Shown: piece after piece, positions 1-64,000 of the stretch | Layout of the letters: each line of letters begins with the position of its first letter | Position numbering within the stretch: the first letter of the stretch is position 1 | Sequence record: KY555144.1 | Strand: one strand, 5' to 3' | DNA length: 64,000 nucleotides | Notes under the pieces: generated by a model | Databases searched by the model: none | What the model saw: the letters and a program-made list of their open reading frames with translations, nothing else | Told to the model about the DNA's origin: nothing | Position numbers and translations under genes: made by a program

Positions 1-164
1 CAGCCATCCTGGATGGACTTGCCCTCCAGGAGGGCCGCCCAGTTCATGCAGATGTCGCCCCACTTCTTGGCGGCCAGGACGTCCCAGGCGGTGCGCTGCT
101 TGGCGTCGCGCTCGTAATAGACCCTGGCGGCGTCGCGCAGGTGATCGGAGAAGGTCTGGATCAT
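1..164 (-). CDS. hypothetical protein, partial (runs off window)
   Basis: ATG at 164 overlaps the stop of 164..457; MIQTFSDHLRDAARVYYERD... stays open to the edge. Confidence 0.65.
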   Translation of the reverse strand, partial: MIQTFSDHLRDAARVYYERDAKQRTAWDVLAAKKWGDICMNWAALLEGKSIQDG

Positions 165-457
165 CAGTCGACCTTCGGTTCGCGCTTGAAGCGGCCGTTC
201 TCGTCGTAGCGGTCCGGGTTGGCGCCGGGGGCGTGGAAGCCCGCCATCGAGCCGATCTCCATGGCCGCGCGCTGCGCCGGCGTGACGCCCATGCGCTGGT
301 TCATGGCGGTGACGGCGGCCTCGCCCTGGACCCCGTAGTCGGTCGCGTAGTAGCCGGTCTCATCCTTCTTCAGGATGACCGTCTCGCCCGTCTCGATGTT
401 GATCGAGTAGCAGAGGTCGGGCAGGGCCGCGAGATTGATCTGGCGTTGGGTCAGCAT
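164..457 (-). CDS. conserved hypothetical phage protein
   Basis: AAGGAGG RBS and promoter cassette directly upstream; GVTxAQxxAMxxGSMxG motif. Confidence 0.85.
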   Translation of the reverse strand: MLTQRQINLAALPDLCYSINIETGETVILKKDETGYYATDYGVQGEAAVTAMNQRMGVTPAQRAAMEIGSMAGFHAPGANPDRYDENGRFKREPKVD

Positions 458-460
458 GGA

Positions 461-518
461 GGCCTCCTTGTTGTCGTCGAGGATGGCTTCTAGCCGGCCC
501 AGGTCAGGTTGTCAACAC
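461..518 (-). promoter_or_regulatory. sigma70-type promoter with CTCGACGACAAC leader and RBS
   Basis: minus strand GTGTTGACA-N15-GCTAGAAG..CCTCGACGACAACAAGGAGG-ATG. Confidence 0.8.
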
Positions 519-832
519 TCGACAGCCAAGTAGACGTTGCGGCGCGGCTCATAGGGGAGATCGTTGGCGATCGCCATCAGCCAGCCGGCGTGGCAGCGCT
601 TGGGAGCGCAGTGACAGACGAGATGAAAGCCCCTGTAGTTGGCCTTGACCCAGGCGACGAACGCCTCATCCTTGGACCTCAGGGCGATGTACTTGTCGAT
701 CACCGTGTCGCGATCGCCATCCTGACCGATGCGGAACTCATTGCCCGCCGGGGTCCCCCGGCCGACGTACTTGGACATCGGCGGGAGATGGCCTGGGAAC
801 TCGCTTCGGCTGAGAACGCGCAGTTCGATCAT
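512..832 (-). CDS. DUF4326 family protein
   Basis: YVGRGTPAGNEF...LVCHCAPKRCH motif typical of DUF4326. Confidence 0.8.
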   Translation of the reverse strand: MIELRVLSRSEFPGHLPPMSKYVGRGTPAGNEFRIGQDGDRDTVIDKYIALRSKDEAFVAWVKANYRGFHLVCHCAPKRCHAGWLMAIANDLPYEPRRNVYLAVEC

Positions 833-1473
833 GCCGCCCGGCTCTCCACGTAGTCGGCGAGGATCGCCAGGGTGTCCTCGGCCGAGGTATGGAGGATCGA
901 GAAGCCCCCAGCCCGATTCCAGGCCACGCAGTTGGCGACGCGGTCGTCGATCAGGATTTGGTGGTCGGAGTGCTTGCGGTGCATGAACTCCTGCTTCTTG
1001 GCCGAGGTCGTGCAGATGAAGCGGTGGTCCTCGATCCGGATGCGATCGGGCACCATGCCGGCCACGGCCTCGTCCCCAGAGAACATCTCGGCGAACGCCT
1101 GGGGCAGAAGCGTCTCCTCGATCCAGCGCCGCTTGCCATAGGCCGCGCCCAGCCAGTAGGGATGGATCAGGAAGTCCTCGTCCGTCGCCCCGAACTTGGG
1201 CGAGGCGGTCAGGATGATTGGATCGGCCTCGAACACCGCCGTGTAGAGGTCCACCGCGCCCGGCATGAACGGCAGGGTCTCGAAGAAGTTCGTGCCCTCG
1301 ATCTTGCGATACATCCCCTGCTTCCAGAGGTTGGCTTCGTCGTCCATCGCGTGGCTCGACTTGTTGTACTCGGGATCAGGCTCGAACCCGAGCCGGCGGA
1401 TGCCCTCGTCGAAATCGGCCAGGACGCCGTCCATGTCGAGATAGATGGCGAAGTTCTTCAGGTTCATGGTCAC
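829..1473 (-). CDS. HAD-superfamily 5'(3')-deoxyribonucleotidase-like protein
   Basis: IYLDMDGVLADF motif I and LIDD motif IV. Confidence 0.85.
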   Translation of the reverse strand: MTMNLKNFAIYLDMDGVLADFDEGIRRLGFEPDPEYNKSSHAMDDEANLWKQGMYRKIEGTNFFETLPFMPGAVDLYTAVFEADPIILTASPKFGATDEDFLIHPYWLGAAYGKRRWIEETLLPQAFAEMFSGDEAVAGMVPDRIRIEDHRFICTTSAKKQEFMHRKHSDHQILIDDRVANCVAWNRAGGFSILHTSAEDTLAILADYVESRAA

Positions 1474-1670
1474 TCCGGGAATTGCGCGTGCAGCCCCATG
1501 GCGATGCGCGCCAGTTCGTAGGCGGTCTTGGTCTCCAACTCGCGGGTCGGCGTGCGCTCTATCTTGAGTTGGTCGCTCATCATGTGGATGGCGTGGATGA
1601 TGTCGCTCTTGCGCCTCTTCTCGTAGTAGCGGTGCGACGCGGTGGCGCGGATTTCGACGATCGCCATCAC
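1470..1670 (-). CDS. hypothetical protein
   Basis: 4-bp overlaps with both neighbours. Confidence 0.75.
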   Translation of the reverse strand: MMAIVEIRATASHRYYEKRRKSDIIHAIHMMSDQLKIERTPTRELETKTAYELARIAMGLHAQFPE

Positions 1671-2035
1671 AGGGCTCCCGCGCAGGCCAGGGCCATCGCC
1701 CAGCCGCGCTCGGTCGGCTCGAAGCGGGCGATCGGCCCCTTGACGTTCGGATCGTCGGAGAAATGCGGGTCGAGCCAGCCCTTGTTGGCGTGGATCACCT
1801 CGTCGAGCGAGCGCGCCTCGTAGACCAGGATTTTGCGGCCCTCGTAGTTGAGGGCGTCGGGGTACATGATCTCGACCACCGTGCAGCGGCCGACCTCCTG
1901 GCCCCGGATGAGCTTCCAGCGCGCCGGGTCGGGATCGCCCGGCGTCAGCGTCACGGGAGACTGCCCGCCGGAGAAAAGCCGCATCTTGCTGGGTTCGCGC
2001 GCCGAACGGCCGGTCGAGAACAATCGCATCCCCAC
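1667..2035 (-). CDS. hypothetical protein
   Basis: fits operon packing; LDPHF..GPIARFEPTERGW core. Confidence 0.8.
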   Translation of the reverse strand: MGMRLFSTGRSAREPSKMRLFSGGQSPVTLTPGDPDPARWKLIRGQEVGRCTVVEIMYPDALNYEGRKILVYEARSLDEVIHANKGWLDPHFSDDPNVKGPIARFEPTERGWAMALACAGAL

Positions 2036-2036
2036 C

Positions 2037-2423
2037 CTAGTCTCCCAGGCCCTGCATGGCGTTGTCGCGGCTGTCCTCGGCGTCGGGCCGGGACGCCAGG
2101 GCCGCCAGAAGGTCGACCGAGAGGTGGCGGTTGTAGATCGCCACGCCCTTATACTTGAAAAGCTCGCTGGCTTCGTGGATCAGAGCCCGCTCGACCGCCG
2201 CCCAGGCCGTCTGGACGATCTCGGTGTCGGTGGCGTAGTAGGAGAGCTTCCACTTGCGCCCCTTCCACATCTCCGGCTCGCCGGTGACGGTGTTAATCCC
2301 ATCCTTACAGACGATCTGGAGCCAGACCTCGGTGCGGCCGGTCTCAAGCCGGAACTCGAAACCAGGATAGCTCAGACGGTCGACGATGGTGCGGATCGAT
2401 TGGGCGCTGCGACGATTCGCCAT
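2037..2423 (-). CDS. conserved hypothetical phage protein
   Basis: WKGRKWKLS...EIVQTAWAA..HEASELFKYKG; operon packing. Confidence 0.8.
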   Translation of the reverse strand: MANRRSAQSIRTIVDRLSYPGFEFRLETGRTEVWLQIVCKDGINTVTGEPEMWKGRKWKLSYYATDTEIVQTAWAAVERALIHEASELFKYKGVAIYNRHLSVDLLAALASRPDAEDSRDNAMQGLGD

Positions 2424-2425
2424 GC

Positions 2426-2887
2426 TCAGGGCCTCGACTTGATCAGCTTCTTCTTGCGCCGGGCCGGGCGCGGCGCGAGCGGGAAGCCGTGATCCGCGTA
2501 CACGGGTTCGGGCGGCGGGGCAGGCAGGTCCGTCGGACGCTCCAGGCTAAAGGCGTCCGCGTCGAGGTCGTAGATCGACACCCGGTCGCTGTAGCCGTAG
2601 CGGTTGTCGTGGTAGGTGATCCCGACATCGCCCAGGCTGGAGACCATGATCACCCGACAGGCCTTGCCCTTGTAGCGGCCGTAGAGCTTCGGCATGAAGC
2701 CGGCCTCCTCGATCGCCAGGGTCTCGGTGGCGTTGCCGGCGTTCAGCGCCAGGAAGCCCCGCACGATGGCCGGCAGCTTGTAGTCGCAGATCGCGCGGCT
2801 GTTGCTGACTTCGTAGGGCATGCCGATCTTGCCCTCCATCAGGGCGCCCAGGACCTCGGCGTCGCTCAGGGTTTCAGTCTCGGCCAT
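2426..2887 (-). CDS. hypothetical protein
   Basis: start trimmed to ATG 2887 (MAETETLS), overlapping the upstream gene end. Confidence 0.75.
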   Translation of the reverse strand: MAETETLSDAEVLGALMEGKIGMPYEVSNSRAICDYKLPAIVRGFLALNAGNATETLAIEEAGFMPKLYGRYKGKACRVIMVSSLGDVGITYHDNRYGYSDRVSIYDLDADAFSLERPTDLPAPPPEPVYADHGFPLAPRPARRKKKLIKSRP

Positions 2888-3143
2888 AGGTGATCCTATA
2901 CGGGAGCCCGCCGACGCAGATTTTCCCGCGTCGGCCGTCGGCGGTGGTGAAGCGGAAGCCCTGGCGGCTCTTGGCGCCGGCGCAGGACCACCATGCGCGG
3001 TGAAAGCTGACGACCTCGGCGCCGGTGTCACGCTCGACCAGATGTCGAGCGTGACGCCCCTCCCAGGTGTAGGCCCAGACCCCGATGGCGAAGAAGACCA
3101 GAGTCAGGGAGCCATAGACGGCCCCTTTGACATAGTCCTCCAT
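2874..3143 (-). CDS. small membrane protein
   Basis: N-terminal hydrophobic helix GAVYGSLTLVFFAIGVWAY. Confidence 0.75.
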   Translation of the reverse strand: MEDYVKGAVYGSLTLVFFAIGVWAYTWEGRHARHLVERDTGAEVVSFHRAWWSCAGAKSRQGFRFTTADGRRGKICVGGLPYRITYGRD

Positions 3144-3520
3144 CAGGCCGCCACGAGCCCGGTGATCACGTCGGTGACGATGCGACGCTTCTCGGCCGGC
3201 ATGCCCGCCAGCGCCAGGATCGTCTTGGCGCCGATCTCGGCGACGGCGGTCTCGACGTCGGCCCGGCCGTCGGTCAGGAACGCCGGATCGTCGACCGGAG
3301 GATAGAAGTGCCCGATGTCCTTCTTCAGGAACTGGGCCGCCTCATAGAGCTTCGAGGACGAGATGCGGTTGTGCCCGCGCTCGTACTTCTGGACCTGCTG
3401 GAAGGTCACGCCGATCGCCTCGGCGAGTTGGCCTTGCGAGAAGCCGGCCGTCTTGCGGGTGTCGCGCAGCTTGCGTCCCACATAGACGTCGACGGGGTGC
3501 GGGGTCTTGTCGTCAGCCAT
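3143..3520 (-). CDS. tgrL: XRE-family HTH transcription factor (Caulobacter Rtr/Cdx-type; likely TgrL homolog)
   Basis: PHPVDVYVGRKLR...SQGQLAEAIGVTFQQVQKYERGHNRIS is the alphaproteobacterial XRE signature; start trimmed to ATG 3520; symbol rests on recalled phiCbK literature and was not aligned. Confidence 0.85.
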   Translation of the reverse strand: MADDKTPHPVDVYVGRKLRDTRKTAGFSQGQLAEAIGVTFQQVQKYERGHNRISSSKLYEAAQFLKKDIGHFYPPVDDPAFLTDGRADVETAVAEIGAKTILALAGMPAEKRRIVTDVITGLVAA

Positions 3521-4499
3521 GAGCGGCTTCCTCCTTCTGCTTCTTGGACCGCAGGTCGCGGCGGTGCTTAAAGGCCGCACGCAGGGCCTGGGTGGTGTCG
3601 TCGTGCATGCCCAGGTCCGCCCCATCGGGCGCGACCACGCTGTTTCGGAGACCGAACCGATAGCCCTCGGCCGTCAGTTCATAGACCGCCTGCTCCTCGT
3701 GCATCTGGGCGAGGTGGCGATAATATTCGGCCAGCGCCAGTTCGTAGTCGCCCAGGAAGAGGCGCGCGTTGCGCTCGACGCCGGCGACCTCGGCGCGGAA
3801 GGTCAGCAGGAACCGCCCAGGCCCGACATGCGTCAGCTTGTAGCCGTGTTCGGCCAGCACCTCGTCGACGGTCTTGGTGACCGTGTAGATGTGGAAGGTG
3901 TAGACGGCTTCGATGTGGGTGTCGTCGTAGAGATACTCGGACCGGTTTTGATGCTCGCCGATGTAGGGACCCCACTTGTGGTAGCGCCAGCCGCCGGACG
4001 CGGGCTGGTGCTCACGCCGGACTTCCACCATCGAGATGAAATAGGGCGTGTCCGGATCGTCGATCAGGTCGGGGATGCAGGCGAGAAGCTGCTCGGGGCT
4101 GTCGCAGACGCCGTAGCTTTCGACCAGATAGGGGATGCGCCTATAGCCCTCGGGGACCGGCGGAACCTCGTCCAGGTACTCGGTGTCGAGCACCTCGATC
4201 TTGTACTTGTCGTGGAGCAGGTTGATCCGCGCCCAGCGGCGGTCGCCGTCGGCCTTGATCCAGGCCCGGACCGCAGCGCTGCGCTCCTCCTCGGTCTGGC
4301 CGCGTTCGTGGGGCGGACCCCACTTGCTGTCGCGGTCCTCGATCTTTTCGACGATCTCGTACTCGGGATTCCAGGAGCCCATCGAGTAGACGCCCTGGTG
4401 GAGGCGAATGGGCTTGCGGGCGCGGTTGTTCATTTCCGCGATCATCTTGGCGATCGGGTCGACTTCCGAAGCCGGGCGTAGGGTGATGTCGTAGAGCAT
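3513..4499 (-). CDS. conserved hypothetical phage protein
   Basis: start trimmed to ATG 4499; GGWRYHKWGPYIG motif. Confidence 0.8.
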   Translation of the reverse strand: MLYDITLRPASEVDPIAKMIAEMNNRARKPIRLHQGVYSMGSWNPEYEIVEKIEDRDSKWGPPHERGQTEEERSAAVRAWIKADGDRRWARINLLHDKYKIEVLDTEYLDEVPPVPEGYRRIPYLVESYGVCDSPEQLLACIPDLIDDPDTPYFISMVEVRREHQPASGGWRYHKWGPYIGEHQNRSEYLYDDTHIEAVYTFHIYTVTKTVDEVLAEHGYKLTHVGPGRFLLTFRAEVAGVERNARLFLGDYELALAEYYRHLAQMHEEQAVYELTAEGYRFGLRNSVVAPDGADLGMHDDTTQALRAAFKHRRDLRSKKQKEEAAHG

Positions 4500-4780
4500 C
4501 AGGCGACGCCCTGGGCGATTTCGTAGGTGATCTTCGAGACGCCAATATCGACCACGAACCGGTCGGGCGAGCCGTCGAACACGTAGTTGGCCTGACACCC
4601 GATCGGCATCATCTTGCCGTTGTCCATCCAGATCGCGTCCGGCGTGGCCTCGACCACGCCGCGCACCTGCGCCTGGGCCGGGGAAGGTTGCATCTCCACG
4701 CCGCCCACGGTGATCGCCACGGCCGCGAGACGCGCGCCCGGCTGGTTCAACTTGGCGATCAGGTCCTGGATCGAGTTCAC
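4499..4780 (-). CDS. hypothetical protein
   Basis: GTG 4780 after AAGGAGG and a promoter. Confidence 0.75.
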   Translation of the reverse strand: MNSIQDLIAKLNQPGARLAAVAITVGGVEMQPSPAQAQVRGVVEATPDAIWMDNGKMMPIGCQANYVFDGSPDRFVVDIGVSKITYEIAQGVA

Positions 4781-4782
4781 GC

Positions 4783-4843
4783 GGCCTCCTTCTGTCGTTG
4801 TGTCGACATAAGCTCTAGCCGTGGTTTTCCGGCCTGTCAACAC
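4783..4843 (-). promoter_or_regulatory. sigma70-type promoter with variant leader
   Basis: minus strand GTGTTGACA-N15-GCTAGAG..GTCGACACAACGACAGAAGGAGG. Confidence 0.75.
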
Positions 4844-4859
4844 ACAACCGCCAAGGGTC

Positions 4860-4891
4860 AAAAGAAAACCGCCGCCCCGAAGGACGGCGGT
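4860..4891 (-). terminator. Rho-independent terminator
   Basis: minus strand ACCGCCGTCC-TTCGG-GGCGGCGGT followed by TTTCTTT, downstream of 4918..7041. Confidence 0.75.
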
Positions 4892-4917
4892 CATGACAGA
4901 GCATGTCAGGAGGGACG

Positions 4918-7041
4918 TCAGACGTCCAGAGCGAAGGCCGGCGGGGAGACGTCCGGCTTCTGAATGATGAATCCCCGATCCAAGAGGGGTGGGAAGACCT
5001 GCTTGAGCACGCCAGCCGCGACTCCAGCTTCCCCAGCGATTTCGGCGAACGTGAAGGCCTCGCGCTGGCCGGCGCTGGCGACGAACAGATCGTTGAGCGC
5101 CAGGATGACTGCGCCCGCCGGGCTGATCTCGTAAGCCATGTCGAAATTCGGGTCTTCCGACAGCCGTAGCAGGCCCTCGGCCTCCAGGTTCGCAATGAGC
5201 GCCTTGAGTTGGTCGACCTTGACCGCGCCGAGATGGGTTTGGATTTCCCAGGGCGCCGCCGGCTCCTCGGCGCGGACGGCTTGCAGCGTCGCGATCAAGG
5301 CGATCGCCGGCATAGCCCGCACGATCATTTCGTCGCCGTCCGTCAGGTCCGGGGCGTTGACCAGCAGATCGTTGATCACCGCGTCACCGTGGGTCTCGAC
5401 ATAGGTCCGCAGCCGCTTGAGGGCGACCAGGAAGTCGTCCTTGGTGATCGGCTCGATGCGGAAGGTCAGGAGCGGGTCGGTCGGAATCTCCGAGAAGTAG
5501 GCCCGACCCCGGTGGCTCCAGCCCTCGACCACATGCAGGAAGAGATCGATCGGCATGGCGACGGCGCCAAAGCCCAGTCGCGCATCGTCCGTCGCCTCCT
5601 CGACCTGCGCCAGGGCGTTATCGATCGCTTCGAGCGTGAAGCCCCCGACAAGGCCGTTTTCCGCCGCGTCCAGCACGTTGGCCGCTTCTTCGGTGCCGAG
5701 CCCCTCGACGACCATTTCCGAGGCCTCCTGAGCCGTTTCCTGCGGCAGGGCGTCGGCGAGCTTGCTCATCGCCTCGGCGACGCCGCTCGTGTCGAGTTCC
5801 AGCTTCAGGGCCAGCTTCTCAGGACGCGCCGAGTAGGGCACGCCCTGGATCACCACGGCGCCCAGGTCGCCGACGACGCGCTTGGTCACTTCCAGATAGG
5901 CGTAGCGCGAGGCGGCGTTGAGCAGCGACAGCCGCTCGAAGACGATCTGCTGCTCCTGCTCGCGCGACATGATGCCCGTCTCCAGAATGAACAGCGGCTC
6001 GGAGCCGTCCAGCGGCGGCTTGGCCTCGCCGTCGTCTTCCGGATGATCCTCGTCGAACTCGGCGCCGCTGATCGGCTCGCTCTCCGGCGGGGTGAAGCGG
6101 ATGCCCGGCTCGCGGGGCGGTTCGGCGGGAGTGGCGTCGTCAAGGGGCATGTCGGTCCTTTGAGGCTTGGAGGTGATGAAGAGCGTGGTGAGATCGACGT
6201 CCCAGACCCCAGACCCATCGGTGAAGAGCGCCATGAAGGTCCCCAGGCGCGCGTCCCAGCGGACGGTCTGGATCACGCCGTTGATCTCGCCATAGACGGC
6301 GGTCGCCCCGGCGAGCATGGCGTTCAGGGTCTCCACATGGGCGTAGCACTCGCCGAGCGTCGCGGGGCGCACGGCGTGGAACGGGTATTGCTGATAGGCG
6401 CCCGGCGGCGAGACGAGGCGGACATTGACGTAGAGCGGCCCCAGATGGGTGTGGGCGTCGCGCAGGAAGCCGACCACGGTCTCCCCGTCGTTCTGGGTCG
6501 CCACCACAGGCATGCCGGCGCAGTTGGCGGTCAGGACCGCCGGATAGTCCTGGGGATAGGCCACGGCGTAAAGGTGGAGATGATCACCCCGGCGCTGGGC
6601 CTTCCAGTCGGCGACACACCAAGCCGCCACGCGCGTGGCCCCGAACTCCGGCGTCTCCTCGATCAAGACGCCGCCGTCCGGAAGGTCCGCTTGCCCAATA
6701 TAAGGAACGACCTCGCTATGGCTGACGCTCCAGGCGGGCTTGGGAAATTGCGGGGTGATCATGAGCTTCTCGGTGAAGGTGAGATTGATGGCGTCGGCGT
6801 AGTGGACATACGGGCCGACCGGGGTGGTCCATGGCGGATCACCCTTGCGGATGTCCGACAGCGGCACCGCGACGTGCCTGCCGTTGGGCTGGACGATGTC
6901 GGCCAGGATGCGCGGCGGCTGGTGCATCAGGGTCACGACGTGCCCCTCGCCCGCCTCGAAGGTGCGACTCTTGGGCCACCAGACCTTGGACCCGGTCCAG
7001 TGGATCGACTGGATGACAAGGTCCTGTTCGGTCCCGATCAT
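4918..7041 (-). CDS. 707-aa hypothetical protein with C-terminal winged-helix-like segments
   Basis: long ORF; LKALIANLEAEGLL..YEISPAG and FTFAEIAGEAG...LLDRGFI resemble wHTH. Confidence 0.8.
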   Translation of the reverse strand: MIGTEQDLVIQSIHWTGSKVWWPKSRTFEAGEGHVVTLMHQPPRILADIVQPNGRHVAVPLSDIRKGDPPWTTPVGPYVHYADAINLTFTEKLMITPQFPKPAWSVSHSEVVPYIGQADLPDGGVLIEETPEFGATRVAAWCVADWKAQRRGDHLHLYAVAYPQDYPAVLTANCAGMPVVATQNDGETVVGFLRDAHTHLGPLYVNVRLVSPPGAYQQYPFHAVRPATLGECYAHVETLNAMLAGATAVYGEINGVIQTVRWDARLGTFMALFTDGSGVWDVDLTTLFITSKPQRTDMPLDDATPAEPPREPGIRFTPPESEPISGAEFDEDHPEDDGEAKPPLDGSEPLFILETGIMSREQEQQIVFERLSLLNAASRYAYLEVTKRVVGDLGAVVIQGVPYSARPEKLALKLELDTSGVAEAMSKLADALPQETAQEASEMVVEGLGTEEAANVLDAAENGLVGGFTLEAIDNALAQVEEATDDARLGFGAVAMPIDLFLHVVEGWSHRGRAYFSEIPTDPLLTFRIEPITKDDFLVALKRLRTYVETHGDAVINDLLVNAPDLTDGDEMIVRAMPAIALIATLQAVRAEEPAAPWEIQTHLGAVKVDQLKALIANLEAEGLLRLSEDPNFDMAYEISPAGAVILALNDLFVASAGQREAFTFAEIAGEAGVAAGVLKQVFPPLLDRGFIIQKPDVSPPAFALDV

Positions 7042-7463
7042 GCGGACGCCGCCGCGCCAGCCGGCGTCAAACCGTAGATGGTGGGGCCTCGCGGCGACTT
7101 GCCGATCGCGACCACTTCCAGATAGCCCATATTGTTCAAAGCCTTTGCCGTTTCATGATCGGGATGGTCGGTGTAGACGTTGAGCCGCCCGCCCTCGCCC
7201 ATCGCCTGGGCGGCGCGCAGAAGGCTCGCCTCGGCTTCGGTCAAGGTGACCAAGGCGACGTCCTCCAGCGCCACGTCGATCACGCAGGTCTGACCCTGGT
7301 GAACGAACTCGATAATCGCCAGCCGGCGATAGGTCCCCGGCAGGACCGCGAGGCAGACGCCTCGGACCTCGACCTTCTGGCGGGCGGTGATCGGGAGATA
7401 GAGGCTCGTCTTGACGGCCTTGCCCTTGAGGGACAGATGCTCGTGCGTCGCCAGCGGGATCAT
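7038..7463 (-). CDS. hypothetical protein, C-terminal wHTH-like
   Basis: TAKALNNMGYL...IYGLTPAG; 4-bp overlaps. Confidence 0.75.
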   Translation of the reverse strand: MIPLATHEHLSLKGKAVKTSLYLPITARQKVEVRGVCLAVLPGTYRRLAIIEFVHQGQTCVIDVALEDVALVTLTEAEASLLRAAQAMGEGGRLNVYTDHPDHETAKALNNMGYLEVVAIGKSPRGPTIYGLTPAGAAASA

Positions 7464-7705
7464 GGCTCGACCTTCCGGACAGTGTAGGATAATTCGTCGT
7501 GGACGCGACCGTCGAAACTAGCCTCGTAGCCGGGGCCGAGTTCGGCCAGGATGCGCGCCTCGATCTCGGCGAAGTCGATTTTCGCCATCGCCTGTTCGGC
7601 CGCCCGCATCTGCTGGAGGAAGCCGTCCTTGATCTGGCGCCCCGCCTCGGTGCGGATCGGGATGTTCTGGATCGGCGGCTCGGATTTCGACAGACGCTCG
7701 CCCAT
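7460..7705 (-). CDS. hypothetical protein
   Basis: overlap-coupled to gcrA. Confidence 0.7.
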   Translation of the reverse strand: MGERLSKSEPPIQNIPIRTEAGRQIKDGFLQQMRAAEQAMAKIDFAEIEARILAELGPGYEASFDGRVHDELSYTVRKVEP

Positions 7706-8253
7706 CAGGCCCTCCGGCGATAGACCCGCACCGGGCGGGTGGGGAGGCGTTTCTCAGGCGGCTTGTAGGCGACCAGGGCATGGCTGATGCAGTAGACGCC
7801 CGCCTCGGCGCGGCATCCGCAATGGCCAAAGTCCGGCGAGTTCGGGTCGCCATAGGGCCAGCGGCACATTCCGCGCTTGAGTTCGGCCGTCGCGAACAGC
7901 CGCGCCGGGCGCGGCGGGATGACCGCCGTCCCTTCAGGGACCAGGGCGAGCTTAGGCTTGGCCGGCGGAGCGGGCTTTTCGACCTTCTTGGGCTTACGCG
8001 CCGTGGCCTTCTTGACCTTGCGGACCTGGATGCCCAGGCCGCGCGTCTTCTTGCGGCGGGCGGTCGGAGGCGGAACCTTCTCGCCCAGTTCGCCGGCGGC
8101 CTTCAGTCGGTCGGCCTTGCCGCAGACGGCGCTCTTGGTGCGCGGCACGCTCAGGCGCTGACCGATCTCCTTGGTCCCGACCGGCTCCGCCCAGAGCTTC
8201 TTGAGCAGGGCGATGTCCTCGTCCGGCCAGTCGGAATTCCGCTTCTTCACCAC
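7705..8253 (-). CDS. gcrA: GcrA cell-cycle regulator homolog
   Basis: N-terminal WPDEDIALLKKLW..EIGQRL..TKSAVCGKADRL and C-terminal CRWPYGDP..FGHCG...YCISHALVAY. Confidence 0.92.
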   Translation of the reverse strand: MVKKRNSDWPDEDIALLKKLWAEPVGTKEIGQRLSVPRTKSAVCGKADRLKAAGELGEKVPPPTARRKKTRGLGIQVRKVKKATARKPKKVEKPAPPAKPKLALVPEGTAVIPPRPARLFATAELKRGMCRWPYGDPNSPDFGHCGCRAEAGVYCISHALVAYKPPEKRLPTRPVRVYRRRA

Positions 8254-8260
8254 GCTTGCA

Positions 8261-8440
8261 CTACTCCTTGATCTCGACGCTCTTGGGCGGATTGGGATGA
8301 GGAACGAAGACCAGGGCCACGTCCTGACCGCCGGTATAGCGCGTGCGCCGACTGTAGAGCCAGCCGCCTTCCACCGCCAACCGCTCGGTCACCTGACCAT
8401 CGGCTTCGTCGATCTTTTCCCACTTGGACTTCTTAGCCAT
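8261..8440 (-). CDS. 59-aa hypothetical protein (below ORF-track cutoff)
   Basis: GAGGGG RBS; MAKKSKWEKIDEADGQVTERLAVEGGWLYSRR...LVFVP. Confidence 0.7.
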   Translation of the reverse strand: MAKKSKWEKIDEADGQVTERLAVEGGWLYSRRTRYTGGQDVALVFVPHPNPPKSVEIKE

Positions 8441-8462
8441 CTTCCCCTCGAATTTGGCGGCA

Positions 8463-8490
8463 CCCTAGAGGAGCGTTCGAGTGTTGACAA
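8463..8490 (-). promoter_or_regulatory. leftward promoter of the gcrA arm
   Basis: minus strand TTGTCA-N14-CTCTAGGG, 22 bp upstream of the ATG at 8440. Confidence 0.6.
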
Positions 8491-8513
8491 GCACCAATGT
8501 CGCTGGCTTTCGA

Positions 8514-8570
8514 GTGTTGACAAGTCCGGTGCTCGTCTATAGGGGAGACCGGGACGACAACGAAAGGAGC
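8514..8570 (+). promoter_or_regulatory. rightward sigma70-type promoter with GACGACAAC leader
   Basis: GTGTTGACAAG..CTATAGG..GGACGACAACGAAAGGAG. Confidence 0.8.
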
Positions 8571-8575
8571 CTGCC

Positions 8576-8884
8576 ATGCGCTATGTGCTCGACTATGCCG
8601 ACGACCGGGACAAGCCGGTCTACACCGATTTCCAGGCCGGCGACCGCAAGGCGGCCATCGCCAAGGCCAAGCGCCTGCTCGCCAAGGCGATCAAGACCGT
8701 CGATTTCTCGCTCCACGGGGCCTACATCTTCGTCGATCCGACGGGCGTCGCCCGCGACGTCGACGACATGATCCCGTTCGGGATGCTGAGCACGATGGCC
8801 TACGCCAGCATCATCACCCCGTCGATGATCTCGTTCGACGACCGCGACGCCAAGGCGGCGATCGCCGCGAGGCTCGTCCAATGA
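8576..8884 (+). CDS. hypothetical protein
   Basis: AAGGAG RBS; first gene of the rightward arm. Confidence 0.85.
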   Translation: MRYVLDYADDRDKPVYTDFQAGDRKAAIAKAKRLLAKAIKTVDFSLHGAYIFVDPTGVARDVDDMIPFGMLSTMAYASIITPSMISFDDRDAKAAIAARLVQ

Positions 8885-9093
8885 TGGATCGTCAGGACGT
8901 TCAGCCCGGCTTCATCTATCGCGGTGGCAAGAACGGAACCCTCCGTCAGATCGTGAGCTATGGGGCGACCGAGGATTTCGTCTGCTGGGCCAATCCCCAC
9001 GACCGCCTGCCCTACGGCGGCTTCATCTCCACCATCTGCACGTCCAGAACGTCGTTCGCCCGCTGGGCCGACAAGATCGAGGAAGAGGTCTGA
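8881..9093 (+). CDS. hypothetical protein
   Basis: ATGA overlap. Confidence 0.75.
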   Translation: MMDRQDVQPGFIYRGGKNGTLRQIVSYGATEDFVCWANPHDRLPYGGFISTICTSRTSFARWADKIEEEV

Positions 9094-9365
9094 TGAACAC
9101 CTTCTTCCTCCGGCAGACCAAACGGGACGAGCAGGGTCGACGCTACTTCGAGTTCGTCGATCCTGACCTGACCCAGCGCCTCTATGTCCGCAAGCCGCCG
9201 GACGACTGGTCCGAGGGCTTCCCGATCGTCCTGGAAGACTTCGTCGACGGCAAGCCCGCCGGCTCCATCATCTGCCCGGCCGGGAAAAAGCGGGGGCACG
9301 GATTCGCGGCCTTCTTCAAGGCCAACCCCAAGGATTTCCGCAAGCTCAAGAAAGGTCGCCTATGA
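9093..9365 (+). CDS. hypothetical protein
   Basis: TGATG overlap, GAGG RBS. Confidence 0.75.
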   Translation: MNTFFLRQTKRDEQGRRYFEFVDPDLTQRLYVRKPPDDWSEGFPIVLEDFVDGKPAGSIICPAGKKRGHGFAAFFKANPKDFRKLKKGRL

Positions 9366-9619
9366 GGATTCCCCAGCCCGTCGAATTCACCGTGGCCGAC
9401 CTCATCGCCCACCTTGCGACCCTTCCCCAGGACGCCAAGGTCGGCGTGCGTGGCGGGTTCGGGGGCTTCCGGCCGCTCGACGAGATCGCCCCGATCGAAC
9501 TCGTCACCTTCTACGGCGCGACCGACGTCGACCGCATGACGCTGGCGACCGCCGACCCCATCGCCATCAACTGGAAGGGCAAGCGCGGCGAGCCCTTCAC
9601 GGCCATCATTCTCGACTAG
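9362..9619 (+). CDS. hypothetical protein
   Basis: ATGA overlap. Confidence 0.75.
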   Translation: MRIPQPVEFTVADLIAHLATLPQDAKVGVRGGFGGFRPLDEIAPIELVTFYGATDVDRMTLATADPIAINWKGKRGEPFTAIILD

Positions 9620-9627
9620 GAGGACCC

Positions 9628-9867
9628 ATGACCAACCATGTCTGGATTGAACTCGAACCGTCCGCGTCCGAGGGCCACGCCCGCGCCGCCGCCGCGTCGG
9701 CCATGCTGAAGCGCCTGGGTGTCGACGTCGGCGTCCACAAGCCGGTGTTCTGGCACGAGCGCAATGAGCGCTACTGCTTCACGCTCGACGCCTCGGGCGT
9801 CTACGTCGAGGCCGAGGACCACGGCCACTGGTACAACCTCGATTTCCTGGCGGGCGCCGATGTCTGA
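9628..9867 (+). CDS. hypothetical protein
   Basis: GGAGG RBS, ATG 9628 (MTNHVWIE). Confidence 0.75.
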   Translation: MTNHVWIELEPSASEGHARAAAASAMLKRLGVDVGVHKPVFWHERNERYCFTLDASGVYVEAEDHGHWYNLDFLAGADV

Positions 9868-10255
9868 GGTCTTCCCGCCGATCCGCCCCCGCGAGGCCAG
9901 GGACGAGGAAATCCACGGCTTCGTCGTCCGCTACGGCTGGTTCTGGAACGTGACCCTGCTGAACGGCACGATCCTGGCCTTCGATCCCGACGATGTCGAC
10001 CCCTGCCGCTACGGCGTGACGGGCAAGGACGACTTCCGCAACCTCGCCGGCGCGCCCGAGACGATCGCGGCCTACGAGTGCGTCCAGGGCTGGCACGCCA
10101 AGGCCAAGCACCTCTCGGGCTGGACCGAACGTCACGACGACCGGCTCGAAGCCCTGCGGACGGCTTATCGCCGCCTGGAGGAGCAGCGCGAGCGCAACAG
10201 CCGCGCCCTGGAGGAGCACGGCGGCATCTTCAAGTTTCTGGAAGGTCAGGACTGA
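9860..10255 (+). CDS. hypothetical protein
   Basis: ATG 9860 (MSEVFPPI) overlapping the upstream stop. Confidence 0.75.
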   Translation: MSEVFPPIRPREARDEEIHGFVVRYGWFWNVTLLNGTILAFDPDDVDPCRYGVTGKDDFRNLAGAPETIAAYECVQGWHAKAKHLSGWTERHDDRLEALRTAYRRLEEQRERNSRALEEHGGIFKFLEGQD

Positions 10256-10497
10256 TGCAGAGGACCCTCCATTCGACCGGCCAGGAACTTTCGGTCAAGT
10301 TCAAGTTCCCCAGTGAAAACCTGACCTTGACCGTGCATGCCGAACAGGACAGCCCGATGGCGTTCCTTTGGGTCGAAGGCCGCTCGGTCGACTATTTCGA
10401 GAAGCTCCTGAGCTTCGAGCCGGCCGATCTCGATCTCTTGATCGCCACCCTGTCCGAGGCGCGCAAGATGATCCGCGAGCGCGAGCCGCAGGACTGA
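10255..10497 (+). CDS. hypothetical protein
   Basis: TGATG overlap (MQRTLHST). Confidence 0.7.
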   Translation: MQRTLHSTGQELSVKFKFPSENLTLTVHAEQDSPMAFLWVEGRSVDYFEKLLSFEPADLDLLIATLSEARKMIREREPQD

Positions 10498-10498
10498 C

Positions 10499-10753
10499 AT
10501 GCTGACCAAGGACGAGATCACCTTCGCGGGCCTGATCAAGGCCATGGAGGACGCCCGACGCACCGCCAAGGCGGCGGGCGATCTCGTCAGCACGGCCGAG
10601 ATCGCCCGCTGGTTCAAGGAACACGCGCCGATCATCCGGGAGGTCCGCGACAAGGCCGAGGCTGACGAATTCGACGCTGGCGCGAGAGTGTTGACAACCT
10701 CTGAGGAAGGGGCTAAAGACACCCTCGACGACAGCGAAAGGAGCCTGCCTTGA
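10499..10753 (+). CDS. hypothetical protein
   Basis: operon packing; 3' end overlaps a promoter cassette. Confidence 0.7.
   Translation: MLTKDEITFAGLIKAMEDARRTAKAAGDLVSTAEIARWFKEHAPIIREVRDKAEADEFDAGARVLTTSEEGAKDTLDDSERSLP
10688..10744 (+). promoter_or_regulatory. sigma70-type promoter with leader
   Basis: GTGTTGACAACC..GGCTAAAG..CCTCGACGACAGCGAAAGGAG. Confidence 0.8.
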
Positions 10754-11769
10754 CCGACTTCCCGATCATCCGCGCCGCCATCTCGCCCCGCCGGGCCGCC
10801 CAGTTCGACGCCGCCCTGGCGAACGTGAAGGCCTTCACCGAGGAAGGCGTCCTGATCAAGGCCGAGTGGAACGACATCAAGGACACGTTCAGCCGCGCGA
10901 TCGCCGAGACCTGGGACGCGTTCAAGGACAAGGAATACTACCCCCGCGCCCGCCAGGGCGAGCACGAGAACGTTGGCAAGCTCTACTGGGAGCTTCTGAG
11001 CCCCTACCCCCATGTGCTGGCCGGCTATCTGAAGAAGGTCCAGAACGCCAAGAACATCGAGCCGGCGATCCTGCGCGATTTCCCGATCGCCTTCTTCACC
11101 GAGGCCCTGCCGCTCAACGACATGCTGGTCGCCCTGAAGCCGCTGATCGGCAAGCGCGCGCCCAAGAAGACCAAGGTCCAGATCGAGCGCGAGGGCAAGG
11201 AGCGGACCTGTCAGGTCTGCGGTCGCGGCATCCTGGCCGAGAACGGCCGGATCGCCCACCACGGCTATCAGCGCCCCGGCATGGGCTATCAGACCCCCTC
11301 GTGCAGCGGCGCCCTGGAACTGCCCTTCGAGATCAGCCGCGACGCCCTGGGCGTCGACATCGAGAACCTGAAGGCCTACCGCGCCCGCCGGCAGACCTAT
11401 CGCTCCGACGTCAACCTGGAACTGGTCAGCCTGCCGGTCAAGTATCAGGTCTCCGAGCAGGACCCGCGCCGCGCGCCGGGCTTCAAGCATGTGGTCGACA
11501 AGATGATCCACGTCACCCGCGCCGACTGGGACGCCCAGAAGGCCGAAATCCCCGAGGCCTTCGCCGGCAAGTACGGGCCGCGCAAGCCCAACTACACCTA
11601 CGAGCCCTTCACCTTCGACGCCCTGAAGACCCAGGTCCTGGGCATGGTCGACGGCGAGATCGAGTTCATCACCGGCACGATCCGGGCGCAGCAGAAGCGC
11701 TATGACGACTGGAAGCAGACGATGGAGTTCGTCGACGGCCAGTACCGGACGCTGGAGGTCGCGGCTTGA
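10750..11769 (+). CDS. hypothetical protein with putative Zn-binding motif
   Basis: TTG start after AAGGAG; CQVCGR...HHGY...SCSG. Confidence 0.85.
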   Translation: MTDFPIIRAAISPRRAAQFDAALANVKAFTEEGVLIKAEWNDIKDTFSRAIAETWDAFKDKEYYPRARQGEHENVGKLYWELLSPYPHVLAGYLKKVQNAKNIEPAILRDFPIAFFTEALPLNDMLVALKPLIGKRAPKKTKVQIEREGKERTCQVCGRGILAENGRIAHHGYQRPGMGYQTPSCSGALELPFEISRDALGVDIENLKAYRARRQTYRSDVNLELVSLPVKYQVSEQDPRRAPGFKHVVDKMIHVTRADWDAQKAEIPEAFAGKYGPRKPNYTYEPFTFDALKTQVLGMVDGEIEFITGTIRAQQKRYDDWKQTMEFVDGQYRTLEVAA

Positions 11770-11954
11770 CTATCACTGCCCACGCAGAATCCGTCCTGGC
11801 GCTCCAGGCGCAGGCCGCCGACACCCTCAATCGGGTGATCGGAGAGCGCAACGCCGCCACGGGCGCGAAGAAAACGCGCCTGCGCCGCCTGACCCTGATC
11901 CTTGAAGACGTGATGGGCGCCTGCAACGACGCCGTGGAGGAGATGCGCCGGTGA
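11766..11954 (+). CDS. hypothetical protein
   Basis: TTGA overlap. Confidence 0.65.
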   Translation: MTITAHAESVLALQAQAADTLNRVIGERNAATGAKKTRLRRLTLILEDVMGACNDAVEEMRR

Positions 11955-12346
11955 TCTTCAGTTCCAAAACCCAGCCCCACTGCCGCTGCTGCGCCAAGCC
12001 GATCAAGAAGCACACTCGCCGCCACTATTTCGGCTCCAGGGAAGCCAAGGACAACGGCTGGTCGCTCGACCGGATCGAGACCCCGATGTCGGAGGACGAA
12101 CTGCGCCGGCTGGTGAACGGTCATATCGTCTCGTTCGCCTGGAGCCACGACGTCACCTACGACGCCAACTACAAGGCCGTGCGGAAGAAGACCCACATCG
12201 CCTGGGCCAACGTCTGGGACGGCGAGACCTACGAGGACGGCTATTTCTGCACCCTGCGATGCGCCGCCGCGTTCGGGAGCATGGTGGCCGAGCACTATCC
12301 CGATATCCACACCCAGGCCTACGCCGACTTCAAGGGCAAGCGATGA
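11951..12346 (+). CDS. hypothetical Zn-finger protein
   Basis: HCRCC...YFCTLRCA. Confidence 0.75.
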   Translation: MIFSSKTQPHCRCCAKPIKKHTRRHYFGSREAKDNGWSLDRIETPMSEDELRRLVNGHIVSFAWSHDVTYDANYKAVRKKTHIAWANVWDGETYEDGYFCTLRCAAAFGSMVAEHYPDIHTQAYADFKGKR

Positions 12347-13065
12347 ACGACGAGATCAAGAGAACCCACGAGGCCTACGGGACCATCGGCTATAGCCACA
12401 CCCAGGGCGACACCGATCTGGTCGGCGTCGACTACGCCCAGGGCCATTATGTGACCCTGACGATCAAGACGGCCATCGCCCATGAGGGCGAGACCCATGA
12501 CCGCTTCCACGGCGACAAGTACATCTGCAAGGTGGCGATGAGCGAGGTCCAGTGGGCCGCCTTCATCGCCAATCCGAACCGGGGCGACGGCGTGCCCTGC
12601 ACCTTGCAGTTCTATCGCGATCCGCTGACCGGTGAGACCAAGCACCCGAAATATCATCGCGAGCAAATGACCCGCGTCGAGCGCACCCGCGAGGCCGTCA
12701 CCGCCCGCGCCAAGGCCCTGTCGACCAAGGTCAAGGAGGCCCAGGCCGAGCTTCAGCGGCTGATGGATGGCGGCCCGATCAAGAAAGGCGATCTGAAGAC
12801 GCTCAAGGACCTGCTCTACTTCGCCAACCAGGACATGGAGTCGAACCTCGGCTACTTCGTCGAGCGGGTGGAGGAGACCATCGACAAGGCGGTGGTCGAC
12901 GCCAAGGCCCAGGTCGACGCCCATCTCGACTTCGTGGTTCGCGAACTGGGGGTGCGGGCTCTGGGCGCGCGGCTCCAGGAGGCCATCGACGCGGGCCATG
13001 ATCCCGGCGCCATGGGGCAGGCCCTGATCGGGCTCGTGGCGCCGCCGGAGGCAGACCCGACGTGA
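12343..13065 (+). CDS. hypothetical protein
   Basis: start trimmed to ATG 12343; coiled-coil C-terminal half. Confidence 0.8.
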   Translation: MNDEIKRTHEAYGTIGYSHTQGDTDLVGVDYAQGHYVTLTIKTAIAHEGETHDRFHGDKYICKVAMSEVQWAAFIANPNRGDGVPCTLQFYRDPLTGETKHPKYHREQMTRVERTREAVTARAKALSTKVKEAQAELQRLMDGGPIKKGDLKTLKDLLYFANQDMESNLGYFVERVEETIDKAVVDAKAQVDAHLDFVVRELGVRALGARLQEAIDAGHDPGAMGQALIGLVAPPEADPT

Positions 13066-13307
13066 GCCGCCGGTTCCTCAACCGCTGGGCCGAGGCGGTC
13101 GACGGCTCGCCCCAGTCCAAGCCCTTCCGGACCAAGGGCCTGTCGTTCGCCCATGCCCGCAGGACGGCGCGGGAGACCCAAGGGGTCGTCGCCGTCGAAC
13201 ACCAAGAGCCCGTCAGCGACGCCTCGCCCAACTGGGCGGTGATCGAGCGCTGGGAATTCTATCCCGACGGCCGTGAGCGCCGCACCCTCAAGCTGGAGAC
13301 CGTCTGA
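13062..13307 (+). CDS. hypothetical protein
   Basis: GTGA overlap. Confidence 0.7.
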   Translation: MSRRFLNRWAEAVDGSPQSKPFRTKGLSFAHARRTARETQGVVAVEHQEPVSDASPNWAVIERWEFYPDGRERRTLKLETV

Positions 13308-13308
13308 C

Positions 13309-13803
13309 ATGACCCGCAGCACCGCCGACATCATCGCCCGCATCAAGGCCCTGGAGGAAGACCCCACCGACTTCTTCGGCTTCCAGGCCAATGATCTGGT
13401 CTGCTACCTCCCGTTCGAGGCCGCCAAGCCCTGGCTGAATGAAAACGCCACGCCCGAGGTCTGGACGCCCAACGTCAACACCCCCGAGGCGATCAAGCAG
13501 GTCATCCTCGACTACATGGAGTTCGCCTGGGACAAGGCCAACAACCGGCGCGGTCTGTCGGCTGGGCGCTCGCTAGACCACATGAAGGCGTGGCTCTGGA
13601 TGCTGGACGAGGACGCGGCCTGGGTCGCGGCCTTGAAGCTCTCCGACTACACCCACTACGGCAAGCCGCAGCTTCGCGCGATCTGCAAGCGCTTCGGCTG
13701 GGACTGGACGCAGTGGGACGACGGGCGGTGGTCCAGCCGCGAGTTTGGCGATGATCACGCGCCCGAGGAAGTCGAGGAAGTTGGGCTCATCGAACCCGTC
13801 TGA
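13309..13803 (+). CDS. conserved hypothetical phage protein
   Basis: ATG 13309; YMEFAWDKANNRRGLSAGRSLDH...HYGKPQL. Confidence 0.8.
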   Translation: MTRSTADIIARIKALEEDPTDFFGFQANDLVCYLPFEAAKPWLNENATPEVWTPNVNTPEAIKQVILDYMEFAWDKANNRRGLSAGRSLDHMKAWLWMLDEDAAWVAALKLSDYTHYGKPQLRAICKRFGWDWTQWDDGRWSSREFGDDHAPEEVEEVGLIEPV

Positions 13804-13821
13804 GTCTTTCCTGGCGTGAAA

Positions 13822-13877
13822 GTGTTGACAGCCTGAAGGGACTCCTCTACACCCACGCTCGACGACAACGAGAGGAG
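13822..13877 (+). promoter_or_regulatory. sigma70-type promoter with leader
   Basis: GTGTTGACAG..CTCTACAC..CTCGACGACAACGAGAGGAG; GANTC sites at 13802 and 13840. Confidence 0.8.
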
Positions 13878-13882
13878 TTCCC

Positions 13883-15652
13883 ATGGCCGAGACCATGACC
13901 CTGAGTTTCCGGATCGAAGGCGCCGCCCTGGTGGAGCGGGCGCGCGATCGTGTCATCGAAGGTAACTGGGAGCACGGCCTGCGCATCCTGGTCGAGGGCC
14001 TGCACGGCATGTCCTACGAACTCGCGATCGACATCCTGCTCGGCAAGCACACCCTGGGCGGCTGGTCCTCGGACCCCGAAGGCGTCTATCTCACCGACCA
14101 GGACCCGGAGGACGAGACTTTCAAGCGTTACAAGAAAACCCTCGACTACCAGTTCGCCGGCGTCTTCAAGCTGGAGGATGGCCGGATCATGCGTCCCTAC
14201 GCCGTGGTCGACAGCTTCTCCAAGATCGACTTCGACTCCAGGGTCCGCTTCCTGCGGCTGGCCCAGGGCTCGGACCCGGTGTTCTCGCGCCCCAAGCGCT
14301 ATCACGACACCCGCGCCGAGATCAACGGCGAGGAGATCGACTGGGCCTATCGCGCCCTGCACTACGCCGACGAGCCGACCCAGGACATCGTCCGTCTGGT
14401 CCGTATGGAGGGCTTCCATCCCACGATCCGAGCGGCGGTCCTGTTCAAGGAAGTCCGCGACTATCCCAAGCTCCTACTTCCGAAGGTCGAGACCGACGCC
14501 CAGAAGGCCGTCGATGTGGCGATCAAGGCCCAGCGCGGCCTCTCCAAGCGCGGGCACGTCTACGAGTACGGCGCTGGTCAGGACTTCGACAAGGAGCACT
14601 ACAAGACCACCATGGGGATCGATCAGGTCCCCACCGCCTGGACCGTGCGCAACCCGAAATACGTCGAGCCGAGCGTCGAGATCGCCCTGGCCGAGGCCAA
14701 CAAGGTCTCCGCCGTCAAGGCGATCGAAGCCGCTGGCGGTTCGATGGATCATGCCGGCGCCATGAACCGGATGGTCAAGGACGAGATGGACGGTGGCATG
14801 GACATCAGCACGGCCGTCGCCATGACCCAGGCCAAGATGGCGCTGCTGGGCGGCATGGCCGAGGACCCCGAGCAGCGCCTGCGGGCGATCAACGACGCCT
14901 ACGCCGCCAAGTACGAGAAGGCCGAGGGCCGCAGCGTCGAGGAGTACCGCAAGGCCATCATCGCCCAAGCTGGCGATGACTTCTTCGATCTCGCGTACAC
15001 GGATGTGGACGGCAAGGAGGTCGTCCTGAAGGTCCCGACCGCGCCGTTCGAGCAATGGGCTCTGTGGCGCACCGCCGGCGCCCACCTCGCCAAGCCCTGG
15101 AAGCGGGTGACCTACACCGGCTTCAAGACGTTCGGCGATGATCCCTATCACACCGACTGGGTGCTGGGCGCGGGGCTCAACCCCGAGGACTGGCCGATCA
15201 TCGAGGCCGACAACCCGCCGCTCCACAAGGCCGCCTGGGAAAAGCGCTTCCGGCTGGCCGAGGAGAAGCTGGGCGGCAACATGCGCGTCCTGCTCGGCAA
15301 GGGTTACGTGACCGGCAAGATCGTGATGCTCAAGCCGGGCGAGGCCCTGTCTCCGGGCGAGATCGGCGTGATCCGCAACGCCGGCCCTGACTATGTCCAG
15401 GCCGCCCAGAGCGCCATCGAGCACAACTCCGCCTTGATCTGCGAGAACGGCGGCAGCGTCGCCCACCTCGTGGTCGAGTATCTGGACAAGCCCCTGCGTC
15501 TGGCGCGGATCGAGAACGCCCGCAAGATTTTCAAGGACGGCATGACCGTCTACCTCGACTTCGACAAGTCCACGCGCGAGATCGGCAAGGGAAGCCTTGG
15601 CCCGAGCCCGGCGGACCTTGGACTCGACACGCAATGGGAGATTTTCGAATGA
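13883..15652 (+). CDS. 589-aa protein with C-terminal PEP-utilising-enzyme mobile (phosphohistidine swivel) domain
   Basis: GYVTGKIV..GEIGVIRNAGPDY..ALICENGGSVAHLVV..IFKDGMTVYLD resembles the PEP-utiliser mobile domain; His528 retained. Confidence 0.8.
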   Translation: MAETMTLSFRIEGAALVERARDRVIEGNWEHGLRILVEGLHGMSYELAIDILLGKHTLGGWSSDPEGVYLTDQDPEDETFKRYKKTLDYQFAGVFKLEDGRIMRPYAVVDSFSKIDFDSRVRFLRLAQGSDPVFSRPKRYHDTRAEINGEEIDWAYRALHYADEPTQDIVRLVRMEGFHPTIRAAVLFKEVRDYPKLLLPKVETDAQKAVDVAIKAQRGLSKRGHVYEYGAGQDFDKEHYKTTMGIDQVPTAWTVRNPKYVEPSVEIALAEANKVSAVKAIEAAGGSMDHAGAMNRMVKDEMDGGMDISTAVAMTQAKMALLGGMAEDPEQRLRAINDAYAAKYEKAEGRSVEEYRKAIIAQAGDDFFDLAYTDVDGKEVVLKVPTAPFEQWALWRTAGAHLAKPWKRVTYTGFKTFGDDPYHTDWVLGAGLNPEDWPIIEADNPPLHKAAWEKRFRLAEEKLGGNMRVLLGKGYVTGKIVMLKPGEALSPGEIGVIRNAGPDYVQAAQSAIEHNSALICENGGSVAHLVVEYLDKPLRLARIENARKIFKDGMTVYLDFDKSTREIGKGSLGPSPADLGLDTQWEIFE

Positions 15653-15945
15653 GCGAGAAGTGGCAATCGGTTGAGGAAGCCGCCAATAACCTCTCCGGCT
15701 GGAACGTGCGCTCGGCCCAGATGGCGGTCGCCGGCGGGACCCTCTACCGGACGATCGTCTCGCGCGACAGCCAAGGCGCGGCGCCGGCGGTGACCACGAC
15801 CTTCGTCCCGGACGCCCCGCCGCAGTTCACCGTCCAGGTCACCGACGAGGACCTCCGCAGTCTCGCCGAGTGCAAGGACGTCGCCAGGGCGCGCAGTCTG
15901 TTCCGGGGCATCCTGAAGGCTCACGGCCTGGAGATCATCGCCTGA
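15649..15945 (+). CDS. hypothetical protein
   Basis: ATGA overlap; VAGGTLYR..TFVP motif shared with 8261..8440. Confidence 0.75.
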   Translation: MSEKWQSVEEAANNLSGWNVRSAQMAVAGGTLYRTIVSRDSQGAAPAVTTTFVPDAPPQFTVQVTDEDLRSLAECKDVARARSLFRGILKAHGLEIIA

Positions 15946-16139
15946 TGCCGCTGTTCGAGCTTTCCGTCACCGCGATCCATCGCGACACCGTCACGGTGGA
16001 GGCCGACAGCGAGGCGCAGGCACGCGCCCGCATCCTTGAGGGAGGCTATTCCGACGGGGGCGACGTCAAGTCGGTCGTCCACGACATCGAGCCCGAGATC
16101 GAGATCGTCGATGTCACCCTGATCGAAGAGGAGGACTGA
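15945..16139 (+). CDS. small acidic hypothetical protein
   Basis: TGATG overlap (MPLFELSV). Confidence 0.7.
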   Translation: MPLFELSVTAIHRDTVTVEADSEAQARARILEGGYSDGGDVKSVVHDIEPEIEIVDVTLIEEED

Positions 16140-16142
16140 CCT

Positions 16143-16301
16143 TTGGCAACAGACGACGCCCAGGCTAAGCGTGCCGCCGAGATTATGGATGCCCGCTACG
16201 GTGAGGCATGGCGACATCGGCCCATGCTGAGAAGCCCCGAATGGGCGCAGGCTTGGGAAGAAGCCGGCCGTGCGCCTCCAGAAGACCTGAAGGAAGACTG
16301 A
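16143..16301 (+). CDS. 52-aa hypothetical protein (below ORF-track cutoff)
   Basis: GGAGG upstream, TTG start, fills the gap exactly. Confidence 0.55.
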   Translation: MATDDAQAKRAAEIMDARYGEAWRHRPMLRSPEWAQAWEEAGRAPPEDLKED

Positions 16302-16302
16302 C

Positions 16303-16809
16303 ATGGCCGACTTCAGCCGCGCCCGCCGGTCCATGGAGACCGCCGACCTGATCGAGCGCCTCAAGGCTCTCCATGACCTGGAGGACGCGCGCGACATCCC
16401 GGACGAGGAGACCAAGGCCGCCTTGAAGGAGGCGGTGGTCCAGTTGGGTATGCTGACCGAGCAGGTCGAACTCAGCGAGACCCTCCAGAAGTCCTATCTG
16501 AACCTCGTCAACTTCTACAAGACCGACGCCCTGGCCTCCTCCCAGGAACCTGATTTCAAGCGCGCCGCCAAAGAGCTTCACCTGATCGAGACCTACCCGC
16601 CCAGGCTGCGGCTCGCGGTCGCCGGCTTCCGCAAGGCCATGGACGAGCAAGGCTTCCTGACCGGCGAGGCCGGAAGGGCGATCAGCCGGCTGATCAGCAA
16701 GCATCTCGACCACGATCTGGCGGGCCTGCTGGGGTCCGAAATCAATTATTACACGCGTAAGGCCATCGCCGCCTTGCGGGGGCTGGCCCCCGAGGAGCCC
16801 AAAGCATGA
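16303..16809 (+). CDS. hypothetical protein
   Basis: AAGGA RBS, operon packing. Confidence 0.8.
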   Translation: MADFSRARRSMETADLIERLKALHDLEDARDIPDEETKAALKEAVVQLGMLTEQVELSETLQKSYLNLVNFYKTDALASSQEPDFKRAAKELHLIETYPPRLRLAVAGFRKAMDEQGFLTGEAGRAISRLISKHLDHDLAGLLGSEINYYTRKAIAALRGLAPEEPKA

Positions 16810-17378
16810 TCGATCCGAAAGCCAAACTCGCTGACCAAGTCGCCGGCCTCGGCCGTGACGGCGCTCGCCTCTGCGCCGAGGTGCAGGAACGCTGTACCAA
16901 CAACATCGCCGACGCCGTGCTGGAATTCGTTGCCGACGCCGAGACGATCATCGAGCGCCAGCAAAAGCGCGTCGATGAACTCCAGGTCTCGACGGCGCGG
17001 CGGATGCACGTCGAGCGGGCCTATCTGCGGGTGATCCAGGAGTTCATCGCCGCCAAGCGCCTGCCGAGCCTGACGGCGTTCCATGATGCGGTCGGCATGC
17101 TCCAGGCCCAGACCGAGCAGATGAACGGCGACATCGAGCGGCTCGCGACCTATCTGCGCGGACTGGACCGGCGCGCCATGGACCCTAAGCTGAAGGACCT
17201 CGTGGAGCACCTGGACTTCTACATCTTCCACGAGTTGATGCGAAAGATACACTACATCGAGCATTTCGTCCTGCGAGACGCCCGCCTCGCCCTGGTCAGC
17301 CTGACCGAGGCCGACTTCGGGCGGATGGGGCTGGGCGAGCGGCCCGAGCCCCCGGTCAGCCAGGACATGCCGTCGTGA
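16806..17378 (+). CDS. hypothetical coiled-coil protein
   Basis: ATGA overlap. Confidence 0.8.
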   Translation: MIDPKAKLADQVAGLGRDGARLCAEVQERCTNNIADAVLEFVADAETIIERQQKRVDELQVSTARRMHVERAYLRVIQEFIAAKRLPSLTAFHDAVGMLQAQTEQMNGDIERLATYLRGLDRRAMDPKLKDLVEHLDFYIFHELMRKIHYIEHFVLRDARLALVSLTEADFGRMGLGERPEPPVSQDMPS

Positions 17379-17608
17379 TCGAGCATGTCTATCGTCGCGA
17401 TCCGCGCGGGCGCGATTACGGGCTCCAATGCCTGGACCTCGACGAGGCGCTGAAGATCGTCGCGGCCGAGAAGCAGGACTTCCTTCTGCGCTTGGTCGCG
17501 GTCCTGCACGAGAACAACCTTCTGCGCGACGCCGACGTCATGGAACTGCTCGGCAGGGGCTGGGCGCTTGAACCCTATGATCTCCACTACAGCGACGCCG
17601 ACGATTAG
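17375..17608 (+). CDS. hypothetical protein
   Basis: GTGA overlap. Confidence 0.7.
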   Translation: MIEHVYRRDPRGRDYGLQCLDLDEALKIVAAEKQDFLLRLVAVLHENNLLRDADVMELLGRGWALEPYDLHYSDADD

Positions 17609-17610
17609 GC

Positions 17611-17663
17611 GTTGACAACACTCTCGCGCCAACATAGAAGGGTCCTCGACGACAACGAGGAGG
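17611..17663 (+). promoter_or_regulatory. sigma70-type promoter cassette (46 bp identical to 34272)
   Basis: TTGACAACACTCTCGCGCCAACATAGAAGGGTCCTCGACGACAACG-AGGAGG. Confidence 0.85.
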
Positions 17664-17668
17664 CTTCG

Positions 17669-18052
17669 ATGAAGCTCGCGACCCAAGACCGCACCGACCC
17701 GCGCCTGAACGCGCGCTACCGTCTCGCCAAGGCGGTGTTCTACTATGGCGGCCCGCACGAGTACCCGATCCACCTGAACGACTGGTGGAACGAGGTGACG
17801 CCGGCCGACGTCGAGGACCGCATCTCCGAACTCTGCCGCGAACTGTCCAAGCTGTCGGGCCAGACCCTGGCGCCGGCGACCTTCTACGAACGGATGAAGC
17901 TGGGCTTCGTCGACCTCCCGGAAGTGAAGGACGAGGACTTCGCCGCCCTGTCGGAGACGACCCGCAACAACCTGCTCGCCATGCAGGACCGCTTCTCGGT
18001 CCACGGGAGCGGCTTCATGCTCTACTGGAACATCGTCAAAGAGGAGGCCTGA
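17669..18052 (+). CDS. hypothetical protein
   Basis: start trimmed to the ATG after GAGGAGG. Confidence 0.8.
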   Translation: MKLATQDRTDPRLNARYRLAKAVFYYGGPHEYPIHLNDWWNEVTPADVEDRISELCRELSKLSGQTLAPATFYERMKLGFVDLPEVKDEDFAALSETTRNNLLAMQDRFSVHGSGFMLYWNIVKEEA

Positions 18053-18055
18053 GCC

Positions 18056-18415
18056 TTGGACCACAACGACCCCGCCAAGCCCCTGTGCAAGATCGCCGTC
18101 CTGGCCGGCCCCCTGTGGGAGGTCGACACCGACAACTGCGAGACCCTGCTGGTCCCGGTCAAGGATGTTCCGCACCCCTGCGCCGAGAACTTCCAAGACG
18201 AGATCGACATGGCTCTCAACATGAGCGGCGAGGCCATGGACTGGCGCCGCGTCGAGGGCTTCGCCGCCGTCCTGCGCGACCCGCGCGGCTCGGACATGTC
18301 GCCCGTCGAGGGTCCGTTCGCCAGCGCCCAGGAGGCCTTCGACTACGTCAAGGACCAGTGGAGCGACCGCATCCCCGGATCGATGGGGCTGGCGCCCTAC
18401 GAGGCCCCGCAGTGA
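18056..18415 (+). CDS. hypothetical acidic protein
   Basis: GAGGAGG RBS, TTG start. Confidence 0.75.
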   Translation: MDHNDPAKPLCKIAVLAGPLWEVDTDNCETLLVPVKDVPHPCAENFQDEIDMALNMSGEAMDWRRVEGFAAVLRDPRGSDMSPVEGPFASAQEAFDYVKDQWSDRIPGSMGLAPYEAPQ

Positions 18416-18681
18416 TCAAGATCACGCGCCGCATGACCTGGGCTGACGCCGGCCGCTGCTCGAAGACCGACTGGACCGCGTGGCTCATCCCCGCCGGCCC
18501 GCTGATCGCGGCGCTGCCGTTCGCCGCTCTGACCGGCGCGTGCCTGTCGATCAAGGACCCGACGCACACCAATCTGGCCATCGCCTTGCTGCCCGGCGCG
18601 GCGATGCTCTTCAACGGCTGGATGGCGACGTTCGCCTTCGACCAGTTCCTGCGCGGGCGGGCCGGCGAGGAGGTGCGCTGA
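18412..18681 (+). CDS. two-TM membrane protein
   Basis: GTGA overlap; two hydrophobic segments. Confidence 0.7.
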   Translation: MIKITRRMTWADAGRCSKTDWTAWLIPAGPLIAALPFAALTGACLSIKDPTHTNLAIALLPGAAMLFNGWMATFAFDQFLRGRAGEEVR

Positions 18682-18682
18682 C

Positions 18683-19111
18683 ATGAAGCTCTTCATCATC
18701 ATCCTGGCGGCGATCCTGTGGCTGGGCGACACCGCCCGCGCCCAGTCCCTGCCGTTCCGCCTGACCCAGCCGCTGAACTACGGCAGTGATCTCCACTACA
18801 CCGAGACGCGCGACGCGTCCGCCTCGCGCGAGCCGCTCAAGCGGGTGATCGTCGACCTGTCGCGCTCGTCCACGGTGGTCATCGAGCGGGCCTGGACCTA
18901 TGCCGAACTCGCCGGCGCCCAGACGACCTGCGGCGAGATCGTCCTCAACGGCCGCCGGCAGAGGTTCGTCCTCCAGGAAGGCCCCAAGACCGCCGTGATC
19001 GGCCCGGCGGTGCCCGCCTACTTCTGGTCGCTCGACGTGCCGGACTACCAGTTCCGCAACGCCGGGTGCCTGCGCGACCGCGCCGCCCTGATCATCCCGC
19101 CGAGGTTCTGA
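18683..19111 (+). CDS. putative secreted protein
   Basis: GGAGG RBS; Sec-like signal MKLFIIILAAILWLGDTARA-QS. Confidence 0.8.
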   Translation: MKLFIIILAAILWLGDTARAQSLPFRLTQPLNYGSDLHYTETRDASASREPLKRVIVDLSRSSTVVIERAWTYAELAGAQTTCGEIVLNGRRQRFVLQEGPKTAVIGPAVPAYFWSLDVPDYQFRNAGCLRDRAALIIPPRF

Positions 19112-19124
19112 TCCTGGCGTTCTT

Positions 19125-19180
19125 GTGTTGACAAGGCCGGCGGCGCTGGCCTAGAACGTCGTGGACGACAACAGGAGGGA
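19125..19180 (+). promoter_or_regulatory. sigma70-type promoter with leader
   Basis: GTGTTGACAAG..CCTAGAAC..GGACGACAACAGGAGG. Confidence 0.8.
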
Positions 19181-19182
19181 CC

Positions 19183-19539
19183 ATGCCGCTCTACGACTTT
19201 CCGACCGGACCGACCACGATGGAGGACATCGAGGCGTTCGTCGCCGGCGCCCAGGCGGTGGTGACCGCCCAACTGGCCAAGGCCTTTCCCGGCGTGTCCG
19301 CGCCGGTCCTGGAGATCGCGCCGGTTCACCCGAGCAGCCAGTTCGCCAAGATCGTCGCGGTCGACGCCAGTCAGCGCTCGGCCTGGGCGTTCGTCCGGCT
19401 GGAGAACGGTCTGATCTACAAGCCCTCGTCGTGGAAGGTGCCGGCCAAGCATGCGCGCGGCACGATCCACACCGCCGCGCACGGCGCCGAGTACGTCGAC
19501 TGGACCGGCCCGCGCTACGTCAAGGACCTGCGTCGATGA
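19183..19539 (+). CDS. conserved hypothetical phage protein
   Basis: FAKIV..SAWAFV..GLIYKPSSWKVPAKHARG motif, recalled from other large phages. Confidence 0.85.
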   Translation: MPLYDFPTGPTTMEDIEAFVAGAQAVVTAQLAKAFPGVSAPVLEIAPVHPSSQFAKIVAVDASQRSAWAFVRLENGLIYKPSSWKVPAKHARGTIHTAAHGAEYVDWTGPRYVKDLRR

Positions 19540-19802
19540 GGAACTTCTCCGTTCTCCTGTCGCTTCATGACGAGCGACGCCTCTACGTGGTCGAGGCGTC
19601 GGACCCTGGCAAGGCGGTGGCCTTCGCCAAGCGCGTGGCGGCGGCGCATGACACCGTCGGCTCTGACTGGGAGATGGAAGTCGTCTTCCACGGCGCTTCC
19701 TACCTCGCCATGAAGGGCGCTTCCGTCAAGGTCATCGACCTGCGGCCCAGCGCGCAGGAACAGGAGCCGGTGCCGCACGCTCAGCGTGGGGGTGGCTGCT
19801 GA
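19536..19802 (+). CDS. hypothetical protein
   Basis: ATGA overlap (MRNFSVLL). Confidence 0.7.
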   Translation: MRNFSVLLSLHDERRLYVVEASDPGKAVAFAKRVAAAHDTVGSDWEMEVVFHGASYLAMKGASVKVIDLRPSAQEQEPVPHAQRGGGC

Positions 19803-20215
19803 TGCGCGTCGAGGACGGAAAGGCCATCGTCGATGACGTCTGGGCGGTGGTCAAGGGCCACCTGCCCGGCGCCATCCATTTCGTGCGCCTCAACTGGGTC
19901 GGCCGGCTGCTGCACGGCGGCGACATGCTCCATTACTGGGGCATCCAACAGCCGACCCAGATTCCCGGCGTCGCCTATGTCTGGGACGACGAGACCAACG
20001 ATGGCCCGCTCGGCGGCTGGATGGGTCCGGAGACCAAGATCATCGCCCGCTTCGCCGACCAGCGCCAGGGCCTGGACGTCCTGCGCGCGGCGATGGAGAC
20101 CAAGGCGCGCTTCGACGCCCTGGTCCGCCAGGGCGAGGACCTGCTGCTCGCCCTCAAGGTCCAGCGTGATCAAGCCCTGTTCGCGGCCCTGACCCAGGGG
20201 GTTTCCGAGGCATGA
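19802..20215 (+). CDS. hypothetical protein
   Basis: TGATG overlap. Confidence 0.75.
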   Translation: MRVEDGKAIVDDVWAVVKGHLPGAIHFVRLNWVGRLLHGGDMLHYWGIQQPTQIPGVAYVWDDETNDGPLGGWMGPETKIIARFADQRQGLDVLRAAMETKARFDALVRQGEDLLLALKVQRDQALFAALTQGVSEA

Positions 20216-20622
20216 GCTTTGCGATCCGCTACTTCCCCGGCCCGCGCCTGGGCTATGGCAAGGTCGTTTCCCGGCACGGGATGCACGTCCTCTTTCAGGC
20301 CTATGCCGGGAATGAACCCCAGCCGGGGACTCTGCCCGAGGTCGTTCACTGGGACGACATCATCGAAGGTCGCTTTGCCTCGCCCGCCAAGGTCATCCTG
20401 GCGATCGACGAATCCATGCGCTGGTTCAAGGCCCTGGAAGCCGAGCGCGGCGCCGAGCAGTCCGCCGAGGTCCTCATGACGCATCTGCGGCGCTATGAGC
20501 GCGACGACTGCGAGGTCTGCCATGGCGCGCGCGGCGGCGTGCGAGGCAATGAGAACATCGTCGATGGCAAGGTGGTCTGTGACTACTGCACGATCGACAT
20601 TCTCGACGCGAGGAAAAGCTGA
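20212..20622 (+). CDS. hypothetical protein with C-terminal Cys motif
   Basis: CEVC...GNEN..CDYC. Confidence 0.75.
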   Translation: MSFAIRYFPGPRLGYGKVVSRHGMHVLFQAYAGNEPQPGTLPEVVHWDDIIEGRFASPAKVILAIDESMRWFKALEAERGAEQSAEVLMTHLRRYERDDCEVCHGARGGVRGNENIVDGKVVCDYCTIDILDARKS

Positions 20623-20831
20623 TGGGGGCCTACGCCTACTGCCCCCACTGCGGCGCGCCTCAAGATCGCCCGACGGCCCGCGAGGTCGTGGAGCGTGAGA
20701 GCCGCTGCTACGCCTGCGGCAAGGACGTCCCGGTCTATGACGACTTGGCCGACGTCCTGGAGCGGATGGAGAGCCGGATCGACGATCTGGAAGCCGAGGT
20801 CAAAGCCCTGAAGGAAGGCGGAACCGAATGA
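20622..20831 (+). CDS. Zn-ribbon plus coiled-coil small protein
   Basis: CPHC...CYAC. Confidence 0.75.
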   Translation: MGAYAYCPHCGAPQDRPTAREVVERESRCYACGKDVPVYDDLADVLERMESRIDDLEAEVKALKEGGTE

Positions 20832-21226
20832 CCGCGACTCGCCAGGAAATCAAGGACGTCCTCGACCGCGTGGCGAACCTGCGCGAGCCCGACCGTGAAG
20901 TCGAGCTTGCTGTCTGGAACATCGTCAGCACCCAGGGGCGCTGGGCGTGGCACACCCACCACGAGACGATCCACCAGATCGCCAGCGATGGGCGGTACGG
21001 CTATGGCATCTGCTCGCTGGAGCGCCTGACCTCGTCGATCAACGACGTGCTGTCGTTCGCCCACTACGCCGATCTCCATTCTCTCGAACTCCTGGAGAAG
21101 GGGCTGGCGCGGGTCAAGTTGCTTCCGCGCCACCTCTACGACCAGGACTATGACGTCCAATTCTTCCTCTGCCGCGACATGCTCAGGGTGATCCTGGAGC
21201 ATTGTCTTGAGAAAGCCCGCACATGA
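20828..21226 (+). CDS. hypothetical protein
   Basis: ATGA overlap. Confidence 0.75.
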   Translation: MTATRQEIKDVLDRVANLREPDREVELAVWNIVSTQGRWAWHTHHETIHQIASDGRYGYGICSLERLTSSINDVLSFAHYADLHSLELLEKGLARVKLLPRHLYDQDYDVQFFLCRDMLRVILEHCLEKART

Positions 21227-21612
21227 GCTTCGTCTATCTTGCGATCCCCTATACCTCCCAACTGGAGGACGAGGCCGAAGCCAGGGCCGAGCGCGACGCC
21301 CGGATGGTCGAATTCTGGAAGGCCGCCGCCTTCCTGATCGAACGGGGCGATCACGTCGTCTCGCCCATGACCCTGGAGCCGGCCCTGGTCGCCGTGCCCG
21401 ACATGCCCTACCGCTGGGAGCACTGGAAGGAATACTCGATCAAGATGATCGGGATTTCGTCGAAGCTGGTGGTTCTGCAATTGCCCGGCTGGTCGACCAG
21501 CCGGGGTGTCATCGGCGAGATGCACGCGGCGGGACAAGCCGGCATCGAGATCGAGTTCCTGACCCTTCAGACGGTCGCGACGTGGTTGAGCACCAGGGAG
21601 ATTGAAGCGTGA
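21223..21612 (+). CDS. DUF1937 family protein (nucleoside deoxyribosyltransferase-like fold)
   Basis: VYLAIPY...VVSP...LVVLQLPGWSTSRGVIGE. Confidence 0.8.
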   Translation: MSFVYLAIPYTSQLEDEAEARAERDARMVEFWKAAAFLIERGDHVVSPMTLEPALVAVPDMPYRWEHWKEYSIKMIGISSKLVVLQLPGWSTSRGVIGEMHAAGQAGIEIEFLTLQTVATWLSTREIEA

Positions 21613-22064
21613 TCCAGTTCCTCAAGGACATCACGGGCGTCACCGCGCGCGCCGAAGCCCTGGAGCGCGCAAAAGCCAAGGCCCTGCATGCCAATCAGTT
21701 GGCTCAGGCGCGCAAGGTCGGGGAATTTCAGGTGGTGCAGGAAGACCGCAAACTCTTCCACTATCAACTGTTTCTCACCCCCTCCACGCTCGACGGGTCT
21801 TGGTTTTACCTGGGGAGCTACGGCCACATCTGTAGCCGGGTCAACGCCCACTACTTCTCGTCTCTGGAAGAGGCCAAGGTGGCGGGTGCGGCGGCGGGCG
21901 CTCAATGCCGCGAGCGCATCGCCGGCGAGATGGAGCGCCAGCAGCAGTTCCGCAATATCTACGCCCCGCCGGAGTTCCTGGCCAAATCCGTCAACGCCTT
22001 CAAGTCGAGTGAGGACCTGCTGATCGAGGTCGCGCGGACGGTGTCCCAGAGGTACCAGCGATGA
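21609..22064 (+). CDS. hypothetical protein
   Basis: GTGA overlap. Confidence 0.75.
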   Translation: MIQFLKDITGVTARAEALERAKAKALHANQLAQARKVGEFQVVQEDRKLFHYQLFLTPSTLDGSWFYLGSYGHICSRVNAHYFSSLEEAKVAGAAAGAQCRERIAGEMERQQQFRNIYAPPEFLAKSVNAFKSSEDLLIEVARTVSQRYQR

Positions 22065-22327
22065 GCGCGGTCGCTCTGAAGTTCGACACGCTCGCCGACG
22101 CCGAGATGGCGGTCGCCCAGGCGCTCTACGAGCACTGGGTGCGGAGCGAGCGCGCGCGTCATGTCACCTGGAACCTCCCCGGCTGGGTCGAGCCGCCCGC
22201 CTGGGCGGACATGAACTGGACCGAGCGCACCCACTGGCTGGTCGAGGCCGGCCTCGTCGTCGACTGCCTGCTCGAATTCGTCAAGAACAACCCCGGCGCC
22301 TATGGAGAGAGCCATGAACCGTCGTGA
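22061..22327 (+). CDS. hypothetical protein
   Basis: ATGA overlap. Confidence 0.7.
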   Translation: MSAVALKFDTLADAEMAVAQALYEHWVRSERARHVTWNLPGWVEPPAWADMNWTERTHWLVEAGLVVDCLLEFVKNNPGAYGESHEPS

Positions 22328-22934
22328 ACTGATCCTGGGCGCCGGCGCGGTCGTCGCGGCCTCGGCCCTGCCGACCGTGGTCGAGGCCGCGCGCATCAAG
22401 CCCATTCGACGCTTGCTCCTGGAGAGCGGCTTCGTCCAGCACGAGACCTTCGCCACCTCCTGGATGGCGACCTGGACGGAAGACTCCCACGCCTCGCGGC
22501 ATGCCGAGGTCGTGCGCGCCTGGATCGACGAGACGGTCCAGAGCGGCTATCTCAAGTGTGGCGGCGAGACCCCCATCCTCGACAAGCACGTGCGGCTTCC
22601 GCAGGTGGACTTCACGATCTCGCCGACCGACAAGGTCTGGTCGCACTGGTCGGGCTGGGTCGAGGAGGCGGGGCTGAAGGTCGTCGTGCGCGTGCTCGCG
22701 TCCGATCCCCAGGTCGATGCGACCTTCGATCCGGTCTATCTGATGAAGACCCGCTGGCAGGCCGACGGGACCCAGGCTCCGGAGGAGACTCGCTACCTCG
22801 TCCGCCGGCCGCTCCTGCGCTACCACGAGGAGCGCGAGCTTCGCTACGCCCTCGGAGACACCGCCGGCTACTCGCCGAACTCGTTGGTCGAGTTCGACAA
22901 TAGCTGGCTTCTCACTATGGCGAAAAGCGCATGA
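22314..22934 (+). CDS. putative Tat-exported protein
   Basis: GGAG RBS; MNRRELILGAGAVVAASALPTVVEAA twin-arginine-like signal. Confidence 0.75.
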   Translation: MNRRELILGAGAVVAASALPTVVEAARIKPIRRLLLESGFVQHETFATSWMATWTEDSHASRHAEVVRAWIDETVQSGYLKCGGETPILDKHVRLPQVDFTISPTDKVWSHWSGWVEEAGLKVVVRVLASDPQVDATFDPVYLMKTRWQADGTQAPEETRYLVRRPLLRYHEERELRYALGDTAGYSPNSLVEFDNSWLLTMAKSA

Positions 22935-23431
22935 TCCGCTCGCGTAACGAGCCGCCCGAGGTCACCGCCCGCAAGATGGCCGAGCGGTGGTCGGCCCAAA
23001 AGAACCTCATCAGCGGTTTCCTGGCGGGGCCGGCGGAGGCGCTGAACGCCAATTGGCAGTATGTGAGCGCGCTCCTCTGGGCGCACTGTGATCTGCGGGT
23101 CGTGGGGGATTGGCAGGACCGCCCGGTGCGAGGCTGGACGGCCGAGTCCATCAACGCGCCGTTCGACATCTGCATGATCGAGGACCGTGCCTCGGCGACG
23201 ATCCAGAACGGCGATCTCGCCGTGACCATGCTCACCACGCTCCTGCCGCATGCGGAGATCACGATCACCAAGGCGTCCGGACGCAACTGGGATTGGGAAG
23301 TCCTGGTCGACACCCGTTTCGCCGCCCACGCCAAGTTCGAGGGCATGGTCTGGGGCTTTGGCCCCAGCATCGCCCTGGCGGCTTGGCGCGCCTATTTCAG
23401 CTACGTCAACAAGGAGCCCACCGATGTCTGA
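22931..23431 (+). CDS. hypothetical protein
   Basis: ATGA overlap. Confidence 0.75.
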   Translation: MIRSRNEPPEVTARKMAERWSAQKNLISGFLAGPAEALNANWQYVSALLWAHCDLRVVGDWQDRPVRGWTAESINAPFDICMIEDRASATIQNGDLAVTMLTTLLPHAEITITKASGRNWDWEVLVDTRFAAHAKFEGMVWGFGPSIALAAWRAYFSYVNKEPTDV

Positions 23432-23642
23432 CGTCTTCGACGAGGTCGAGCGCCGCCTGAACCGCCGGCGTCCCGGCTTCTGGATTCACAAGGTCGCCAT
23501 CGCGATCATCGTGGTGATCGGCCTGCTGGTCGTCGCCGGCGCCGCCGTCCAGGTCTTCAACCCGACCCTGGCGGTCCAGTGGCAGGCCAAGCAGGACGCG
23601 GCCTATGACCGCGCCTACGAAGAAGCCCGGCGGGCCGAGTGA
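23424..23642 (+). CDS. single-TM membrane protein
   Basis: AAGGAG RBS; VAIAIIVVIGLLVVAGAAV helix. Confidence 0.75.
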   Translation: MSDVFDEVERRLNRRRPGFWIHKVAIAIIVVIGLLVVAGAAVQVFNPTLAVQWQAKQDAAYDRAYEEARRAE

Positions 23643-24133
23643 TGGTCGTCTTCGCGCCTGAGTACACCTGGGAGGCGATTGACACTAGCGTGGCGGTCGG
23701 CCTGACCGAGGCGGTGATCCGGGGCGAGGCCGCGCCGGTCTGCGTCGGCTCATCCCTGCACGCCATGGAATTCCACGTCATCTGGCGCGGCGATCTCTAC
23801 CGGGCCTTCACCGGCATGGGGAGCGATCCCGACTGGACCTGCGCCGAGAAGGGCGTGCGGGTCCCCCATCCGCTGGACGGCAAGAAGATCGACGAGATCG
23901 AGAAGGACCGGCATCGCGAGGAGGAGCGCTACCGACGCGAGATCGAGACCATGCCCGGCCGGCACCTCTACATCTGCCGCAAGACCGATGACCTCCAGGA
24001 CATCCTCGCCCGCATCCCGATGGACCTGCGGATGCGCCACGAGATGTCCAACATGATCACCCTGCTGGCCCGGATGATGCTGGTCCAGAACTCCACCCGC
24101 ACGCTTTCCCGCTCCAAACTCGACCGGTTCTAA
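23639..24133 (+). CDS. hypothetical protein
   Basis: GTGA overlap. Confidence 0.75.
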   Translation: MMVVFAPEYTWEAIDTSVAVGLTEAVIRGEAAPVCVGSSLHAMEFHVIWRGDLYRAFTGMGSDPDWTCAEKGVRVPHPLDGKKIDEIEKDRHREEERYRREIETMPGRHLYICRKTDDLQDILARIPMDLRMRHEMSNMITLLARMMLVQNSTRTLSRSKLDRF

Positions 24134-24134
24134 C

Positions 24135-24656
24135 ATGACCACCCAACGCCTCGATTTCTCCAGCGACGTCAACTGGCCCCCGAAGGTCGACTTCGATCTC
24201 AAGAAGCTGCGCTACGATGTGGCGGTCGAAATCCTGGAGACCCTGTGGCCCAAGCACCGCCACGACAAACGCCACGACCTGTCGCTGCTAGGCTCGCTCT
24301 GCAAGGTCAAGTTTGGCGCGGCGGGCTTCAAGGCCGACGACATCAAGGAACAGACCTTGGCGGTCATGCGCACGCTCGAAGCGGCCAACTTCGTGCGCAA
24401 CGACGGCGGCGACTGGCACCTGACGGCGACTGGGGCGATCTGGGTCCTGGTGGCCCGGACTGCGCCCTCGGGCTGGGCGACCGAGAGCGCCTTGCTCCAT
24501 CACATCGAACTGGCGACCTTCCCCGCCGCCGAGATCGCCTGGGCGGTCGAGTCCTGCCCCTATTTCCACATCCGCAAGGGAAGCCTGTTCGACGACAAGG
24601 TCTTTGACCTCCAGGCCTACCAACAGCCGCTGGACGGGTGGAACGGATGGCGCTGA
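24135..24656 (+). CDS. hypothetical protein, wHTH-like
   Basis: TLAVMRTLEAANFVRNDGGDWHLTATG. Confidence 0.75.
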   Translation: MTTQRLDFSSDVNWPPKVDFDLKKLRYDVAVEILETLWPKHRHDKRHDLSLLGSLCKVKFGAAGFKADDIKEQTLAVMRTLEAANFVRNDGGDWHLTATGAIWVLVARTAPSGWATESALLHHIELATFPAAEIAWAVESCPYFHIRKGSLFDDKVFDLQAYQQPLDGWNGWR

Positions 24657-25180
24657 CCCTTGAGGCCTGGGACAGCCTGATCCTCGACCTGCGGACCGCC
24701 GCCGAGGACAAGGACCGCGAGGCCTGGGACGACGCGATCCAGGCCCTGGAAAGCGCCTTCGACGAGCATGTCGACGGCCCACTGGAGAGCCATCCCAATA
24801 CCCTGGCCTGGAAGAAGAGCCTCGACGAGAAGACGCGGTTCCTGGCCGGCTGGCGCCACTGGGGCGGCGGGGCGCGTGACGTCCCCGACGCCTATCGGGG
24901 CGATCCGCACTTCAACCGGGGCCGGTCCGGCGCGGCGATCGCCCAGGACATGAGCGCCGTGAAGGACCTTGACGCGTGTCACCATCCGGTCAAGCATCGG
25001 ATCGCCGGCGGGGATAATCAGGTCCTGCCGCGCCACCCGGCCGTCTACGGCTCCTACGCGGTCGAAATCTGCCGCCTCTGTCGGGGGTGGACGCTCGTCC
25101 AGCACGGGACGCCCCGGTGGCGTCCTGGCCCCTATTACGACGCCTACGAGAAGGCCATGCGCGAGGAAGAGGAGCGCTGA
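24647..25180 (+). CDS. hypothetical protein
   Basis: ATG 24647 overlapping the upstream stop; C-terminal EICRLCRGW. Confidence 0.75.
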   Translation: MALTLEAWDSLILDLRTAAEDKDREAWDDAIQALESAFDEHVDGPLESHPNTLAWKKSLDEKTRFLAGWRHWGGGARDVPDAYRGDPHFNRGRSGAAIAQDMSAVKDLDACHHPVKHRIAGGDNQVLPRHPAVYGSYAVEICRLCRGWTLVQHGTPRWRPGPYYDAYEKAMREEEER

Positions 25181-25182
25181 CG

Positions 25183-25878
25183 ATGCTCTATGTGTTCGGG
25201 GATATCCACGGCCGGCTCGACCTCCTGGAGAAGGCGCGGCACGAAATCCGTGTACGCGGCGACTGCACCCAGATGATCTTCCTCGGCGACTATGTCGATC
25301 GCGGCCCCGACAGCAAGGGCGTCGTCGAGGCGGTGATGGCGCTCCAGGACCAGGGCGAGATCGCCCTGATGGGCAACCATGAGGAAATGATGCTGACCGC
25401 CTGTCAGATCAAGTCCTACAACGCCATGTCCAAACTCTGGGTGTCGAACGGCGGCAAGCAGACCCTGAAGTCCTACGGGGCCGGCGACAATGCCTGGAAC
25501 GCCAAATGGGACCTGATCCCCCAGGAGCATGTCGACTGGATGGCGCGCCTCAAGCCGATCCACGAGACGCCGGGACGGGTGTTCGTCCACGCGGGCCTCG
25601 CGCCGGGCGTGTCGATCAAAATGCAGGAGGAGGAACACCTGCTCTGGATCAGGGACAAGTTCCTGAACGCGCCGGCCGACAAGTTCGAGAAGCATATCGT
25701 CCACGGCCACACCCACACCCATGCGCGCAAGAAGATCGAAGAGCCCGAGCTTCTCGCCCACCGGACCAACCTCGACACCGGGGCCTTCTACACGGGCGTC
25801 CTGGCCGTCGGGGTGTTCGATCCGGACGGCTATGGCGGACCCGAGGAGGTGCTGTTGATCCGCGAGGACGACGCATGA
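25183..25878 (+). CDS. calcineurin-like metallophosphoesterase (PPP / lambda-phosphatase type)
   Basis: GDIHG, GDYVDRG, GNHE, HAG, HGHT and DTGA motifs; start trimmed to ATG 25183. Confidence 0.92.
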   Translation: MLYVFGDIHGRLDLLEKARHEIRVRGDCTQMIFLGDYVDRGPDSKGVVEAVMALQDQGEIALMGNHEEMMLTACQIKSYNAMSKLWVSNGGKQTLKSYGAGDNAWNAKWDLIPQEHVDWMARLKPIHETPGRVFVHAGLAPGVSIKMQEEEHLLWIRDKFLNAPADKFEKHIVHGHTHTHARKKIEEPELLAHRTNLDTGAFYTGVLAVGVFDPDGYGGPEEVLLIREDDA

Positions 25879-26450
25879 TCCCCGACTTCGTCCAGAAGGC
25901 GCGCAAACTCCTGCGGCTCTACGGGGACAAGCCGAAGGTCAAGCCGTTCGACCCGTCCGCTCCGCTCGGGGGAAGTGTGTCTTCGCCGCCCCTCCCGGCG
26001 GCGCCGTCTCTATCCTCCAACCACGGGTTCTGGGGCGGCCCTGGCGGCGGCTCGATCCACGTAGGCTCCGGCCATGCGACCGCCATGGGCTCGGGCGGGG
26101 GCGGTAGCACCCAAATCCTGGTCTACAACGGCGGGACGGTGGGCTGGGCGACCATGCCCCAGGCCGTGGTCACGGAGGTCAAGACGGTCAGCAAGACGCG
26201 GCCCGGCCTGACGGCGGGAGAGGACGAGGTCATCACGACCATGGTTCGCTATGGCGATGTCGAACTGGTTCTGGAGCGCGATCGCAAGTTCGCTTTCGTG
26301 CGGCACAAGATGGAGCTTGCCTATCCCCGCGTCTCGGGCCGTATGCTCAAGTCCTTGATCAAGAAGGGCTATCTGAAGGCTATCGAGCATGACGAGATGG
26401 GTGGCCCGCAGGTGGCGGTAGTCGTGGCGGGGAAGGTCGCGGTCTGCTGA
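25875..26450 (+). CDS. hypothetical protein, Gly/Pro-rich N-terminus, wHTH-like C-terminus
   Basis: ATGA overlap; RVSGRMLKSLIKKGYL..HDEMG. Confidence 0.7.
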   Translation: MIPDFVQKARKLLRLYGDKPKVKPFDPSAPLGGSVSSPPLPAAPSLSSNHGFWGGPGGGSIHVGSGHATAMGSGGGGSTQILVYNGGTVGWATMPQAVVTEVKTVSKTRPGLTAGEDEVITTMVRYGDVELVLERDRKFAFVRHKMELAYPRVSGRMLKSLIKKGYLKAIEHDEMGGPQVAVVVAGKVAVC

Positions 26451-26469
26451 ATTTTGTTGGCGCGAGAAC

Positions 26470-26522
26470 GTTGACAGCCTCGGCGTGGTGTCATAAAAGC
26501 CTCCTCGACGACAACGAGGAGG
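26470..26522 (+). promoter_or_regulatory. sigma70-type promoter with leader
   Basis: GTTGACAG..TCATAAAA..CCTCGACGACAACGAGGAGG. Confidence 0.8.
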
Positions 26523-26527
26523 CCCCC

Positions 26528-26947
26528 ATGGCTTACGCAATTCCGGACCTGAGCACCTACACGTTCCACGACCCCAAGGTCGAACGGTTCGCCAAGGCGA
26601 TGATCTCGACGATCGAGACCGCCCAGACCATGCTCACGGCCTTCGCCAACGATCTCGCCGACAATCCTCTTCAGGCGTTCGAGCATAGCTACGGCGCCAA
26701 GATGGCCGCCGCCCACAGGGACGTCGCCAAGGGGCTGCTCAACGAGGTTCTCGACGCGCTGCTGCATGGTCAGGACAAGACCTGGGCCTACATCGGCCAG
26801 GACCTGCGCGAGCGGCTGATGTATCGCGTGATCTACGCGGCCTCGAACCCGCCGCGCTCGACCAACGCCGAGAGCAACGACATGGCCCGCTTCGTCCTGC
26901 GCGCCGAGGCCGACATGCTCGACCGCATGACCAAGAGCCGCTTCTGA
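26528..26947 (+). CDS. hypothetical protein
   Basis: start trimmed to the ATG after GAGGAGG. Confidence 0.8.
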   Translation: MAYAIPDLSTYTFHDPKVERFAKAMISTIETAQTMLTAFANDLADNPLQAFEHSYGAKMAAAHRDVAKGLLNEVLDALLHGQDKTWAYIGQDLRERLMYRVIYAASNPPRSTNAESNDMARFVLRAEADMLDRMTKSRF

Positions 26948-27261
26948 TGCGGATCGTCGACTTCGCGACGTTCGTGACGCTTCCGGCTGGGACCCTCTAC
27001 CAGGAGATCGACCAGTACGGGAGCCCCATCAGCGCCCTGGCGATCCGCCACGACGTGCTGTTTGACGGCGATCGCCCGTTCGACTTCATCTACGAGGAAA
27101 TCCTCTACCAGACGGCCGACGGCTTCCTGGGCGACCCGCCGAAGCTGGCCGAGTTGGGGACCAAGCGCTGGGGGCTCTTCGATGACGAGACCCTGTTCAT
27201 CGTCTACGAGACGCAGGACCGCGCCCGGCTGGCCAAGATCATCCTGGGAGACGCCGCATGA
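26947..27261 (+). CDS. hypothetical protein
   Basis: TGATG overlap. Confidence 0.75.
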   Translation: MRIVDFATFVTLPAGTLYQEIDQYGSPISALAIRHDVLFDGDRPFDFIYEEILYQTADGFLGDPPKLAELGTKRWGLFDDETLFIVYETQDRARLAKIILGDAA

Positions 27262-27641
27262 AGCCGCTCGACGAACGCATCCGCGACGCGATCGACACCC
27301 CGCGCCCGGCCTGGATCGAGCGCGTCGGGAGCCGCTATCAGGTGATCACCAAGGGCGTGCCGTTCCCGAACACGCGCAATCCGGTCGGCAAGACCTGGGC
27401 GCTGCGCTCCGGCGCCCTGACCTACGTTCGCCAGCAATACCTCACCCTGCTGGAGGGCGACTGCCCGCTGCCCGCCCCGACCCAGGAAGAGCGCGACGCC
27501 TATCAGAACGAAGGGCGCGAGCGCCGCGCCGCCGTCGAGCAACTGTCGATGGAACTGGACCGGCCCTATGCCGAGGTCTGGCGCGCGGTCCGCAACCTGG
27601 AGGCCAAGGGCCTGATCCGTTTCGAGGAGGCTCGCCCATGA
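27258..27641 (+). CDS. hypothetical protein with C-terminal HTH
   Basis: LSMELDRPYAEVWRAVRNLEAKGLI. Confidence 0.75.
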   Translation: MKPLDERIRDAIDTPRPAWIERVGSRYQVITKGVPFPNTRNPVGKTWALRSGALTYVRQQYLTLLEGDCPLPAPTQEERDAYQNEGRERRAAVEQLSMELDRPYAEVWRAVRNLEAKGLIRFEEARP

Positions 27642-27859
27642 CGTCGCAGACCCAGAGAACCCTCATCCTGTCCGGCGTGGGCTTCTTCATCGGCTTCATG
27701 CTGGTGTTTGGCTTCATGAGCGTCTCGCAGGCCTCCTACAACCAAGGCTATCGAGACGCCAAGACCGACACGCGTCGGGACGAGCCGGCGTGCTTTACCT
27801 CCCAGCGCTGCTACCTGGGCCAGGACGCCAACGGGCGGTGGTTCATCGAGCCGAAATAG
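27638..27859 (+). CDS. single-TM membrane protein
   Basis: GAGGAGG RBS; LILSGVGFFIGFMLVFGFM. Confidence 0.75.
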   Translation: MTSQTQRTLILSGVGFFIGFMLVFGFMSVSQASYNQGYRDAKTDTRRDEPACFTSQRCYLGQDANGRWFIEPK

Positions 27860-27870
27860 TTGGCGTTTAA

Positions 27871-27923
27871 GTGTTGCCAAAGCCGAGGCACTCGGCTAGA
27901 ACACGCCCGACGACAACGAGGAG
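27871..27923 (+). promoter_or_regulatory. sigma70-type promoter with leader (TTGCCA variant)
   Basis: GTGTTGCCAA..GGCTAGAAC..CCGACGACAACGAGGAGG. Confidence 0.75.
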
Positions 27924-27928
27924 GCCCC

Positions 27929-28135
27929 ATGCCACACTTGAGCCAGCAGCCCTTCACCTTCGACTTCACCAGCGACGCCCTGCGCGCGGCGCTCGAAATC
28001 GAAAAGGGCGCCACCGAATCCTACCGCTACGAGACGATCTTCGTCTTCAACACCGAGCGCGAGATCATCGGGACCCAGGTCCGCGTCATGGACGAGGAGG
28101 GCTTTTTCGAGGCCTACGTGGCGGGGGAAGCCTGA
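27929..28135 (+). CDS. hypothetical protein
   Basis: start trimmed to the ATG after GAGGAGG. Confidence 0.75.
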   Translation: MPHLSQQPFTFDFTSDALRAALEIEKGATESYRYETIFVFNTEREIIGTQVRVMDEEGFFEAYVAGEA

Positions 28136-28503
28136 TGCAGCATCTTGACCCCCGCATCGGCTACCTGAACTCGGGCGTCTACTACGCCTTCGTCGACGGC
28201 TACGACAAGCCCGAGACGCGCGGCACGCTCGAAGAGGTCGAGATCGCCCTGGGCCTGCGCAAGGCTCCGCCGGCTCCGACCAAGCGCATCGTCGCCGCCC
28301 AGCCGGCCGTCAAGACCTACTCGGTCCACATGCGGTTCGAATATCCGGGCTGGAGCTACGTCGACGGCATCACCTACGACGGTATGCTCGGCCGCACGAA
28401 GGCCGAAGCGATCCGCAACGCCCGCGCCGAGGCCTTTGCCGACGGTCACCTCGGCGTCGGCCAGGGTCGTGTGTGGTTCAAGGCCACGGAACAGGACGCC
28501 TAG
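28135..28503 (+). CDS. hypothetical protein
   Basis: TGATG overlap (MQHLDPRIG). Confidence 0.75.
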   Translation: MQHLDPRIGYLNSGVYYAFVDGYDKPETRGTLEEVEIALGLRKAPPAPTKRIVAAQPAVKTYSVHMRFEYPGWSYVDGITYDGMLGRTKAEAIRNARAEAFADGHLGVGQGRVWFKATEQDA

Positions 28504-28737
28504 ATGAGCCGCATCCGTGTCATCGATCGCGACGGGTTCATGCAGGGCTGGGTCGACGCCCGCGTCGGCCTGCCGACCTATTCCGGCCCCGTCACCCGCT
28601 GGACCAAGAAGGGTTCGTTCTGGACCACCGGAGCCGATGGCGAAGAACGCCTGTGGAAGGCCGGCAACCACCAGCCCTGCGTCTACAGGAGCAAGCTCCG
28701 CAAGAGCGATATCATCCACGAGCGACGGGAGGGCTGA
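28504..28737 (+). CDS. hypothetical protein
   Basis: abuts the upstream stop. Confidence 0.7.
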   Translation: MSRIRVIDRDGFMQGWVDARVGLPTYSGPVTRWTKKGSFWTTGADGEERLWKAGNHQPCVYRSKLRKSDIIHERREG

Positions 28738-28738
28738 C

Positions 28739-29056
28739 ATGGGCCTGCTGAGCATCTATCTGACGGGCGCGGCGCTCACCGGCGTGGCGACGGGCGTCTA
28801 CCTTTTCAAGTTCCGGGCGCCCGCGACGCATGAGACCTACACCACCACCTGGGGCTATGTCGAAACCGACGACGTCAACGAGACAGGCAAGCACCTGGGG
28901 GCGATCCTCCTGATGGCGCTCTTCTGGTTCGTCATGGTCCCGATGGGGATCGTCATGGGCCTCTGGCATCTCCTGGTCCGCGCCGTCGACAAGGCTTGGC
29001 GACGGCGCACGACGCGCCGCGAGAAGACGCACGTCGGCACCCATCGCTATCTGTGA
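28739..29056 (+). CDS. two-TM membrane protein
   Basis: GGAGG RBS; two hydrophobic helices, basic tail. Confidence 0.75.
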   Translation: MGLLSIYLTGAALTGVATGVYLFKFRAPATHETYTTTWGYVETDDVNETGKHLGAILLMALFWFVMVPMGIVMGLWHLLVRAVDKAWRRRTTRREKTHVGTHRYL

Positions 29057-29082
29057 TCGTCGCCAGCCCGGCTGGCTTCAGT

Positions 29083-29115
29083 GTGTTGACGGCGCGTCGA
29101 TCGCCCGCTAAGAAG
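29083..29115 (+). promoter_or_regulatory. sigma70-type promoter without leader
   Basis: GTGTTGACG-N15-GCTAAGAA. Confidence 0.7.
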
Positions 29116-29172
29116 GGCTGACGGTCACGCTCTGGCTGCATGAATTTTCAATCCGAAAGGGGCCTTAAGTCC

Positions 29173-31203
29173 ATGGATTTCCACGTCTTTAAGACGGCCG
29201 TCGCCAAGCAGTGGGCCGCGATGACCAAGGATGACGCGACCCTGTTCCGCGTCGACGTCGACAAGGACCTCCTGTGGTCGACCTATCTGGGGGCGTTCCC
29301 GGCCGGAACCGACCCGATCTTCCGCGAGCGCTCCGAGCACGACTGCTCGTGCTGCCGCAACTTCATCCGCAACGCCGGCGACGCCGTGGCGGTGGTGAAC
29401 GGTCAGATCGTGACGATCTGGGATGGCAAGATCGAGGGCGAGCCGGCCTACCAGCAGGTCGCCGCCACCCTGGCGGCCCTGGTCCGCTCGCGCCCGGTGC
29501 GCGACATCTTCCTGCACGACCAGAAGACCATCGGGACCGACAAGAACGTCGAGACCATGCTGGGCGGCGACGTCACCTGGAACCACTTCTTCGTCAATGT
29601 CCCCTCGCGCTTCGTCAAGAAGGGCAAGGACATCCCGACCGCGCTCCACATCCCGCGCACCGCGCAGGAGACGCTCCTGCGCGCCGTGACCGAGATCACC
29701 GACGAGGCGATCGACACGGTGCTGGACCTGATCGCCCAGAACGCGCTCTATCGCGGGGCCGAACACAAGTCGGCGGTGGTGGCGTTCCAGAAGGCCAAGA
29801 AGACCTTCGAGGGCCTGTCGGCCGCCGACAAGGCGCTGAAGGCCTGGGTCAACGTCACCAATGGGGAAATCTGGGGCTCGGTCTCGGGCATCCGGAGCAC
29901 GGTGATCGGCTCGCTGCTGGTCGACCTGTCGGCTGACGTCGACCTGGAGGACGCGGTCAAGAAGTTCGAGGCCAAGGTCGCGCCGCACAACTACAAGCGC
30001 ACGACCGCCCTGGTGACCAAGAAGCAGATCGAAAACGCCAAGAAGACGATCTCCGACCTCGGCCTGACCTCGGCCCTGGAACGGCGCTACGCCGTCCTCA
30101 AGGACGTGTCGATCAACGACGTGCTGTTCGCCGACCGCGACGCCAAGTCGGTGATGAACGACGTCTTCGACGATCTGGCCGCCGACGTCGCCGAGAAGAC
30201 CAAGTCCTACGACAAGATCGAGGAGGTCTCGATCGACAAGTTCCTGTCCGACATTCTCCCGAGGGTGTCGAGCGTCGAGGCCCTGGTCGAGAACCGCCTG
30301 ACGAGCAATTTCGTCAGCCTGATCGCGCCGGTCGATCCGACCGCCGGCTCCCTCTTCAAGTGGGGGAACAACTTCTCCTGGTCCTATGCCGGGGAGGTGG
30401 CAGACTCGATCAAGGCCCGCGTCAAGGCGGCCGGCGGCAACGTCACCGGCGATCTCTGCTGCCGTCTGGCGTGGTTCAACTATGACGACCTCGACTTCCA
30501 CATGAAGGAACCGGGCGGCAACCTGATCTACTTCCGCCAGAAGTCCTCGCCCTACACGGGCGGGCGCCTCGACGTCGACATGAACGCCGGTGGGGGCCAT
30601 ACCCGCGAGCCGGTCGAGAACATCTTCTACGGCGACCGCCGGACGATGAAGGAAGGCGTCTACGAACTGATGGTCCATCAGTACAGCAAGCGCGAGTCCA
30701 GCAACGTCGGCTTCGAGGTGGAGATCGACTACCTGGGCTCGGTCACCCGCTACGCCTACACCACGGCCCTGCGCCAGGAGCAGGTCGTCAAGGTGGCGCA
30801 GTTCAAGTACAGCCACGCGCGCGGCATCGAGTTCATCTCCTCGCTCCCGGCCTCGTCGGCGAGCAAGGACGTCTGGGGCGTGAAGACCGAGACCTTCCGC
30901 AGGGTCAACGTCATCATGCTCTCGCCCAACCACTGGGAAGGCGAGCCGGGCGTGGGGAACAAGCACTGGTTCTTCATGCTGGACGGAGGCGTCAACGAGG
31001 ACGGCGCCCGTGGCTTCTACAACGAGTTCCTGAAGGATAGCCTCACGCCCCACCGTCGCGTCTTCGAGATGCTGGGGTCCAAGCTGAAGCCCGCGCCGGC
31101 GACTGAACAACTCTCCGGCCTGGGCTTCTCCTCGACCAAGCGCGACGAACTCGTCGTGCGCGTCAAGGGGGCCTTCACGCGTACCCTCAAGATCAAATTC
31201 TAA
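29173..31203 (+). CDS. large conserved phage protein with HDCSCC motif and DUF2135/YfaP-like segment
   Basis: start trimmed to ATG 29173 after AAAGGGG; LAWFNYDDLDFHMKEPGG..LDVDMN..PVENI. Confidence 0.85.
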   Translation: MDFHVFKTAVAKQWAAMTKDDATLFRVDVDKDLLWSTYLGAFPAGTDPIFRERSEHDCSCCRNFIRNAGDAVAVVNGQIVTIWDGKIEGEPAYQQVAATLAALVRSRPVRDIFLHDQKTIGTDKNVETMLGGDVTWNHFFVNVPSRFVKKGKDIPTALHIPRTAQETLLRAVTEITDEAIDTVLDLIAQNALYRGAEHKSAVVAFQKAKKTFEGLSAADKALKAWVNVTNGEIWGSVSGIRSTVIGSLLVDLSADVDLEDAVKKFEAKVAPHNYKRTTALVTKKQIENAKKTISDLGLTSALERRYAVLKDVSINDVLFADRDAKSVMNDVFDDLAADVAEKTKSYDKIEEVSIDKFLSDILPRVSSVEALVENRLTSNFVSLIAPVDPTAGSLFKWGNNFSWSYAGEVADSIKARVKAAGGNVTGDLCCRLAWFNYDDLDFHMKEPGGNLIYFRQKSSPYTGGRLDVDMNAGGGHTREPVENIFYGDRRTMKEGVYELMVHQYSKRESSNVGFEVEIDYLGSVTRYAYTTALRQEQVVKVAQFKYSHARGIEFISSLPASSASKDVWGVKTETFRRVNVIMLSPNHWEGEPGVGNKHWFFMLDGGVNEDGARGFYNEFLKDSLTPHRRVFEMLGSKLKPAPATEQLSGLGFSSTKRDELVVRVKGAFTRTLKIKF

Positions 31204-31222
31204 CGGAAGGACCTGAAAGACC

Positions 31223-31645
31223 ATGAGCACCGACCTCTTCGAGATCGCCGCGCGCGAGAAGTTCCGCTTCGAAAGCCCCAAGGGCCTCCTGGGCGTGGAA
31301 GAACTGTTCGACCTGCCGCTGACCAGCACCGTCGCCGGCAAGGCCAACCTGAACGATATCGCCGTCGACCTGTTCAAGCAGATCAAGGACCTCGACAACA
31401 TCTCGTTCGTCACGCCCAAGAAGGTCGACCCCTCGATCGGCCAACGCCTGGACATCGTCAAGCGGGTGATCGAGATCAAGCAGGCCGAGAACGCGGCCAA
31501 GCTGAAGACCGCCCAGGACAAGGAGACCCTGCGCATCCTGGACGAGGCGATCGCCGCCAAGAAGTCCGAGAAGATCGCCGGCACCTCGCTGGAAGACCTC
31601 GAAGCCCAGCGCGCGGCCTTGCTCTCGGGCGGCGCCTCCGCCTAA
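31223..31645 (+). CDS. conserved hypothetical coiled-coil protein
   Basis: FEIAAREKFRF..GLLGVEELFDLPL; directly follows the large gene. Confidence 0.85.
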   Translation: MSTDLFEIAAREKFRFESPKGLLGVEELFDLPLTSTVAGKANLNDIAVDLFKQIKDLDNISFVTPKKVDPSIGQRLDIVKRVIEIKQAENAAKLKTAQDKETLRILDEAIAAKKSEKIAGTSLEDLEAQRAALLSGGASA

Positions 31646-31670
31646 GCCTTCGGGCGGGCTGACATAGGCG

Positions 31671-31724
31671 CTTGACAACACTCTCGCGCCAACATAGAAG
31701 GGCCTCCGACGACAACGCCGGAGG
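31671..31724 (+). promoter_or_regulatory. sigma70-type promoter cassette (43/46 identical to 17612 and 34272)
   Basis: TTGACAACACTCTCGCGCCAACATAGAAGGGCCTCCGACGACAACG. Confidence 0.85.
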
Positions 31725-31732
31725 CCCTTTTC

Positions 31733-32041
31733 ATGACCGAGATTAGCTGCACCACGCCGGTTCCGAATAATCCGCGCTACGTGATTGTTACCGTCGATGG
31801 TCGGAAATATCGTTTCTCAGCGGCTGAGCGACGCCGACGCGGCGATGTCGTGATCAACTATGTGCTCGGAAGTCGAAAGGGCAAATGGGGCCAGTCGACC
31901 GATTGGGTCTCCCTGCCCCAAGGCCCCAAGCGCCGGACGGTGGTCTCCTCGGCCGCCGAGTTTCTCGCTTCGTCCCCAGACATTCCGGCTGAAGAACAGT
32001 CGGTCTGGGCCGGAGTCGCCTTTGCGAACCTCGCCCAATGA
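31733..32041 (+). CDS. hypothetical protein
   Basis: GGAGG RBS; more AT-rich codons than its neighbours. Confidence 0.7.
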   Translation: MTEISCTTPVPNNPRYVIVTVDGRKYRFSAAERRRRGDVVINYVLGSRKGKWGQSTDWVSLPQGPKRRTVVSSAAEFLASSPDIPAEEQSVWAGVAFANLAQ

Positions 32042-32490
32042 CCTATCCCATCCAGATCGATCCCGCGATCCTCGCCCTGGGCGCCGCCTGGAAGGCGGCT
32101 GACATCCTGGAGCGCGACCTGCGCGCCAAATGGACCTACGACAGCCACGACCGCGTCACCTACGAGGCCTGGAAGCTCGCCGACGACGCGCGCAACGCCG
32201 CCTTCAAGGCGATGACCTACGCTATGCCCGATCCGGGCAAGCCGGTGTTCATCAGCCCAAGCGACTGGCTGGCCCAGCAGGACAACTGGCGCACCTACTA
32301 TGCGCCGGTGAAGGCCTGGAACTCGGCGCCGCACTGGAACAACTGGTACCCGTGCCTGGGCCACTATGAGTTCAACGCCCACACCGGCGAGCACTTCTAC
32401 CGTGGGGCCGAGATGTACGACCGCTGCATCGAGGAGGCCGTCCGGCGCAATGCCGAGTACGCGGCATACTACGCCAAGAAGGCCGCCTGA
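32038..32490 (+). CDS. hypothetical Trp/Tyr-rich protein
   Basis: ATGA overlap. Confidence 0.75.
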   Translation: MTYPIQIDPAILALGAAWKAADILERDLRAKWTYDSHDRVTYEAWKLADDARNAAFKAMTYAMPDPGKPVFISPSDWLAQQDNWRTYYAPVKAWNSAPHWNNWYPCLGHYEFNAHTGEHFYRGAEMYDRCIEEAVRRNAEYAAYYAKKAA

Positions 32491-32491
32491 C

Positions 32492-32740
32492 ATGACCAAG
32501 TCCGTCCAGGTCCAGCGCGGCAAGACCACCTACCACGTCACCTTCGACGAGGCTGGGCAGGTCTCGTCGATCATCGGCGTCGCGGTGGTCGGCAAGGTCC
32601 CGCGCTACAAGGGCGGCACGCGCCGCGTCACCTATTCCGGCAGCGGCAACGGCTGGCACGCCAGCGCCGGCCGCCCCATCCCCATGCAGCTTCGCCCGAT
32701 CGCGGACGAGGCGTTCCAGATCAAGGAGGCCCAGTCTTGA
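32492..32740 (+). CDS. hypothetical protein
   Basis: ATG 32492 (MTKSVQVQ). Confidence 0.7.
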   Translation: MTKSVQVQRGKTTYHVTFDEAGQVSSIIGVAVVGKVPRYKGGTRRVTYSGSGNGWHASAGRPIPMQLRPIADEAFQIKEAQS

Positions 32741-33540
32741 GCGACTTCCAGCTTTCCGCCCAGCACCAGCGGATCGTCAACAACACGATCGACGCGCTGG
32801 ACTATCTCTTTCGGCGCAATGGCGAGCCGTCCTCGGGCGGTGAGATGCCGTTCAACCGCCTCGATCTCGGGAGCATCGCCGACAACATCTCGGCCGTCCT
32901 GGCGGTGCTCCCCAGCCACGCCGACATCCTGACGAAGTACCTCTTCATCGCCCAGGGGCTGCTTCGCGAGATCGCCAACTATCACGCGGCCAAGCCCGAC
33001 GAACTGCGCCGGATGGCGCAGGCCCTGCGCCCCTACTACAAAACCCGCGCCGCCGGCGGCCTGTCGCCGGCCGCCCAGCAGACCCTTGACTTCATGGTCG
33101 AGGGCCTTCGCTTCCTGGCTGAAAACGACTGCGAGCCCCCGTCGGGCGGCGAGCAGATGTACAACCGTATCTCGCTCCTGAGCCGCACCGGCTCGGACGC
33201 CAAGCGCCTGCGCCAGGAGGCGCCCAACCTCGCCGTGGTGATCACCCAGGTCGAGGCCCTGTTCATCGACCTCTGGCATTATCGCGCCATCGCCATGAAG
33301 GACGTCAAGGACGCCTTGGAGGCCCTGGAGCCCTACTATGTTCCGCCCGCCTGGACGGTCACGCCGGCCCCCGCGCCGGCGAAAGCCGCCGCTCGCATCG
33401 TCTCGAAGGCCGAGGCCCTGGAACTCCTCGACCACATTGCCACGACGGCCTCCGTCCTGCGGATGCAGATGGGTCCGGCCAACGCCGACATCACGCTGGA
33501 GCGGATCAAGACGCTCGAAGCCTTCGTCAATCAGCAATAG
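32737..33540 (+). CDS. hypothetical protein with internal domain duplication
   Basis: EPSSGGEMPFNR...ALRPYY repeated as EPPSGGEQMYNR...ALEPYY. Confidence 0.8.
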   Translation: MSDFQLSAQHQRIVNNTIDALDYLFRRNGEPSSGGEMPFNRLDLGSIADNISAVLAVLPSHADILTKYLFIAQGLLREIANYHAAKPDELRRMAQALRPYYKTRAAGGLSPAAQQTLDFMVEGLRFLAENDCEPPSGGEQMYNRISLLSRTGSDAKRLRQEAPNLAVVITQVEALFIDLWHYRAIAMKDVKDALEALEPYYVPPAWTVTPAPAPAKAAARIVSKAEALELLDHIATTASVLRMQMGPANADITLERIKTLEAFVNQQ

Positions 33541-33548
33541 GGGCCAGC

Positions 33549-33998
33549 ATGACCACTCCGCTCTGCCTGAACCCGGACGGCGCCGACTTCCAGGCCCAGG
33601 CCGTCCTCGCCCTGGTCCGCTTCGTCATTGGCGATGACTTCGAGCCATCCTGGAACGCCCAGAAGCAGGTCTTCGAGGGCGAGCCCCAGGTCGCCCGCTT
33701 CGATAGCCCCCGCTGCCACGGCTACGTGATCTGGCTGGTCGATCGTCGCGCCCTGGCGCTCGGCGGCGAGGCCCGGCAGATCAACATCACCCTCTATCAG
33801 CACGGGGTCAGCGACGAGATCGTCATCAACGCATGGCTGGGTGAGACCAACCGCTGGATGGTCCCGACCTATCATGACATGCCCGGCCTCGACCTGATGT
33901 TCAGGCACGTCACCTTCCGCTGCCTGGACGTCAAGTCGGCCGCCTACTACGTCGCCGACCTGATGAAGGAGTTCTGGGCCGAGGGCTCGCCGCGATGA
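33549..33998 (+). CDS. hypothetical protein
   Basis: operon packing. Confidence 0.75.
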   Translation: MTTPLCLNPDGADFQAQAVLALVRFVIGDDFEPSWNAQKQVFEGEPQVARFDSPRCHGYVIWLVDRRALALGGEARQINITLYQHGVSDEIVINAWLGETNRWMVPTYHDMPGLDLMFRHVTFRCLDVKSAAYYVADLMKEFWAEGSPR

Positions 33999-34297
33999 GC
34001 GACCACGACGCCTGCCTGACCAACTGGGTCCTCTGCGACGCGCCCGGCGGCGGGCTGGTGGTGATCGGCGAGATCATGGCCGACAAGCGCGGGCGCTGGC
34101 CGGACGGGCGGCTCATCCACACCTCGCTCCTCCAGGTCAAGGCCGAGGCGGTGGCGCCGGGCGCGGTGGTCGCCACGCTCAACTCCCGCTACATCCTGGG
34201 GCGCAAGGCCGAGGAGATCACCGTCCGTCACTTCGTCGGGGCGATGCTCGCCCGCGTCGCGATCAGACCGCTTGACAACACTCTCGCGCCAACATAG
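33995..34297 (+). CDS. conserved hypothetical phage protein
   Basis: RWPDGRLIHTS..TLNSRYILG motif. Confidence 0.75.
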   Translation: MSDHDACLTNWVLCDAPGGGLVVIGEIMADKRGRWPDGRLIHTSLLQVKAEAVAPGAVVATLNSRYILGRKAEEITVRHFVGAMLARVAIRPLDNTLAPT

Positions 34298-34317
34298 AAG
34301 GGTCCTCGACGACAACG
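34271..34317 (+). promoter_or_regulatory. sigma70-type promoter cassette (46 bp identical to 17612)
   Basis: TTGACAACACTCTCGCGCCAACATAGAAGGGTCCTCGACGACAACG. Confidence 0.85.
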
Positions 34318-34364
34318 GCTGTCCGAAATTTGTAGACGGATTTCGGACATAGAGGAGCACCCCG

Positions 34365-34748
34365 ATGGCCCAGCGCCTGAAGATCAAGGAAGTCGTGGTG
34401 GCGCAGCAGGACGCTGTCTACCACTGGCGTGGCGAGGAAGGCGACGAGTATCAGGTCATGAGCCTCGTCCACGTCCAGACCCTGGACGGCCGCTGGTTCC
34501 TGATGCCGGCCATGCGCCCCTACACCCGCGCCGAGGAGGCCGCGTTCGACGAGGCCTGCGGCGAAATCCTGTTCGGGATGAAGACCCGCTACTCGGACCC
34601 GCAGGCCTTCGCCGCCATCGTTCGCGCCGCCGGCTCGATCGATCCTGATCTGTGGGTCGAGTATCAGCCCGACACCCGCACCCTGGAAGAGAAGTTCCAC
34701 GACGACTGGGTCGAGGAACAGTTCGACCGCCAACGCTTCGCCGCCTGA
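34365..34748 (+). CDS. hypothetical protein
   Basis: AGAGGAG RBS. Confidence 0.8.
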   Translation: MAQRLKIKEVVVAQQDAVYHWRGEEGDEYQVMSLVHVQTLDGRWFLMPAMRPYTRAEEAAFDEACGEILFGMKTRYSDPQAFAAIVRAAGSIDPDLWVEYQPDTRTLEEKFHDDWVEEQFDRQRFAA

Positions 34749-34759
34749 GGAGGACCCCG

Positions 34760-35227
34760 ATGAGCTACCAACAAGCCATGATGGACGCCCAGGTGGAGTT
34801 CCACGCCCGCGAGATGGACGTCAGCGACCGCGCCTGGGAGCGCTTCGTCAAGAAGCTGGAGGACGTCCTGGGCTTCGACATCGACGCCGACAACTCCGAG
34901 GAGGCCAAGGCCTTCTACTGCGACATGGGCTACTCGCTCGACGAGACCTTCGAGATGTTCGACAAGGGCATGAGCGTCGAGCAGGCCCGCGTCGCCATCC
35001 TGCGCGGCGCCTATGAGGCCGCCGCCCGCGCCGCCGGCGTGGGCCTGGACGCCCTGGTCGAGGCCGAAGCGCGCGCCGTCGCCACCCGCAACGCCCTGCC
35101 CGAAAAGCGCAAGGTGGACCGCGAGCAGTACGCCCGCTACGCCGAACTGCTGGGCAAGATGATCGCCCGCATCCGCGAGGTCGGCGACGACTCGGGCGCG
35201 GCGCTTGAGAAGGCGTTCGGCCAATGA
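34760..35227 (+). CDS. hypothetical protein
   Basis: GAGGAGG RBS, ATG 34760. Confidence 0.8.
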   Translation: MSYQQAMMDAQVEFHAREMDVSDRAWERFVKKLEDVLGFDIDADNSEEAKAFYCDMGYSLDETFEMFDKGMSVEQARVAILRGAYEAAARAAGVGLDALVEAEARAVATRNALPEKRKVDREQYARYAELLGKMIARIREVGDDSGAALEKAFGQ

Positions 35228-35451
35228 GCGGCGGTCTCCACATGCGCCGGATCGATCACCCGCCGGGCCATGAGCTTCATGGCGTCACCGAGCGCGAGTT
35301 CGAGTGGTTCGGCAAGTCCTACCACGTGCGCAAGGAGTCCGGCGCCGTGCGGGTCTGGGTCCGCAAGAAGCGCGGAAGCCACTACCGCTTCCTGTCGCGC
35401 GACAGCGTGATCGCCGCCTGCGTCCGCCAAGCCTCGGGGCTGTTCCAATGA
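35224..35451 (+). CDS. hypothetical basic protein
   Basis: ATGA overlap. Confidence 0.65.
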   Translation: MSGGLHMRRIDHPPGHELHGVTEREFEWFGKSYHVRKESGAVRVWVRKKRGSHYRFLSRDSVIAACVRQASGLFQ

Positions 35452-35840
35452 GCCGCCCGTCGATCGCGGTTGTCGCCGCCACGCCGGCCCTGGCGCCCAT
35501 GCACTGGGAGATCGTCGACCTCAAGGTCTGCGACGACAGCCGGGTCAAGCTGAACGGCGACGGGACGATGTACGCCCGCGCCGCCGATCCGACGGCGACG
35601 GGCTGGATCGGGTTCAAGATCGTCCTGGGGTGCTTCGCCACCTTCGCCGACGCCTACGAGGCGCGCAACAAGGCCCGGTCCCTCTGGTTCAAGATGGGCG
35701 AGATGGTCGACGTCGCCGCCGACACCGTGGCCGCCGCCGAACGCGCCATGGCAGGCGCCCGCGCCGCCCACGCCCTGGCTGAAACCGCCCAGCGCGCCGC
35801 CACCCGCGAGCCGTTCCTCGGCACGCCCACCGACTACTAG
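35448..35840 (+). CDS. hypothetical protein
   Basis: ATGA overlap (MSRPSIAV). Confidence 0.7.
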   Translation: MSRPSIAVVAATPALAPMHWEIVDLKVCDDSRVKLNGDGTMYARAADPTATGWIGFKIVLGCFATFADAYEARNKARSLWFKMGEMVDVAADTVAAAERAMAGARAAHALAETAQRAATREPFLGTPTDY

Positions 35841-35848
35841 GAGGTCCC

Positions 35849-36226
35849 ATGCGTCAGCCCAAGAAGACCGAGCAGGCCTATATCGTGTCGGGGACGTGGC
35901 CGTTCCCGTCCGACATGCTACGCTATGACGACGCCCGCCCGGCGACCGAGGGCGACGCCAACCTGATCAAGGCCCTGGAGAGCGAGGACCCCTCGCTTTC
36001 GGACCTGCGCAACCGCGTCCAGATCAAGCTCATCCGCCCGGCCAACGGCCTGCCCGCCGTCAAGCGCTGGGAGTCCTTCCTCTGGAAGGTCGTGGGCGGC
36101 GACGAGGAGGTCGCGGCGGACGTGGCGTGGCGCGACGCCCTGGATAACCGCGACGCCCTGCGCAAGTCCGGCCTCGCCAAGCTGACCCCCGCCGAGCGCG
36201 CCGCGCTCAATCTCGACATCCGCTAG
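35849..36226 (+). CDS. conserved hypothetical phage protein
   Basis: GGAGG RBS; FPSDMLRYD motif. Confidence 0.8.
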   Translation: MRQPKKTEQAYIVSGTWPFPSDMLRYDDARPATEGDANLIKALESEDPSLSDLRNRVQIKLIRPANGLPAVKRWESFLWKVVGGDEEVAADVAWRDALDNRDALRKSGLAKLTPAERAALNLDIR

Positions 36227-36240
36227 GACAAGGAGGTCCC

Positions 36241-36729
36241 ATGCCCTGCAATTCCGAATATCAACAGCCCAACCAGCGCGAAGCCGAGTCCAAGAAGGTC
36301 GCCGGCCTGCTGGTCTACGTCCACAACAAGCTGGGCCGTACCGACCTGCCGCGCAGCGTCGAGTTGGCCGCCACCACCTACTACGGCGCGCCCGAACGCT
36401 GCGATGAACTGACCGAACGGCTCTGCTCGATGTTGCGCGACCTGACGGTCGAGGAGCAGAACGCGGTCCTCTACGACGGCCGCATCCCCAAGGCCCGCGA
36501 ACTGGCCGACTGGTGGGAGCGCCACCAGGAACACGACCGCCAGCGCGCCGAGGCCGAAGCCCGCGCGGCCAAGCCGACCCTGAAGCAAGCCGTCCAGGCC
36601 GTGATCGACGTCGTCGAGTTCACGGCCAACCCGCAGCGGGTGTTCTCGAAGTCCGAAGACCATCCGCTCAACATCGACCTGAGCCTCGCGCTCTCACAAC
36701 TCGCCGACGCCTACAACGACGGGCGCTGA
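36241..36729 (+). CDS. conserved hypothetical phage protein
   Basis: AAGGAGG RBS; MPCNS..LC..WWERHQEHD. Confidence 0.85.
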   Translation: MPCNSEYQQPNQREAESKKVAGLLVYVHNKLGRTDLPRSVELAATTYYGAPERCDELTERLCSMLRDLTVEEQNAVLYDGRIPKARELADWWERHQEHDRQRAEAEARAAKPTLKQAVQAVIDVVEFTANPQRVFSKSEDHPLNIDLSLALSQLADAYNDGR

Positions 36730-36743
36730 GCGTTGGCTCCGAT

Positions 36744-36798
36744 GTGTTGACAAGAAGCGGCGGCCTCCTGTAGAAGCATCCTCGACGACAACAGGAGG
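36744..36798 (+). promoter_or_regulatory. sigma70-type promoter with leader
   Basis: GTGTTGACAAG..TGTAGAAG..CCTCGACGACAACAGGAGG. Confidence 0.8.
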
Positions 36799-36805
36799 CC
36801 CCGCC

Positions 36806-37300
36806 TTGACCGACACCACCGCGCCCGGAACCCAGTTTGAAGACGCCGTCACCCTCGGCGTCGAGATCATCCAGACCAAGCCGCCGCACCTGACCGCCCG
36901 TGAGGCGGTCGAGAAGTTCCAGCACCAGCCGGACGAGTTCCGCCTGCTGGTGACCCGCTTCAACAAGGCGACCGCCGCCTTGCCAGCGGTGGTCCACGGC
37001 CACCAGTTGCAGTCGACCTGCGCCAAGTGGGTGCTCGACTCGGCCCAGCGGTTGATCGACCTGCCGTTCGAGACAATCGAGCAGCGCGTGGCGTTCTACG
37101 CCAAGCAGATGACGCTCCCGGCCTACGGCTACCTGATGGATCGCTACAAGGACCGGCTCGACGCCAAGATCGCCATCGTCCGGGCCTGCCTGGAAGACCG
37201 CGACCATGTCGGGGCCAGCTATAACCTCGGCATCCTGGAAGAGGACTTCCAGGAGATGGTCGACCGCCATGACGATCTGGTCTCGGACGGCTACCCCTGA
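36806..37300 (+). CDS. hypothetical protein
   Basis: TTG after AGGAGG. Confidence 0.8.
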   Translation: MTDTTAPGTQFEDAVTLGVEIIQTKPPHLTAREAVEKFQHQPDEFRLLVTRFNKATAALPAVVHGHQLQSTCAKWVLDSAQRLIDLPFETIEQRVAFYAKQMTLPAYGYLMDRYKDRLDAKIAIVRACLEDRDHVGASYNLGILEEDFQEMVDRHDDLVSDGYP

Positions 37301-37372
37301 TGGGCGCTTGCAGCCGTCACAACTCCGGCCTAGCTTCCTCGCGCCGCACTGATGCGGTCATGAGGATTCGAA

Positions 37373-37633
37373 ATGGACAGGCTGAAAGTCAAACTCTTCG
37401 CCAAGGGGATTCATACCTCGGCCGAGGCCCTGGTCGATGCGATCGCGGCGCTCCCCGAGGGTCCGGAGAAGGATGCGGTGGTCGCGGCCGAACAGCAGCT
37501 TCATGCCCGCCTCAACTGGGGCGCGGCGAAGGCCGGCGAGTTCTTCGGGGACGAGTCGATCTCGCTCCTGGCGCGCCGCCGCACCGGCGGCGAGGACAAG
37601 CCGGACGCTCCGGAAGTTCCGCCCGGCGGCTGA
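37373..37633 (+). CDS. hypothetical protein
   Basis: GAGGA RBS. Confidence 0.7.
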   Translation: MDRLKVKLFAKGIHTSAEALVDAIAALPEGPEKDAVVAAEQQLHARLNWGAAKAGEFFGDESISLLARRRTGGEDKPDAPEVPPGG

Positions 37634-37643
37634 CGGGTGCGTC

Positions 37644-38138
37644 ATGGGCCTGACGGGCTGCGCCTTCGCAGTCCTGACGGCCGGCTCGGTCGCCTATGCG
37701 ATCGACCGTGGCGGCAAGGCGCTGAAGCTCAGCGCCTTCCTGCTGCTGGCGTCCTGGGCGTTCTCGGTCACCCTGGGGCAGACCCTGCACGCGGGCATGA
37801 AGCCCTATGTCTATGCCTGGGTCGACGCCCTGTTCGCCGGCGCGATGGGGATATTGATCTCCGCCCGGCTCCAGCGCTGGCGGGTCGCCCTCTTCACCCT
37901 GGCGATCGCCCAGATGGGCCTCCACCTGATCATGATCGGGGGCTGGGATTTCTCGCTGCACGCGCGGCGCCTCCACGTCCTGGCCCTCAACCTGACCTAC
38001 GGCCTGGAACTCTTCGTCCTGACGATCGGGGCGGCGACCTATCGCGTCGAGGTCGAGGACGACATGCCGGCGCTGATCGAGGCTGACGGTCCCGGCTGGC
38101 TTGAATGTGTTGACAAAGCCAGAGAGCCCGTCCTATAA
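37644..38138 (+). CDS. multi-pass membrane protein
   Basis: about five hydrophobic helices; start trimmed to ATG 37644. Confidence 0.75.
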   Translation: MGLTGCAFAVLTAGSVAYAIDRGGKALKLSAFLLLASWAFSVTLGQTLHAGMKPYVYAWVDALFAGAMGILISARLQRWRVALFTLAIAQMGLHLIMIGGWDFSLHARRLHVLALNLTYGLELFVLTIGAATYRVEVEDDMPALIEADGPGWLECVDKAREPVL

Positions 38139-38162
38139 GCTCCCTCGACGACAACGAGGAGG
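38107..38162 (+). promoter_or_regulatory. sigma70-type promoter with leader
   Basis: GTGTTGACAAA..CCTATAAG..CCTCGACGACAACGAGGAGG. Confidence 0.8.
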
Positions 38163-38167
38163 CCTCC

Positions 38168-38602
38168 ATGCGCCGTACACCGAAGACCGCAACTATCTCC
38201 CGCGCCCTCGCCTATCTGGCGATCACCGGCGGGACCTCCTGCCTGACGATCAATACGCGTCTGGCCCTCTATCCCTATCACAATCTGGTCGAACAGAAGT
38301 ACAAGATCGGCGACACCGAACTGACGCGCCACGTCTACAAGCTCAACGCCGAGGGCGAGGCCCTGGCCCAGAAGAGCCGCCTGTGGCGCGGGCACCAGAA
38401 GCTCCTCGACATGGGCTTCCAGTTCAAGAAGAACCGCCGGCGCCAATCGTCGCGCTTCCTGTCCTACGATCACGCCGAGCACATGTGCCGCAACGACCGT
38501 CGCGGCGCTTTCATCTCCGGCGACCACGTCTACGCCCAGCCGGCGCCGGGGCAGACGCCCGAAGGCAAGAAGGACTGGGACTACATCGAGGTGAGCCTGT
38601 GA
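38168..38602 (+). CDS. hypothetical protein
   Basis: GAGGAGG RBS. Confidence 0.8.
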   Translation: MRRTPKTATISRALAYLAITGGTSCLTINTRLALYPYHNLVEQKYKIGDTELTRHVYKLNAEGEALAQKSRLWRGHQKLLDMGFQFKKNRRRQSSRFLSYDHAEHMCRNDRRGAFISGDHVYAQPAPGQTPEGKKDWDYIEVSL

Positions 38603-38958
38603 GCGCGCGCACCGCGACCGACATCCTGATCGCCGCCGCCGAACTCCTGGAGACGCAGGGCTGGGGCCAGGGCGCCGCCGTGGTCGATACCGCCGACATC
38701 GGCGGCGCCCTCTGCGCCAATATCGCGCTGGGTCACGCCTCGGTCCGCATCGATCCCAAGGACTACGCCGCCTACACCAGCGCCCAGGTCGCCCTCCTGA
38801 AGCATCTGGACATCGACTTGGGTCCGGCGCTGCTCCAGAAGACGACCAAGGCCAGCCTGATCATCGAGTGGAACGACGCGCCCGAGCGCACCGCCCGCGA
38901 GGTGATCGACGCCCTGCGCGGCGCGGCCGACACGCTTGGCCGGGAGGCGCAGCCTTGA
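38599..38958 (+). CDS. DUF6197-like protein (paralog 1)
   Basis: AAELLETQGWGQG..LC..WNDAPERTAREVIDALRGAA. Confidence 0.75.
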   Translation: MSARTATDILIAAAELLETQGWGQGAAVVDTADIGGALCANIALGHASVRIDPKDYAAYTSAQVALLKHLDIDLGPALLQKTTKASLIIEWNDAPERTAREVIDALRGAADTLGREAQP

Positions 38959-39335
38959 TCACCCCCGTCCAGCAAATCCTCACCGACGCGGCCGTCCTGC
39001 TCGAAGAGCGCGGCTGGGGCCAGGGCAATGACACGATCCGGACGGCCGACCAGGGCGGCGCCATGTGCCTCAACCTCGCCCTGGGCGCGGCGCCTAACGA
39101 GGACTTGGAGACCTTCCGCGCGGCCCAGTACGCCCTCATCAACCATCTGAGCCTGGAGGTGGTCACCGAATATGACCGCTTCGCCGGCCTGATGCGGGAG
39201 ATGCCGGGCGTGACCCTGGTCAACTGGAACGACGCGCCGGGACGCACCGCCCGCGAGGTGACCGACGCCTTGCGCGGCGCGGCCCTGTCGGTGGTGGTCG
39301 ACACCCTGGCGGCGGCAGAAGAGGCCATGGCCTGA
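38955..39335 (+). CDS. DUF6197-like protein (paralog 2)
   Basis: AAVLLEERGWGQG..MC..WNDAPGRTAREVTDALRGAA. Confidence 0.75.
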   Translation: MITPVQQILTDAAVLLEERGWGQGNDTIRTADQGGAMCLNLALGAAPNEDLETFRAAQYALINHLSLEVVTEYDRFAGLMREMPGVTLVNWNDAPGRTAREVTDALRGAALSVVVDTLAAAEEAMA

Positions 39336-39679
39336 TGCCGCGTCCTGCCCACCGCCGCCACGCCCTTTACCTGCTGGTCGTCAGTTGCGGCCCGCTGGTG
39401 ATCATGAAGGGGCCGGAGGCCTTCACCCCCTGGCCGGTCCTGCGCAAGGCGATCCTCAAGACCATGCGCGAGGCGCACGGGCTGAAGGCCTCCGAGGTTT
39501 CGGCCGTCGAGGGTCTGGCCGATCCGCGCAGCGAAGACCCGCAAGACCGTAACGCCGTCGAGAAGTTCGCCGCCGCCTTCGCCGGCTCGGACAACTTCCC
39601 GGCCTTCCATCTCTACGCCTGGACTGGCGAAGGCTTCGCCCTGGTCCGCGCCCCTCTGGAACAGGAGACCGCCGCTTGA
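39335..39679 (+). CDS. hypothetical protein
   Basis: TGATG overlap. Confidence 0.7.
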   Translation: MPRPAHRRHALYLLVVSCGPLVIMKGPEAFTPWPVLRKAILKTMREAHGLKASEVSAVEGLADPRSEDPQDRNAVEKFAAAFAGSDNFPAFHLYAWTGEGFALVRAPLEQETAA

Positions 39680-40209
39680 CCCCGACCGATGAGCTTTTGA
39701 ACCGCGCCGCCCAGCGCCTGGAACAGCGTGGCGGGCGTGACGCCTACAGCGCCCTGCTCGACGTCTCGCAAGGCGGCGAGAGCATCGCCGAGGCCTTGGA
39801 GGCGGTGATCCTCCACCTGGGCCTGCCCTATGATCCGACCCGTCGTCTGCGCGGGCCGGTCCTGCGCTGGTGCCTCGCCGAGGACCGCACCCAGACCCAG
39901 GTGCTGGGCGCCCTGCGCGGCGCGGCCCTGTCCATCAAAAAGGCCCGCATGAGGGACCCCTACGAGATCATCAACGGCTGGTGGTGGCTGAGCTTCGCCG
40001 ACGACACCGGCTTCCTGGGCGTGGCGGTCCTGCACGCCGAGAGCTTCGACGCGGCGCTGCGCAAGAGCGGCGCCACCGGGCTCAATCCGGGCGGCTCGGT
40101 CCAGGGCGTGCCCCTCCCCGAGGAGTACGTCCCGGCCGAGCCCTATCGCAATCGCCTGCTGAACGCGGCCGAGGCCATCTCCGCCGGCGGGATCAAGGTG
40201 AGCGCATGA
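39676..40209 (+). CDS. degenerate DUF6197-like N-terminus fused to unknown domain
   Basis: RAAQRLEQRG..W..EDRTQTQVLGALRGAA. Confidence 0.7.
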   Translation: MTPTDELLNRAAQRLEQRGGRDAYSALLDVSQGGESIAEALEAVILHLGLPYDPTRRLRGPVLRWCLAEDRTQTQVLGALRGAALSIKKARMRDPYEIINGWWWLSFADDTGFLGVAVLHAESFDAALRKSGATGLNPGGSVQGVPLPEEYVPAEPYRNRLLNAAEAISAGGIKVSA

Positions 40210-40679
40210 CCGAGGCCCGCATCTACAACGGCGCGGCCGGCGCCATCTTCATCCGCAACCCCAAGTACGGGGTGATCGAGACCGACTCCCTGGTGGTGAT
40301 CGACCGCCCGGACGACCTCGACCATCACGGCTTGATCGGGCGGCTCCACATCCAGCCCGGCATGGACACGGTGATCGTCAAGGCCGGCGTCGTCCACGTC
40401 AACGTCTATCCGTGTCAGGTCCGGCCGCTGAAGCTGGGCGAGCGGATCGGCGATCCCGAGGCCAACGCCCACCTCAACCAGATCGCCGAGATGGTCGGCG
40501 AGGACGTCGGCGCGGCCTGGGAAAGCGTCCAGGCGATCATCACCGAGCGGGACAACCTCAAGACGGCGGCCGAGCGGGTGCGCGACTGCCTGCGGTCGGC
40601 CAACCTGACCGACTCGGTTCAGGACGTCCGCTACGAGATCGAGACGGCCGCCAATTTCATCGCCGAGGTCCTGTCATGA
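40206..40679 (+). CDS. hypothetical protein
   Basis: ATGA overlap (MTEARIYN). Confidence 0.75.
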   Translation: MTEARIYNGAAGAIFIRNPKYGVIETDSLVVIDRPDDLDHHGLIGRLHIQPGMDTVIVKAGVVHVNVYPCQVRPLKLGERIGDPEANAHLNQIAEMVGEDVGAAWESVQAIITERDNLKTAAERVRDCLRSANLTDSVQDVRYEIETAANFIAEVLS

Positions 40680-41284
40680 AGGTCCCGCTGAAGCAATGCC
40701 CGCCCGGCCCGTTCCTCTATGAGGGCGTCCTGGGCTTCAAGACCGAGTACGGGGCGATGTCCACGCGCGAGCTTCCGAGCCCGCCGCTGTCGGGACGCCA
40801 CCAGCGCGAGTGGTACGTCACCGACCACGCCGACGCCTATTGCATGTCGTCCGGCGAGGCCTTCTGGGCGGGCGCCAAGTCGCGCGAGGAGCGGGACGAA
40901 CTCCTGGTCCAGCCGCTCTACGAGGGCTGGCTGAAGCTCAACCGTCCGAGCGATCGCGAGCAGCCCTCGGCGGCCGTGCTGCGCGAGGCGATCGACACGG
41001 CCCTGGTCCAGATCAGCGGTGGTCTCTGCTACTTCACGGCCGACGCCAAGCACGCCCAGCTTCGCGACGCCGAGAAGACCCTGGAGCGGGCGCTGAACGG
41101 CGGCGAGACCCCGTTCGAAAAGCGCGTCCACGGCGAAGAGCCGGCGGCCGACTGGAGCCTGGAGCTTCACGTCTTCCACGCCGCCAACAACCCCGACCTG
41201 CCGCAGGCCACGCGGGAGCTTCTCAAGACCCTGTGGAAGGCCTACTGCGAGATGGAACAACGCTGCGAAGGAGCCTCGACGTGA
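40676..41284 (+). CDS. hypothetical protein
   Basis: ATGA overlap; CPPGPFLY..FKTEYG..SGEAFW. Confidence 0.75.
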   Translation: MKVPLKQCPPGPFLYEGVLGFKTEYGAMSTRELPSPPLSGRHQREWYVTDHADAYCMSSGEAFWAGAKSREERDELLVQPLYEGWLKLNRPSDREQPSAAVLREAIDTALVQISGGLCYFTADAKHAQLRDAEKTLERALNGGETPFEKRVHGEEPAADWSLELHVFHAANNPDLPQATRELLKTLWKAYCEMEQRCEGAST

Positions 41285-41829
41285 ACATTCTGCAAGACCT
41301 CCTCGCCCACCCGGAGAACATGACGGACGCCTACGCGTCCTGCATCTCGATGCGGATCGGCGACACCCTGGCCAGCCCTCGGCGCCAGGACCTCTTCGAT
41401 CTGGCGACCACCCTGACCTCGATCTCGCACGCCCTGCTGGCCCAGGCCCCGCAGGAGGTGCGCAACGCCCTGATCCACGACAAGGGCGACATGGGCGATC
41501 CGGTCATGGTCGCCTTCCGCCTCGGGCAGTTGTCGATGGCCGGCGAGATCATGGGCTACGAGGCCAGCCGCCGGGCCGATGACGACGTCATCGAGGTGGT
41601 GCGCGCCCATCGCGGGTTCCTCGCCGACATCGGCGCTGGCCGCAACACCCAGCGCGAACTCGCCGCCCAGTTCGGGATGTCGGGCAAGGAAGTCCGCATG
41701 ACCCTGCGGCTTCTGGGCGGCAAGGGCCTCGTCAACACCGTGCTCGGCAAGAAAGTCGGCGAGTTCGAGGCCCGACTGACGCCGCTGGCCCAGGCGATCC
41801 TCGACCAGATCGAAAGGCGCGCCGCATGA
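41281..41829 (+). CDS. putative MarR-like winged-helix DNA-binding protein
   Basis: TQRELAAQFGMSGKEVRMTLRLLGGKGLV..ARLTPLAQ. Confidence 0.75.
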   Translation: MNILQDLLAHPENMTDAYASCISMRIGDTLASPRRQDLFDLATTLTSISHALLAQAPQEVRNALIHDKGDMGDPVMVAFRLGQLSMAGEIMGYEASRRADDDVIEVVRAHRGFLADIGAGRNTQRELAAQFGMSGKEVRMTLRLLGGKGLVNTVLGKKVGEFEARLTPLAQAILDQIERRAA

Positions 41830-42224
41830 ACCCGGCCGACGCCCTCAAGCAGGTCGAGGCCCGCATCGAGACCAAGGTCGCCAAGCGCAAGCGGGCCGCC
41901 CGGCGCGCGCCGCAAAAGACGCTGATCGAAAAGCTCGACACGATTCTCGACGAGAGCCTCGCCGGGATCGAGCATCCCTCGCAGGTGGCGATCAATGTCT
42001 GCGTGCCCCGCGCCGACCTCCAGGCGGCCGTCAGGGGCCTGAAGCTGCGGGAGGTGTCCACCGGCCTGCCCGAGGACTTCCTGACCGCCTGGGACGATCT
42101 GAGGCGGGCGATCGCCGCCGTCGAGACCGCCAGCCTCTACTCGATCGGCGAGGCCGTCCGCTGGCTGGAGGAAGAGCGGGTGAAGTTCGAAACCATGGTC
42201 CGCGACACGGCAAGGAACGCATGA
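41826..42224 (+). CDS. hypothetical protein
   Basis: ATGA overlap. Confidence 0.75.
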   Translation: MNPADALKQVEARIETKVAKRKRAARRAPQKTLIEKLDTILDESLAGIEHPSQVAINVCVPRADLQAAVRGLKLREVSTGLPEDFLTAWDDLRRAIAAVETASLYSIGEAVRWLEEERVKFETMVRDTARNA

Positions 42225-42547
42225 CTCCCAAGACCTTCATCGACAAGCTGCGGGTCGGCGCCCAGAAGGCGCTCGCCCGCTCCAGGGCCTGGACGCCCGA
42301 GGAGAACATCGTGCTCCAGACCCTGGTCTGGGCGCCGGCCAACATCCAGCAGCGCTCTGATCTCTATGTGGCGGGCGTCATGCGCGGCATGCTGGCCCTG
42401 ATCTCGACCATGAGCGGCAAGGTCTCCGAGGAGATCAAGACCCTCCTATGGATGGCCGGCGAGGCGACCGAGACCAACGCGCCCGTGCCGGACGATCAGG
42501 TCCTGGCGGCGCTGGCGGCCCTCGACGGCCTGCATGCGAGGGGCTGA
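42221..42547 (+). CDS. hypothetical protein
   Basis: ATGA overlap. Confidence 0.7.
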   Translation: MTPKTFIDKLRVGAQKALARSRAWTPEENIVLQTLVWAPANIQQRSDLYVAGVMRGMLALISTMSGKVSEEIKTLLWMAGEATETNAPVPDDQVLAALAALDGLHARG

Positions 42548-42942
42548 TGGTCAGCGCCTACCAGCAATCGCTCAACGCCCAGGCGTCGGGCCTGTCGACC
42601 CAGGTTGATCCGCTCGCCCGAGGCTACTGGAAGAACGGCCAGTGGGTGCGCAACTCGCTGCACGATCGCCTCAAGGCCTACATCGCCAGGGTCCCGGACG
42701 TGGAGTTCCATCGCTACTCGTCGCGCCCGGCCGGCGCGATCACCGTCCGGGGCATCTCGCCGAACGCCTATGTCCCGGTCACTGACCAGAGGAGCCCGCC
42801 GGCCCCGTTCAGCAAGGACAGGTGGTGCTACATGCCCAAGACGATGCGCGCCCTGGTCGAGGCCGGCGTCCTGATGGTCGCCAGTCTCGACGTCCAGATG
42901 GACGGCAGCACCAAGGTGGCGATCTACAAGCCGGTGCGCTGA
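42547..42942 (+). CDS. hypothetical protein (wHTH-like paralog family)
   Basis: TGATG overlap; PKTMRALVEAGVL. Confidence 0.7.
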   Translation: MVSAYQQSLNAQASGLSTQVDPLARGYWKNGQWVRNSLHDRLKAYIARVPDVEFHRYSSRPAGAITVRGISPNAYVPVTDQRSPPAPFSKDRWCYMPKTMRALVEAGVLMVASLDVQMDGSTKVAIYKPVR

Positions 42943-43220
42943 TGCGACGGTTCATGCGCGCCCCCAGCCTGTCGACCTATCCGATCCCCTACCAGCTTGA
43001 GCGCTACCTGCTCAACAACCGCGACGTGCGGTTGGTGCGCTGCCGTGACGGCTGGCGCCTCCAGGGCCGAACCGGCGTCTTCCACCGATCCCGTGTACCC
43101 GGCACCGGGCGCTACTCCTGGCGGTCGGTGGCGATCTGCCTGGACAGCCTCTGCGTGGTCGAGAGCTATGACGAAACCATGCGCCCCGACGTCGTCGGGC
43201 TCGCCAAGGACGTGGTGTGA
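42942..43220 (+). CDS. hypothetical basic protein
   Basis: TGATG overlap. Confidence 0.65.
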   Translation: MRRFMRAPSLSTYPIPYQLERYLLNNRDVRLVRCRDGWRLQGRTGVFHRSRVPGTGRYSWRSVAICLDSLCVVESYDETMRPDVVGLAKDVV

Positions 43221-43582
43221 TGGTCTGGTGGGACCCTCAGGCGCTGGTCAAGAGCCACTGGCCCTATGATCCGAAGGACGGCACGCGGCCCTACTACACG
43301 TTCGACGGCCGGCGCTACAAGAGCGCCATCGCCGCCGCCACCGCCGAGGTTCTGAGCAATCGCCTGTGGGCGCTGTTCGACGTCCTCCCGATCCTGCTGC
43401 GCTGCGCCGATGGCTCCTATGTCGTCGACTGCGAGCCGATCGGGAGCGAGCCACACCTGCCGGCCCCCGACATCCGGGTCTCCAAGCGCATCGCGCTCGG
43501 GCTGGTCGAGGCCGGACTGCTGCTGATCACCGAGTACAACGAACGCGGTGTCCCCGACCGCCTGGAGCTTGCCGCCACATGA
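43217..43582 (+). CDS. hypothetical protein (wHTH-like paralog family)
   Basis: RVSKRIALGLVEAGLL..YNERG. Confidence 0.7.
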   Translation: MMVWWDPQALVKSHWPYDPKDGTRPYYTFDGRRYKSAIAAATAEVLSNRLWALFDVLPILLRCADGSYVVDCEPIGSEPHLPAPDIRVSKRIALGLVEAGLLLITEYNERGVPDRLELAAT

Positions 43583-43845
43583 GAGGCCTTCCCAAGCCCG
43601 CCGAGGTCCAGCTTCGCCGGTACCTCCAGGGCGGTCACTTCAAGCATCTGATCCGGGCCTATCGCGGCTGGCGGCCCTACAACCCCGCCACCGGGACCAT
43701 CCACGTCGACAAGCGGTTCTCGACCAAGACGGTCCAGCGGGCCTTCGACGCCGGCACGCTCGACGTCTACGAGTTCGACGAGGAGGGGCAGGTCCAGGTC
43801 TACGCCCTCGGCGCCCAGTTCCTCGGCTGGAGGTCCTCGTCATGA
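43579..43845 (+). CDS. hypothetical protein (wHTH-like paralog family)
   Basis: RFSTKTVQRAFDAGTL..FDEEG. Confidence 0.7.
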   Translation: MRGLPKPAEVQLRRYLQGGHFKHLIRAYRGWRPYNPATGTIHVDKRFSTKTVQRAFDAGTLDVYEFDEEGQVQVYALGAQFLGWRSSS

Positions 43846-44150
43846 CCCCGCATGAAAAGGCGATGACCAAGTCGGTGATGCGCATCTGCGACGACATCCG
43901 CATGGTCGGCGGCGGGACAGGCGAGGCGACCGCGCTCTGGAAGTTCGTCTACCGCCCGGCGATCGAGGCGGGGCGCGCCGGGCGCTACGCCTTCGTGACG
44001 GCCAAGCGCGACATGCCCTTGCCAATGCGGGCCAGCCGGGGTTATCGTCGCTGCGAGATGGAGGCGGTGGTCGACGTCGGCTATGCGGGGCTGCACCCCG
44101 TGGCCTGGGACGAAACCGGCCGCGTCCTGGAGTATCGGGGTCGGGCGTGA
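43842..44150 (+). CDS. hypothetical protein
   Basis: ATGA overlap (MTPHEKAM). Confidence 0.7.
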   Translation: MTPHEKAMTKSVMRICDDIRMVGGGTGEATALWKFVYRPAIEAGRAGRYAFVTAKRDMPLPMRASRGYRRCEMEAVVDVGYAGLHPVAWDETGRVLEYRGRA

Positions 44151-44767
44151 AGGCCGATTGGCGCGAGACATTGGCGGTCGCTTTTGATCGGCCTCTTCCG
44201 GCTGCGGACGAGGTCAAGGACCCCTACGCCTTCGATCCCACCGCGCCGGCCATCATTCTCGACTTCGCCACCCCGCCCGAGCCACCGCCCGAGAACGAAT
44301 ATCGCTGGCTGGCCCTGGACGCGGCAGGCGAACCGCTGGGGGAATTCTGGACCATCCCGCTGGCGGCCGAGGGGCTTGCCCATATCCTCTATCCAGGGCA
44401 TGCCCAGATCGTGCGAGGCAACACCACCAGCCGCCTGCGAGCCAAGCGCCTGTCGCGCCTCTGCGAGGCCCAGAACTGGCGCTGCTGCTACTGCTACGGG
44501 GTGATGCGCCTGCCGGTCGAGTGCCCGTCCCAGGCGCCGGACATGGCGACCCTGGAGCACCTGCACCGCCAGACCGACGGCGGCGGCGGACGGCTGGACA
44601 ATCTGGTCGCCGCCTGCGCGTCCTGTAACTCCCACCGGGGCGCCTTCACGCCGCTGAAGTGGTGGAAGGTCCGCCAGCGCCTGCTCCCGGTCTGGCCCGC
44701 CTGCACGACGATGACCGAGGCCGCCCGATACAATCTGCGCGGCTATGGTCCGCTGCGGGCCGGCTAG
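44147..44767 (+). CDS. HNH endonuclease
   Basis: CCYC...TLEHL...DNLVAACASCNSHRG. Confidence 0.88.
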   Translation: MKADWRETLAVAFDRPLPAADEVKDPYAFDPTAPAIILDFATPPEPPPENEYRWLALDAAGEPLGEFWTIPLAAEGLAHILYPGHAQIVRGNTTSRLRAKRLSRLCEAQNWRCCYCYGVMRLPVECPSQAPDMATLEHLHRQTDGGGGRLDNLVAACASCNSHRGAFTPLKWWKVRQRLLPVWPACTTMTEAARYNLRGYGPLRAG

Positions 44768-44772
44768 GTGGA

Positions 44773-44819
44773 ACAACCGTTTTTGGTTGTATTTTCGGAA
44801 TACAACCGTTTTTGGTTGT
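44773..44819. promoter_or_regulatory. two identical 18-bp palindromic operator-like sites
   Basis: ACAACC-GTTTTT-GGTTGT at 44773 and 44802. Confidence 0.7.
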
Positions 44820-44828
44820 AGCGTGATT

Positions 44829-44866
44829 GTGTTGACAGGGTTTACAGAACCGGGCTAGACCGGAGG
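44829..44866 (+). promoter_or_regulatory. sigma70-type promoter without leader
   Basis: GTGTTGACA..GGCTAGAC, then GGAGG RBS. Confidence 0.7.
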
Positions 44867-44868
44867 CC

Positions 44869-45297
44869 ATGATGGCTTCCGCCCCATTCATCCCGATGCT
44901 CCTCAAGGTCGGCGCGACCCGCCGGCGCTTGGCCGCCGCGCCCCAGCGGGTGCGCGACAAGGTCAACGCCCAGGCGGAGTTCTACACCGACGCCAAGGAG
45001 AAGGCCCGCCGGCGTCGGGCGTTCGTCCTGACGGCCCTGCTCGACGAGTTTCTGCATGGCACGGTGGTGTTCGAGCGCAACGCCCACGGGACCTACGACG
45101 CCCATTTCATTGGCACGTCGGCGCAGTTCCAGGCCCTGGATCGGCCGAGCGCCCATCTCCTGTTGGACGCGCGGTGGTCGCTCAAGACCCTGCGCTATCC
45201 CCTGTCGGTCGGCGATCTGGTGATCGACGCCATGGACGAGAACCGGACGCCGCTGCGCCTGATCCAGCCCCCGATCCTTCCGGAGGACGCGGCGTGA
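44869..45297 (+). CDS. hypothetical protein
   Basis: GGAGG RBS. Confidence 0.8.
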   Translation: MMASAPFIPMLLKVGATRRRLAAAPQRVRDKVNAQAEFYTDAKEKARRRRAFVLTALLDEFLHGTVVFERNAHGTYDAHFIGTSAQFQALDRPSAHLLLDARWSLKTLRYPLSVGDLVIDAMDENRTPLRLIQPPILPEDAA

Positions 45298-45650
45298 AGC
45301 GCCGGATGATCATGGACCTTGACGGGATCACCCTGGCCGAGGCCGCCTGCCTCGCGGCCCTGATCCACGGCACGCGGCTGAAGTTCGTCGACCGCGCGCC
45401 CGACGGCTATTATCGGGTTGTGGCCATGGTGACGCGCGACCTGACGCACCAGAAGCCCGACGGGCGGGTGCGGCTCAAATGCTACGAGCGCAAGTTCTCC
45501 CGCCCGACCATCGACAAGCTCGTGGCGCGCAGGGCGCTCCAGATCGTCCAGATGGACGAGCAGGGTCGCGTCCAGATCGCCGCCTCGGCCGAGATGGTCC
45601 ACGCCTGCATGGCGCTGCACGGGATCAGACTGAAGAGGCCCGGCGGATGA
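45294..45650 (+). CDS. hypothetical protein (wHTH-like paralog family)
   Basis: GTGA overlap; RKFSRPTIDKLVARRAL..MDEQG. Confidence 0.75.
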   Translation: MKRRMIMDLDGITLAEAACLAALIHGTRLKFVDRAPDGYYRVVAMVTRDLTHQKPDGRVRLKCYERKFSRPTIDKLVARRALQIVQMDEQGRVQIAASAEMVHACMALHGIRLKRPGG

Positions 45651-45976
45651 AGACGCGCCGCGTCACCCGGCGACAAGCCGAGGCCAGGGCCGCCTATCGC
45701 GTCGCCGACGCGGTCGGCTATCTGGGACCGTGTCGGCTCCTGGTCGAGAAGGTTCACGGCGGCTGGGTCCTGGTCGATCGCCTGGAGGGCTCCTACGCCC
45801 GCCGCGAACCGCAGGACTTCATGACCGTCACGACCGAGGACCTTACGGAGGCCACGCGCTGGACCTGGAGGGCGATCGCCGAGGCCTGCGCCCAGTGCCG
45901 CCTCACGCTCCAGGCCATCGCCTGGGATCACCTGCTGCGCCCGGTCCAGTACAGCCTCAACAAGGAGCCCCTGTGA
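45647..45976 (+). CDS. hypothetical protein
   Basis: ATGA overlap. Confidence 0.7.
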   Translation: MKTRRVTRRQAEARAAYRVADAVGYLGPCRLLVEKVHGGWVLVDRLEGSYARREPQDFMTVTTEDLTEATRWTWRAIAEACAQCRLTLQAIAWDHLLRPVQYSLNKEPL

Positions 45977-46305
45977 GCGCCGCCTTCCGCGTCAAGCGCA
46001 TCCTCGACTATGTCGAGGCCCTGCGGGTCACCGGAGACGGGCGCCCCGCGACCATCCATGTCGACCACCTGCGGGGCGACGTCTACCGCCTGCGGGTGAT
46101 CGAGGCCAACGGCGAGACGTCCTATGGCTTCTACTCGCCGCGCCACTACTCGGCCGACCTCATCCCCGCCGCGCGCGGCGTCTTCTCGCGCTTCCGCCTG
46201 GGCTCGATCCGCGACGGCGTCATGCTCTGGCGCGAGGACGCGGACCTGGAGTCGATCTCCTGCGACCACCGCCAGCGGCCGATCGACTTCGTCGTCCGCG
46301 CCTGA
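45973..46305 (+). CDS. hypothetical protein
   Basis: AAGGAG RBS, GTGA overlap. Confidence 0.75.
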   Translation: MSAAFRVKRILDYVEALRVTGDGRPATIHVDHLRGDVYRLRVIEANGETSYGFYSPRHYSADLIPAARGVFSRFRLGSIRDGVMLWREDADLESISCDHRQRPIDFVVRA

Positions 46306-46336
46306 GCTACGTCGCGAACCGCGACCGTCATGACGC

Positions 46337-46363
46337 TTGACGTCAGGGCGGAGCCCCTCTAGG
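46337..46363 (+). promoter_or_regulatory. sigma70-type promoter with long 5' leader
   Basis: TTGACG-N14-CTCTAGG, about 165 bp before ATG 46530. Confidence 0.6.
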
Positions 46364-46529
46364 TTCTCTTAACTATCTTCCGTTAACGATTCCCATGAGA
46401 GGAATTCAGGTCTAGGGCGCCGCTGACCCGGCTCCCCGGCCCGCGTTCCCCCAGACCCTGAAAGGGTATCGCCCGTGGGCGCCGTAGGCGGAGCAGAAAA
46501 TTTTCTGGATAACAGAAAAGGAAGAGAAC

Positions 46530-47660
46530 ATGCCCCGCTACGAGGTCGTCGACAAATACGTCAACGGCAAGCGCCTGACCCAGGCCAAGTTCCGTCGCCT
46601 GATCGTCGACACGGTCGCCAAGGTCAACGCCCTCTATCCCGACAGCGAAGGCGCGCGCGCCCGGCAGGTGGCCGAAGCGCTCTGCGATCCGTCGTGGCTG
46701 GAAGCCGACAACCTCCAGGTCATCGCCCAGACCCTGGTGAACCTGCGGAGCCAGAAGTTCCTCCACTCGCCGGCGCGCGGGGCCTATGTCGTGAACAAGA
46801 CCCGCACCGACATGGGGACCGACGTGCCCGCCCAGTTCGAGCGGATGTTCCACGACGTCCTGATCGAGCAGGGGGGCTTTGCCCAGACCAAGACCCTGCT
46901 GGCGGCCGTCGCCGTCGAGAAGGGGACCTACAGCGAGCGCGCCGCCCAACGCGTCCTCTCGTCGAGCGAGCTTTGCCAGCCGCACTACAAGGGCTCGATC
47001 TGGGCGCTGCGCAACCTCCCGCCTGAGGAACTCGCCAAAATCCCCATGCTCGGCCGCTGGGTCAAGCTGCGCCTGCTCTACGCCTATCGGATGATCATGA
47101 GCAGCAAGACCCTGGCGGATGTCGACGACATGGCCCAGGCCGAGGCCAACCGTCACTTCAAGCGGGTCGGGAAGCTGTTCCGCCACGTGCTCGACATGAC
47201 CGGCGCGGACCTGATCGACGAGATGGACCACCAGCCCCTCCTCGAAGAGGCTCTCGCCGAAATGCTCGAAAAGCATCCCGACGGGGGCAAGCTGCGGACC
47301 GACGCGGCCGATCCCTACGAGCCCTGGGGTAAGGAATTCGCCCGGCTCAAGGACAAGGGCCGCAGCGACGAGCAGATCGAGGCGGCCCGCCGCCGCGCCG
47401 TCGCCGATCAGATTTTCACCATCTTCGATTGGTTCTGCGACGGCGACCCCGACACCCACATCGTCGCCCCGCTCCAGTTCTACACCGCCTTCGCCGACTG
47501 GGCCGGGCTGGACGCCGCGCAACTCAGCCGGGGGATCATGGAGTGGAACCTCCAGGAAACCGCCTGGATGAAGAACCGCAACGACAAGGCGGCGGCGATC
47601 TGGGAGGCCTTCCCCGAATACGCCGATTTGGCCGGCTCGCGGGAGGAGGAGGTGGCCTGA
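46530..47660 (+). CDS. 376-aa putative multi-HTH DNA-binding protein
   Basis: two wHTH-like segments (ARARQVAEAL..TLVNLRSQKFL..RGAYVV; TKTLLAAV..VLSSSEL..GSIWAL) and TAFADWAGLDAAQLSRG; domain call is inference. Confidence 0.8.
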   Translation: MPRYEVVDKYVNGKRLTQAKFRRLIVDTVAKVNALYPDSEGARARQVAEALCDPSWLEADNLQVIAQTLVNLRSQKFLHSPARGAYVVNKTRTDMGTDVPAQFERMFHDVLIEQGGFAQTKTLLAAVAVEKGTYSERAAQRVLSSSELCQPHYKGSIWALRNLPPEELAKIPMLGRWVKLRLLYAYRMIMSSKTLADVDDMAQAEANRHFKRVGKLFRHVLDMTGADLIDEMDHQPLLEEALAEMLEKHPDGGKLRTDAADPYEPWGKEFARLKDKGRSDEQIEAARRRAVADQIFTIFDWFCDGDPDTHIVAPLQFYTAFADWAGLDAAQLSRGIMEWNLQETAWMKNRNDKAAAIWEAFPEYADLAGSREEEVA

Positions 47661-47689
47661 AAGGCTGGCCGCCCCACCTCAATCCATAG

Positions 47690-47935
47690 CTCATACAATG
47701 CTATTCTATAGGAGAGGCATGTTAATGTGCCTATACACCCCACCCCTCAATCCACCCCTGTTTCTTAGGCCATACAATGCTACTTGATAATATACTGATG
47801 TTAATATCATCCACATTAACATCAGTATCTTTATATATAGCATTTTTTCCTACTACTTGGGGGGTATAGAGGGGATATAGAGGATAGAGGGATGAAAGGT
47901 TTGGGAGAGTTTTAGGAGAATAGGCCGGCTCGTTC
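47690..47935. other. AT-rich intergenic block, candidate replication origin / unwinding element
   Basis: sharp GC drop; CATACAATGCTA x2; 13-bp perfect inverted repeat 47793-47827. Confidence 0.45.
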
Positions 47936-48216
47936 AAATCTGCCCGCAGGGGCTCCCGAAATCGCCGCCGAGCAAATCCCGAGCAAATCCTGGACGCCTC
48001 GCCTGAGGGGATCGACACGGTATGCAGGACCCGGAGGGAGAGCGGAGCGTGTCCAGGCCGTGTCGGCGGTGGTCCGGGCGACCACCCTGGCGAGAGACCC
48101 GTCGACCACCCACCCGTCGACCACCCTGCCGAGAAAAGACCCGTCATCCAACACGGCGTCCAGGTCCCGGAGGGCAAGAGCCCGATAGGGCGGGTTCGGG
48201 CCGTGTCGGCGGGGAG

Positions 48217-48244
48217 TTGACAGTCGTCGATCACGACGCTAGAC
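48217..48244 (+). promoter_or_regulatory. sigma70-type promoter for the resolvase/terminase operon
   Basis: TTGACA-N15-GCTAGAC; second TTGACA at 48255. Confidence 0.65.
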
Positions 48245-48328
48245 GTCGTGAATCTTGACATACGCCCGTCTGCATGAGAGACGTGGTTAACGAGATGGGC
48301 TGCTCCCAAGGCCCCTCGGGAGCCGCCT

Positions 48329-49033
48329 ATGCCGACCACCCTCCGCTCGACCTCGCCGTCCGATCCGCGCCCCACCGCCATCGACCCTGACGTCCTGGCC
48401 CTGGCGATCGGCAAGGTCCTGCCCGACATCCTGGGCTGGGCGCGTCTGCGTCAGCCGGGCTTTGGCGAGGCCGATGTCCGTCATGCGGTGGTCGAGGCGC
48501 TGCACATCGCCGGCCTGGACGCCTTCCGCCTCGGCGTGGTCCTGGCCTCGAAGTTCAACTGGTCGGTCGACTACAGCCTCGTGCGCCTGCTCGACAGCGT
48601 CATCGAGGCCCTGCCGACCGCCTACCGGGCGGTGACCGGCCGCTGGGTCGCCCGCACCGGCATCCGCTTTCCGGCCAAGGAAGGCGACACCATCGAGTTC
48701 TTCGACGCGTCCGGTCGTCGCCGCGTCGGCAAGGTGGTCGGGGTCTCGGGCCTGACCGCCACGGCCTATGTCCAGCCCGCCGTCGGCACCGAGTTCACCG
48801 ACCCGCCGATCGAGATCGCCGCCGAGGCGGTCGCCGCCAACGTCACCCAGAAGCGCTACCAGCCCGAGCACCCGATCCTGGGCGCACACTACGATGACGC
48901 CCCGGCGCTGGGGGCTCTGGCCGAGGCCGAACGCGCCCGCCGCACTGACGCGGCGGCTTCGCCGAGAACGCCGGCGCCCCACCCGCACCTGACCGACTTC
49001 CGCCCGGACCCTGACGGGCCGGCCATCGCCTGA
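48329..49033 (+). CDS. hypothetical protein
   Basis: GGGAG RBS. Confidence 0.8.
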   Translation: MPTTLRSTSPSDPRPTAIDPDVLALAIGKVLPDILGWARLRQPGFGEADVRHAVVEALHIAGLDAFRLGVVLASKFNWSVDYSLVRLLDSVIEALPTAYRAVTGRWVARTGIRFPAKEGDTIEFFDASGRRRVGKVVGVSGLTATAYVQPAVGTEFTDPPIEIAAEAVAANVTQKRYQPEHPILGAHYDDAPALGALAEAERARRTDAAASPRTPAPHPHLTDFRPDPDGPAIA

Positions 49034-49042
49034 GACCCTTCC

Positions 49043-49216
49043 ATGAGCCTTTCTTTCAACGACGATCCCGAGCAATGCGTGCGTGACGCGCTGGACCTCG
49101 ACCTGGACGAGGTGGCGGTGGTCTGCCGCGACGCCTCGGGCGAGGTCTATGTCCTGGCCTCCACCAAGGGCCGGCGCCTGGAACGCCTGCTCGCCGATGG
49201 GGTCGACCTGACGTGA
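49043..49216 (+). CDS. 57-aa hypothetical protein (below ORF-track cutoff)
   Basis: MSLSFNDDPEQCVRDALDL...; stop overlaps the resolvase GTG. Confidence 0.65.
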   Translation: MSLSFNDDPEQCVRDALDLDLDEVAVVCRDASGEVYVLASTKGRRLERLLADGVDLT

Positions 49217-49728
49217 AGATCATCGGCGTCGATCCGGGCATCGCCGGCGGCGTCGTGCTGCTGGACACCAAGGCCTGCACCCTGGCGGTTCACGACATGC
49301 CGACCGAGCCCTCGACCAAGGGCCGGCGGCTGGCGTCCTCGGCCCTGCTCACCGTCTTCCTGCACGACGTCGCCCCCGATCACATCTTCCTCGAAGAGGT
49401 CGGGGTCCGGCCCGGCGAGGGCGCGGTCGGGGCCTTTTCGTTCGGGCGCGGCATGGGACGCCTGGAGGGCGTGGCGGCCGGCACCCGCACCCCGCTGACC
49501 ATGGTCACGCCCCAGGAATGGAAGCGCGTCACCAAGACCCCGGCCGACAAGAAGCGCGCCATCGCCCGCGCCTACCAACTCTTCCCCCGCTGCGTGAAGC
49601 TCTTCCAGGGGCCGCGCGGCGGTGAAAAGGACGGGCGCGCCGAAGCCGCCCTGATCGCCTTCTACGGGGCGATGAAGCTCGGCGCCGTCCCCTCCTCTCC
49701 CATCGACCCGGCGGAGTTTCCGGCTTGA
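49213..49728 (+). CDS. ruvC: RuvC-like Holliday junction resolvase
   Basis: IIGVDPG, FLEEV, FSFG, PQEWK and DGRAEAALIA motifs. Confidence 0.88.
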   Translation: MKIIGVDPGIAGGVVLLDTKACTLAVHDMPTEPSTKGRRLASSALLTVFLHDVAPDHIFLEEVGVRPGEGAVGAFSFGRGMGRLEGVAAGTRTPLTMVTPQEWKRVTKTPADKKRAIARAYQLFPRCVKLFQGPRGGEKDGRAEAALIAFYGAMKLGAVPSSPIDPAEFPA

Positions 49729-50360
49729 CCCAGCCCCAGTACCTGACGCGCCAAGCGCTTTTCCGCCGCCGCCAGCGCGGCGACATTTGGCCCGTCCATG
49801 ACGAGATGGATTACGCCGCCAGCGCCTCCACCGTCGTCGACGATCCGCGCGAGCCTAACATCGTCCCGACCGGGGTGCTCGACGCGGCCGGCGAGATGCT
49901 GCTGAAGGTCCACATGCCGATCAAGGTCCCGCTGGGCTTCGCCATCCCGCCGGTCGATCGCGACGACGCCGACGAGGTGGTCTCCTACGTCCCCGAGAGC
50001 CAGTTGATCGTTTCCGACATCGGCCTGGGTCGCGGCTATGTCACCCCCGAGGAAGCCGACGCCGGCGAGATCGACGGCCATGAGGCCCACGAGGAACACC
50101 CCGGTCAGGCCTCGATCCGCATCCCCGCCACCAAGGCGGTGATCGCCGCCCACGGGGCCATGGGCGAGGCGGCCGAACGGGTCGCCGATCAGGTCACCGC
50201 CCTGCATGTCGATCTCACCCCCGAGGGGATCATCGTGCTGCGCGGCCTGATCGCCGCCCAGGGCGAGGCGCTGATCGCCTTCCTCCAGGCGGCCCACGCC
50301 GCGCGGGCCGAGGGTGGCGAAGACGACGAGGACGAGGACGATGGCCCCGAAGAAGCCTGA
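49725..50360 (+). CDS. hypothetical acidic protein
   Basis: GGAG RBS, TTGA overlap. Confidence 0.75.
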   Translation: MTQPQYLTRQALFRRRQRGDIWPVHDEMDYAASASTVVDDPREPNIVPTGVLDAAGEMLLKVHMPIKVPLGFAIPPVDRDDADEVVSYVPESQLIVSDIGLGRGYVTPEEADAGEIDGHEAHEEHPGQASIRIPATKAVIAAHGAMGEAAERVADQVTALHVDLTPEGIIVLRGLIAAQGEALIAFLQAAHAARAEGGEDDEDEDDGPEEA

Positions 50361-50646
50361 CCTCTCGACCCGGTCGGGCGCGGCCCGCCATAGCGCCGAG
50401 CGCGACAGAGCCCTCGACGCGGCGGTCTGCGCCTTCCACGAGGCGGTGCGGATGTACACGGGCCTGACCGCCCAGGCCAACCTCAACAAGGTCCGCCCGG
50501 CCATCGTCGAGGAGTACCGCTTCGGGGCGATCGCCGCCTTCGAAGCCCTGCTCGACAACATGAAGACCGCCTCCGACGCCCTGGTGATCCTCAACGCCGT
50601 GCGCGGGGCCTCCCCGCCCGACAAGCCCAAACGCACCGAGCTTTAA
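50341..50646 (+). CDS. hypothetical protein
   Basis: GAGGA RBS, ATG 50341. Confidence 0.7.
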   Translation: MAPKKPDLSTRSGAARHSAERDRALDAAVCAFHEAVRMYTGLTAQANLNKVRPAIVEEYRFGAIAAFEALLDNMKTASDALVILNAVRGASPPDKPKRTEL

Positions 50647-50650
50647 GACC

Positions 50651-51526
50651 ATGCCGCGCCTTGCCAACGACCGCCACGAGCTATACGCCCTGATGCGGGC
50701 CAAGGGCATGAAGCCCCAGGCCGCCGCCCAGGCCGCCGGCTTCGTGGCCGGCTCGTCGATCTACGCCGAACTGGAGAAGGACCCCGAGGTCCAGGCGCGC
50801 GCCCAGGAACTGCTCGACGAGAACAACCTCAAGCGCGAGCAGATGCGCACCGCCGCCACCGAGGCGGCCAAGGTCGTCGGTCAGGTCTCGGGCCTGTCCA
50901 AGGCCTGGGTGCTCCAGAAGCTGGCCGAGAACGCCCAGATGGCGGCCCAGGACGGTGACTACAAGGAGAGCAACGCCGCCCTCAAGCTGATCGGCGACGA
51001 GTTTGGCATGTTCAGCGGCGCCTCCTCGGAAGGCACCGAGGGCCAGAACGGCGAGCGCACTTACGACCTCGACGCGATGAGCGCCCTGCTGGTCAAGGGA
51101 ACCGCCACGATCCCGGTCGCGCCGCCTAAGGTCGACCCGTCCGCCGCCTTCGACCTGATCGCCGGCAACGGGGCCGCCGCCCGCCGCGCCCGCGAGAGCC
51201 GGGCCTTCTCCGACGGCGAGGAAAGCGACGCGGTGTTCTCCGAGGACGCCGATATCGACGCGGTCATGGACGGGTCCTGGAGCGGCCCCAGCCCCGAGGA
51301 TTTCCTGGCGGCCGAAAATTCGTCCCAGGAGGCCTCTGAAGCCGCCGACCAACCCGAGCCCCCGGCCGACCCCGTTCCGGCCGCTGGCGACCCCTCCGAG
51401 CCCGAGGGGACCTGGGAGCAGATCGACCCCAAGACCTCGCCCGAAGCGATCATGGCGCGCATCCAAGCCGCCGGCCAATCCCCGACTTCCAGCGATGACC
51501 GGCCCAAGCGCCGCTCCTCGCGCTGA
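50651..51526 (+). CDS. terS: probable terminase small subunit
   Basis: immediately upstream of terL; N-terminal HTH-like (QAAAQAAGF), central helical part, acidic low-complexity tail. Confidence 0.6.
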   Translation: MPRLANDRHELYALMRAKGMKPQAAAQAAGFVAGSSIYAELEKDPEVQARAQELLDENNLKREQMRTAATEAAKVVGQVSGLSKAWVLQKLAENAQMAAQDGDYKESNAALKLIGDEFGMFSGASSEGTEGQNGERTYDLDAMSALLVKGTATIPVAPPKVDPSAAFDLIAGNGAAARRARESRAFSDGEESDAVFSEDADIDAVMDGSWSGPSPEDFLAAENSSQEASEAADQPEPPADPVPAAGDPSEPEGTWEQIDPKTSPEAIMARIQAAGQSPTSSDDRPKRRSSR

Positions 51527-51538
51527 CCCTAGAACGCC

Positions 51539-54271
51539 GTGAGCTACTATCCGATCGAGGACCGCGCCAAGGCCCGGTCCGTCGTCAAGAACCTGCTGGA
51601 CCTTCAGCGCGAGGCGGTCAAGGCCTCGCGCGGCGGCCTGATCCTGCCGCCCGACCAGAAGGCGATCATCACCCAGGTCACCGAGACCGAGGACCCGGCC
51701 CGCTGGGTCGATCTGCTGGGTCAGTTCGCCGATCGCGTCCAGACCGATCACCTCGCCCGGCTCAAGCCCCTGGCCAAGCACGACTTCAACGCCTTCTGCG
51801 AATACGTCAATCCCGAGGAGGCCCCGGCCTCCAAGTGGCACGTCTACCTGACCTCGCTCCTCCAGGAGATCGAGAACAACCACGAGCTTGAGCGCTTCGT
51901 GCTCAACTGCCCGCCCGGTCACGCCAAGCCGCTCGACGTTGATACCGAGGTCCTGATGGCCGACGGGTCCTGGAAGCGTCTGGGCGACATCACCGTGGGC
52001 GAGTACGTGGTCGGCGAGAGCGGCGCGCGCTGCAAGGTCACCGCCGTCCATGAGCAGGGCGATCTCGCCACCCTGAAGATCACCACCGCCCACGGCCGCC
52101 AGATCATCGCCGCCCCCGATCACGCCTTCCGGGTCGGCGCCACCTGGAAGGAGGCGGGCAAGCTGCGGCCGGGCGACGCGCTGTCCGTGGTCGGCGCCGC
52201 CAACCTCAACTACGACGCCAGCGGCAAGACCATCGACCACTTCGAGCTTGCCGCCTACCTCCAGGCCAAGGGCGGACGCTCCTACTTCCATCGCGTCCAC
52301 AAGAGCGGGCCGAAGACCTACCGCAACGTCTTCCTGTGGACCTCCGACCACCGCGAGGCCAGCAAGATCAGCGCCTGCCTCAAGCGCCTGGGGATCGCCT
52401 TCAAGGGGCGCCTCGCCAAGCACGAGCAGGTCTGGAAGATGCGGCTCGCCACCGAATGGGGCGACGCCCTGGCCGAGGAGTACGGCCTGGACGCGCGGAT
52501 CGACGCGCGCCGGGTTCCGGCCTTTGTCACGAAAGGCGACGAGGAGCAGATCGCCCGCTACCTGTCGACCTACACCTCTCTGGCCGGCGAGGCGCCTGAC
52601 CGCTACACCATCGCGCGCATCATCCTCTACTTCAAGAACCCGGCCTTCGCCCGCGACATCCAGCGCCTGTTCGCCGTGGTCGGCGTCAACGCCCGCATCG
52701 AGGGGCGCAAGACCGGCCGCACCCGGCTGATCCTGTCGGGGCCTGACCTGGAGGCCTACTTCGCCGCCGGCCTGACCTACACCGGTCCCAACGCCGACAA
52801 GCTCGATGACAAGCGCGCGGCCTTCCCGACCTCGCCCTCGCTGCTGGCCGACACCGTCACCTGGATCGAGCCGCACGGCGTGCGCCCCTGCCGCTGCCTG
52901 ACCGTCGAGGACGAGCACACCTTCATCGCCGAAGGGGTGGTGGTCCACAACTCGACCTACGCCTCGCGCCTGTTCGTGGCGTGGCGCCTGGGGCGCGATC
53001 CGCGCCAGAAGATCATCGGCGGGGGCCACTCCCAGCGCTTCGTCGAGAACGAGTTCTCCGGCAAGATTCGCAACCTCGTGCGCACCCCGCAATATCGCGA
53101 CGTCTTCCCCGACGTGGTCATCGACCACGCCACCTCGGCCAAGGACATGTGGGCGATCGCCGGGCACGGCGGGCAGTACGCCGCCAAGGGCGCCGGGCAG
53201 GCCATCCACGGTCTGCGCGCCCACTTCGTCTGCGTCGACGACCCCTACCGGTCGATCGAAGTGGCCGAGTCCGCGATCGAGCGCGAGAAGATCAAGACGT
53301 GGTTCTTCGGCGACGTTGGCTCGCGTTTGTTGCCACTCGCCAAAGTATTCCTCATCATGACGCGCTTCCATGAGGAAGATTTGACCGGGGAGATCATCAA
53401 ACTCAACCAAGAAGTTCTCACCGGCGCCGACCGTTATCACATCGTTGAAGCGCCCGCCCTGTGCTACGACCCCGAGAACGACGTCCTGGGCAGGGCTCTG
53501 GGCGAAGTTTTGTGGGACTACTATGACTTGCATTATTTCAAGCGCAAGCGGTCCGAGTGGAAGTACCAAAGATTTGCTTTGGTTTATCAACAACTTGCCG
53601 ACGCGGCCTCGGACACCTCCATCGCGTCCAAGTTTCAGACCTATGATCACCTGCCGCACCTGGAGCCGAAGGTGCTCAAGGCCCGGCTTGACGCGGGTCA
53701 CGCCGACGAGCGCGGGCGGCCGATTCCGGACCGCAAGGAGCACTTCCGGCGGGTGGTGGTCAGCGTCGACTCGGCCAACAAGCCCGGCGCCCGCAACGAC
53801 TACAGCGTGGCCCAGGTCTGGGGGGAGACCCACGCCCGCAAGCACTACCTGATCTACCAGGAGCGCAAGAAGGTCGACATCACCGGCCTGACCGAGATGA
53901 TCGAGCGGGTGGCCAAGCGCTACGAGGTCGACGCCATCCTGGTCGAAGACAAGGGCAACGGCACCGCCTACATCCAGGCGCGGGGCCAGACCGACAACCA
54001 GCGGCGGCTCGCCCCGGCCCCGATCGAGGCGATTCAGGTCCCGAGCACCTATTCCAAGGAGTTCCGCTTCAACGAGATCGTCCCGATGATCGAGGCCGGC
54101 GAGGTCTTCCTGCCGGGCAAGGCCCCGTGGCTCGACCTGCTGATCCGCGAAATCGGTCAGTTCCCCGAAGGCGCCCATGACGACCAAGTCGACGCCATGA
54201 CGCAGTACCTCCGCTGGGCCAAGTCCAAGCGCACGCGGTTCGGCGCGCGCAAGGTCGGCTCGATGGGCTGA
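51539..54271 (+). CDS. terL: terminase large subunit, intein-containing
   Basis: spliced P-loop NCPPGHAK/ST, Walker B FVCVDDP, MTRFHEEDL, nuclease SVDSA..NDYS, ILVEDKGNG, HDDQVDA. Confidence 0.95.
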   Translation: MSYYPIEDRAKARSVVKNLLDLQREAVKASRGGLILPPDQKAIITQVTETEDPARWVDLLGQFADRVQTDHLARLKPLAKHDFNAFCEYVNPEEAPASKWHVYLTSLLQEIENNHELERFVLNCPPGHAKPLDVDTEVLMADGSWKRLGDITVGEYVVGESGARCKVTAVHEQGDLATLKITTAHGRQIIAAPDHAFRVGATWKEAGKLRPGDALSVVGAANLNYDASGKTIDHFELAAYLQAKGGRSYFHRVHKSGPKTYRNVFLWTSDHREASKISACLKRLGIAFKGRLAKHEQVWKMRLATEWGDALAEEYGLDARIDARRVPAFVTKGDEEQIARYLSTYTSLAGEAPDRYTIARIILYFKNPAFARDIQRLFAVVGVNARIEGRKTGRTRLILSGPDLEAYFAAGLTYTGPNADKLDDKRAAFPTSPSLLADTVTWIEPHGVRPCRCLTVEDEHTFIAEGVVVHNSTYASRLFVAWRLGRDPRQKIIGGGHSQRFVENEFSGKIRNLVRTPQYRDVFPDVVIDHATSAKDMWAIAGHGGQYAAKGAGQAIHGLRAHFVCVDDPYRSIEVAESAIEREKIKTWFFGDVGSRLLPLAKVFLIMTRFHEEDLTGEIIKLNQEVLTGADRYHIVEAPALCYDPENDVLGRALGEVLWDYYDLHYFKRKRSEWKYQRFALVYQQLADAASDTSIASKFQTYDHLPHLEPKVLKARLDAGHADERGRPIPDRKEHFRRVVVSVDSANKPGARNDYSVAQVWGETHARKHYLIYQERKKVDITGLTEMIERVAKRYEVDAILVEDKGNGTAYIQARGQTDNQRRLAPAPIEAIQVPSTYSKEFRFNEIVPMIEAGEVFLPGKAPWLDLLIREIGQFPEGAHDDQVDAMTQYLRWAKSKRTRFGARKVGSMG
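51929..52951 (+). mobile_element. 341-aa intein (Pro1, block F Cys) with degenerate LAGLIDADG domain
   Basis: block A PLDVDTEVLMADG, block B APDHAF, block F PCRCLTV, block G VVVHN/S; inserted between K and S of the P-loop. Confidence 0.9.
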
Positions 54272-54343
54272 CGAGGCCCGTTAACCACGTTTGTTAACCT
54301 CCGTCGGGGCCTTAACCCTAACACGGCGAGGGTTAACAGGTCC

Positions 54344-54512
54344 AGGGACCCTTCGAAATTAACCTTTCGGGGACCCTGGGAAATCATAAGGCGGGGACCC
54401 TGGCCATTTTCCGGCTGGGGACCCTGGCAAATTCATCGCCGGGGACCCTCCGAAATTCATCCTCGGGGACCCTGGCGAATTAAAAGCCGGGGACCCTGGC
54501 GAATCATGGAGC
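54344..54512. repeat. 24-bp-period array, 7 copies of GGGACCCT core
   Basis: GGGGACCCT at 54369, 54393, 54417, 54441, 54465, 54489 and AGGGACCCT at 54344. Confidence 0.9.
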
Positions 54513-54517
54513 CGACG

Positions 54518-54709
54518 ATGGCCGGATTTCTCAACCTGATCCCGAACCTCGCGCCGTTCGCGCTTTGGGGCGTCCTCCTCTGGATCGCCGCCGAGGTGGT
54601 CTGGAGCGTCAGCCTCTGGGTCTACGGCCTGCGGACCCTGTTCAAGCTGCACCGCGACGATCTGGCCGAGGCGATCAGCTTCGAGCGGGCCTTGAGCCCC
54701 TTCGACTAG
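54518..54709 (+). CDS. small membrane protein
   Basis: GGAG RBS before ATG 54518; hydrophobic helix. Confidence 0.65.
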   Translation: MAGFLNLIPNLAPFALWGVLLWIAAEVVWSVSLWVYGLRTLFKLHRDDLAEAISFERALSPFD

Positions 54710-54792
54710 GCGCGGCCCGCCGACCTAAGTCACAGACTGTAGGTTTCGTGACAAGGTAGGATATTCCACAGCGATTTCAAAGGCTTATCGCC

Positions 54793-55041
54793 ATGCCGAT
54801 CCACCGTCTCTTCCACGATCTGACCGTCCGTATCGTCGTTTTGGGGTGGATTTATGCCAAAAAGCCCCGAAAAACCGCTTCAAAAGGGCATAATTTTCAG
54901 CCCCATCCGCCGGCCCAGGCCGTCCAGTGGTACGGCGACGTGGTGCGTTCGTTCCTCGAATCGCTTGAGGCGCTCAAGCCGGCGCTCACGAAACGCGGCT
55001 GGCGTCAAGCCCTCTCGATGCGCCGCCCGCCTAAGTCATAG
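54793..55041 (+). CDS. hypothetical protein
   Basis: ORF bracketed by 30-bp imperfect direct repeats. Confidence 0.45.
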   Translation: MPIHRLFHDLTVRIVVLGWIYAKKPRKTASKGHNFQPHPPAQAVQWYGDVVRSFLESLEALKPALTKRGWRQALSMRRPPKS

Positions 55042-55088
55042 ACCGTGGCCTTCGTGACAGGATCACGCTTCCGTTACCGGAGAACCCC

Positions 55089-55229
55089 TTGCCGCACCTG
55101 GGTTTCTGGCTCGCCGCCGGCTCGATAGCCCTGGCCTGGGCGATCGGGGCTCTGGCGCGGCTCCACCCCGGCCGCGCCAGCCCGCGCCGCCGGTATCGCT
55201 CGGCCAAAGCATCATATATGAGCCCTTAA
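55089..55229 (+). CDS. possible 46-aa membrane peptide
   Basis: TTG start; hydrophobic N-half, basic C-half; weak RBS. Confidence 0.3.
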   Translation: MPHLGFWLAAGSIALAWAIGALARLHPGRASPRRRYRSAKASYMSP

Positions 55230-55251
55230 CCCCCCTAAGGTCTCATATATG
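55213..55251. repeat. 16-bp inverted repeat (1 mismatch)
   Basis: CATATATGAGCCCTTA-N7-TAAGGTCTCATATATG. Confidence 0.8.
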
Positions 55252-55267
55252 CGACCTTACGGCCCTC

Positions 55268-55424
55268 TTGACGCCCTCGTGTTCCTCTGAACGCGAGGGC
55301 GTTTTGACGTCGTCACATTTTCGACTTGACGCGGGAGCGTTTTGACGTCCGAGCGTTTTGACGCGGGCGCATTTTTGATTCGACGGGCGAGCGTTTTGAC
55401 GTCCGAACGTTTTTCAACTTGACG
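55268..55424 (+). repeat. TTGACG / GCGTTTTGACG cluster
   Basis: seven TTGACG, four within GCGTTTTGACG. Confidence 0.85.
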
Positions 55425-55446
55425 TCGTTTCATTTACCGGGAGCCC

Positions 55447-55625
55447 GTTAAGGTTAACGCCGGTCACCGAGCCCTGGGGCGATTAACCACCAGAGCGTTA
55501 ACCCTTCGCCCGTTAACCTATCGGTTGTTAAGGTTAACGCCCCGTTAGGGTTAACGCCGCTTAACCCTGCGCCCGTTAAGGTTAACGCGCCCCGGCCCAG
55601 GCGCCGCCCGGCCCTACCCGTTAAC
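55447..55625. repeat. TTAA(C) half-site cluster
   Basis: twelve TTAA, including GTTAAGGTTAAC x3. Confidence 0.85.
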
Positions 55626-55650
55626 CCTAACCGCCCGACCCCCGCGCCCA

Positions 55651-55692
55651 GGCCATACCCGGTAGGGCCTGACGGCCCTACCGGGTATGGCC
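55651..55692. repeat. perfect 19-bp inverted repeat, 4-nt loop
   Basis: GGCCATACCCGGTAGGGCC-TGAC-GGCCCTACCGGGTATGGCC. Confidence 0.92.
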
Positions 55693-55695
55693 CCG

Positions 55696-55925
55696 CGCCC
55701 CGGCGGAGGCCAGGGACCGCCCCGGCGGAGGCCAGGGACCGCCCCGGCGGAGGCCAGGGACCGCCCCGGCGGAGGCCAGGGACCGCCCCGGCGGAGGCCA
55801 GGGACCGCCCCGGCGGAGGCCAGGGACCGCCCCGGCGGAGGCCAGGGACCGCCCCGGCGGAGGCCAGGGACCGCCCCGGCGGAGGCCAGGGACCGCCCCG
55901 GCGGAGGCCAGGGACCGCCCCGGCG
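55696..55925 (+). repeat. perfect 22-bp tandem repeat, 10 full copies
   Basis: GGCGGAGGCCAGGGACCGCCCC from 55702 to 55921 plus partial flanks. Confidence 0.97.
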
Positions 55926-55940
55926 CTTTTTCGCGCCCCG

Positions 55941-55972
55941 TTTACCTTTTGTTAACTTCTGGCCTCTAGGGT
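55941..55972 (+). promoter_or_regulatory. CtrA-box promoter
   Basis: TTTA-N7-TTAAC then CTGGCCTCTAGGGT. Confidence 0.75.
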
Positions 55973-56020
55973 CGCCCTTGTCCCCGCCGCACTCCCGCGC
56001 CGGGCAAGGAGCTTCCCGCC

Positions 56021-56206
56021 ATGGTCCCCGACTCGATCATGAACCCCCGCGACCACTTCCACCGCCTGCGCGAGGAAACCGCCCGCGCTCTGGTCGAGAC
56101 GTTCGCCGAAACCGACCCCGGCGAGGACTACCGCGCCGAGGAAAAGGCCGGCGCGTGGGTTGTCGCCTATTACGACGCGGCGGGCGAATTCGTCGCCTAT
56201 CTCTAG
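56021..56206 (+). CDS. hypothetical protein
   Basis: AAGGAG RBS. Confidence 0.75.
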   Translation: MVPDSIMNPRDHFHRLREETARALVETFAETDPGEDYRAEEKAGAWVVAYYDAAGEFVAYL

Positions 56207-56230
56207 CCGCCTTCGCCCCCTGGCGCCGCG

Positions 56231-56262
56231 TTAACGGTTTGTTAACATATCGGCGCCAGGGT
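56231..56262 (+). promoter_or_regulatory. CtrA-box promoter (perfect site)
   Basis: TTAA-CGGTTTG-TTAAC, variant -10 CGCCAGGG. Confidence 0.75.
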
Positions 56263-56305
56263 CGCCCTAGCCCGGCGCGTCGCCGCGCCTTCGGAGAAAA
56301 GCCCC

Positions 56306-57109
56306 ATGCTCTACACCCCCGCCGCTCGCCGCCTTCGCGCCTATCGCGAAACCGCCGCGAAGAACACCGAAATTCACGCCCGCCCGCATATGGCCGGCAA
56401 CGTCGCCGGCTATAACGAATCGGTTTGGCCGACGACGGCGCTAGGCGTCGCCGCCAAGGCCGGCGCCTTCAAGCGCCCCGAAACCGCCGGCAACTGGTCG
56501 GAAGATCGCAAAGCCTATTACGCCCCCGCGTGGCCGGCCGGCTGGCGCGTGCTGGGCACGGCCGAAGAGGTCTGCCGCAAGGAAGGATCGCGCCGGGTGG
56601 AACATTCGGGATGGTACACGACGCCCGACGACTACAGCGCCACTCTTTCGGGCTATGTGCTGCAAATCCCCGCCCGCGACGGGGTCGCCCAATACGTCGC
56701 CGGGACCGCTCATAGCGAGTTTGACGGGGTCACCGTCTACCCCTCGCGCCGTTTCGACAACCCGCTAGACGCGGCGAGCGCCGCCGACCAAATCGCCGAA
56801 CGCGACGCCGAAGAGGAACGCGAATATCAAAGCGCGTGGCAAGCGGGCGTGCGCTTCGCCGAACTGGGCGCCGAGGTCAAGGAGGCCCGCGCCGAAGCCC
56901 TGGCGATCCTTGGCGAGCGTCGCAAGGTCAAGGGGCTGGAAACCCCCGCCTTGTGCGGCGCGATCCGGGCGCAAGTCGAGTCCTTGCTGGAGAAGATCGA
57001 AGAGGCCCGCGCCAAGCGCGACGCCCTGGCGCAAGGCAATGACCCCGGCCTCATGTTCTACCCCTCGCCGCGTCTGGTCGCGGCCTTCAATGAGGGGGCG
57101 GGGCTTTGA
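56306..57109 (+). CDS. hypothetical protein
   Basis: GGAG RBS; C-terminal coiled coil. Confidence 0.8.
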   Translation: MLYTPAARRLRAYRETAAKNTEIHARPHMAGNVAGYNESVWPTTALGVAAKAGAFKRPETAGNWSEDRKAYYAPAWPAGWRVLGTAEEVCRKEGSRRVEHSGWYTTPDDYSATLSGYVLQIPARDGVAQYVAGTAHSEFDGVTVYPSRRFDNPLDAASAADQIAERDAEEEREYQSAWQAGVRFAELGAEVKEARAEALAILGERRKVKGLETPALCGAIRAQVESLLEKIEEARAKRDALAQGNDPGLMFYPSPRLVAAFNEGAGL

Positions 57110-57315
57110 GGGTCGCCCGCGATAGCTTCGCCGTGTTCTGGTCGCGCCCTGGCCAGAAATGGGGGTTTCACGCCGACATGAAACGGGCGCTTTACCCAAC
57201 CCCCAAGGCCGCCGCCGACGCCTTCCGCGTCATGTTCCCGCGTGACGTGGTTCGGAGCGTCCGCGACGCTTCCGGCCGCTTCCTGGCCTTCAAGGAGTCC
57301 GCCCCGTGCGCCTGA
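57106..57315 (+). CDS. hypothetical protein
   Basis: TTGA overlap. Confidence 0.65.
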   Translation: MRVARDSFAVFWSRPGQKWGFHADMKRALYPTPKAAADAFRVMFPRDVVRSVRDASGRFLAFKESAPCA

Positions 57316-57587
57316 TCAGCTACAACGTCAACGGAACCGGTTTCAAGGGCGGCTCCGCCCCGCCCGCCCCATGCCCTGGCCTCGCCGGACACGCCGACGA
57401 GGCGGGGCTATGGGTTCCCGACCGTGAGACGGTCGCCGCGCTTCTCCCCCGGCGCTGGCGCCACGCCTTCGCCCGCGCGGCGTTTTGGTATGACGCCCGC
57501 GACAACAAAAAGCCTTGCCGCGCCGACCTCTACGACGCGCGCGGCCGGTACCTGACTCAGGTCTGGGCGCATCCGGTTTTCGCCTGA
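57306..57587 (+). CDS. hypothetical protein
   Basis: AAGGAG RBS, GTG start. Confidence 0.7.
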   Translation: MRLISYNVNGTGFKGGSAPPAPCPGLAGHADEAGLWVPDRETVAALLPRRWRHAFARAAFWYDARDNKKPCRADLYDARGRYLTQVWAHPVFA

Positions 57588-57591
57588 TCGG

Positions 57592-57620
57592 ACGCCCCGG
57601 AAAAATTTCCGGGGCGTTTA
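57592..57620 (+). terminator. terminator hairpin abutting the next CtrA box
   Basis: ACGCCCCGGAAA-AA-TTTCCGGGGCGT then TTACCTTTT. Confidence 0.65.
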
Positions 57621-57675
57621 CCTTTTGTTAACCTCTGGCCTCTAGGGTGACTTTCGCCGCCGGGCAATCCCGCCC
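57617..57675 (+). promoter_or_regulatory. CtrA-box promoter plus GGCAATCCCGCC leader
   Basis: TTTA-CCTTTTG-TTAAC..CTCTAGGGT..CGGGCAATCCCGCC. Confidence 0.8.
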
Positions 57676-57706
57676 GCCGGACCCTCTTTCAAGGATTGCT
57701 CCCGTC

Positions 57707-58750
57707 ATGACCTCTCATGCCATGGTCGCGCACCGTTGGGCGCAGGACGACGAGAACGGCCGCACCGCGCGCGGCTTCAACATGTATTTCGAGCGCTACG
57801 GGCGCGGCGCCGACCGCGTCAACGTGATTTTCTCCTACGGGACTCACTTCCCGGCCGCCGCCTTCGTGACCGACGCGCACGGCCGCCGCGTCGCTCTGGT
57901 CACCACGCGGACTCGGAGCATTTCGACCGCTAAGCACATGTCGCACATTCGCCGGGCGATCCGTGGCCCTTATTTCAACGTCCCGGACGTGTCGCGGATG
58001 CACAAGCCGGGCGGCGCGGGCGACTTCCACGGGGACAACCTGCGCGCCTATATCGAGAGCGCCGCCGGCCTCGCCGCCAAGGCCAAGCGCGCCCGCGTCA
58101 ACGGCCCTTGGCTGCTTTCGCAGGCCCGCGACGTGCTCGCCGAAGCCCAACGCTACGCCGACGCCTTCAAGCTGAAAACCAAGGTTCCGCCCTTGGAAGA
58201 CGTCGCCGGCGCATGGGCGAAGATGACGGCCGCCAAGGCGCGGGCCGAAGCCAAGGCCCGCAAGGAGGCCGAAAAGCGCGCCCGCGAGGCCCGCGAAGCC
58301 GAACGCCTCGCCGACGCCGAAGCCTTCGCCGGGTGGATGCGCGGCGAGCGCCAGAGCGCCCCGTTTAGCTACCGGGTGCGCGATGACGGGACCGTCTATC
58401 TTCGCCGCTTCCGGGGCGTGGTCCGCGACCTGCGCAGCCAAGAGCGCGACGGCTCGCGCGTCGATGAACTGCAAACCTCGCAAGGCGCGGCCGTGCCGTG
58501 GGAACACGCGGTCAAGGCCTTCCGGTTCATCAAGCTTTGCCGCGAACGCGGCGAGGGCTTCCACCGTAACGGCCGGGTGATTCGCGTCGGTCACTTCCAA
58601 GTCGATTCGATCGCCCCCAATGGCGACATGGTCGCCGGGTGTCACCGGTTCGCGTGGGATGAAATCGAACGCCTCGCCAGGGCCGAAGGGGTTTTCGACC
58701 TCCCCGCCGCCGCCGACGCCGTCGAAACCCGGCAAGCCGAACCGGCCTAA
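57707..58750 (+). CDS. conserved hypothetical phage protein
   Basis: start trimmed to ATG 57707 after AAGGA; RSISTAKH..LQTSQGA..VGHFQVD..AGCH. Confidence 0.85.
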   Translation: MTSHAMVAHRWAQDDENGRTARGFNMYFERYGRGADRVNVIFSYGTHFPAAAFVTDAHGRRVALVTTRTRSISTAKHMSHIRRAIRGPYFNVPDVSRMHKPGGAGDFHGDNLRAYIESAAGLAAKAKRARVNGPWLLSQARDVLAEAQRYADAFKLKTKVPPLEDVAGAWAKMTAAKARAEAKARKEAEKRAREAREAERLADAEAFAGWMRGERQSAPFSYRVRDDGTVYLRRFRGVVRDLRSQERDGSRVDELQTSQGAAVPWEHAVKAFRFIKLCRERGEGFHRNGRVIRVGHFQVDSIAPNGDMVAGCHRFAWDEIERLARAEGVFDLPAAADAVETRQAEPA

Positions 58751-58807
58751 GCCCGCCCTCCAGCGCCCCGGCTTCCCGCCGGGGCGCGCCCTTCGAAAGG
58801 TCCGCCC

Positions 58808-58975
58808 ATGAAACCCGTCATTGTTCTGGAACTCGACCAAGCCAGCGCGGACGCCGTAAGCGAAGCCCTCGCCCATGTCTGGCGCGAGGTTTTCGACAAG
58901 AGCCGCACCGGCGCGGCCGGCAAGCTTCGCGCCGTGCTGGATCGCCTCAACACGGTGACCCCCGCCAAGCGCTAG
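58808..58975 (+). CDS. 55-aa hypothetical protein (below ORF-track cutoff)
   Basis: AAAGG RBS; MKPVIVLELDQAS... Confidence 0.65.
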   Translation: MKPVIVLELDQASADAVSEALAHVWREVFDKSRTGAAGKLRAVLDRLNTVTPAKR

Positions 58976-58982
58976 ACCCTCC

Positions 58983-59012
58983 AGCGCCCCGGCTCCCCGC
59001 CGGGGCGCTTTC
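58983..59012 (+). terminator. terminator hairpin (near-duplicate at 58763-58787)
   Basis: AGCGCCCCGGC-TCCCC-GCCGGGGCGCT-TT. Confidence 0.65.
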
Positions 59013-59021
59013 GTGTACGCG

Positions 59022-59080
59022 GTAACCTTTTGTTAACCTCTGGCCTCTAGGGTGACTTTCGCCGCCGGGCAATCCCGCCC
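59022..59080 (+). promoter_or_regulatory. CtrA-box promoter plus GGCAATCCCGCC leader
   Basis: GTAA-CCTTTTG-TTAAC..CTCTAGGGT..CGGGCAATCCCGCC. Confidence 0.8.
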
Positions 59081-59106
59081 GCCGGCCTCGCTTAGGACCC
59101 GCTCAA

Positions 59107-59406
59107 ATGGCCCTTTTCGTCGTCGCTATTGACCCCGCCCTCATCCCCTCCGCCGCCGGTTTCGTCGTCGCCTCCCCCTACGGGTGCGGCAAGTGGCGCG
59201 CGTGCGTCGGGAGCGAGGCGGACATGATCACGCTTCGCGACAAGATGCGCCGGGCGCACCCGACCCCGGAAGGCTACAGCGTCCAGCCCCTGGCGCAATT
59301 CCTGGCCTATCTGGAGACGGTCGGGGCTAATCCTTATGACCAGTACCGCGCCCGCGACGCCGCCGCGCGCATCCTTGACACCCTGACAACGCACCTCGCC
59401 GCCTAA
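59107..59406 (+). CDS. hypothetical protein
   Basis: AGGA RBS. Confidence 0.75.
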   Translation: MALFVVAIDPALIPSAAGFVVASPYGCGKWRACVGSEADMITLRDKMRRAHPTPEGYSVQPLAQFLAYLETVGANPYDQYRARDAAARILDTLTTHLAA

Positions 59407-59456
59407 CCCCTCAAAGCCCCCGGCCGCGCCGGGGGCGCCTCTCTGGAGCAAAGACC

Positions 59457-59768
59457 ATGCAAACCCGTCTCATCGTCGTGCGCGCGCCGACCGCCGCCGA
59501 ACTCGCCGACCCGTCCAGCCGCGCGGGCGGCGCCGAAGTCGTCTTTGAGCGCGCCGACCGCGAGGGCCGCACGCGGCTTGTGTTCGCCTCCTACTGCTAC
59601 GGCTCATATCAGCAATGGGGCGAAACCGTCGACGTGCTCGGCGACAACGTCGAGGCCGCCACCCTCTGGGCGCGCGGCATGGCCCGCGTTCATGACCTCA
59701 TCCAAGAGGACCCGGACGACGACGAGGGCGACGACGCCCCGGCCGAAGACGACGACGGGGAGGCGTGA
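59457..59768 (+). CDS. hypothetical protein with acidic tail
   Basis: GGAG RBS. Confidence 0.8.
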   Translation: MQTRLIVVRAPTAAELADPSSRAGGAEVVFERADREGRTRLVFASYCYGSYQQWGETVDVLGDNVEAATLWARGMARVHDLIQEDPDDDEGDDAPAEDDDGEA

Positions 59769-59771
59769 GCC

Positions 59772-60194
59772 ATGCGAACCACGAAAGCCCAACGCTTCGC
59801 CGCCGTCGCCTTTGACGCCCTGGCCAAGGCCCTAAGCGAAGAGCCCCGCCGCGTCGTCTCCCGCGTGACCAAATGGGAGGGGGCGGGCCATAGCTTCGCC
59901 AACCTGCAACGCGATTATGAGCGTTACGGCCCCGGCCGCCGCTCATGGTTCGGCCGCGACGAAATGCGGTTCTTTGGGACGCGCCTAGAGGCCGCCCCGC
60001 TGGACTTTCCCGCCCTTCGCGTCACCCTCTTTCTGACCTCCGAAACCCCGCCCGGCGCCGGCCGGGTCTGGACCCTTCGCGCCTATCTCTGGGACTCGGC
60101 CGATATCGAGACTTTGACGCGCGGCGACGAAACCGACGCGGCGACCGCGCAAGCCGCCTTTGACCTGCTTTGGCCGATCCTTTCCGGCCGGTAA
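59772..60194 (+). CDS. hypothetical protein
   Basis: GGAGG RBS; WFGRDEMRFFGTR. Confidence 0.8.
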   Translation: MRTTKAQRFAAVAFDALAKALSEEPRRVVSRVTKWEGAGHSFANLQRDYERYGPGRRSWFGRDEMRFFGTRLEAAPLDFPALRVTLFLTSETPPGAGRVWTLRAYLWDSADIETLTRGDETDAATAQAAFDLLWPILSGR

Positions 60195-60248
60195 CCTTTT
60201 GTTAACTTCTGGCCTCTAGGGTGTCTTTGCGGCCGGGCAATCCCGCCC
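60191..60248 (+). promoter_or_regulatory. CtrA-box promoter plus GGCAATCCCGCC leader
   Basis: GTAA-CCTTTTG-TTAAC..CTCTAGGGT..CGGGCAATCCCGCC. Confidence 0.8.
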
Positions 60249-60274
60249 GGTCCGCTCGCCAAGGATCGCACCGC

Positions 60275-60547
60275 ATGACCCGCGCGCAAGCCCTCGCCGA
60301 CATGAACGCCCTCCCCGGTATCATCGCCTCCTTTGATCGCGAGACGGGCGAATATCGCGTGACCCTCCGCTTTGGCCCGCTCCCCATGGGGCGTGGCGCG
60401 CAAGAGTGGATGCACGCCCGCCGCGAAGCCGTCGCCAGCTACAGCGACGACAAGGCCGACGCCCTGGCCACCGCCCGCGACATGTCCAAGCGTTGGGAGG
60501 CGATGAGCGCCCAAGAGCGTTCGCACCTCTATCACAACCCCGCCTAA
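60275..60547 (+). CDS. hypothetical protein
   Basis: AAGGA RBS, ATG 60275. Confidence 0.75.
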   Translation: MTRAQALADMNALPGIIASFDRETGEYRVTLRFGPLPMGRGAQEWMHARREAVASYSDDKADALATARDMSKRWEAMSAQERSHLYHNPA

Positions 60548-60612
60548 AGCCCTCGCCGCCCTGGCCACCGCCGGGGCGGCTCCCCTCAACCCCTCGCCAA
60601 GGATCGCACCCC

Positions 60613-60897
60613 ATGACCGCCCGCAAGCCCCTGACCAAGGAACAAAAGGCCCGCCGCCGCGCCACGCGCCGCGCCGCCCGCCTCACGTGGTCCGATGAGC
60701 GCCGCGCCCGCGAATTCGAGCGTCAAGCCCGCTTCTTCCTGATGATCGCCACCCGCGCCCAAGGCGCCGGCCAAGGCCAGGAAGCCGCCCGCCTCGCGAC
60801 CGTCGCGCAGCGCAAGGTCACCAATTGGCGCATGGCGCAGGCCTGCGCCCGGATCAATGCGCTTGCGGTTCATCCGTGGGCGGGGGTCGCGGCCTAA
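60613..60897 (+). CDS. basic hypothetical protein
   Basis: AAGGA RBS, ATG 60613; Arg/Ala-rich. Confidence 0.75.
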   Translation: MTARKPLTKEQKARRRATRRAARLTWSDERRAREFERQARFFLMIATRAQGAGQGQEAARLATVAQRKVTNWRMAQACARINALAVHPWAGVAA

Positions 60898-61082
60898 TGC
60901 CCCGCCGCGTCCGCTACATGCCGTCCGACGCTCTGGACCTCGCCGACGCGCTCGGCGAGGGGCTGGACCTCGTCGCCACCCTGAGCGAGGCCCGCCGCGC
61001 CGGCGCCCCGTTCGCCGACACCCTCGCCGCCCTAGAGGACTGGGCGCTTAACAATCGCCACCTGATCGAAGAGGACGCCTAA
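60897..61082 (+). CDS. hypothetical protein
   Basis: TAATG overlap. Confidence 0.7.
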   Translation: MPRRVRYMPSDALDLADALGEGLDLVATLSEARRAGAPFADTLAALEDWALNNRHLIEEDA

Positions 61083-61085
61083 CCC

Positions 61086-61286
61086 ATGCCCCGCCCCCTG
61101 AGCCCGCCCATGTCGCACCCTCACGCCCTGGCGCTGATCGCCCTCGCCGGGCGCGTGCTGGACCTGACCCGCCTGCACCCTGGCGATCAACGCAAGGCCG
61201 CGATTGACCTAATCGGCGACCTCTACGCCCTCGCCGACGACATCGACGCCGACCCCGCCGCCCTGACGCAACCGGAGGCCGCCTAA
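61086..61286 (+). CDS. hypothetical protein
   Basis: GAGGA RBS. Confidence 0.7.
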   Translation: MPRPLSPPMSHPHALALIALAGRVLDLTRLHPGDQRKAAIDLIGDLYALADDIDADPAALTQPEAA

Positions 61287-61289
61287 GCC

Positions 61290-61874
61290 ATGACCGCCAC
61301 CCGCTACCGCCTCCCGAACATGGCCGCCTATGGCAAGGGGCTTTCCGACTCGCTTTATGCGGCGTCGGAAGTCGTCGCCCGCGCCATCCCGGCCGAAACC
61401 TCCGCCACCGGGCCGGCCGCGCTGGAAAACCTCCGCTCGGCCCTGATCACCTACAGCGCCGGGGCGCATACGCCCAAGGCCCCGGACTCGGTCCTGGCGA
61501 CTCTGCTCTGGGTTGTCGAAATGGCGCAAGAGCGCGCCACCGACTCCGATTTCAACACCGCCCGCGAGGCGCTGGATGAACACGACGCGCTAGGCTTTGT
61601 CACCGATTGGCTAGAGGCGCACGGGCTGGACGTCTCGCGCATCCGGGCCGCCGAACTCAACGCCGAAGCCCGCGCCCTTCTTGTGGAAGAGGCGGACGCC
61701 GAACAAGCCAAGCTGGACGCCTTGGAAGCCGCCGCCCTGGCCGAAGCGCCGGGCGACGTGATCACCGACGCCTTGCGCCCCTATCTGGGCGCCGCCCTGG
61801 CCGAAACCCACGCCGACGACGTGCTAGACGCCCTCACGCGCGCCGGCTTCCAAATCACCCGCAAGGAGGCCTAG
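61290..61874 (+). CDS. hypothetical helical protein
   Basis: GGAGG RBS. Confidence 0.8.
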   Translation: MTATRYRLPNMAAYGKGLSDSLYAASEVVARAIPAETSATGPAALENLRSALITYSAGAHTPKAPDSVLATLLWVVEMAQERATDSDFNTAREALDEHDALGFVTDWLEAHGLDVSRIRAAELNAEARALLVEEADAEQAKLDALEAAALAEAPGDVITDALRPYLGAALAETHADDVLDALTRAGFQITRKEA

Positions 61875-61877
61875 ACC

Positions 61878-62366
61878 ATGGCTCGCGACGTGTCCCGCTT
61901 CGCCACCCCTGAAAAGATCATCGGGGGTTACCTCATGACCGCCCAACGCGACGGGGCCATGACTGAGGCCGCCGACGTCATCGCCACCCTAGAGGCGGCC
62001 GGCTATGTCATCGCCCGCCGCCGCGACGTCTACACCGACTCGGGGGTCAAGTTGGGCGACGCCCTGGCGGCGCTTTACGACGCCGTCCCGAACTACGCCG
62101 TGCGCTCGCAACGGCTCGCCGACGCCCTGACCCCGGCGCGGGATTACGTCTATCAGCCCCGGTTCCGGGCCAAGCTGGACGCCGCGCCCGGCGCGCGCCT
62201 GACCGACTGCGAAACCGGCGCGTGCGTCTATTTCCAGCCGGGCGACGACGCCGAAGCCTTCCGCGCCCTCTTCGCCCCCTGGCTTCGCGACGACGACGAG
62301 ACGGGCGACGGAAAGGCCCTGGCGTCGATGATGAACGCCACGGCCGAAGAATACTTTTCCGGCTAA
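61878..62366 (+). CDS. hypothetical protein
   Basis: AAGGAGG RBS. Confidence 0.8.
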   Translation: MARDVSRFATPEKIIGGYLMTAQRDGAMTEAADVIATLEAAGYVIARRRDVYTDSGVKLGDALAALYDAVPNYAVRSQRLADALTPARDYVYQPRFRAKLDAAPGARLTDCETGACVYFQPGDDAEAFRALFAPWLRDDDETGDGKALASMMNATAEEYFSG

Positions 62367-62547
62367 GTCATCATTCCTACCGTCTATGACTTGTCACCGG
62401 CCGAACTCTTGCCCGGTGACAGTCTGGGCAAGTAAAGCTCACTCTGGATTTTATGACTTAGCGCAAAGGATTGAAATTGCTCGAAAAATTCCTCGAAGCC
62501 CATAAAGTCGTTTTCTGGCTGCTTTTGCTGGCCTGTTTGTGGCGCTT

Positions 62548-62606
62548 TTAACGCTTTGTTAACCCCTGGCCCTCTAGGGTCGAATTCCCGGCGCGGCAAT
62601 CCCGCC
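62548..62606 (+). promoter_or_regulatory. CtrA-box promoter (perfect site) plus GGCAATCCCGCC leader
   Basis: TTAA-CGCTTTG-TTAAC..CTCTAGGGT..CGGCAATCCCGCC. Confidence 0.8.
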
Positions 62607-62633
62607 GCCCGGCCTTCCTTCGGAGCTTCCAAA

Positions 62634-63080
62634 ATGTTCGCTTCCGTGACCCTTCCCGCCCATGACGCCCAAGGCCTGAGCCTCGAAACCGTCCACATGG
62701 TTTTCGCCCGCGAACTGGCGCAACATTTCGAACACGTGATTTCCGCCCCCGTGGTCGAAAGCTGGCGCGACGAGGAAACCGGCGCCGACCACGCGCAAGC
62801 CGCCGTTTGCTTCACCGTCTCGGCGACCCCGGCCGCGTGGGAAGCCAAGGGCGGGCGCCTCGCGCGCCGGCTGGAAAACCTCGCCGCGCGCTATGCCGCC
62901 GACTGCGACGCCCCGGCCCTGACGGTCACCCATTGCGACGGGCTAACGGTCTATGTCGGCGCTCTGGAAGCCCTGGCGCGCCCCGCTCCGGTGCAAGGCC
63001 CGACCCGCGACGCGGACCCGGCTTTCCTCCCCCGCCAGCGTGAGGACAAGGCCGCCCGCTTCGATCGCCTGACCGCCTAG
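62634..63080 (+). CDS. hypothetical protein
   Basis: GGAG RBS, ATG 62634. Confidence 0.8.
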   Translation: MFASVTLPAHDAQGLSLETVHMVFARELAQHFEHVISAPVVESWRDEETGADHAQAAVCFTVSATPAAWEAKGGRLARRLENLAARYAADCDAPALTVTHCDGLTVYVGALEALARPAPVQGPTRDADPAFLPRQREDKAARFDRLTA

Positions 63081-63097
63081 CCCCTGGCCTCCCCCCT

Positions 63098-63131
63098 AGC
63101 GCACCGCCCCTAGAAAGGCGGTGCGCTTTTC
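63098..63131 (+). terminator. Rho-independent terminator
   Basis: AGCGCACCGCC-N8-GGCGGTGCGCT-TTT. Confidence 0.8.
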
Positions 63132-63139
63132 TGTGTCTG

Positions 63140-63170
63140 TTTACTTGTTGTTAAGGAATAGCCTGCTAGT
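63140..63170 (+). promoter_or_regulatory. CtrA-box promoter (variant)
   Basis: TTTA-CTTGTTG-TTAAG..GCTAGT. Confidence 0.6.
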
Positions 63171-63223
63171 GTCCCCTTGTCGGCGGACGCATCCCGCGCC
63201 CGCCCCTCTCTGGATCGCTCCCC

Positions 63224-63616
63224 ATGGCCCGCCCCTCTGACCTGCTCAACGTCAACGCCGCCCGCGTCCTGGCTTGCCTTGAGCCTATCGCCGCCGCCGC
63301 TAAGACGGCCCCGGCCGCCGACCGCGCCGCCCTTTCCTACCTGCTCGACGCTGGCGAGTATGTCGCCGCGTGGCGCCGCAACCTCACGGAAACCGACCGC
63401 CGCAAGGCCTATGGCGCGGCCTGCGCCGCCGAAGCCCTGGCGCTCGCCAACGCCTATCAGCCCGCCACCCTGCAAGGCGGCGCCGTCCGCCGCGCTCTGG
63501 GCGCCTATGCCGCCGCCCTAAAGGTCCTGCTGGACGGGGAGCCGGTTAAGGCGGTCCGCGCCGCCGAAGGCGCGGCGCTTTCGGTCCGCGCTCGCTACGC
63601 CAACACCCGCCTTTAA
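63224..63616 (+). CDS. Ala-rich hypothetical protein
   Basis: GGA RBS; stop lies inside the next CtrA box. Confidence 0.75.
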   Translation: MARPSDLLNVNAARVLACLEPIAAAAKTAPAADRAALSYLLDAGEYVAAWRRNLTETDRRKAYGAACAAEALALANAYQPATLQGGAVRRALGAYAAALKVLLDGEPVKAVRAAEGAALSVRARYANTRL

Positions 63617-63643
63617 CCTCTTGTTAACACCCCCCGGCTATGG
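63613..63643 (+). promoter_or_regulatory. CtrA-box promoter (perfect site)
   Basis: TTAA-CCTCTTG-TTAAC..GGCTATGG. Confidence 0.75.
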
Positions 63644-63670
63644 TCGGGGGGTCGCAAGGAGACACCCGAC

Positions 63671-63865
63671 ATGACCCGCCCCGGCCCCGCCTCGCTCTTG
63701 ACCCCGCAAGCCCGCTTCTCGTCGTCGCGCGTCCTGATCCTTCCGGGCGCGGCGCCTATGCCGATTCGCCAGCCGCGCGGCCTTAGCGCCGTCGAGTGCG
63801 TCGCCCTTGGCGTGACGCTGGGCGCGGCGCTCTACCTCGCCGCCCGCGTGTTCGGTCTGGTCTGA
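63671..63865 (+). CDS. small membrane protein
   Basis: AAGGAG RBS; C-terminal hydrophobic helix. Confidence 0.7.
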   Translation: MTRPGPASLLTPQARFSSSRVLILPGAAPMPIRQPRGLSAVECVALGVTLGAALYLAARVFGLV

Positions 63866-63876
63866 CCAGACCCCCG

Positions 63877-63902
63877 CCCCGGCCCTACCGGTAGGGCCGG
63901 GG
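63877..63902. repeat. perfect 26-bp palindrome
   Basis: CCCCGGCCCTACCGGTAGGGCCGGGG. Confidence 0.92.
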
Positions 63903-64000
63903 GTGTGTCCCATAATGAGACACCCCCCGCCACCTAGTATCTTTTTTGATTCGGAGGGACCCAAAGGCCCCCTACGTTAACCATTTTTCGCGGCGCCCCC

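Follow-up and report, generated by a model that had tools for sequence, protein, structure and literature searches.

A promoter-borne leader tag in phiCbK-like Caulobacter phages and a putative antisense RNA that co-varies with it

The DNA analyzed here (the window) is the last 64 kb of the genome of Ccr5 (KY555144.1), a phiCbK-like jumbo siphovirus that infects Caulobacter. It carries 13 promoter cassettes of common layout, in which GTG-TTGACA, generally with a TGGC block upstream, is followed by a spacer of 17 to 18 bp and a (GC)TAGAAG-like −10 (13/13), and in which a short sequence, GACGACAAC or a variant of it (the tag), precedes a strong Shine-Dalgarno (SD) sequence, with a UTR that is typically 19 to 25 nt long. 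The cassettes are as follows.

455–528, minus strand: gp210c cassette; TGGC block at 528, −35 at 515, GACGACAAC at 478–470, SD, ATG at 457; 21-nt UTR
4778–4853, minus strand: degenerate gp220c cassette; TGGC block at 4853, −35 at 4840, permuted tag GACACAACGACAG, GTG at 4780
8504–8578, plus strand: gp226 cassette, first of the plus arm; tag at 8553–8561, ATG at 8576
10678–10752, plus strand: gp234 cassette; variant tag GACGACAGC at 10727–10735, TTG start at 10750
13812–13885, plus strand: gp240 cassette; tag at 13861–13869, ATG at 13883
17612–17671, plus strand: gp246 "alt" cassette, without the upstream TGGC block; tag at 17648–17656, ATG at 17669
19115–19185, plus strand: cassette of gp250 (DUF7717 protein); tag at 19164–19172, ATG at 19183
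26458–26530, plus strand: gp267 cassette; tag at 26507–26515, ATG at 26528
27861–27931, plus strand: gp271 cassette; −35 TTGCCA, tag at 27909–27917, ATG at 27929
31672–31735, plus strand: "alt" cassette near gp277; tag at 31708–31716, SD, ATG at 31733
34272–34367, plus strand: gp283 "alt" cassette; tag at 34308–34316, 57-nt UTR with a hairpin, then SD, ATG at 34365
36734–36808, plus strand: gp289 cassette; tag at 36784–36792, TTG at 36806
38097–38170, plus strand: gp292 cassette, last of the array; tag at 38147–38155, ATG at 38168

The ATG at 31733 opens a 102-aa reading frame that begins before the start annotated for gp277, at 31850. For gp226 the −35 block is duplicated, the second one being located 33 bp upstream, at 8484. 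Eleven exact copies of GACGACAAC occur in the window against 0.48 expected, a number reached in none of 100 shuffles; a longer form, CTCGACGACAAC, is exact in seven copies. The whole genome holds 19 exact copies and about five degenerate ones beyond these. Eighteen of the 19 belong to promoter cassettes, which lie between 114 and 193 kb of the genome on both arms of a divergent block. All 13 sites listed in a preliminary description of this DNA exist, 11 with the exact tag; the one placed near 4783 is present on the minus strand, with its −35 at 4840 and the tag permuted. The array reaches past the range first given for it.

Exact copies in cassettes lie 35 to 37 bp past the −35 (18 of 19 genome-wide; 11 of 11 in the window, counted from the T of TTGACA, or of TTGCCA in one case), in line with the distance of about 36 bp proposed earlier. 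This distance is set by the promoter and not by the ribosome-binding site, as the 57-nt UTR of copy 34308 makes plain. With a spacer of 17 bp and a −10 of the TAGAAG type, the tag has its G 8 to 9 nt past the −10, in the context Y(−1)R(+1), and does sit at the predicted +1, as the preliminary description held, the start itself being only a prediction. At 13.8 bits the tag is more informative than either promoter hexamer, the −35 having 10.8 bits and the −10 having 3.6. The −10 is TAGAAG-like yet variable (TATAGG, TAAAGA, TACACC and TAAAAG occur), and for this reason the form CTAGA initially given for it holds for some copies only. The TGGC[GT]-N5-GTG block conserved upstream of the −35 had escaped notice, as had the tag's fixed distance from the promoter rather than the ribosome-binding site and its high information content, and the spacer of the gp246 "alt" cassette, ACACTCTCGCGCCA, is an inverted TGGC block.

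Caulobacter sigma-70 (sigma-73) promoters reportedly carry, according to Malakooti and Ely in 1995, −35 TTGACGS and −10 GCTANAWC with the hexamers 16 to 18 bp apart, and the cassettes satisfy the −35/−10 requirements of this housekeeping class, which starts transcription 6 to 9 nt past the −10. Three other promoter classes were rejected: sigma-54 (TGGCAC-N5-TTGCW), because the TGGC-to-TTG spacing is 2 bp too long; CtrA, because the cassettes contain no TTAA-N7-TTAAC; and GcrA/CcrM-dependent promoters, because they contain no GANTC. GANTC occurs instead in a second promoter family (GTCGTGAATC-TTGACA). A search of 185,579 bacterial genomes found the composite cassette pattern at chance level, with none in Caulobacter; it is not a host feature. 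Four further promoters of the window lack the tag, as previously stated, and do not form one class.

29073–29175, plus strand: gp275 promoter of the same family, TGGCT-N5-GTG-TTGACG (29086), TAAGAA and a leader of about 60 nt
44832–44871, plus strand: GTG-TTGACA-N18-TAGACC leading directly into GGAGG, ATG at 44869
46337: TTGACG site
48245–48290, plus strand: second-family promoter, GTCGTGAATC-TTGACA (48255), with a GANTC methylation site abutting the −35

The gp275 promoter serves as an internal control and demonstrates that the tag is not needed for the promoter architecture. Together with the untagged promoter of the small RNA described below, it upholds the earlier view that the tag is not simply part of the promoter.

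The same features bear on whether the tag is an initial-transcribed or discriminator element that governs start-site choice or promoter escape, joined to an unstructured, CA-rich standby leader, with any antisense copy a coincidence. Such an element would be fixed relative to the −10 rather than the SD and would be open, and the tag is fixed in this way and is predicted to be unpaired in the leaders; however, it exceeds the −35 in information content, and the −10 by a wide margin, is missing from promoters of the same family and is absent from host-type genomes. A second possibility is that the repeats are chiefly recombination cassettes resembling the T4 PeSL, whose identity reflects recent spread or homogenization with no shared reader. 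They do flank ORFan-type genes in a variable region, over which relatives align in two to five pieces, and four copies (17612, 31672 and 34272 in the window and 149386 in the genome) have an identical 17-bp spacer. Most copies, however, combine unrelated spacers with an invariant tag, both within Ccr5 and between Ccr5 and Rogue, in which the orthologue of the gp240 cassette keeps all conserved blocks while the spacer has diverged. Terminator-like hairpins in the array (9 and 7 versus 10.4 expected by chance) were in no case associated with a cassette, leaving no upstream stem-loop or terminator component above chance. Membership of the T4-type PeSL was rejected on the ground that no terminator-like stem-loop is joined to the early promoter. 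Nor would homogenization create a co-varying antisense partner, and we regard recombination as an extremely improbable explanation of the repeats, although a role in it could coexist with the small RNA proposed here.

The only copy of GACGACAAC that is not part of a tagged promoter cassette lies outside the window, at 52.3 kb of the genome, in antisense orientation. It occupies a non-coding gap, where a promoter of the cassette type precedes it and a terminator follows, and marks a putative, unannotated small RNA (sRNA) gene.

KY555144.1 52,283–52,378: predicted sRNA gene of about 96 nt, between the tRNA cluster and phoH
NC_019405.1 52,957–53,054: its counterpart in phiCbK

The predicted unit has an untagged promoter of early type. 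Its RNA would begin with a hairpin at the 5′ end, continue into an open linker and finish at an intrinsic terminator, which comprises a 10-bp hairpin and a U-rich tail. The linker, CUUCUGC-GUUGUCGUC, is the exact antisense of the tag, a match expected by chance in a given 96-nt RNA with a probability of about 3e-4. The predicted fold is stable (z = −4.9) and leaves the seed exposed, with a probability of being unpaired of 0.89 compared with 0.28 for the remainder in Ccr5; across the five RNAs folded, from four lineages, the seed values are 0.89, 0.66, 0.66, 0.52 and 0.46. The unit is found in 26 of 26 phiCbK-like genomes. Among six genomes from two genera the linker is invariant at an overall identity of about 75% and is unpaired in the consensus fold; hairpin 1 carries a compensatory change among relatives. 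Relatives differ by indels of 1 and 4 nt, which disrupt any reading frame, and the records of phiCbK, Swift and Colossus have orphan terminators annotated at this spot. No Rfam family matched the sRNA. The gene has the marks of a base-pairing sRNA, being an independent non-coding unit with a predicted promoter and terminator and having a conserved single-stranded seed. Sequence analysis establishes its anatomy, conservation and predicted fold, and its expression is only inferred.

The sRNA is predicted to form 10 contiguous Watson-Crick pairs with the leaders from mRNA +1, followed by G-U pairs through the SD. Predicted duplexes that begin at +1 and span the SD have energies of −19 to −31 kcal/mol (−25.5 kcal/mol for the gp210c leader with the linker), although raw duplex energies are not unique in a genome of 66% GC. 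In the variant tag GACGACAGC of gp234, the A-to-G change retains a G-U pair with the seed.

Three further lineages, Colossus, Kabachok and Bajun, have a syntenic sRNA with a different linker. The Colossus linker is CCUCC-UGAUCGUCA, and the matching leader tag, TGACGATCA, occurs 24 times in that genome against 1.2 expected, mostly at leaders. In Kabachok, of which 50 kb were examined, the leader was predicted blind as TTGACGACG..GGAGGACC, and the prediction was met: the linker is GGUCCUCC-GUCGUC and the leaders read GACGACG…GGAGGACC. Bajun has the linker GGUCUCC and leaders with GGAGACC. The 7-mers found de novo to be enriched after the −10 in Ccr5 and Colossus are complementary only to the sRNA of the same phage. 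In a 4 × 4 matrix the 5′ UTRs of each phage pair best with their own linker, the correct assignment of phages to linkers ranking 1 of 24, and a table of tags by genome has 43 of 51 counts on its diagonal. The bases flanking the SD also track the linker across lineages. In CcrSC there is no sRNA at the syntenic site, the sole site checked, and no tag in the 50 kb examined, where leaders start with CA-rich CAAC or CATC at the tag position. Because the leaders within one genome are paralogous, per-leader p-values overstate independence, and the truly independent units are the four to five lineages. Bajun is the weakest case. Its tag zone fits its own seed no better than the Ccr5 seed, four to six of its leaders retain GACGACAAC with no second partner for it in the Bajun genome, and its specificity is confined to the SD-flank zone. 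With this reservation for the Bajun tag zone, the complementarity lies at or near the ribosome-binding site and is accompanied by compensatory change in seed and target. The comparison establishes matched changes of predicted seed and leader in four lineages and the absence of both, within the limits given for CcrSC, in a fifth.

These changes weigh on each remaining alternative. A discriminator could account for the ACGAC-type core at +1 common to four lineages and two host genera and for the CA-rich opening of CcrSC leaders at the same position. It is nevertheless unlikely, since Ccr5 and Colossus infect the same host and have different tags, each matching its own sRNA, and since the SD-flank bases, which polymerase does not read, follow the linker too. 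The tag could also be an RNA operator for a phage protein, either a RegA-like translational repressor or a RegB-like nuclease. The T4 protein factors do recognize translation-initiation regions of many early mRNAs (PMC3014915), and the early block contains numerous genes for small proteins of unknown function. We consider this very unlikely, because a protein reader predicts no conserved, co-varying exact complement within a folded non-coding unit; nor did any candidate RNA-binding protein emerge. Finally, a phage repressor, for example the early XRE protein TgrL (gp218c), might bind the tag as a DNA operator and turn off the early promoters. Repressors classically bind at the start site, and the tag extends over the predicted one. 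An early XRE regulator (3143–3520) and a GcrA homologue are encoded in the window (PMC10688885), and a CCTCG...CGAGG inverted repeat surrounds the tag in several copies. Yet the 9-mer lacks dyad symmetry, the flanking repeat is missing where the SD is distant from the tag or abuts it (34308 and 19164), a protein would more plausibly bind the TGGC block, and the matched change of SD flank and RNA linker is left unexplained, making a DNA operator highly improbable.

We therefore favor as the probable explanation that a phage sRNA base-pairs with early mRNAs over their 5′ end and SD, most likely shutting them off, while acknowledging that the transcription start sites, the expression of the sRNA and whether it represses its targets or instead protects or activates them are inferred from sequence and not shown. 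Each early cassette promoter would be read by the host housekeeping sigma-70-type RNA polymerase, with the predicted start of transcription on the G of GACGACAAC or on the nucleotide that precedes it. With a start at this G, about 23 early operon mRNAs of Ccr5, 13 of them in the window, would share the same open 5′ tag of 9 to 10 nt, followed by the SD. The tag and SD together may form the docking site of the trans-acting sRNA of about 96 nt, most likely with the result that ribosome binding is blocked, 5′-end-dependent decay is altered, or both, and accumulation of a stable sRNA would shut off the early regulon together. Published RNA-seq has phiCbK early genes peaking by 15 min and declining afterwards (PMC10688885; dataset GSE241057). 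Occlusion of the SD cannot be the mechanism at copy 34308, where the SD lies about 45 nt from the tag. Moreover, with one sRNA gene facing about 23 target promoters, stoichiometric repression needs an sRNA that is far stabler or more strongly transcribed. The preliminary description had postulated a 5′ mRNA tag that marks one regulon and is read by a phage factor, for which an antisense sRNA co-varying with the tag is now the candidate, its expression and the start being predicted; among the mechanisms it entertained, the evidence favors pairing at the RNA level over antitermination or a DNA-binding repressor. We found no description in the literature of the tag or leader or of the antisense sRNA. 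More tentatively, and somewhat less likely than not, a single anti-leader sRNA may read a 5′-terminal RNA "postcode" in the promoter cassette and act as a global timer of the whole early regulon. Seed and postcode would then co-evolve, giving each phage lineage a private address, and if this is true, such addresses could provide interference or insulation at the RNA level between related co-infecting phages.

Shut-off of T4 early promoters has been described as not completely understood (PMC3014915), and little is understood of how large lytic phages other than T4 silence their early genes. The discovery of phage-encoded sRNAs has just begun, and those known act mostly on host genes; one sRNA set against about 23 identically tagged operons would be a regulon-scale RNA-based temporal switch. 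The specificity of sRNA and tag can be read from sequence and is conserved yet re-coded in at least four lineages of the Dolichocephalovirinae and two host genera. Since phiCbK is in standard use among Caulobacter cell biologists and its genetics are good, every step is directly testable. The annotation of more than 30 phage genomes can be extended by a hitherto unannotated gene, that of the putative sRNA, early operons and true start codons (e.g., gp277) can be defined, and the tag and sRNA could supply an orthogonal pair for synthetic control in alphaproteobacteria.

Phage antisense RNAs that pair with the ribosome-binding region and block translation include c4 of P1/P7, sar of P22 and OOP of lambda. 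Citron and Schuster are said to have described the c4 RNA in Cell in 1990, with P1 and P7 showing matched changes in RNA and target, much as the phage lineages do here. The c4, sar and OOP RNAs each act on one operon in temperate-phage immunity, whereas Ccr5 is a lytic jumbo phage and its sRNA would face about 23 operon leaders at dispersed sites. Processing of the same transcript yields c4, while the Ccr5 sRNA is predicted to be separately transcribed. The T4-type PeSL (PMC2839356, PMC4122927) resemble the Ccr5 array in placing dozens of strong sigma-70-type early promoter cassettes before ORFan genes in a plastic part of the genome, and both are possible recombination substrates. In the PeSL a promoter is joined to a terminator stem-loop and no transcribed tag is conserved, whereas the Ccr5 cassettes lack a stem-loop but carry a TGGC block upstream and an invariant tag at +1. 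RegB and RegA of T4 resemble in function the proposal made here, being early phage factors that inactivate many early mRNAs at translation-initiation regions and sharpen the early-to-middle transition, the RegB endoribonuclease targeting the GGAG of the SD itself (PMC3014915). In T4 the readers are proteins, which recognize A/U-rich sequence or GGAG only loosely, whereas the proposed Ccr5 reader is an RNA with an exact 10-nt seed, and the Ccr5 targets, unlike those of T4, carry a dedicated 5′-terminal tag built into the promoter cassette. In predicted gene architecture (own promoter, structured 5′ part, single-stranded conserved seed and U-tail terminator) the Ccr5 sRNA matches Hfq-type sRNAs and LPR1/PreS of lambda (bioRxiv 10.1101/2024.10.31.621285), which also pair at or near the SD, as proposed for Ccr5. 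Bacterial sRNA regulons have heterogeneous target sites, however, whereas those of Ccr5 are near-identical and lie at the extreme 5′ end, and known phage sRNAs act mainly on host genes or on a single phage gene, whereas the Ccr5 sRNA would act on the early operons of the phage itself.

The window matches the last 64 kb of the Ccr5 record (KY555144.1, 218,729 bp) at 100% identity, and a window coordinate is the genome coordinate minus 154,729; genome-wide counts were made on the full genome put together from the annotated record. Ccr5 is a phiCbK-like jumbo siphovirus of the genus Shapirovirus, subfamily Dolichocephalovirinae. The window carries a long run of small genes, nearly all annotated as hypothetical, with leftward genes to about position 8,440 and rightward genes from 8,576. 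The left arm of this early block includes:

7705-8253, minus strand: GcrA homologue
3143-3520, minus strand: Cro/CI-type regulator, orthologue of phiCbK TgrL

The 9-mer GACGACAAC, hereafter the tag, occurs 11 times in the window against 0.48 expected, a count that shuffled sequences come nowhere near, and each of the 11 copies lies 35-37 bp downstream of TTGACA, measured from the -35 T. The whole genome holds 19 exact copies, 18 of them in promoter context and spanning genome 114-193 kb on both arms of the divergent block, together with about five degenerate tags. The preliminary description listed 13 tagged sites in the window, of which 11 carry the exact 9-mer and the remaining two only degenerate forms:

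10727: degenerate tag GACGACAGC
behind the -35 at 4840, minus strand: permuted tag GACACAACGACAG

The promoter-plus-leader cassette that it proposed is real but larger than described, since it also includes TGGC[GT]-N5-GTG upstream of the -35; in full it reads TGGC[GT]-N5-GTG-TTGACA-N17-TAGAAG-like-N3-CCTC-GACGACAAC-(0-5 nt)-GAGGAGG-N5-7-start codon. Four "alt" cassettes (window 17612, 31672 and 34272; genome 149386) have the tag without the upstream TGGC block and share one identical spacer. At the divergence point of the early arms (window 8484-8522), a block TTCGAGTGTTGACAAG stands in tandem duplicate, 33 bp apart, with a usable -10 and tag in the second copy only. At another site, the cassette SD and an ATG at 31733 open a 102-aa ORF (window 31733-32041); the record starts gp277 at 31850, which is probably too far downstream.

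The G of the tag is the eighth or ninth base past the -10 (17-bp spacer) and follows pyrimidines, the expected place for a purine start, which bears out the earlier placement of the motif near the predicted +1. The distance from tag to promoter varies by only ±1 bp, whereas the gap from tag to SD ranges from 0 to 5 nt and reaches about 45 nt, with a hairpin between, in the copy at 34308; the tag is therefore part of the transcription start, as far as starts can be predicted, and not of the RBS. In the predicted UTRs, 19-25 nt in length, the tag is unpaired (P 0.8-0.97). Nor is the tag simply a piece of promoter, as the preliminary description had also held, for tagless promoters of the same architecture exist, such as that at window 29086. 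Its information content (13.8 bits) exceeds that of the -35 hexamer (10.8) and far exceeds that of the -10 (3.6). Spacers are unrelated among most Ccr5 copies and between Ccr5 and Rogue, an approximately 79% identical phage that keeps 16 strict copies despite this divergence, which reflects selection on the tag and not recent copying. The composite cassette pattern (-35, distance, tag and SD) belongs to the phage and not to host promoters: a search of 185,579 bacterial species, with one genome for each, gave 41 scattered single matches, roughly the chance level by our own estimate, and none in Caulobacter. Metagenomic viral matches outside the phiCbK group came to five distinct ones, also about chance level.

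Two readings of the tag were set aside. The CCTC...GAGG complementarity that flanks it is genuine in several copies and would provide an SD-sequestering hairpin, but the predicted +1 falls downstream of the 5′ arm, and the hairpin is missing in the copies at 19164 and 34308, so that it could matter in read-through transcripts only. Pairing with UGUCGUC of 16S rRNA helix 34, judged on the conserved sequence and not on a host rRNA, was dropped because the match is only 7 nt long and about what chance would give in a 1.5-kb rRNA.

The sole 9-mer outside the cassettes in Ccr5, at genome 52,326-52,334, reads GTTGTCGTC on the plus strand and is the exact antisense of the tag. It sits in a non-coding gap with the tRNA cluster on one side and the genes upstream of phoH on the other, behind a cassette-type promoter that lacks a tag (TGGCG-N5-GTG-TTGACA-N17-TAAAAC; predicted start G52,283). 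The predicted sRNA comprises, 5′ to 3′, a GC-rich hairpin, a linker of about 26 nt containing CUUCUGC-GUUGUCGUC, a 10-bp hairpin and UCGUUUCGUUUU. As a 96-98-nt RNA it folds much better than shuffled sequences (z=-4.9), and the antisense seed in the linker is its most accessible part (P unpaired 0.89 versus 0.28 elsewhere); an antisense 9-mer would fall in a given RNA of this size with a chance of about 3e-4. No Rfam family matches it. The unit was found in 26 of 26 phiCbK-like genomes, and the phiCbK and Swift records mark its 3′ end with an orphan rho-independent terminator annotated by the depositors. An alignment of six genomes from two genera, about 75% identical between extremes, shows an invariant linker TCTG-CGTTGTCGTCAG beside a scrambled promoter spacer, and a compensatory change in the inner stem (GGACC/GGTCC to GGGCC/GGCCC to GGGGCC/GGCCCC); its indels of 1 and 4 nt are incompatible with a conserved reading frame.

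Predicted duplexes between sRNA and leaders begin exactly at the predicted +1 and comprise 10 contiguous Watson-Crick pairs (GACGACAACG with CGUUGUCGUC) followed by G-U pairs through the SD, with energies of -19 to -31 kcal/mol. A genome-wide scan for targets by duplex energy was rejected as evidence, its background being too high and such energies not unique at 66% GC. Since energies do not discriminate in such a genome, we relied instead on exact-seed, cross-lineage and de novo k-mer tests.

Colossus, a phage of the same host but a different genus, has an unannotated sRNA unit at the syntenic place, in the order tRNA-Arg, early-type promoter, hairpin and linker, annotated orphan terminator, small genes and phoH; CcrPW carries a copy 98% identical to it. 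The Colossus linker is CCUCC-UGAUCGUCAAG, and the corresponding tag TGACGATCA occurs 24 times against 1.2 expected, with at least 15 copies lying 7 nt past the -10, just before the SD and start codon. Because TGACGATCA stands both on a GAGAG-TTGACAG type and on a second early type, CTTG[AC]N-N12-TTTCTTTACA-N7-TGACGATCA, with a weak -35 and a long conserved -10 region, the tag is common to two promoter architectures. Examples of the second type are:

NC_019406.1 223926, 224793, 225444, 233309: second-type Colossus promoters
NC_019406.1 248971, 262520, 263924, 270008, minus strand: second-type Colossus promoters

When 7-mers enriched right after the -10 were sought de novo, the top ones in Ccr5 were complementary to the Ccr5 sRNA only, and three of the four top ones in Colossus to the Colossus sRNA only. 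A syntenic RNA is also present in two Brevundimonas phage lineages, Kabachok (linker GGUCCUCC-GUCGUCAAG) and Bajun (linker GGUCUCCUUUCAUCC-GUCGUCAG). A search with the GcrA protein for early regions in distant phages returned phiCbK-like phages only; those of Bajun, Kabachok and CcrSC were located by gene-order extrapolation, Kabachok being represented by a 50-kb stretch alone. Its leaders were predicted from the linker to read TTGACGACG..GGAGGACC, and exactly that form was then found in the stretch, GGAGGACC occurring in 5 of 11 Kabachok leaders against 0-1 in the other phages. Bajun leaders have the SD context GGAGACC, which matches their own linker, and the base after the ACGAC core is G in about half of them, where the Bajun seed has C; Ccr5 leaders have A there in every case, and the Ccr5 seed U. 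In a four-by-four matrix the 5′ UTRs of each phage pair most strongly with their own linker, the correct assignment ranking 1 of 24, and a promoter-independent table of tags by genomes places 43 of 51 counts on the diagonal. Leaders within a genome are paralogues, so independent evidence comes from four or five lineages and not from dozens of leaders.

The correspondence is weakest in Bajun, where the tag zone fits the seeds of Ccr5 and Bajun equally well. Between four and six Bajun leaders retain GACGACAAC, and no second antisense partner for these was found in the Bajun genome. A sense GACGACAAC that could be a decoy or sponge lies in a non-coding stretch just upstream of the Bajun sRNA promoter (ON529858.1 138,527-138,535; L102:1143-1151); the equivalent stretch of about 320 nt in Ccr5 (L003:1912-2230) is non-coding and has no Rfam match. 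In CcrSC (Bertelyvirus), which served as the negative control, the syntenic site holds no sRNA, only a terminator after tRNA-Phe, and no GACGA-type tag was seen in the early leaders in the part of the genome examined. Bertelyvirus early promoters (CcrSC NC_048048.2 202068-246732) have their own upstream block, CT[AG]C[AG]AGAAA[AT]CTG-TTGACA, and leaders beginning CAAC or CATC; CAACGA, mildly enriched, resembles the 3′ half of the Ccr5 tag.

The TGGC block is an element separate from the tag: the sRNA promoter and the tagless promoter 29086 have it too, and it is conserved in Bajun (TTCTTGGCGCGAGAGTG-TTGACA). The spacer of the alt cassettes, ACACTCTCGCGCCA, is the reverse complement of the regular upstream block TGGCGCGAGAGTGT, so that the same 14-bp element precedes the -35 in regular cassettes and lies inverted between -35 and -10 in the four alt ones:

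17618-17631, 31678-31691, 34278-34291 (window) and 149386 (genome, minus strand): inverted block ACACTCTCGCGCCA
10678-10690, 26458-26470 (window): examples of upstream block TGGCGCGAGAGTGT

This inversion suggests, from sequence alone, a putative protein-binding half-site whose reader is unknown. A sigma-54 reading of the block was rejected, the spacing being off by 2 bp, as was control of the cassette by GcrA/CcrM or CtrA, the cassette having neither GANTC nor TTAA-N7-TTAAC.

A second conserved promoter family, GTCGTGAATC-TTGACA (GCCAGGAATC-TTGACA in Colossus), stands ahead of structural and other non-early genes, never with the tag, and a GANTC CcrM methylation site abuts its -35:

Ccr5, window 48245-48260; genome 25402, 30393, 33140, 52416, 54072, 71133, 93332 (minus strand), 115455
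Colossus, 38521, 41872, 42962, 73556, 92857, 99496
Bajun, 114303, 143194

As the early block encodes a GcrA homologue and the host's own GcrA is an activator of methylated sigma-70 promoters (PMC4647560), this family may be a GcrA-dependent middle or late class. Directly upstream of the untagged promoter 44832, a 19-nt palindrome ACAACCGTTTTTGGTTGTA occurs in two exact copies 29 bp apart (window 44773-44820), and similar ACAACC...GGTTGT repeats are seen in Colossus around position 1,000. A non-coding gap upstream of the terminase region holds an AT-rich island of about 160 nt (window 47687-47844; genome 65% GC); the island contains three copies, two direct and one inverted, of a 30-40-nt element (…ATACAATGCTA…ATGTTAAT) and might serve as an origin or as a packaging or regulatory site. 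Four copies of a repeated unit have TTGCCC-N17-TAGAGG and, after it, a CtrA-box-like TTAAC-N6-TTA[AC]C, which agrees with a report that CtrA sites are concentrated in the terminal repeats of phiCbK-like phages (PMC9437464):

57667, 59072, 60240, 62599 (window), minus strand: TTGCCC/CtrA-box-like units in the right terminal repeat, with identical copies in the left repeat

We propose that a trans-acting sRNA would bind each early operon mRNA at its very 5′ terminus and extend over the SD, repressing translation with or without faster decay. Transcribed from the same type of promoter as its targets and predicted to be stable, it would bring about a delayed, coordinated shut-off, which fits published data in which about 41% of phiCbK genes reach their maximum by 15 min and fall afterwards (PMC10688885). 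Repression is the most likely outcome because the predicted pairing covers the SD, although sRNA expression and mRNA starts have not been shown. Protection of the 5′ end, and hence stabilisation, cannot be excluded, and it suits the copy at 34308 better, given the long distance between tag and SD there. That the sRNA and tag pair functionally we hold to be probable, a judgment drawn from comparison of genomes without evidence for sRNA production; repression as the direction of the effect is held with less confidence. The preliminary inference that a phage factor reads a 5′ mRNA tag is thus supported and sharpened, the candidate reader being an antisense sRNA that covaries with the tag across lineages.

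We found no description of phiCbK promoters, transcription starts or sRNAs in the literature; in Gill et al. 2012, promoters come up only once, in a different context. T4-type PeSLs resemble the Ccr5 array in being repeated early-promoter cassettes ahead of ORFans (PMC2839356, PMC4122927), but the array lacks their defining stem-loop and they lack a transcribed tag. The recently described lambda sRNA has host genes as targets (10.1101/2024.10.31.621285). Functionally, the proposed sRNA resembles T4 RegB and RegA, which are likewise encoded by the phage and act on the translation-initiation regions of many early mRNAs to inactivate them (PMC3014915), except that the T4 readers are proteins. Mechanistically, it resembles both Hfq-type sRNAs and phage antisense RNAs of the c4 kind. 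Between phages P1 and P7, the c4 RNA and its target likewise show matched differences, but these RNAs act on one operon. What we rate as new here, with sRNA expression still to be shown, is the application of sRNA regulation to a phage's own early regulon by means of a built-in 5′ tag.

Follow-up and report, generated by a model that had tools for sequence, protein, structure and literature searches.

The gp240 locus and its promoter cassette

The stretch of DNA analysed here (the window) comprises 64 kb of the 218-kb genome of Caulobacter phage Ccr5 (KY555144.1), a phiCbK-like phage. Within it, the coding sequence of gp240 (Ccr5_gp240; 13883..15652, plus strand) specifies a protein of 589 aa that is a member of PHROG 11532 and is currently annotated as "hypothetical protein". 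The 79-nt gap after gp239 holds a promoter-like element on the plus strand (13825..13852) that consists of the -35 box TTGACA (13825-13830) and the -10-like sequence CTACAC (13847-13852). This pattern is enriched in the window, with 15 matches versus 5.9 expected, and the element upstream of gp240 is kept in phiCbK, Karma, CcrBL10 and CcrRogue. It is followed by the leader CTCGACGACAACGAG and a Shine-Dalgarno sequence, AGGAG, located 5 nt ahead of the ATG (13858..13877, plus strand), which are invariant in five of five phiCbK-like phages. The same cassette occurs at least six times in this arm, this copy included, and the leader together with AGGAG is common to the other copies.

Two GANTC sites flank the -35 box (13802-13806 and 13840-13844; 13802..13844, no strand assigned). 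The first is part of the sequence TGAGTCT at 13801 and overlaps the gp239 stop codon. GANTC is depleted in the window, where it is about 5-fold rarer than expected. The earlier note on this DNA had assigned gp240 its own promoter cassette with a GcrA-type site. The cassette proved to be real, repeated and conserved, but the GANTC sites are not: neither site survives in CcrBL10 or CcrRogue, so that the unit can probably do without them, and the GcrA-type site was rejected as a conserved regulatory feature.

Because the stop codon of gp240 and the start of gp241 (15649..15945, plus strand, 98 aa) overlap in ATGA, gp241 is probably co-translated with gp240. No Pfam match was obtained for gp241, which is conserved only within phiCbK-like phages. 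We propose that gp240 would head its own transcription unit, gp240-gp241-gp242, expressed from the standard promoter cassette that serves the small accessory genes of this arm.

Gp240 belongs to a widespread phage protein family

Gp240 had been regarded as an orphan, which is wrong as far as relatives are concerned. The protein matches the profile of PHROG 11532 over its full length (E=0, 1213 bits; residues 1-589 on positions 1-586 of 586), and its relatives form 732 clusters (50% identity) at E<=1e-3. PHROG 11532 is listed without an assigned function. Orthologs with 64-94% identity are present in 26 phiCbK-like phage records, the phiCbK ortholog being CbK_gp239, and more distant carriers include Vibrio phages, Brevundimonas phages and many uncultured large phages. 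Members also occur in phages of 100-580 kb, with an over-representation in large and jumbo genomes. In a set of ~185,000 genomes, 21 viral loci were found versus a single MAG contig; the family is thus almost exclusively phage.

The family itself is already known as PHROG 11532, and the swivel domain described below has already been flagged by automatic annotation in close homologs, which carry the UniRef name 'PEP-utilising enzyme mobile domain-containing protein' (CcrSwift gp245, CcrBL10, BL57). The same name is given to proteins of Vibrio phage 1.232.O (NVP1232O_63) and VP-1. A literature search for a characterised phage swivel-domain protein returned nothing relevant, and no biochemistry was found for any member of the gp240 family.

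The C-terminus is a phosphohistidine swivel domain

Because searches with the single gp240 sequence were uninformative (Pfam yielded only a sub-threshold match to DUF7097 with E=0.034, and phmmer against PDB sequences yielded none), family profiles were required; a search of NCBIfam with gp240 likewise returned noise only. Compared with PDB sequences, the family profiles matched the swivel domain of PEP synthase best (2ols, E=1.2e-12), followed by those of rifampin phosphotransferase (RPH; 5fbs/5hv1/5hv2, E about 9e-12), with further swivel-domain matches in 8a8e and 2e28 and an overall range of E=1e-12 to 1e-10. The C-terminal domains of pyruvate kinases are represented by 2e28 (E=6e-11) and 3t05 (E=0.003). 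In these profile matches, His528 of gp240 aligns with the catalytic His.

The structural evidence agrees with the profiles. A Foldseek search with the AlphaFold model of full-length gp240 (pLDDT 82.7) returned rifampin phosphotransferase as the top PDB match (E=1e-4, probability 0.99), followed by 2hi6 and other swivelling beta/beta/alpha folds. In the model, the swivel is contiguous from residue 466 to 567, and the chain ends 22 residues further on. PF00391 was matched by 11 of 16 relatives, with scores above the Pfam cut-off (23.1 bits) in P0034, P0056 and others. Gp240 alone does not match PF00391 even at E<=10 and does not reach the Pfam gathering score, because its own clade has swapped the Arg-Glu after the His for Leu-Asp. 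We conclude that residues ~466-567 (15278..15583, plus strand) are a true phosphohistidine swivel (PEP-utilizers mobile) domain, homologous to those of PEP synthase, PPDK and rifampin phosphotransferase. The earlier note had recognised a PEP-utilising mobile domain at residues ~470-560 and a retained His528 from the letters alone, and had named a Foldseek search of the C-terminal part as a check; profiles, fold and alignment all bear this out.

The His loop, E521-N-G-G-S-V-A-H528-L-V-V-E-Y-L534-D535, is encoded at 15443..15487 on the plus strand, with ENGGSVAH at residues 521-528 and the codon for His528 at 15464-15466. In an alignment of 120 diverse family members (23-65% identity), the only invariant columns are H423, D425, G523 and H528. 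The family consensus of the loop, IxExGGxLAHLAxVGRE, parallels the canonical GGxT(S/C)HAA(I/V)(I/V)(A/S)R (PMC12167813). The flanks are less strictly kept: T or S is found at position -8 in 47/120 sequences, the Arg after the His in 90/120 and the Glu in 95/120. Most family members and the canonical enzymes thus have Arg-Glu after the His, whereas the Ccr5/phiCbK clade has Leu534-Asp535, and Ccr5 has Cys520 at -8. Because of these substitutions, activity in this clade could be altered or lost.

Novel N-terminal domains and a second conserved centre

The 465 residues ahead of the swivel are modelled confidently (pLDDT 83.6) and fall into three parts. The N-domain (residues 1-230; 13883..14572, plus strand) is an alpha/beta domain with pLDDT mostly above 90 and near-invariant residues R21, G54, P105, D116, R157 and Y161. 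It is followed by a variable helical linker or insert (residues 231-345; 14573..14917, plus strand) that shows an alignment occupancy of 0.25-0.58, has low pLDDT at 235-288 and is expanded in the phiCbK group. The middle domain (residues 346-465; 14918..15277, plus strand; pLDDT 80-98) contains a conserved PxAPFxxW block and the motif K415-x3-D419-D-P-x-H423-T-D425 (15125..15157, plus strand), which forms a second conserved centre. In the alignment of 120 sequences, H423 and D425 are present in all 120, D419 in 119 and K415 in 117; besides G523 and H528 of the swivel loop, these four are the most strictly conserved residues of the family.

Neither the N-domain nor the middle domain resembles a known family. 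The N-domain has no PDB fold or Pfam match, and the middle domain has no structural or sequence match. A profile of residues 1-465 gave zero matches to PDB sequences at E<=10, Pfam searches with 120 N-terminal pieces of relatives revealed no recurrent family, and a region search with residues 1-230 found no proteins beyond the four closest ones of the phiCbK group. A Foldseek search of the N-terminal part, which the earlier note had proposed as a check, returned no fold match when the model of residues 1-465 was compared with the PDB (best E 0.49). The observation that the N-terminus contains no recognisable ATP-grasp or PEP-binding domain was confirmed by these sequence and fold searches; by Pfam, PDB profile and Foldseek, no ATP-grasp, PEP barrel or P-loop was found anywhere in gp240.

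The N-domain is lacking in the short forms P0056, P0156 and P0157, of which P0056 (221 aa) and P0156 (235 aa, a complete ORF) consist of the middle and swivel domains only. The candidate explanation that the N-domain of these short forms is encoded just upstream was rejected, as it is not there. The locus L024 codes for a full-length family member of 577 aa. As far as can be read from the sequences of P0056, P0156, P0117 and P0157, the only ones on which the claim is based, "middle + swivel" is the putative minimal module of the family. This module and the second centre formed by K415, D419, H423 and D425 are new here.

Genomic neighbours of the family

Among 28 family loci, no conserved neighbours pointing to a pathway were found. 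The recurrent neighbour clusters were rejected as pathway partners, since they represent synteny within the phiCbK group and shadow ORFs antisense to the family gene; phrog_2087 and phrog_1383 (virion protein) were rejected as well, being a core pair of jumbo phages. Searches of 19 of the larger genes in the 64-kb window (from a genome of 218 kb) revealed neither an ATP-grasp nor a PPDK_N domain, and no ATP-grasp gene was a recurrent neighbour in the 28 loci. In one jumbo-phage locus, an R2K-type ATP-grasp gene is located about 5 kb upstream of the family gene.

Proposed function and alternative explanations

Swivel-histidine enzymes act in central metabolism (PEP synthase, PPDK and PTS Enzyme I), antibiotic resistance (rifampin phosphotransferase) and aromatic catabolism, and to our knowledge the His is loaded via an ATP-grasp domain or a PEP barrel in all of them. 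The gp240 family keeps the swivel and its His, and the rest has been replaced by domains without a match to a known fold. Gp240 is probably a phosphotransferase of a new kind, and we see about an even chance that it acts as a histidine-swivel phosphotransferase, specific to phages, whose partner domains are novel. The suggestion of a novel phosphotransferase in the earlier note is consistent with the swivel, the invariant His, the cluster of K415, D419, H423 and D425 and the absence of a known donor or acceptor domain.

In the mechanism that we propose, His528 would be transiently phosphorylated, swing on its linker and give the phosphoryl group to a second site or take it from there, the direction of transfer being conjectural. 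The likeliest second site on the same chain would be the middle-domain pocket of K415, D419, H423 and D425, which may be the partner active site and whose chemistry would suit an Mg2+/phosphoryl-binding or an acid-base site. The N-domain, which is dispensable in some relatives, would serve the recognition of a substrate or partner. An own transcription unit in the accessory-gene arm would fit a host-takeover or counter-defence enzyme that acts on a small-molecule or macromolecule target in the infected cell.

A separate phage or host protein could also supply the phosphoryl group. If gp240 were the swivel subunit of a two-component dikinase of the HpeH, CreH or PpsA type, it would bind the substrate and carry His528, which a separately encoded ATP-grasp protein would load from ATP. 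Such systems are established (PMC12167813), and gp240 shares their layout, in which the swivel at the C-terminus comes after a substrate-side region; its swivel is nearest to the C-terminal swivels of the RPH/PRK06241 type, it lacks a built-in donor domain, and an ATP-grasp gene (R2K type) does occur near the family gene in the one jumbo-phage locus. However, residues 1-465 are unlike the fold of the rifampin-binding domain of HpeH and RPH (best Foldseek E 0.49), neither ATP-grasp nor PPDK_N was seen in 19 of the larger genes of the 64-kb window of this 218-kb genome, and no ATP-grasp gene recurs beside the family gene in the 28 loci, so that we consider this arrangement unlikely. Because gp240 lacks a donor domain, an external phosphodonor is plausible, which also favours the proposal, going back to the earlier note, that gp240 is a decoy or phosphate sink: it would dock on a protein of a host His phosphorelay (Enzyme I-Ntr, HPr/NPr or another one) and thereby drain or rewire the PTS-Ntr signals that reach SpoT/(p)ppGpp and cell-cycle control. 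In general terms, Enzyme I has a homologous swivel (PMC4844700, PMC12167813), and the same phage encodes a GcrA homolog, i.e. it interferes with Caulobacter cell-cycle control. We nevertheless regard the decoy as very improbable and found nothing that specifically supports it. The family extends across Vibrio phages, Brevundimonas phages and many uncultured large phages, and therefore a Caulobacter-specific target is unlikely as the ancestral function. Moreover, neither profile matches any Enzyme I chain at E<=10, the Foldseek matches to EIN and EIN-Ntr have E 0.4-3 and a probability of <=0.15, the swivel has no helical HPr-binding insert and gp240 no PEP barrel, and the invariant K/D/H/D cluster favours a catalytic role rather than simple titration.

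In the pyruvate kinases of Geobacillus and Staphylococcus, an additional PEP-utilizer-like domain at the C-terminus has been proposed to play a regulatory or docking role. By analogy, the swivel-like domain of gp240 could be a non-catalytic module by which the protein binds a host enzyme without phosphate transfer. The best matches include the C-terminal domains of pyruvate kinases (2e28, 6e-11; 3t05, 0.003), the Arg-Glu after the His is lost in the Ccr5 clade, and gp240 has no donor domain, all of which would fit. Against this stand the presence of His528 and G523 in 120/120 sequences down to 23% identity and the existence of a second invariant His/Asp pair; a few fixed polar residues amid divergence are a pattern typical of catalysis, and a purely docking function has, in our judgement, a low probability.

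Returning to the histidine-swivel phosphotransferase, a bolder version is possible, if on balance doubtful: this large, phage-only family would consist of self-contained phosphotransferases built from the ancient swivel and two domains unseen elsewhere, with K415, D419, H423 and D425 as a new donor or acceptor centre, possibly in a relay from His528 to His423. Large phages would use them early in infection to inactivate or divert a metabolite, signal or protein of the host by phosphorylation; in a variant of the same idea, the swivel might receive its phosphate from a host dikinase or Enzyme I to which it docks. If active, the gp240 family would represent either new phosphoryl-donor chemistry or a new viral strategy of borrowing the loading domain from the host; it would also add a new class to the phage enzymes that act on the infected cell. 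PhiCbK and Caulobacter, with the ortholog CbK_gp239, offer a tractable system for finding the substrate, and infection RNA-seq exists already.

Comparison with known swivel systems

Rifampin phosphotransferase (5fbs, 5hv1; PMC4844700) and small-molecule dikinases such as PigC/HapC and the PRK06241-type 'PEP synthase' share with gp240 a C-terminal swivel with the His in a GGxxxH loop. RPH is the best structural match of gp240 (E=1e-4, probability 0.99) and ranks near the top by sequence profile (9e-12), and in both proteins substrate-side domains precede the C-terminal swivel. In contrast, RPH has an ATP-grasp and a rifampin-binding domain, neither of which was detected in gp240 by sequence or Foldseek, and gp240 is about 280 residues shorter and belongs to a phage-restricted family. 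The residue before the His is Ala in gp240 and Thr, Ser or Cys in canonical loops.

PEP synthase and PPDK (2ols, 8a8e, 1vbg) contain a homologous mobile His domain with a similar loop consensus, including the Arg-Glu found in most members of the gp240 family. Their swivel is central, whereas that of gp240 is C-terminal, and they have an ATP-grasp domain and a PEP/pyruvate TIM barrel, both of which gp240 lacks. The regulatory Thr located two residues ahead of the His in these enzymes is absent from the gp240 family, in which position 526 is Leu, Met or Val. PTS Enzyme I and EI-Ntr have an N-terminal domain of the same swivelling phosphohistidine superfamily but no significant sequence or fold match to gp240, which is without their HPr/NPr-binding helical subdomain and C-terminal PEP-binding barrel.

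In the two-component phenolic dikinases HpeHI, CreHI and PpsAB, one chain carries the substrate site and the C-terminal swivel His, has no nucleotide-binding domain and is loaded in trans by an ATP-grasp partner (PMC12167813). HpeH is homologous to the rifampin-binding domain of RPH, which residues 1-465 of gp240 are not (no RPH match by Foldseek), and the ATP-grasp partner of these systems has no counterpart for gp240 among the 19 window genes searched or as a recurrent neighbour in the 28 loci; still, they provide a precedent for a gp240-like chain that has no donor domain.

The swivel domain of gp240

Caulobacter phage Ccr5 (KY555144.1) is a phiCbK-like Shapirovirus, and the window covers the right-hand part of its genome (window position = record position - 154,729). 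The gene Ccr5_gp240 (13883-15652, + strand), annotated as 'hypothetical protein', is a real ORF of 589 aa. Alone, its sequence matched neither Pfam PF00391 nor any PDB sequence. A profile of 16 family sequences (A1) matched in the PDB the swivel of rifampin phosphotransferase (RPH; 5fbs/5hv1, 7e-11), PEP synthases and the C-terminal domain of pyruvate kinase. With 120 sequences (A2), the matches were PEP synthase 2ols (1.2e-12), RPH (~9e-12), the further PEP synthases 8a8e and 9dae, and the pyruvate kinase C-terminal domain 2e28. The printed profile alignments place the catalytic His of these matches on His528 of gp240. PF00391 was matched by 11 of 16 relatives, and several further relatives exceed the gathering score. 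An AlphaFold2 model computed from the 120-sequence alignment (mean pLDDT 82.7) had RPH as its top PDB match in Foldseek (E=1e-4, probability 0.99); the next matches were further domains of the swivelling beta/beta/alpha fold.

Across the 120 sequences, which share 23-65% identity with gp240, G523 and H528 are invariant, and the His-loop consensus IxExGGxLAHLAxVGRE parallels the canonical dikinase loop (PMC12167813). The swivel domain with its retained His, which the earlier note had read from the sequence, is therefore genuine. Because the Ccr5/phiCbK clade has an atypical loop, with Cys520 at the T/S position and Leu534-Asp535 where other members carry Arg (90/120) and Glu (95/120), gp240 itself missed the Pfam match. 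The same deviation is a caveat on the predicted activity within this clade.

Conserved residues and domain organization

Alignment occupancy and the AlphaFold2 model divide gp240 into an alpha/beta N-domain (residues 1-230, pLDDT mostly >90), a variable, poorly predicted helical linker that is expanded in the phiCbK group (231-345), a middle domain (346-465) and the swivel (466-567). A profile of residues 1-465 gave no PDB match at E<=10, the confident standalone model of this region (pLDDT 83.6) had no significant Foldseek neighbour (best E 0.49, probability 0.07), and a Pfam scan of the 120 N-terminal pieces revealed no recurrent family. Thus, an ATP-grasp or PEP-binding domain upstream of the swivel, of which the earlier note recognised no motif, is absent by fold as well.

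The only other invariant columns are H423 and D425, which lie in the middle-domain block K415-x3-D419-D-P-x-H423-(T/S)-D425-W, with K415 kept in 117/120 and D419 in 119/120 sequences. Such a fixed Lys/Asp/His/Asp cluster in a divergent family looks like an active or a metal/phosphate-binding site. Two short members, P0056 (221 aa) and P0156 (235 aa, a complete ORF with an unrelated ORF upstream), consist of middle domain and swivel only, and in P0117 and P0157 these two domains are followed by a different C-terminal extension. Because of these members, we take middle domain plus swivel to be the putative minimal functional module and the N-domain a probable accessory domain for specificity or docking.

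Distribution and gene neighbourhood

The label 'orphan' does not hold. PHROG 11532 ('unknown function') covers gp240 end to end (E=0), and HMMER, run exhaustively against 1.84 billion representatives, recovered 732 clusters at E<=1e-3 (517 at E<=1e-10), with members nearly all of 430-630 aa. Orthologs occur in 26 phiCbK-like phage records (64-94% identity), and those of CcrSwift, BL57 and BL10 are named 'PEP-utilising enzyme mobile domain-containing protein' in UniRef. More remote relatives were found in Brevundimonas phage Bajun (37%), Caulobacter phage Seuss (36%) and ten Vibrio phage records, two of them annotated 'PEP-utilizing enzyme'. A motif-based scan located 21 loci in viral contigs, 10 of them in contigs 100-580 kb long; a scan of this kind across one genome per species (~185,000 species) yielded one 25-kb MAG contig. 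Two homologs on ~500 kb contigs are surrounded by dense small unannotated genes in the style of jumbo phages. gp240 has a known phosphocarrier domain inside a novel, phage-restricted architecture whose family is already catalogued.

Clustering of all ORFs within ~6 kb of 28 family loci revealed no conserved partner gene. The recurrent clusters were antisense shadow ORFs of the family gene itself, phiCbK-group synteny and a pair of jumbo-phage core genes, phrog_2087 and phrog_1383, the latter a virion protein. Within gp240, the antisense ORFs 14474-15634(-) (386 aa) and 13847-14419(-) (190 aa) are GC-rich shadow ORFs rather than genes, because every 'homolog' of theirs, at 18 other loci, runs antisense to this family gene as well. 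On a 499-kb viral contig (L006/L007), the neighbourhood of the family member is rich in nucleotide metabolism, with PRPP-synthetase-like (653-1582), R2K-type ATP-grasp (2789-3601), CTP_transf_like nucleotidyltransferase (10977-11489) and adenylate kinase (14491-15192) genes.

gp240 lies within the rightward arm, a long series of small hypothetical genes from gp226 onward. A search of 19 of the window's larger genes detected neither an ATP-grasp nor a PPDK_N domain. The same arm encodes gp265 (25183-25878, +), whose product is a calcineurin-like metallophosphoesterase (PF00149, E=1.7e-15) that the annotation places in the Ser/Thr protein phosphatase family; in the otherwise unannotated gp307 (44147-44767, +), Pfam recognises an HNH endonuclease domain (PF01844, E=2e-5). 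Like gp240, gp221c (4918-7041, -; 706 aa), gp275 (29173-31203, +; 676 aa) and gp312 (46530-47660, +; 376 aa) stand out by size among the arm's small genes, and they have no significant Pfam match. According to the annotation, positions 53493-64000 (record 208222-218729) belong to the terminal repeat of the phage genome and are identical with its left end.

Expression signals

The 79 nt that separate gp239 from gp240 contain TTGACA (13825), a -10-like CTACAC (13847), the conserved leader CTCGACGACAACGAG (13858) and AGGAG (13873), and this element is kept among phiCbK-like phages as far as CcrRogue. The same layout, TTGACA(A/G)C, ~15 nt, a -10-like box and the conserved leader running into the Shine-Dalgarno sequence, occurs at least six times in the arm (10691, 13825, 17612, 26471, 31672 and 34272, +), with an identical 28-mer common to the copies at 17612, 31672 and 34272. 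The cassette probably marks transcription units of the accessory-gene arm. Preceded by one of these copies, gp240 thus appears to head its own unit from the arm's standard promoter, in line with the promoter cassette originally proposed. The gp240 stop overlaps the gp241 start (ATGA). RNA-seq of phiCbK infection has been published (PMC10688885).

The GcrA-type site TGAGTCT does occur at 13801, where it overlaps the stop of gp239, and a second GANTC follows at 13840. Because CcrBL10 and Rogue have lost both, these sites are not a conserved regulatory feature, and the emphasis that the earlier note put on the GcrA-type site does not hold. The window has ~5-fold fewer copies of the CcrM methylation site GANTC than expected (69 versus 330 +/- 18), and YGAKTCK occurs 22 times versus 99 expected. 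A GcrA cell-cycle regulator homolog, gp224c (7705-8253, -), lies a few kb upstream of gp240, and gp218c (3143-3520, -) is a Cro/CI (XRE) family regulator. In phiCbK, the early XRE regulator TgrL (CbK_gp216) represses host transcription (PMC10688885).

Proposed mechanism and comparison with known systems

The best-supported reading of sequence and model is that gp240 would be a His-swivel phosphotransferase, in which His528 would become phosphorylated and serve as a shuttle that either delivers the phosphoryl group to the K415/D419/H423/D425 site of the middle domain or picks it up there, with recognition possibly supplied by the N-domain. The earlier note had offered a phosphocarrier decoy or a novel phosphotransferase tapping host PTS or His-phosphorelay signalling. 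The swivel, H528 and the second centre are consistent with a novel phosphotransferase. Nothing specific supports the PTS-Ntr decoy: phages of unrelated hosts carry the family, and, compared with Enzyme I, gp240 lacks the HPr-binding subdomain and has a swivel nearer the PEP synthase/RPH/pyruvate kinase type. A further rival, in which the swivel would be non-catalytic and serve regulation only, as it does in some pyruvate kinases, loses strength because both H423 and H528 are absolutely conserved.

As two-component dikinases such as HpeHI show, a separate ATP-grasp protein can act in trans to load a substrate-plus-swivel chain (PMC12167813), and the C-terminal swivel of RPH moves >40 A between two sites (PMC4844700). 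gp240 may resemble both in the outline of its working. Unlike the characterised dikinase families, however, it has neither an ATP-grasp nor known substrate domains and therefore falls outside every one of them.

Follow-up and report, generated by a model that had tools for sequence, protein, structure and literature searches.

Just downstream of terL, its large terminase gene, Caulobacter phage Ccr5, a relative of phiCbK, carries a 24-bp array of GGGACCC units that is an undescribed, deeply conserved and, to judge from its sequence, putatively protein-binding array; the same motif also marks the right end of the genome. The window analysed here, a stretch of 64,000 nucleotides, is the right 64 kb of the Ccr5 genome (record KY555144.1). 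An initial annotation had joined this array with a second, perfect 22-bp array into a single packaging signal. We tentatively suggest, at slightly under even confidence, that this merged three separate things: a conserved array, an early control region and a young tandem repeat. Below we describe the anatomy and conservation of these elements, their geometry relative to the termini and their variation in copy number, from which we infer a packaging role and the identity of a binding protein.

To our knowledge, how ends are chosen and the repeat is duplicated in phages with long direct terminal repeats (T5, SPO1, phiCbK) is not understood, and we know of no packaging signal yet defined for any such phage. 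The phiCbK terminase has been proposed, on sequence alone, to form a new class (Gill 2012). A widely conserved, invariant motif tied to both terL and the right terminus is a concrete cis element to test and, if the packaging reading is true, would represent a recognition code common to phages from Caulobacter to Sphingobium and Erythrobacter.

The 24-bp array and the terminase genes

The array and its immediate neighbours are as follows.

50651-51526, + strand: TerS candidate of 291 aa (phrog_11494, terminase small subunit, E 1e-179)
51539-54271, + strand: terL, large terminase subunit gene (annotation of the 90%-identical phiCbK record; tblastn with relatives)
54282-54340, + strand: four boxes of the TTAAC type (CtrA-type half-sites), placed after the terL stop and before the array (sequence, half-site counts)
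54343-54507, + strand: 24-bp array of seven oriented units, C-R-GGGACCC-T-N3-RAAT(T) (TRF and repeat finder)
54518-54709, + strand: gp320, 63 aa, annotated CDS right after the array (phrog_7368, unknown function)

The terL gene of phiCbK is annotated as containing an intein, and the homologous position in Ccr5 is approximately 51929-52951. Beyond it, the seven GGGACCC cores of the array begin at 54345, 54370, 54394, 54418, 54442, 54466 and 54490, spaced by 25 and then 24 bp, with a phased RAAT tract after each core. Taken together, 94 units of 15 phages give C-R-GGGACCC-T-N3-R-A-A-T-T as the informative positions. The A at the centre is conserved in 100% of units, which means that the unit is oriented, and the TGG flank needed for the reading in the initial annotation is weakly conserved. 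GGGACCC is not enriched across the window (18 occurrences against 20.8 expected), and the signal is one of clustering. Over 116 kb of Ccr5 sequence, the only intergenic copies are the seven in the array and two flanking the right terminus, an observation that favours a role in packaging.

Relatives carry 5-9 oriented units (GGGACCC, T, three bases, GAWWTT) at a spacing of 22-26 bp just past terL. All Shapirovirus and Poindextervirus phages checked have an array with the invariant core on the downstream side of terL. Such an array is also present in Colossus, CcrPW, CcrSC, the Brevundimonas phages Bajun and Bambus, Lacusarx and XM05, and in IMG/VR contigs whose TerL is 35-53% identical, where it often lies no more than 100 nt from the terL end. 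Each of these occurrences speaks for packaging, and linkage to the terminase genes was found in 15 phage genomes as well as in the IMG/VR contigs. The initial annotation had proposed comparing the cores among relatives; that of the 24-bp array is kept in all relatives examined, down to approximately 35% TerL identity. Our literature searches on GGGACCC in Caulobacter and on tandem repeats or iterons in CbK found no description of the arrays.

Two wider scans added little. Bacterial genomes with three phased GGGACCC gave at least 120 matches, mostly in high-GC Actinobacteria and with no TerL or TerS nearby among the matches listed, a result that is uninformative on host use of the motif; a scan of viral contigs for the right-terminus motif (14 specified bases) was too unspecific. 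We also rejected a sigma-54 reading of TGGC-N-GC in the units, which by eye fits 3 of the 7 copies and is not conserved in Magneto or Karma.

The upstream gene provides the leading candidate for the putative binder of the GGGACCC units. Residues 5-127 of the TerS candidate also match general TerS PHROGs, its homologue is annotated as such in phiCbK, and its N-terminal HTH-like motif is kept in relatives. Two observations count against the packaging reading. The presumed recognition helix, a DNA-contacting helix expected from the HTH-like motif rather than taken from a modelled structure, is not the same in the Ccr5 group as in Lacusarx, XM05 and JY26 despite the invariant core, and DSS3P8 has a TerS homologue and lacks the array.

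Genome termini and proposed packaging recognition

The termini are defined by three features.

53250-53650: AT-rich dip inside terL, around the left terminus (composition profile, 45-53% GC versus ~68%)
53493: left boundary of the direct terminal repeat and left physical genome end, inside terL (Ccr5 record annotation)
63955-64000, + strand: right-terminus block, AGGGACCCAAAGGCCCCCT, then TTAACCAT, then the right genome end

Consistent with the direct terminal repeats of about 10 kb that the initial annotation attributed to this phage group, the Ccr5 repeat spans 10,508 bp (window 53493-64000, identical to record 1-10508) and contains both arrays. The homologous left end of phiCbK, at terL codon 652, was mapped through tag ligation and read coverage (Gill 2012), and the first array begins 851 bp downstream of the homologue of that end. 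The arrays do not bracket a cut site: the left terminus precedes the first of them by 851 bp, and the right terminus follows the second after around 8 kb. The AT-rich dip occurs only where the left terminus falls in terL (Ccr5, Rogue, CcrBL10, Bajun and CcrSC), was absent from Colossus, CcrPW and Bambus when composition was compared, and is likely to be the context of the cleavage site. Around the left terminus, Ccr5 and Rogue are only modestly more alike in nucleotide sequence than over terL on average, a difference that does not discriminate.

At the other end, the additional core copy noted previously at 63955 is present, as AGGGACCC, and the right genome end of Ccr5 falls 45 nt past the start of its GGGACCC. 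A block of about 56 bp at this terminus is invariant across Ccr5, Rogue, Swift and Magneto. In these four phages as well as in CcrPW and CcrSC, representing three genera, the annotated right terminus follows the start of a solitary AGGGACCCAA by 45-46 nt, which supports a packaging role, although for CcrPW and CcrSC this boundary comes from the depositors' annotation. Two further observations point the same way: the left terminus of Colossus lies 58 nt after a solitary unit that matches copy 1 of the Ccr5 array at 17/17 positions, and the annotated CcrPW repeat begins at a solitary unit like that of Colossus. Against this, GGGACCC was not found near the left cut itself, and the distance from array to left cut is 851 bp in Ccr5, approximately 350 bp in Colossus and approximately 1.9 kb in CcrSC, far greater and more variable than is known for pac and cos sites. 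Of the link between motif and packaging that had been suggested, the general association of GGGACCC with the sequence downstream of terL and with the right terminus is supported, and a part for the 22-bp array is not.

On this evidence, we give slightly less than even credence to the explanation that the GGGACCC units are packaging-recognition elements and that the remainder of the block serves early regulation and contains CtrA-type sites. The mechanism, which we hold equally tentatively, would involve both loading and cutting by terminase. The 24-bp array would provide oriented, phased sites for a phage-encoded protein of the packaging module, with TerS as the leading candidate, and terminase would assemble there, on the packaged side of the left cut. 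TerL would cut elsewhere, at an AT-rich site that lies inside terL and 851 bp before the array, and packaging would then run towards the right across the genome and the terminal-repeat copy that follows, where the solitary GGGACCC unit would position the terminating cut 45 nt downstream, comparable to cosQ in lambda. The sequence between the arrays would be an early-gene control region made up of small ORFs, a terminator, the TTGACG/GCGTTTT cluster, CtrA-type half-sites, a long palindrome and CtrA-dependent promoters, and the perfect 22-bp array would be a product of slippage, separate from both the packaging and the control parts. A stronger and more doubtful form of this proposal, somewhat closer to one chance in three than to one in two, is that GGGACCC is the recognition code of the phiCbK-type terminase, with the array loading the enzyme and single units setting cuts at a distance of about 45 nt; the terminal repeat would then result from cutting at two different sites separated by 10.5 kb.

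The region between the arrays and the 22-bp repeat

The remaining features lie between gp320 and gp322.

54793-55041 and 55089-55229, + strand: two small ORFs of 82 and 46 aa (ORF list; unannotated in the Ccr5 record)
55213-55251: inverted repeat built on CATATATGAG (repeat I15, 16 nt, 94% complementary; fold z -5.4)
55268-55424, + strand: TTGACG/GCGTTTT repeat cluster with seven TTGACG and a 54-bp super-repeat
55272-55305, + strand: intrinsic-terminator-like hairpin, then TTTT (sequence)
55444-55631: GTTAAGGTTAAC/TTAACC cluster of CtrA-type half-sites, with no canonical TTAA-N7-TTAA
55651-55692: perfect palindrome/hairpin with 19-bp arms and a 4-nt loop (repeat I4; DNA fold -27.9 kcal/mol, z -7.7)
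55696-55925, + strand: 22-bp array, 10.5 perfect copies (TRF, 100% matches)
55933-55983 and 56223-56273, + strand: 51-nt promoter-like element in two copies (repeat D8), before gp321 and gp322

The structured block previously noted between the arrays is real in its repeats and inverted repeats, including the TTGACG cluster, the TTAA cluster and both large inverted repeats, but part of it is coding, since three small ORFs within it belong to PHROG families. The product of gp320 is hydrophobic and, by inspection of its sequence, probably membrane-spanning; the two unannotated ORFs match phrog_21774/16102 and phrog_13140, and both are annotated in phiCbK and Karma. The homologue of the hairpin at 55272-55305 is annotated in these same two phages as a rho-independent terminator. 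Bajun, Bambus, CcrSC, Colossus, Lacusarx and XM05 have equivalents of the TTGACG/GCGTTTT cluster in the corresponding place, built on TTTGACGC, GCCATTTT or GCCGTTTT with a period of 16-29 bp. The palindrome at 55651 is conserved in relatives, with a compensatory change from C:G to T:A in CcrBL10; we rejected it as an intrinsic terminator, as it has no T run on either strand. An Rfam scan of 53300-56500 returned one sub-threshold chance match only.

CtrA-type sites of this class have already been described in phiCbK-like terminal repeats (Mascolo 2022, PMC9437464). A search for TTAA-N7-TTAA found three canonical CtrA boxes in the window, all within the terminal repeat, with 0.01 expected. One of them (56231-56245) lies in the second copy of the 51-nt element and is the homologue of the box in the phiCbK gp005 promoter, for which CtrA binding (EMSA) and CtrA-dependent expression (lacZ fusion) have been shown (PMC9437464); the Ccr5 box at 56231 thus belongs among the CtrA-regulated sites of phiCbK-like terminal repeats.

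These sites bear on the best-surviving alternative, in our estimation an unlikely one: that the 24-bp array controls transcription, as an operator, a roadblock or an insulator, and that a phage or host regulator bound to it would keep late transcription of terS-terL apart from the early genes in the terminal repeat or gate the first small gene. The array sits just past the CtrA-type boxes (54282-54340) and just before gp320, the start codon of which is overlapped by the last unit, a position that suits an operator or transcribed leader and counts against packaging. The order of boxes, array and small gene is repeated in Bajun, CcrSC and Lacusarx, boxes also precede the array in Bambus and XM05, and CtrA-controlled promoters are known in the terminal repeat. 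However, the array is anchored to the end of terL and not to the downstream gene, and it is kept in lineages that lack the boxes (contigs L064, L066 and L032 have no GTTAAC-type boxes), which argues against a CtrA-linked host factor. A scan with sigma-70 and terminator consensus sequences gave nothing useful in the block and no sigma-70-like promoter, although Caulobacter promoters differ from the consensus scanned. A transcriptional role would also leave the solitary units 45-46 nt from the right terminus unexplained.

Somewhat less probable again is that the whole block (GGGACCC iterons, GCGTTTT/TTGACG repeats, CtrA-type boxes and palindrome) is a replication origin and/or a maintenance locus for an episomal state, gated by the host cell cycle and comparable to the Caulobacter chromosomal origin. 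Dolichocephalovirinae are reported to be replicating, stably inherited episomes, for which a host-recognised origin has been postulated (PMC12195562); the order of the three repeat classes is kept across the group, and the array formally resembles sopC of the F plasmid (PMC3177203). Of the features of an iteron origin, however, only the direct repeats are present: no domain resembling Rep, ParA or ParB and no Pfam match was found in the neighbouring ORFs, published scans show no clustering of DnaA sites, and the replication module lies elsewhere in the genome. The terms ParA, ParB and partition are absent from the published annotation tables of six phiCbK-like phages, which counts against the idea of a partition locus. 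An origin, too, would not explain the geometry at the right terminus.

We consider it very unlikely that the block is a DNA-entry pause region resembling the T5 injection stop signal, with a host protein (CtrA here, DnaA in T5) staging delivery. The long terminal repeat does carry repeats, palindromes and host-regulator boxes, but phiCbK is not known to transfer its DNA in two steps, the position of the block, 0.85-2.4 kb from the left end, is not the inner end of an early region, and some relatives have the GGGACCC array without host-factor boxes.

The 22-bp array has a different history from the 24-bp array. Both exist as first reported, with seven cores and 10.5 perfect copies, respectively, and the comparison of copy number and core among relatives divides them: the 24-bp core is conserved, whereas the 22-bp array is variable or missing, with 10.5, 7.5, 5.5 or about 1.5 copies or no array at all. 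Karma, Magneto, Swift and Rogue, whose termini are the same, have a single copy or none, and two phiCbK records disagree on its copy number. In Karma and Magneto, the corresponding site has a 12-bp core with one copy of a 10-bp direct repeat on either side, from which the array arose. Its copies are identical and vary in number, its ancestral state is low-copy, and it has no special fold (z 0.34); by these sequence features it is a young, unstable tandem repeat, apparently generated by slippage and without a conserved role. This instability has no bearing on packaging but does bear on strain typing and, because one phiCbK record opens right next to the array, on assembly.

Nor are the two arrays, as compared here, a matched pair. 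The initial annotation had read them as sharing a core in opposite orientation, and GCCAGGGWCC does literally occur in both. The 22-bp unit, however, has GGGACC on the + strand only, GGGACCC on neither strand and no A/T tract, and it matches the 24-bp array best in the same-strand comparison (longest shared word 9 nt, P = 0.035, versus 8 nt on the opposite strand, P = 0.16; composition-matched shuffles). Although CCAGGGACC also occurs in copy 1 of the 24-bp array and at the right termini of CcrPW and CcrSC, the model in which facing, same-core arrays jointly load one protein for repeat duplication and packaging is already contradicted by the comparative data, in which the second array is lineage-specific and phages with identical termini lack it or have it in single copy, and we give it almost no weight.

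Comparison with known systems

We know of no T5 counterpart of the GGGACCC array that we favour as a packaging-recognition element. The wider block resembles the injection-stop-signal region of T5, structurally only, in being large, mostly untranslated, rich in repeats and palindromes and situated in a terminal repeat of about 10 kb, with ordered boxes for a host master regulator that are kept across relatives; these boxes are CtrA-type in Ccr5 and DnaA boxes in T5 (Davison, bioRxiv 10.1101/866236). The TTAA cluster and the canonical box at 56231 fall within the class of CtrA-site clusters described for phiCbK-like phages, although most sites in 55444-55631 are half-site arrangements rather than TTAA-N7-TTAA; the GGGACCC array, the TTGACG/GCGTTTT cluster and the 22-bp repeat are not described there (PMC9437464).

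In the F-plasmid centromere sopC, a 43-bp repeat containing a GGGACC..GGTCCC inverted repeat occurs 12 times in tandem, and the likeness of its tandem, phased units around GGGACC to the Ccr5 array is formal only: the sopC unit carries two 7-bp arms and binds SopB, which is encoded alongside (PMC3177203). The Ccr5 unit, in contrast, has a single oriented heptamer, with no ParA/ParB genes known.

In T7, short repeat arrays border a terminal repeat of 160 bp. Ccr5 likewise combines short tandem arrays with a direct terminal repeat and a non-permuted genome, but the T7 arrays abut the repeat boundaries, whereas the two in Ccr5 start 851 and 2,203 bp in from the left boundary (53493) of its 10.5-kb repeat, and conservation is confined to one.

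Repeated terminase-binding elements are found in lambda cos (cosQ-cosN-cosB), in the hexamer clusters of P1 pac and in SPP1 pacL/pacR. As in these systems, Ccr5 has repeated, here putative, protein-binding elements in cis near its terminase genes and genome ends. Also as in lambda cos, one element precedes the terminating cut, as cosQ does, and another, with multiple sites, is situated on that side of the initiating cut which is packaged, as cosB is. The array of Ccr5-type phages differs in its distance from the left cut, 0.35-1.9 kb as against no more than about 200 bp, and the left and right cuts of Ccr5 are different sites, the 10.5 kb between them forming the long terminal repeat.

Setting of the block beside terL

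The window corresponds to 64 kb at the right-hand end of KY555144.1, the genome of Caulobacter phage Ccr5 (a phiCbK-like Shapirovirus), at 100% identity (window coordinate equals record coordinate minus 154729), and its annotated terminal repeat is identical in sequence to record positions 1–10508. For phiCbK, tag ligation and read coverage have located both termini experimentally: the left one falls in terL codon 652, the right one between genes (Gill 2012). These correspond to 53493 and 64000 in Ccr5, so the block spans 0.85–2.4 kb from the left end of the repeat, just past terL.

Features of the block and its surroundings
50651–51526, TerS candidate gene, directly ahead of terL
51539–54271, terL
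53493–64000, direct terminal repeat, 10,508 bp (record annotation)
54345–54490, 24-bp array, seven GGGACCC cores
55213–55251, second inverted repeat
55268–55424, seven TTGACG motifs
55444–55631, GTTAAGGTTAAC/TTAACC cluster
55651–55692, perfect hairpin with 19-bp arms (-27.9 kcal/mol, z -7.7)
55696–55925, 22-bp array, 10.5 perfect copies
63956, heptamer GGGACCC flanking the right terminus

Both arrays are real, and the motif clusters (TTGACG, TTAA) and two inverted repeats reported between them by the initial annotation are all present. The terL gene of a 90%-identical phiCbK record is annotated with an intein (window 51929–52951); the Ccr5 record has a hypothetical protein.

The region between the arrays further contains a hairpin resembling a terminator and, since it also holds three small ORFs in PHROG families of unassigned function, is not purely non-coding. 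Two of these ORFs, at 54793–55041 and 55089–55229, are annotated in phiCbK and Karma and missing from the Ccr5 record. After each of two small ORFs lies one copy of a 37-nt direct repeat (54717–54753 and 55023–55059, 81% identical, with GTCAC..GTGAC) that may be a regulatory or terminator element.

The order of GGGACCC array, T-rich iteron cluster and CtrA-type cluster is conserved across the group. The iteron-like TTGACG/GCGTTTT cluster (GCGTTTTGACG in Ccr5) has positional equivalents in all relatives examined, with a period of 16–29 bp (among them TTTGACGC, GCCATTTT in Lacusarx and GCCGTTTT in XM05). The TTAA cluster belongs to a published class of CtrA-type sites in phiCbK-like terminal repeats (Mascolo 2022, PMC9437464). 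Canonical TTAA-N7-TTAA occurs in the window only at 56231, 62548 and 63613 (3 found versus 0.01 expected), and the 56231 box is homologous to that of the phiCbK gp005 promoter, for which CtrA binding and CtrA-dependent expression were shown (Mascolo 2022, PMC9437464).

Two further motif patterns were observed. TTGACG is over-represented in the window (63 versus 27 expected); most copies lie outside the terminal repeat, on the minus strand of 1–47000, and the excess could reflect promoter -35 boxes or coding bias. The motif CCCTACCGG(G)TAGGG recurs at 55651–55692, where it builds the 19-bp-arm hairpin, at 55603–55623 as a half copy upstream of the hairpin, and at 63878–63900 as an 18-bp palindrome after the last terminal-repeat gene. 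Swift and Rogue show a rearrangement of the hairpin region beside an inserted minus-strand gene.

The GGGACCC array and the genome ends

Cores of the 24-bp array are spaced 25 and then 24 bp apart, each followed by a phased A/T tract. A consensus drawn from 94 units of 15 phages is informative at C, R, GGGACCC, T, three free bases and R-A-A-T-T (more generally GAWWTT). The unit is oriented, because the central A is present in 94 of 94 units, and little information resides in the TGG flank, from which the CCAGGG reading arises. All Shapirovirus and Poindextervirus phages checked carry 5–9 copies of this oriented unit, 22–26 bp apart, 3' of terL. The array also occurs in Colossus, CcrPW, CcrSC, Brevundimonas phages Bajun and Bambus and Sphingobium phage Lacusarx, less regularly in Erythrobacter phage XM05, and as two units in phage Mwe-JY26. 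Several IMG/VR contigs with TerL only 35–53% identical carry it too, often less than 100 nt from the terL end; the array is missing from the more distantly related roseophage DSS3P8, which does have a TerS homologue. The arrays go unmentioned in Gill 2012 and Mascolo 2022 (PMC9437464), and literature text searches found no description of them.

Mwe-JY26 (L221, PP438418.1) has phiCbK-type TerS and TerL, two GGGWCCC units after terL and a GC content of 59% in the fetched region; its listed host, Microcystis, looks doubtful.

Of the 26 GGGACCC heptamers in 116 kb of Ccr5, the only intergenic ones are the seven of the array and two flanking the right terminus. The second of these (GGGGACCCAAGGCCCCCT, 10675–10700 of sequence L010) lies 172 nt beyond the repeat, which places one direct unit on either side of the cut. 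The first opens a stretch of about 56 bp that includes the terminus (63955–64000 in the window), starts with AGGGACCCAAAGGCCCCCT and holds TTAACCAT; Ccr5, Rogue, Swift and Magneto share it without change, while its flanks diverge. The terminal repeats of CcrPW and CcrSC are otherwise dissimilar, but there too AGGGACCCAA starts 45–46 nt ahead of the annotated right boundary, as in Ccr5.

At the left, Colossus has a solitary unit identical to Ccr5 array copy 1 over 17 of 17 positions. The terminus as determined from read coverage follows 58 nt after this unit, the remaining six units are 354 nt further on, and the annotated CcrPW repeat begins at the homologous solitary unit. No GGGACCC lies near the left terminus of the Ccr5 type. 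Around that terminus, inside terL, is an AT-rich dip (45–53% GC, 53250–53650) present only in relatives with the left end in terL; we read it as putative cleavage-site context. The rare AT-rich codons used in the dip are conserved in Rogue and CcrBL10.

The 22-bp array

The two arrays had been proposed to carry one core in opposite orientation. No meaningful sharing of this kind was found: GGGACC occurs in the 22-bp unit on the plus strand only, the complete heptamer on neither, and an A/T tract is lacking. The longest word common to both arrays measures 9 nt on the same strand (CCAGGGACC, with copy 1; P = 0.035 against composition-matched shuffles) and 8 nt on opposite strands (P = 0.16).

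Copies of the 22-bp unit
Ccr5: 10.5
Ccr32, Ccr34, S2L and phiCbK record JX163858: 7.5
phiCbK record JX100813: 5.5
Karma and Magneto: about 1.5
Ccr29: one, degenerate
CcrBL10, Swift and Rogue: none

The array is a variable-number repeat with no special fold (z 0.34). Its low-copy state is a 12-bp core flanked by two copies of a 10-bp direct repeat, an arrangement classically prone to replication slippage. The terminal boundary sequences of Karma, Magneto, Swift and Rogue are the same as those of phiCbK, and the 22-bp array is therefore dispensable for terminal-repeat formation. The independent phiCbK records JX163858.1 and JX100813.1 themselves differ in copy number, and the former was opened right beside the repeat, suggesting an assembly break caused by it.

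Candidate functions

A packaging signal, as the initial annotation proposed, remains plausible for the GGGACCC motif and has comparative support; neither the facing-arrays architecture nor any role for the 22-bp array is supported. The most likely reading, which we hold tentatively, is that GGGACCC units are putative recognition elements of the packaging machinery, with TerS the obvious candidate reader. Two findings weigh against it: the array-to-left-cut distance is long and variable (0.35–1.9 kb), and the presumed TerS recognition helix of the Ccr5 group differs from those of Lacusarx, XM05 and JY26 while the core is invariant.

The array sits between CtrA-type boxes and a small gene, as might an array acting on early transcription as operator or insulator, a role we consider unlikely. 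Contigs L064, L066 and L032 carry the array with essentially zero GTTAAC-type sites within 3 kb; the array is thus not tied to CtrA-type regulation, and probably to no single host factor. An episomal state was recently reported for these phages (PMC12195562), but the block is rather improbable as its origin or maintenance locus, since no Rep, ParA or ParB is known among the neighbouring ORFs, nor ParA or ParB in published annotations of six phiCbK-like phages. A DNA-entry pause region, by analogy with the T5 injection stop signal, seems very improbable.

Under the packaging reading, the machinery would load at the multiple sites of the array, on the packaged side of the left cut, and the exact position of the cut at the right end would be set by solitary units. 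This putative division of labour would resemble in its logic that between lambda cosB and cosQ.
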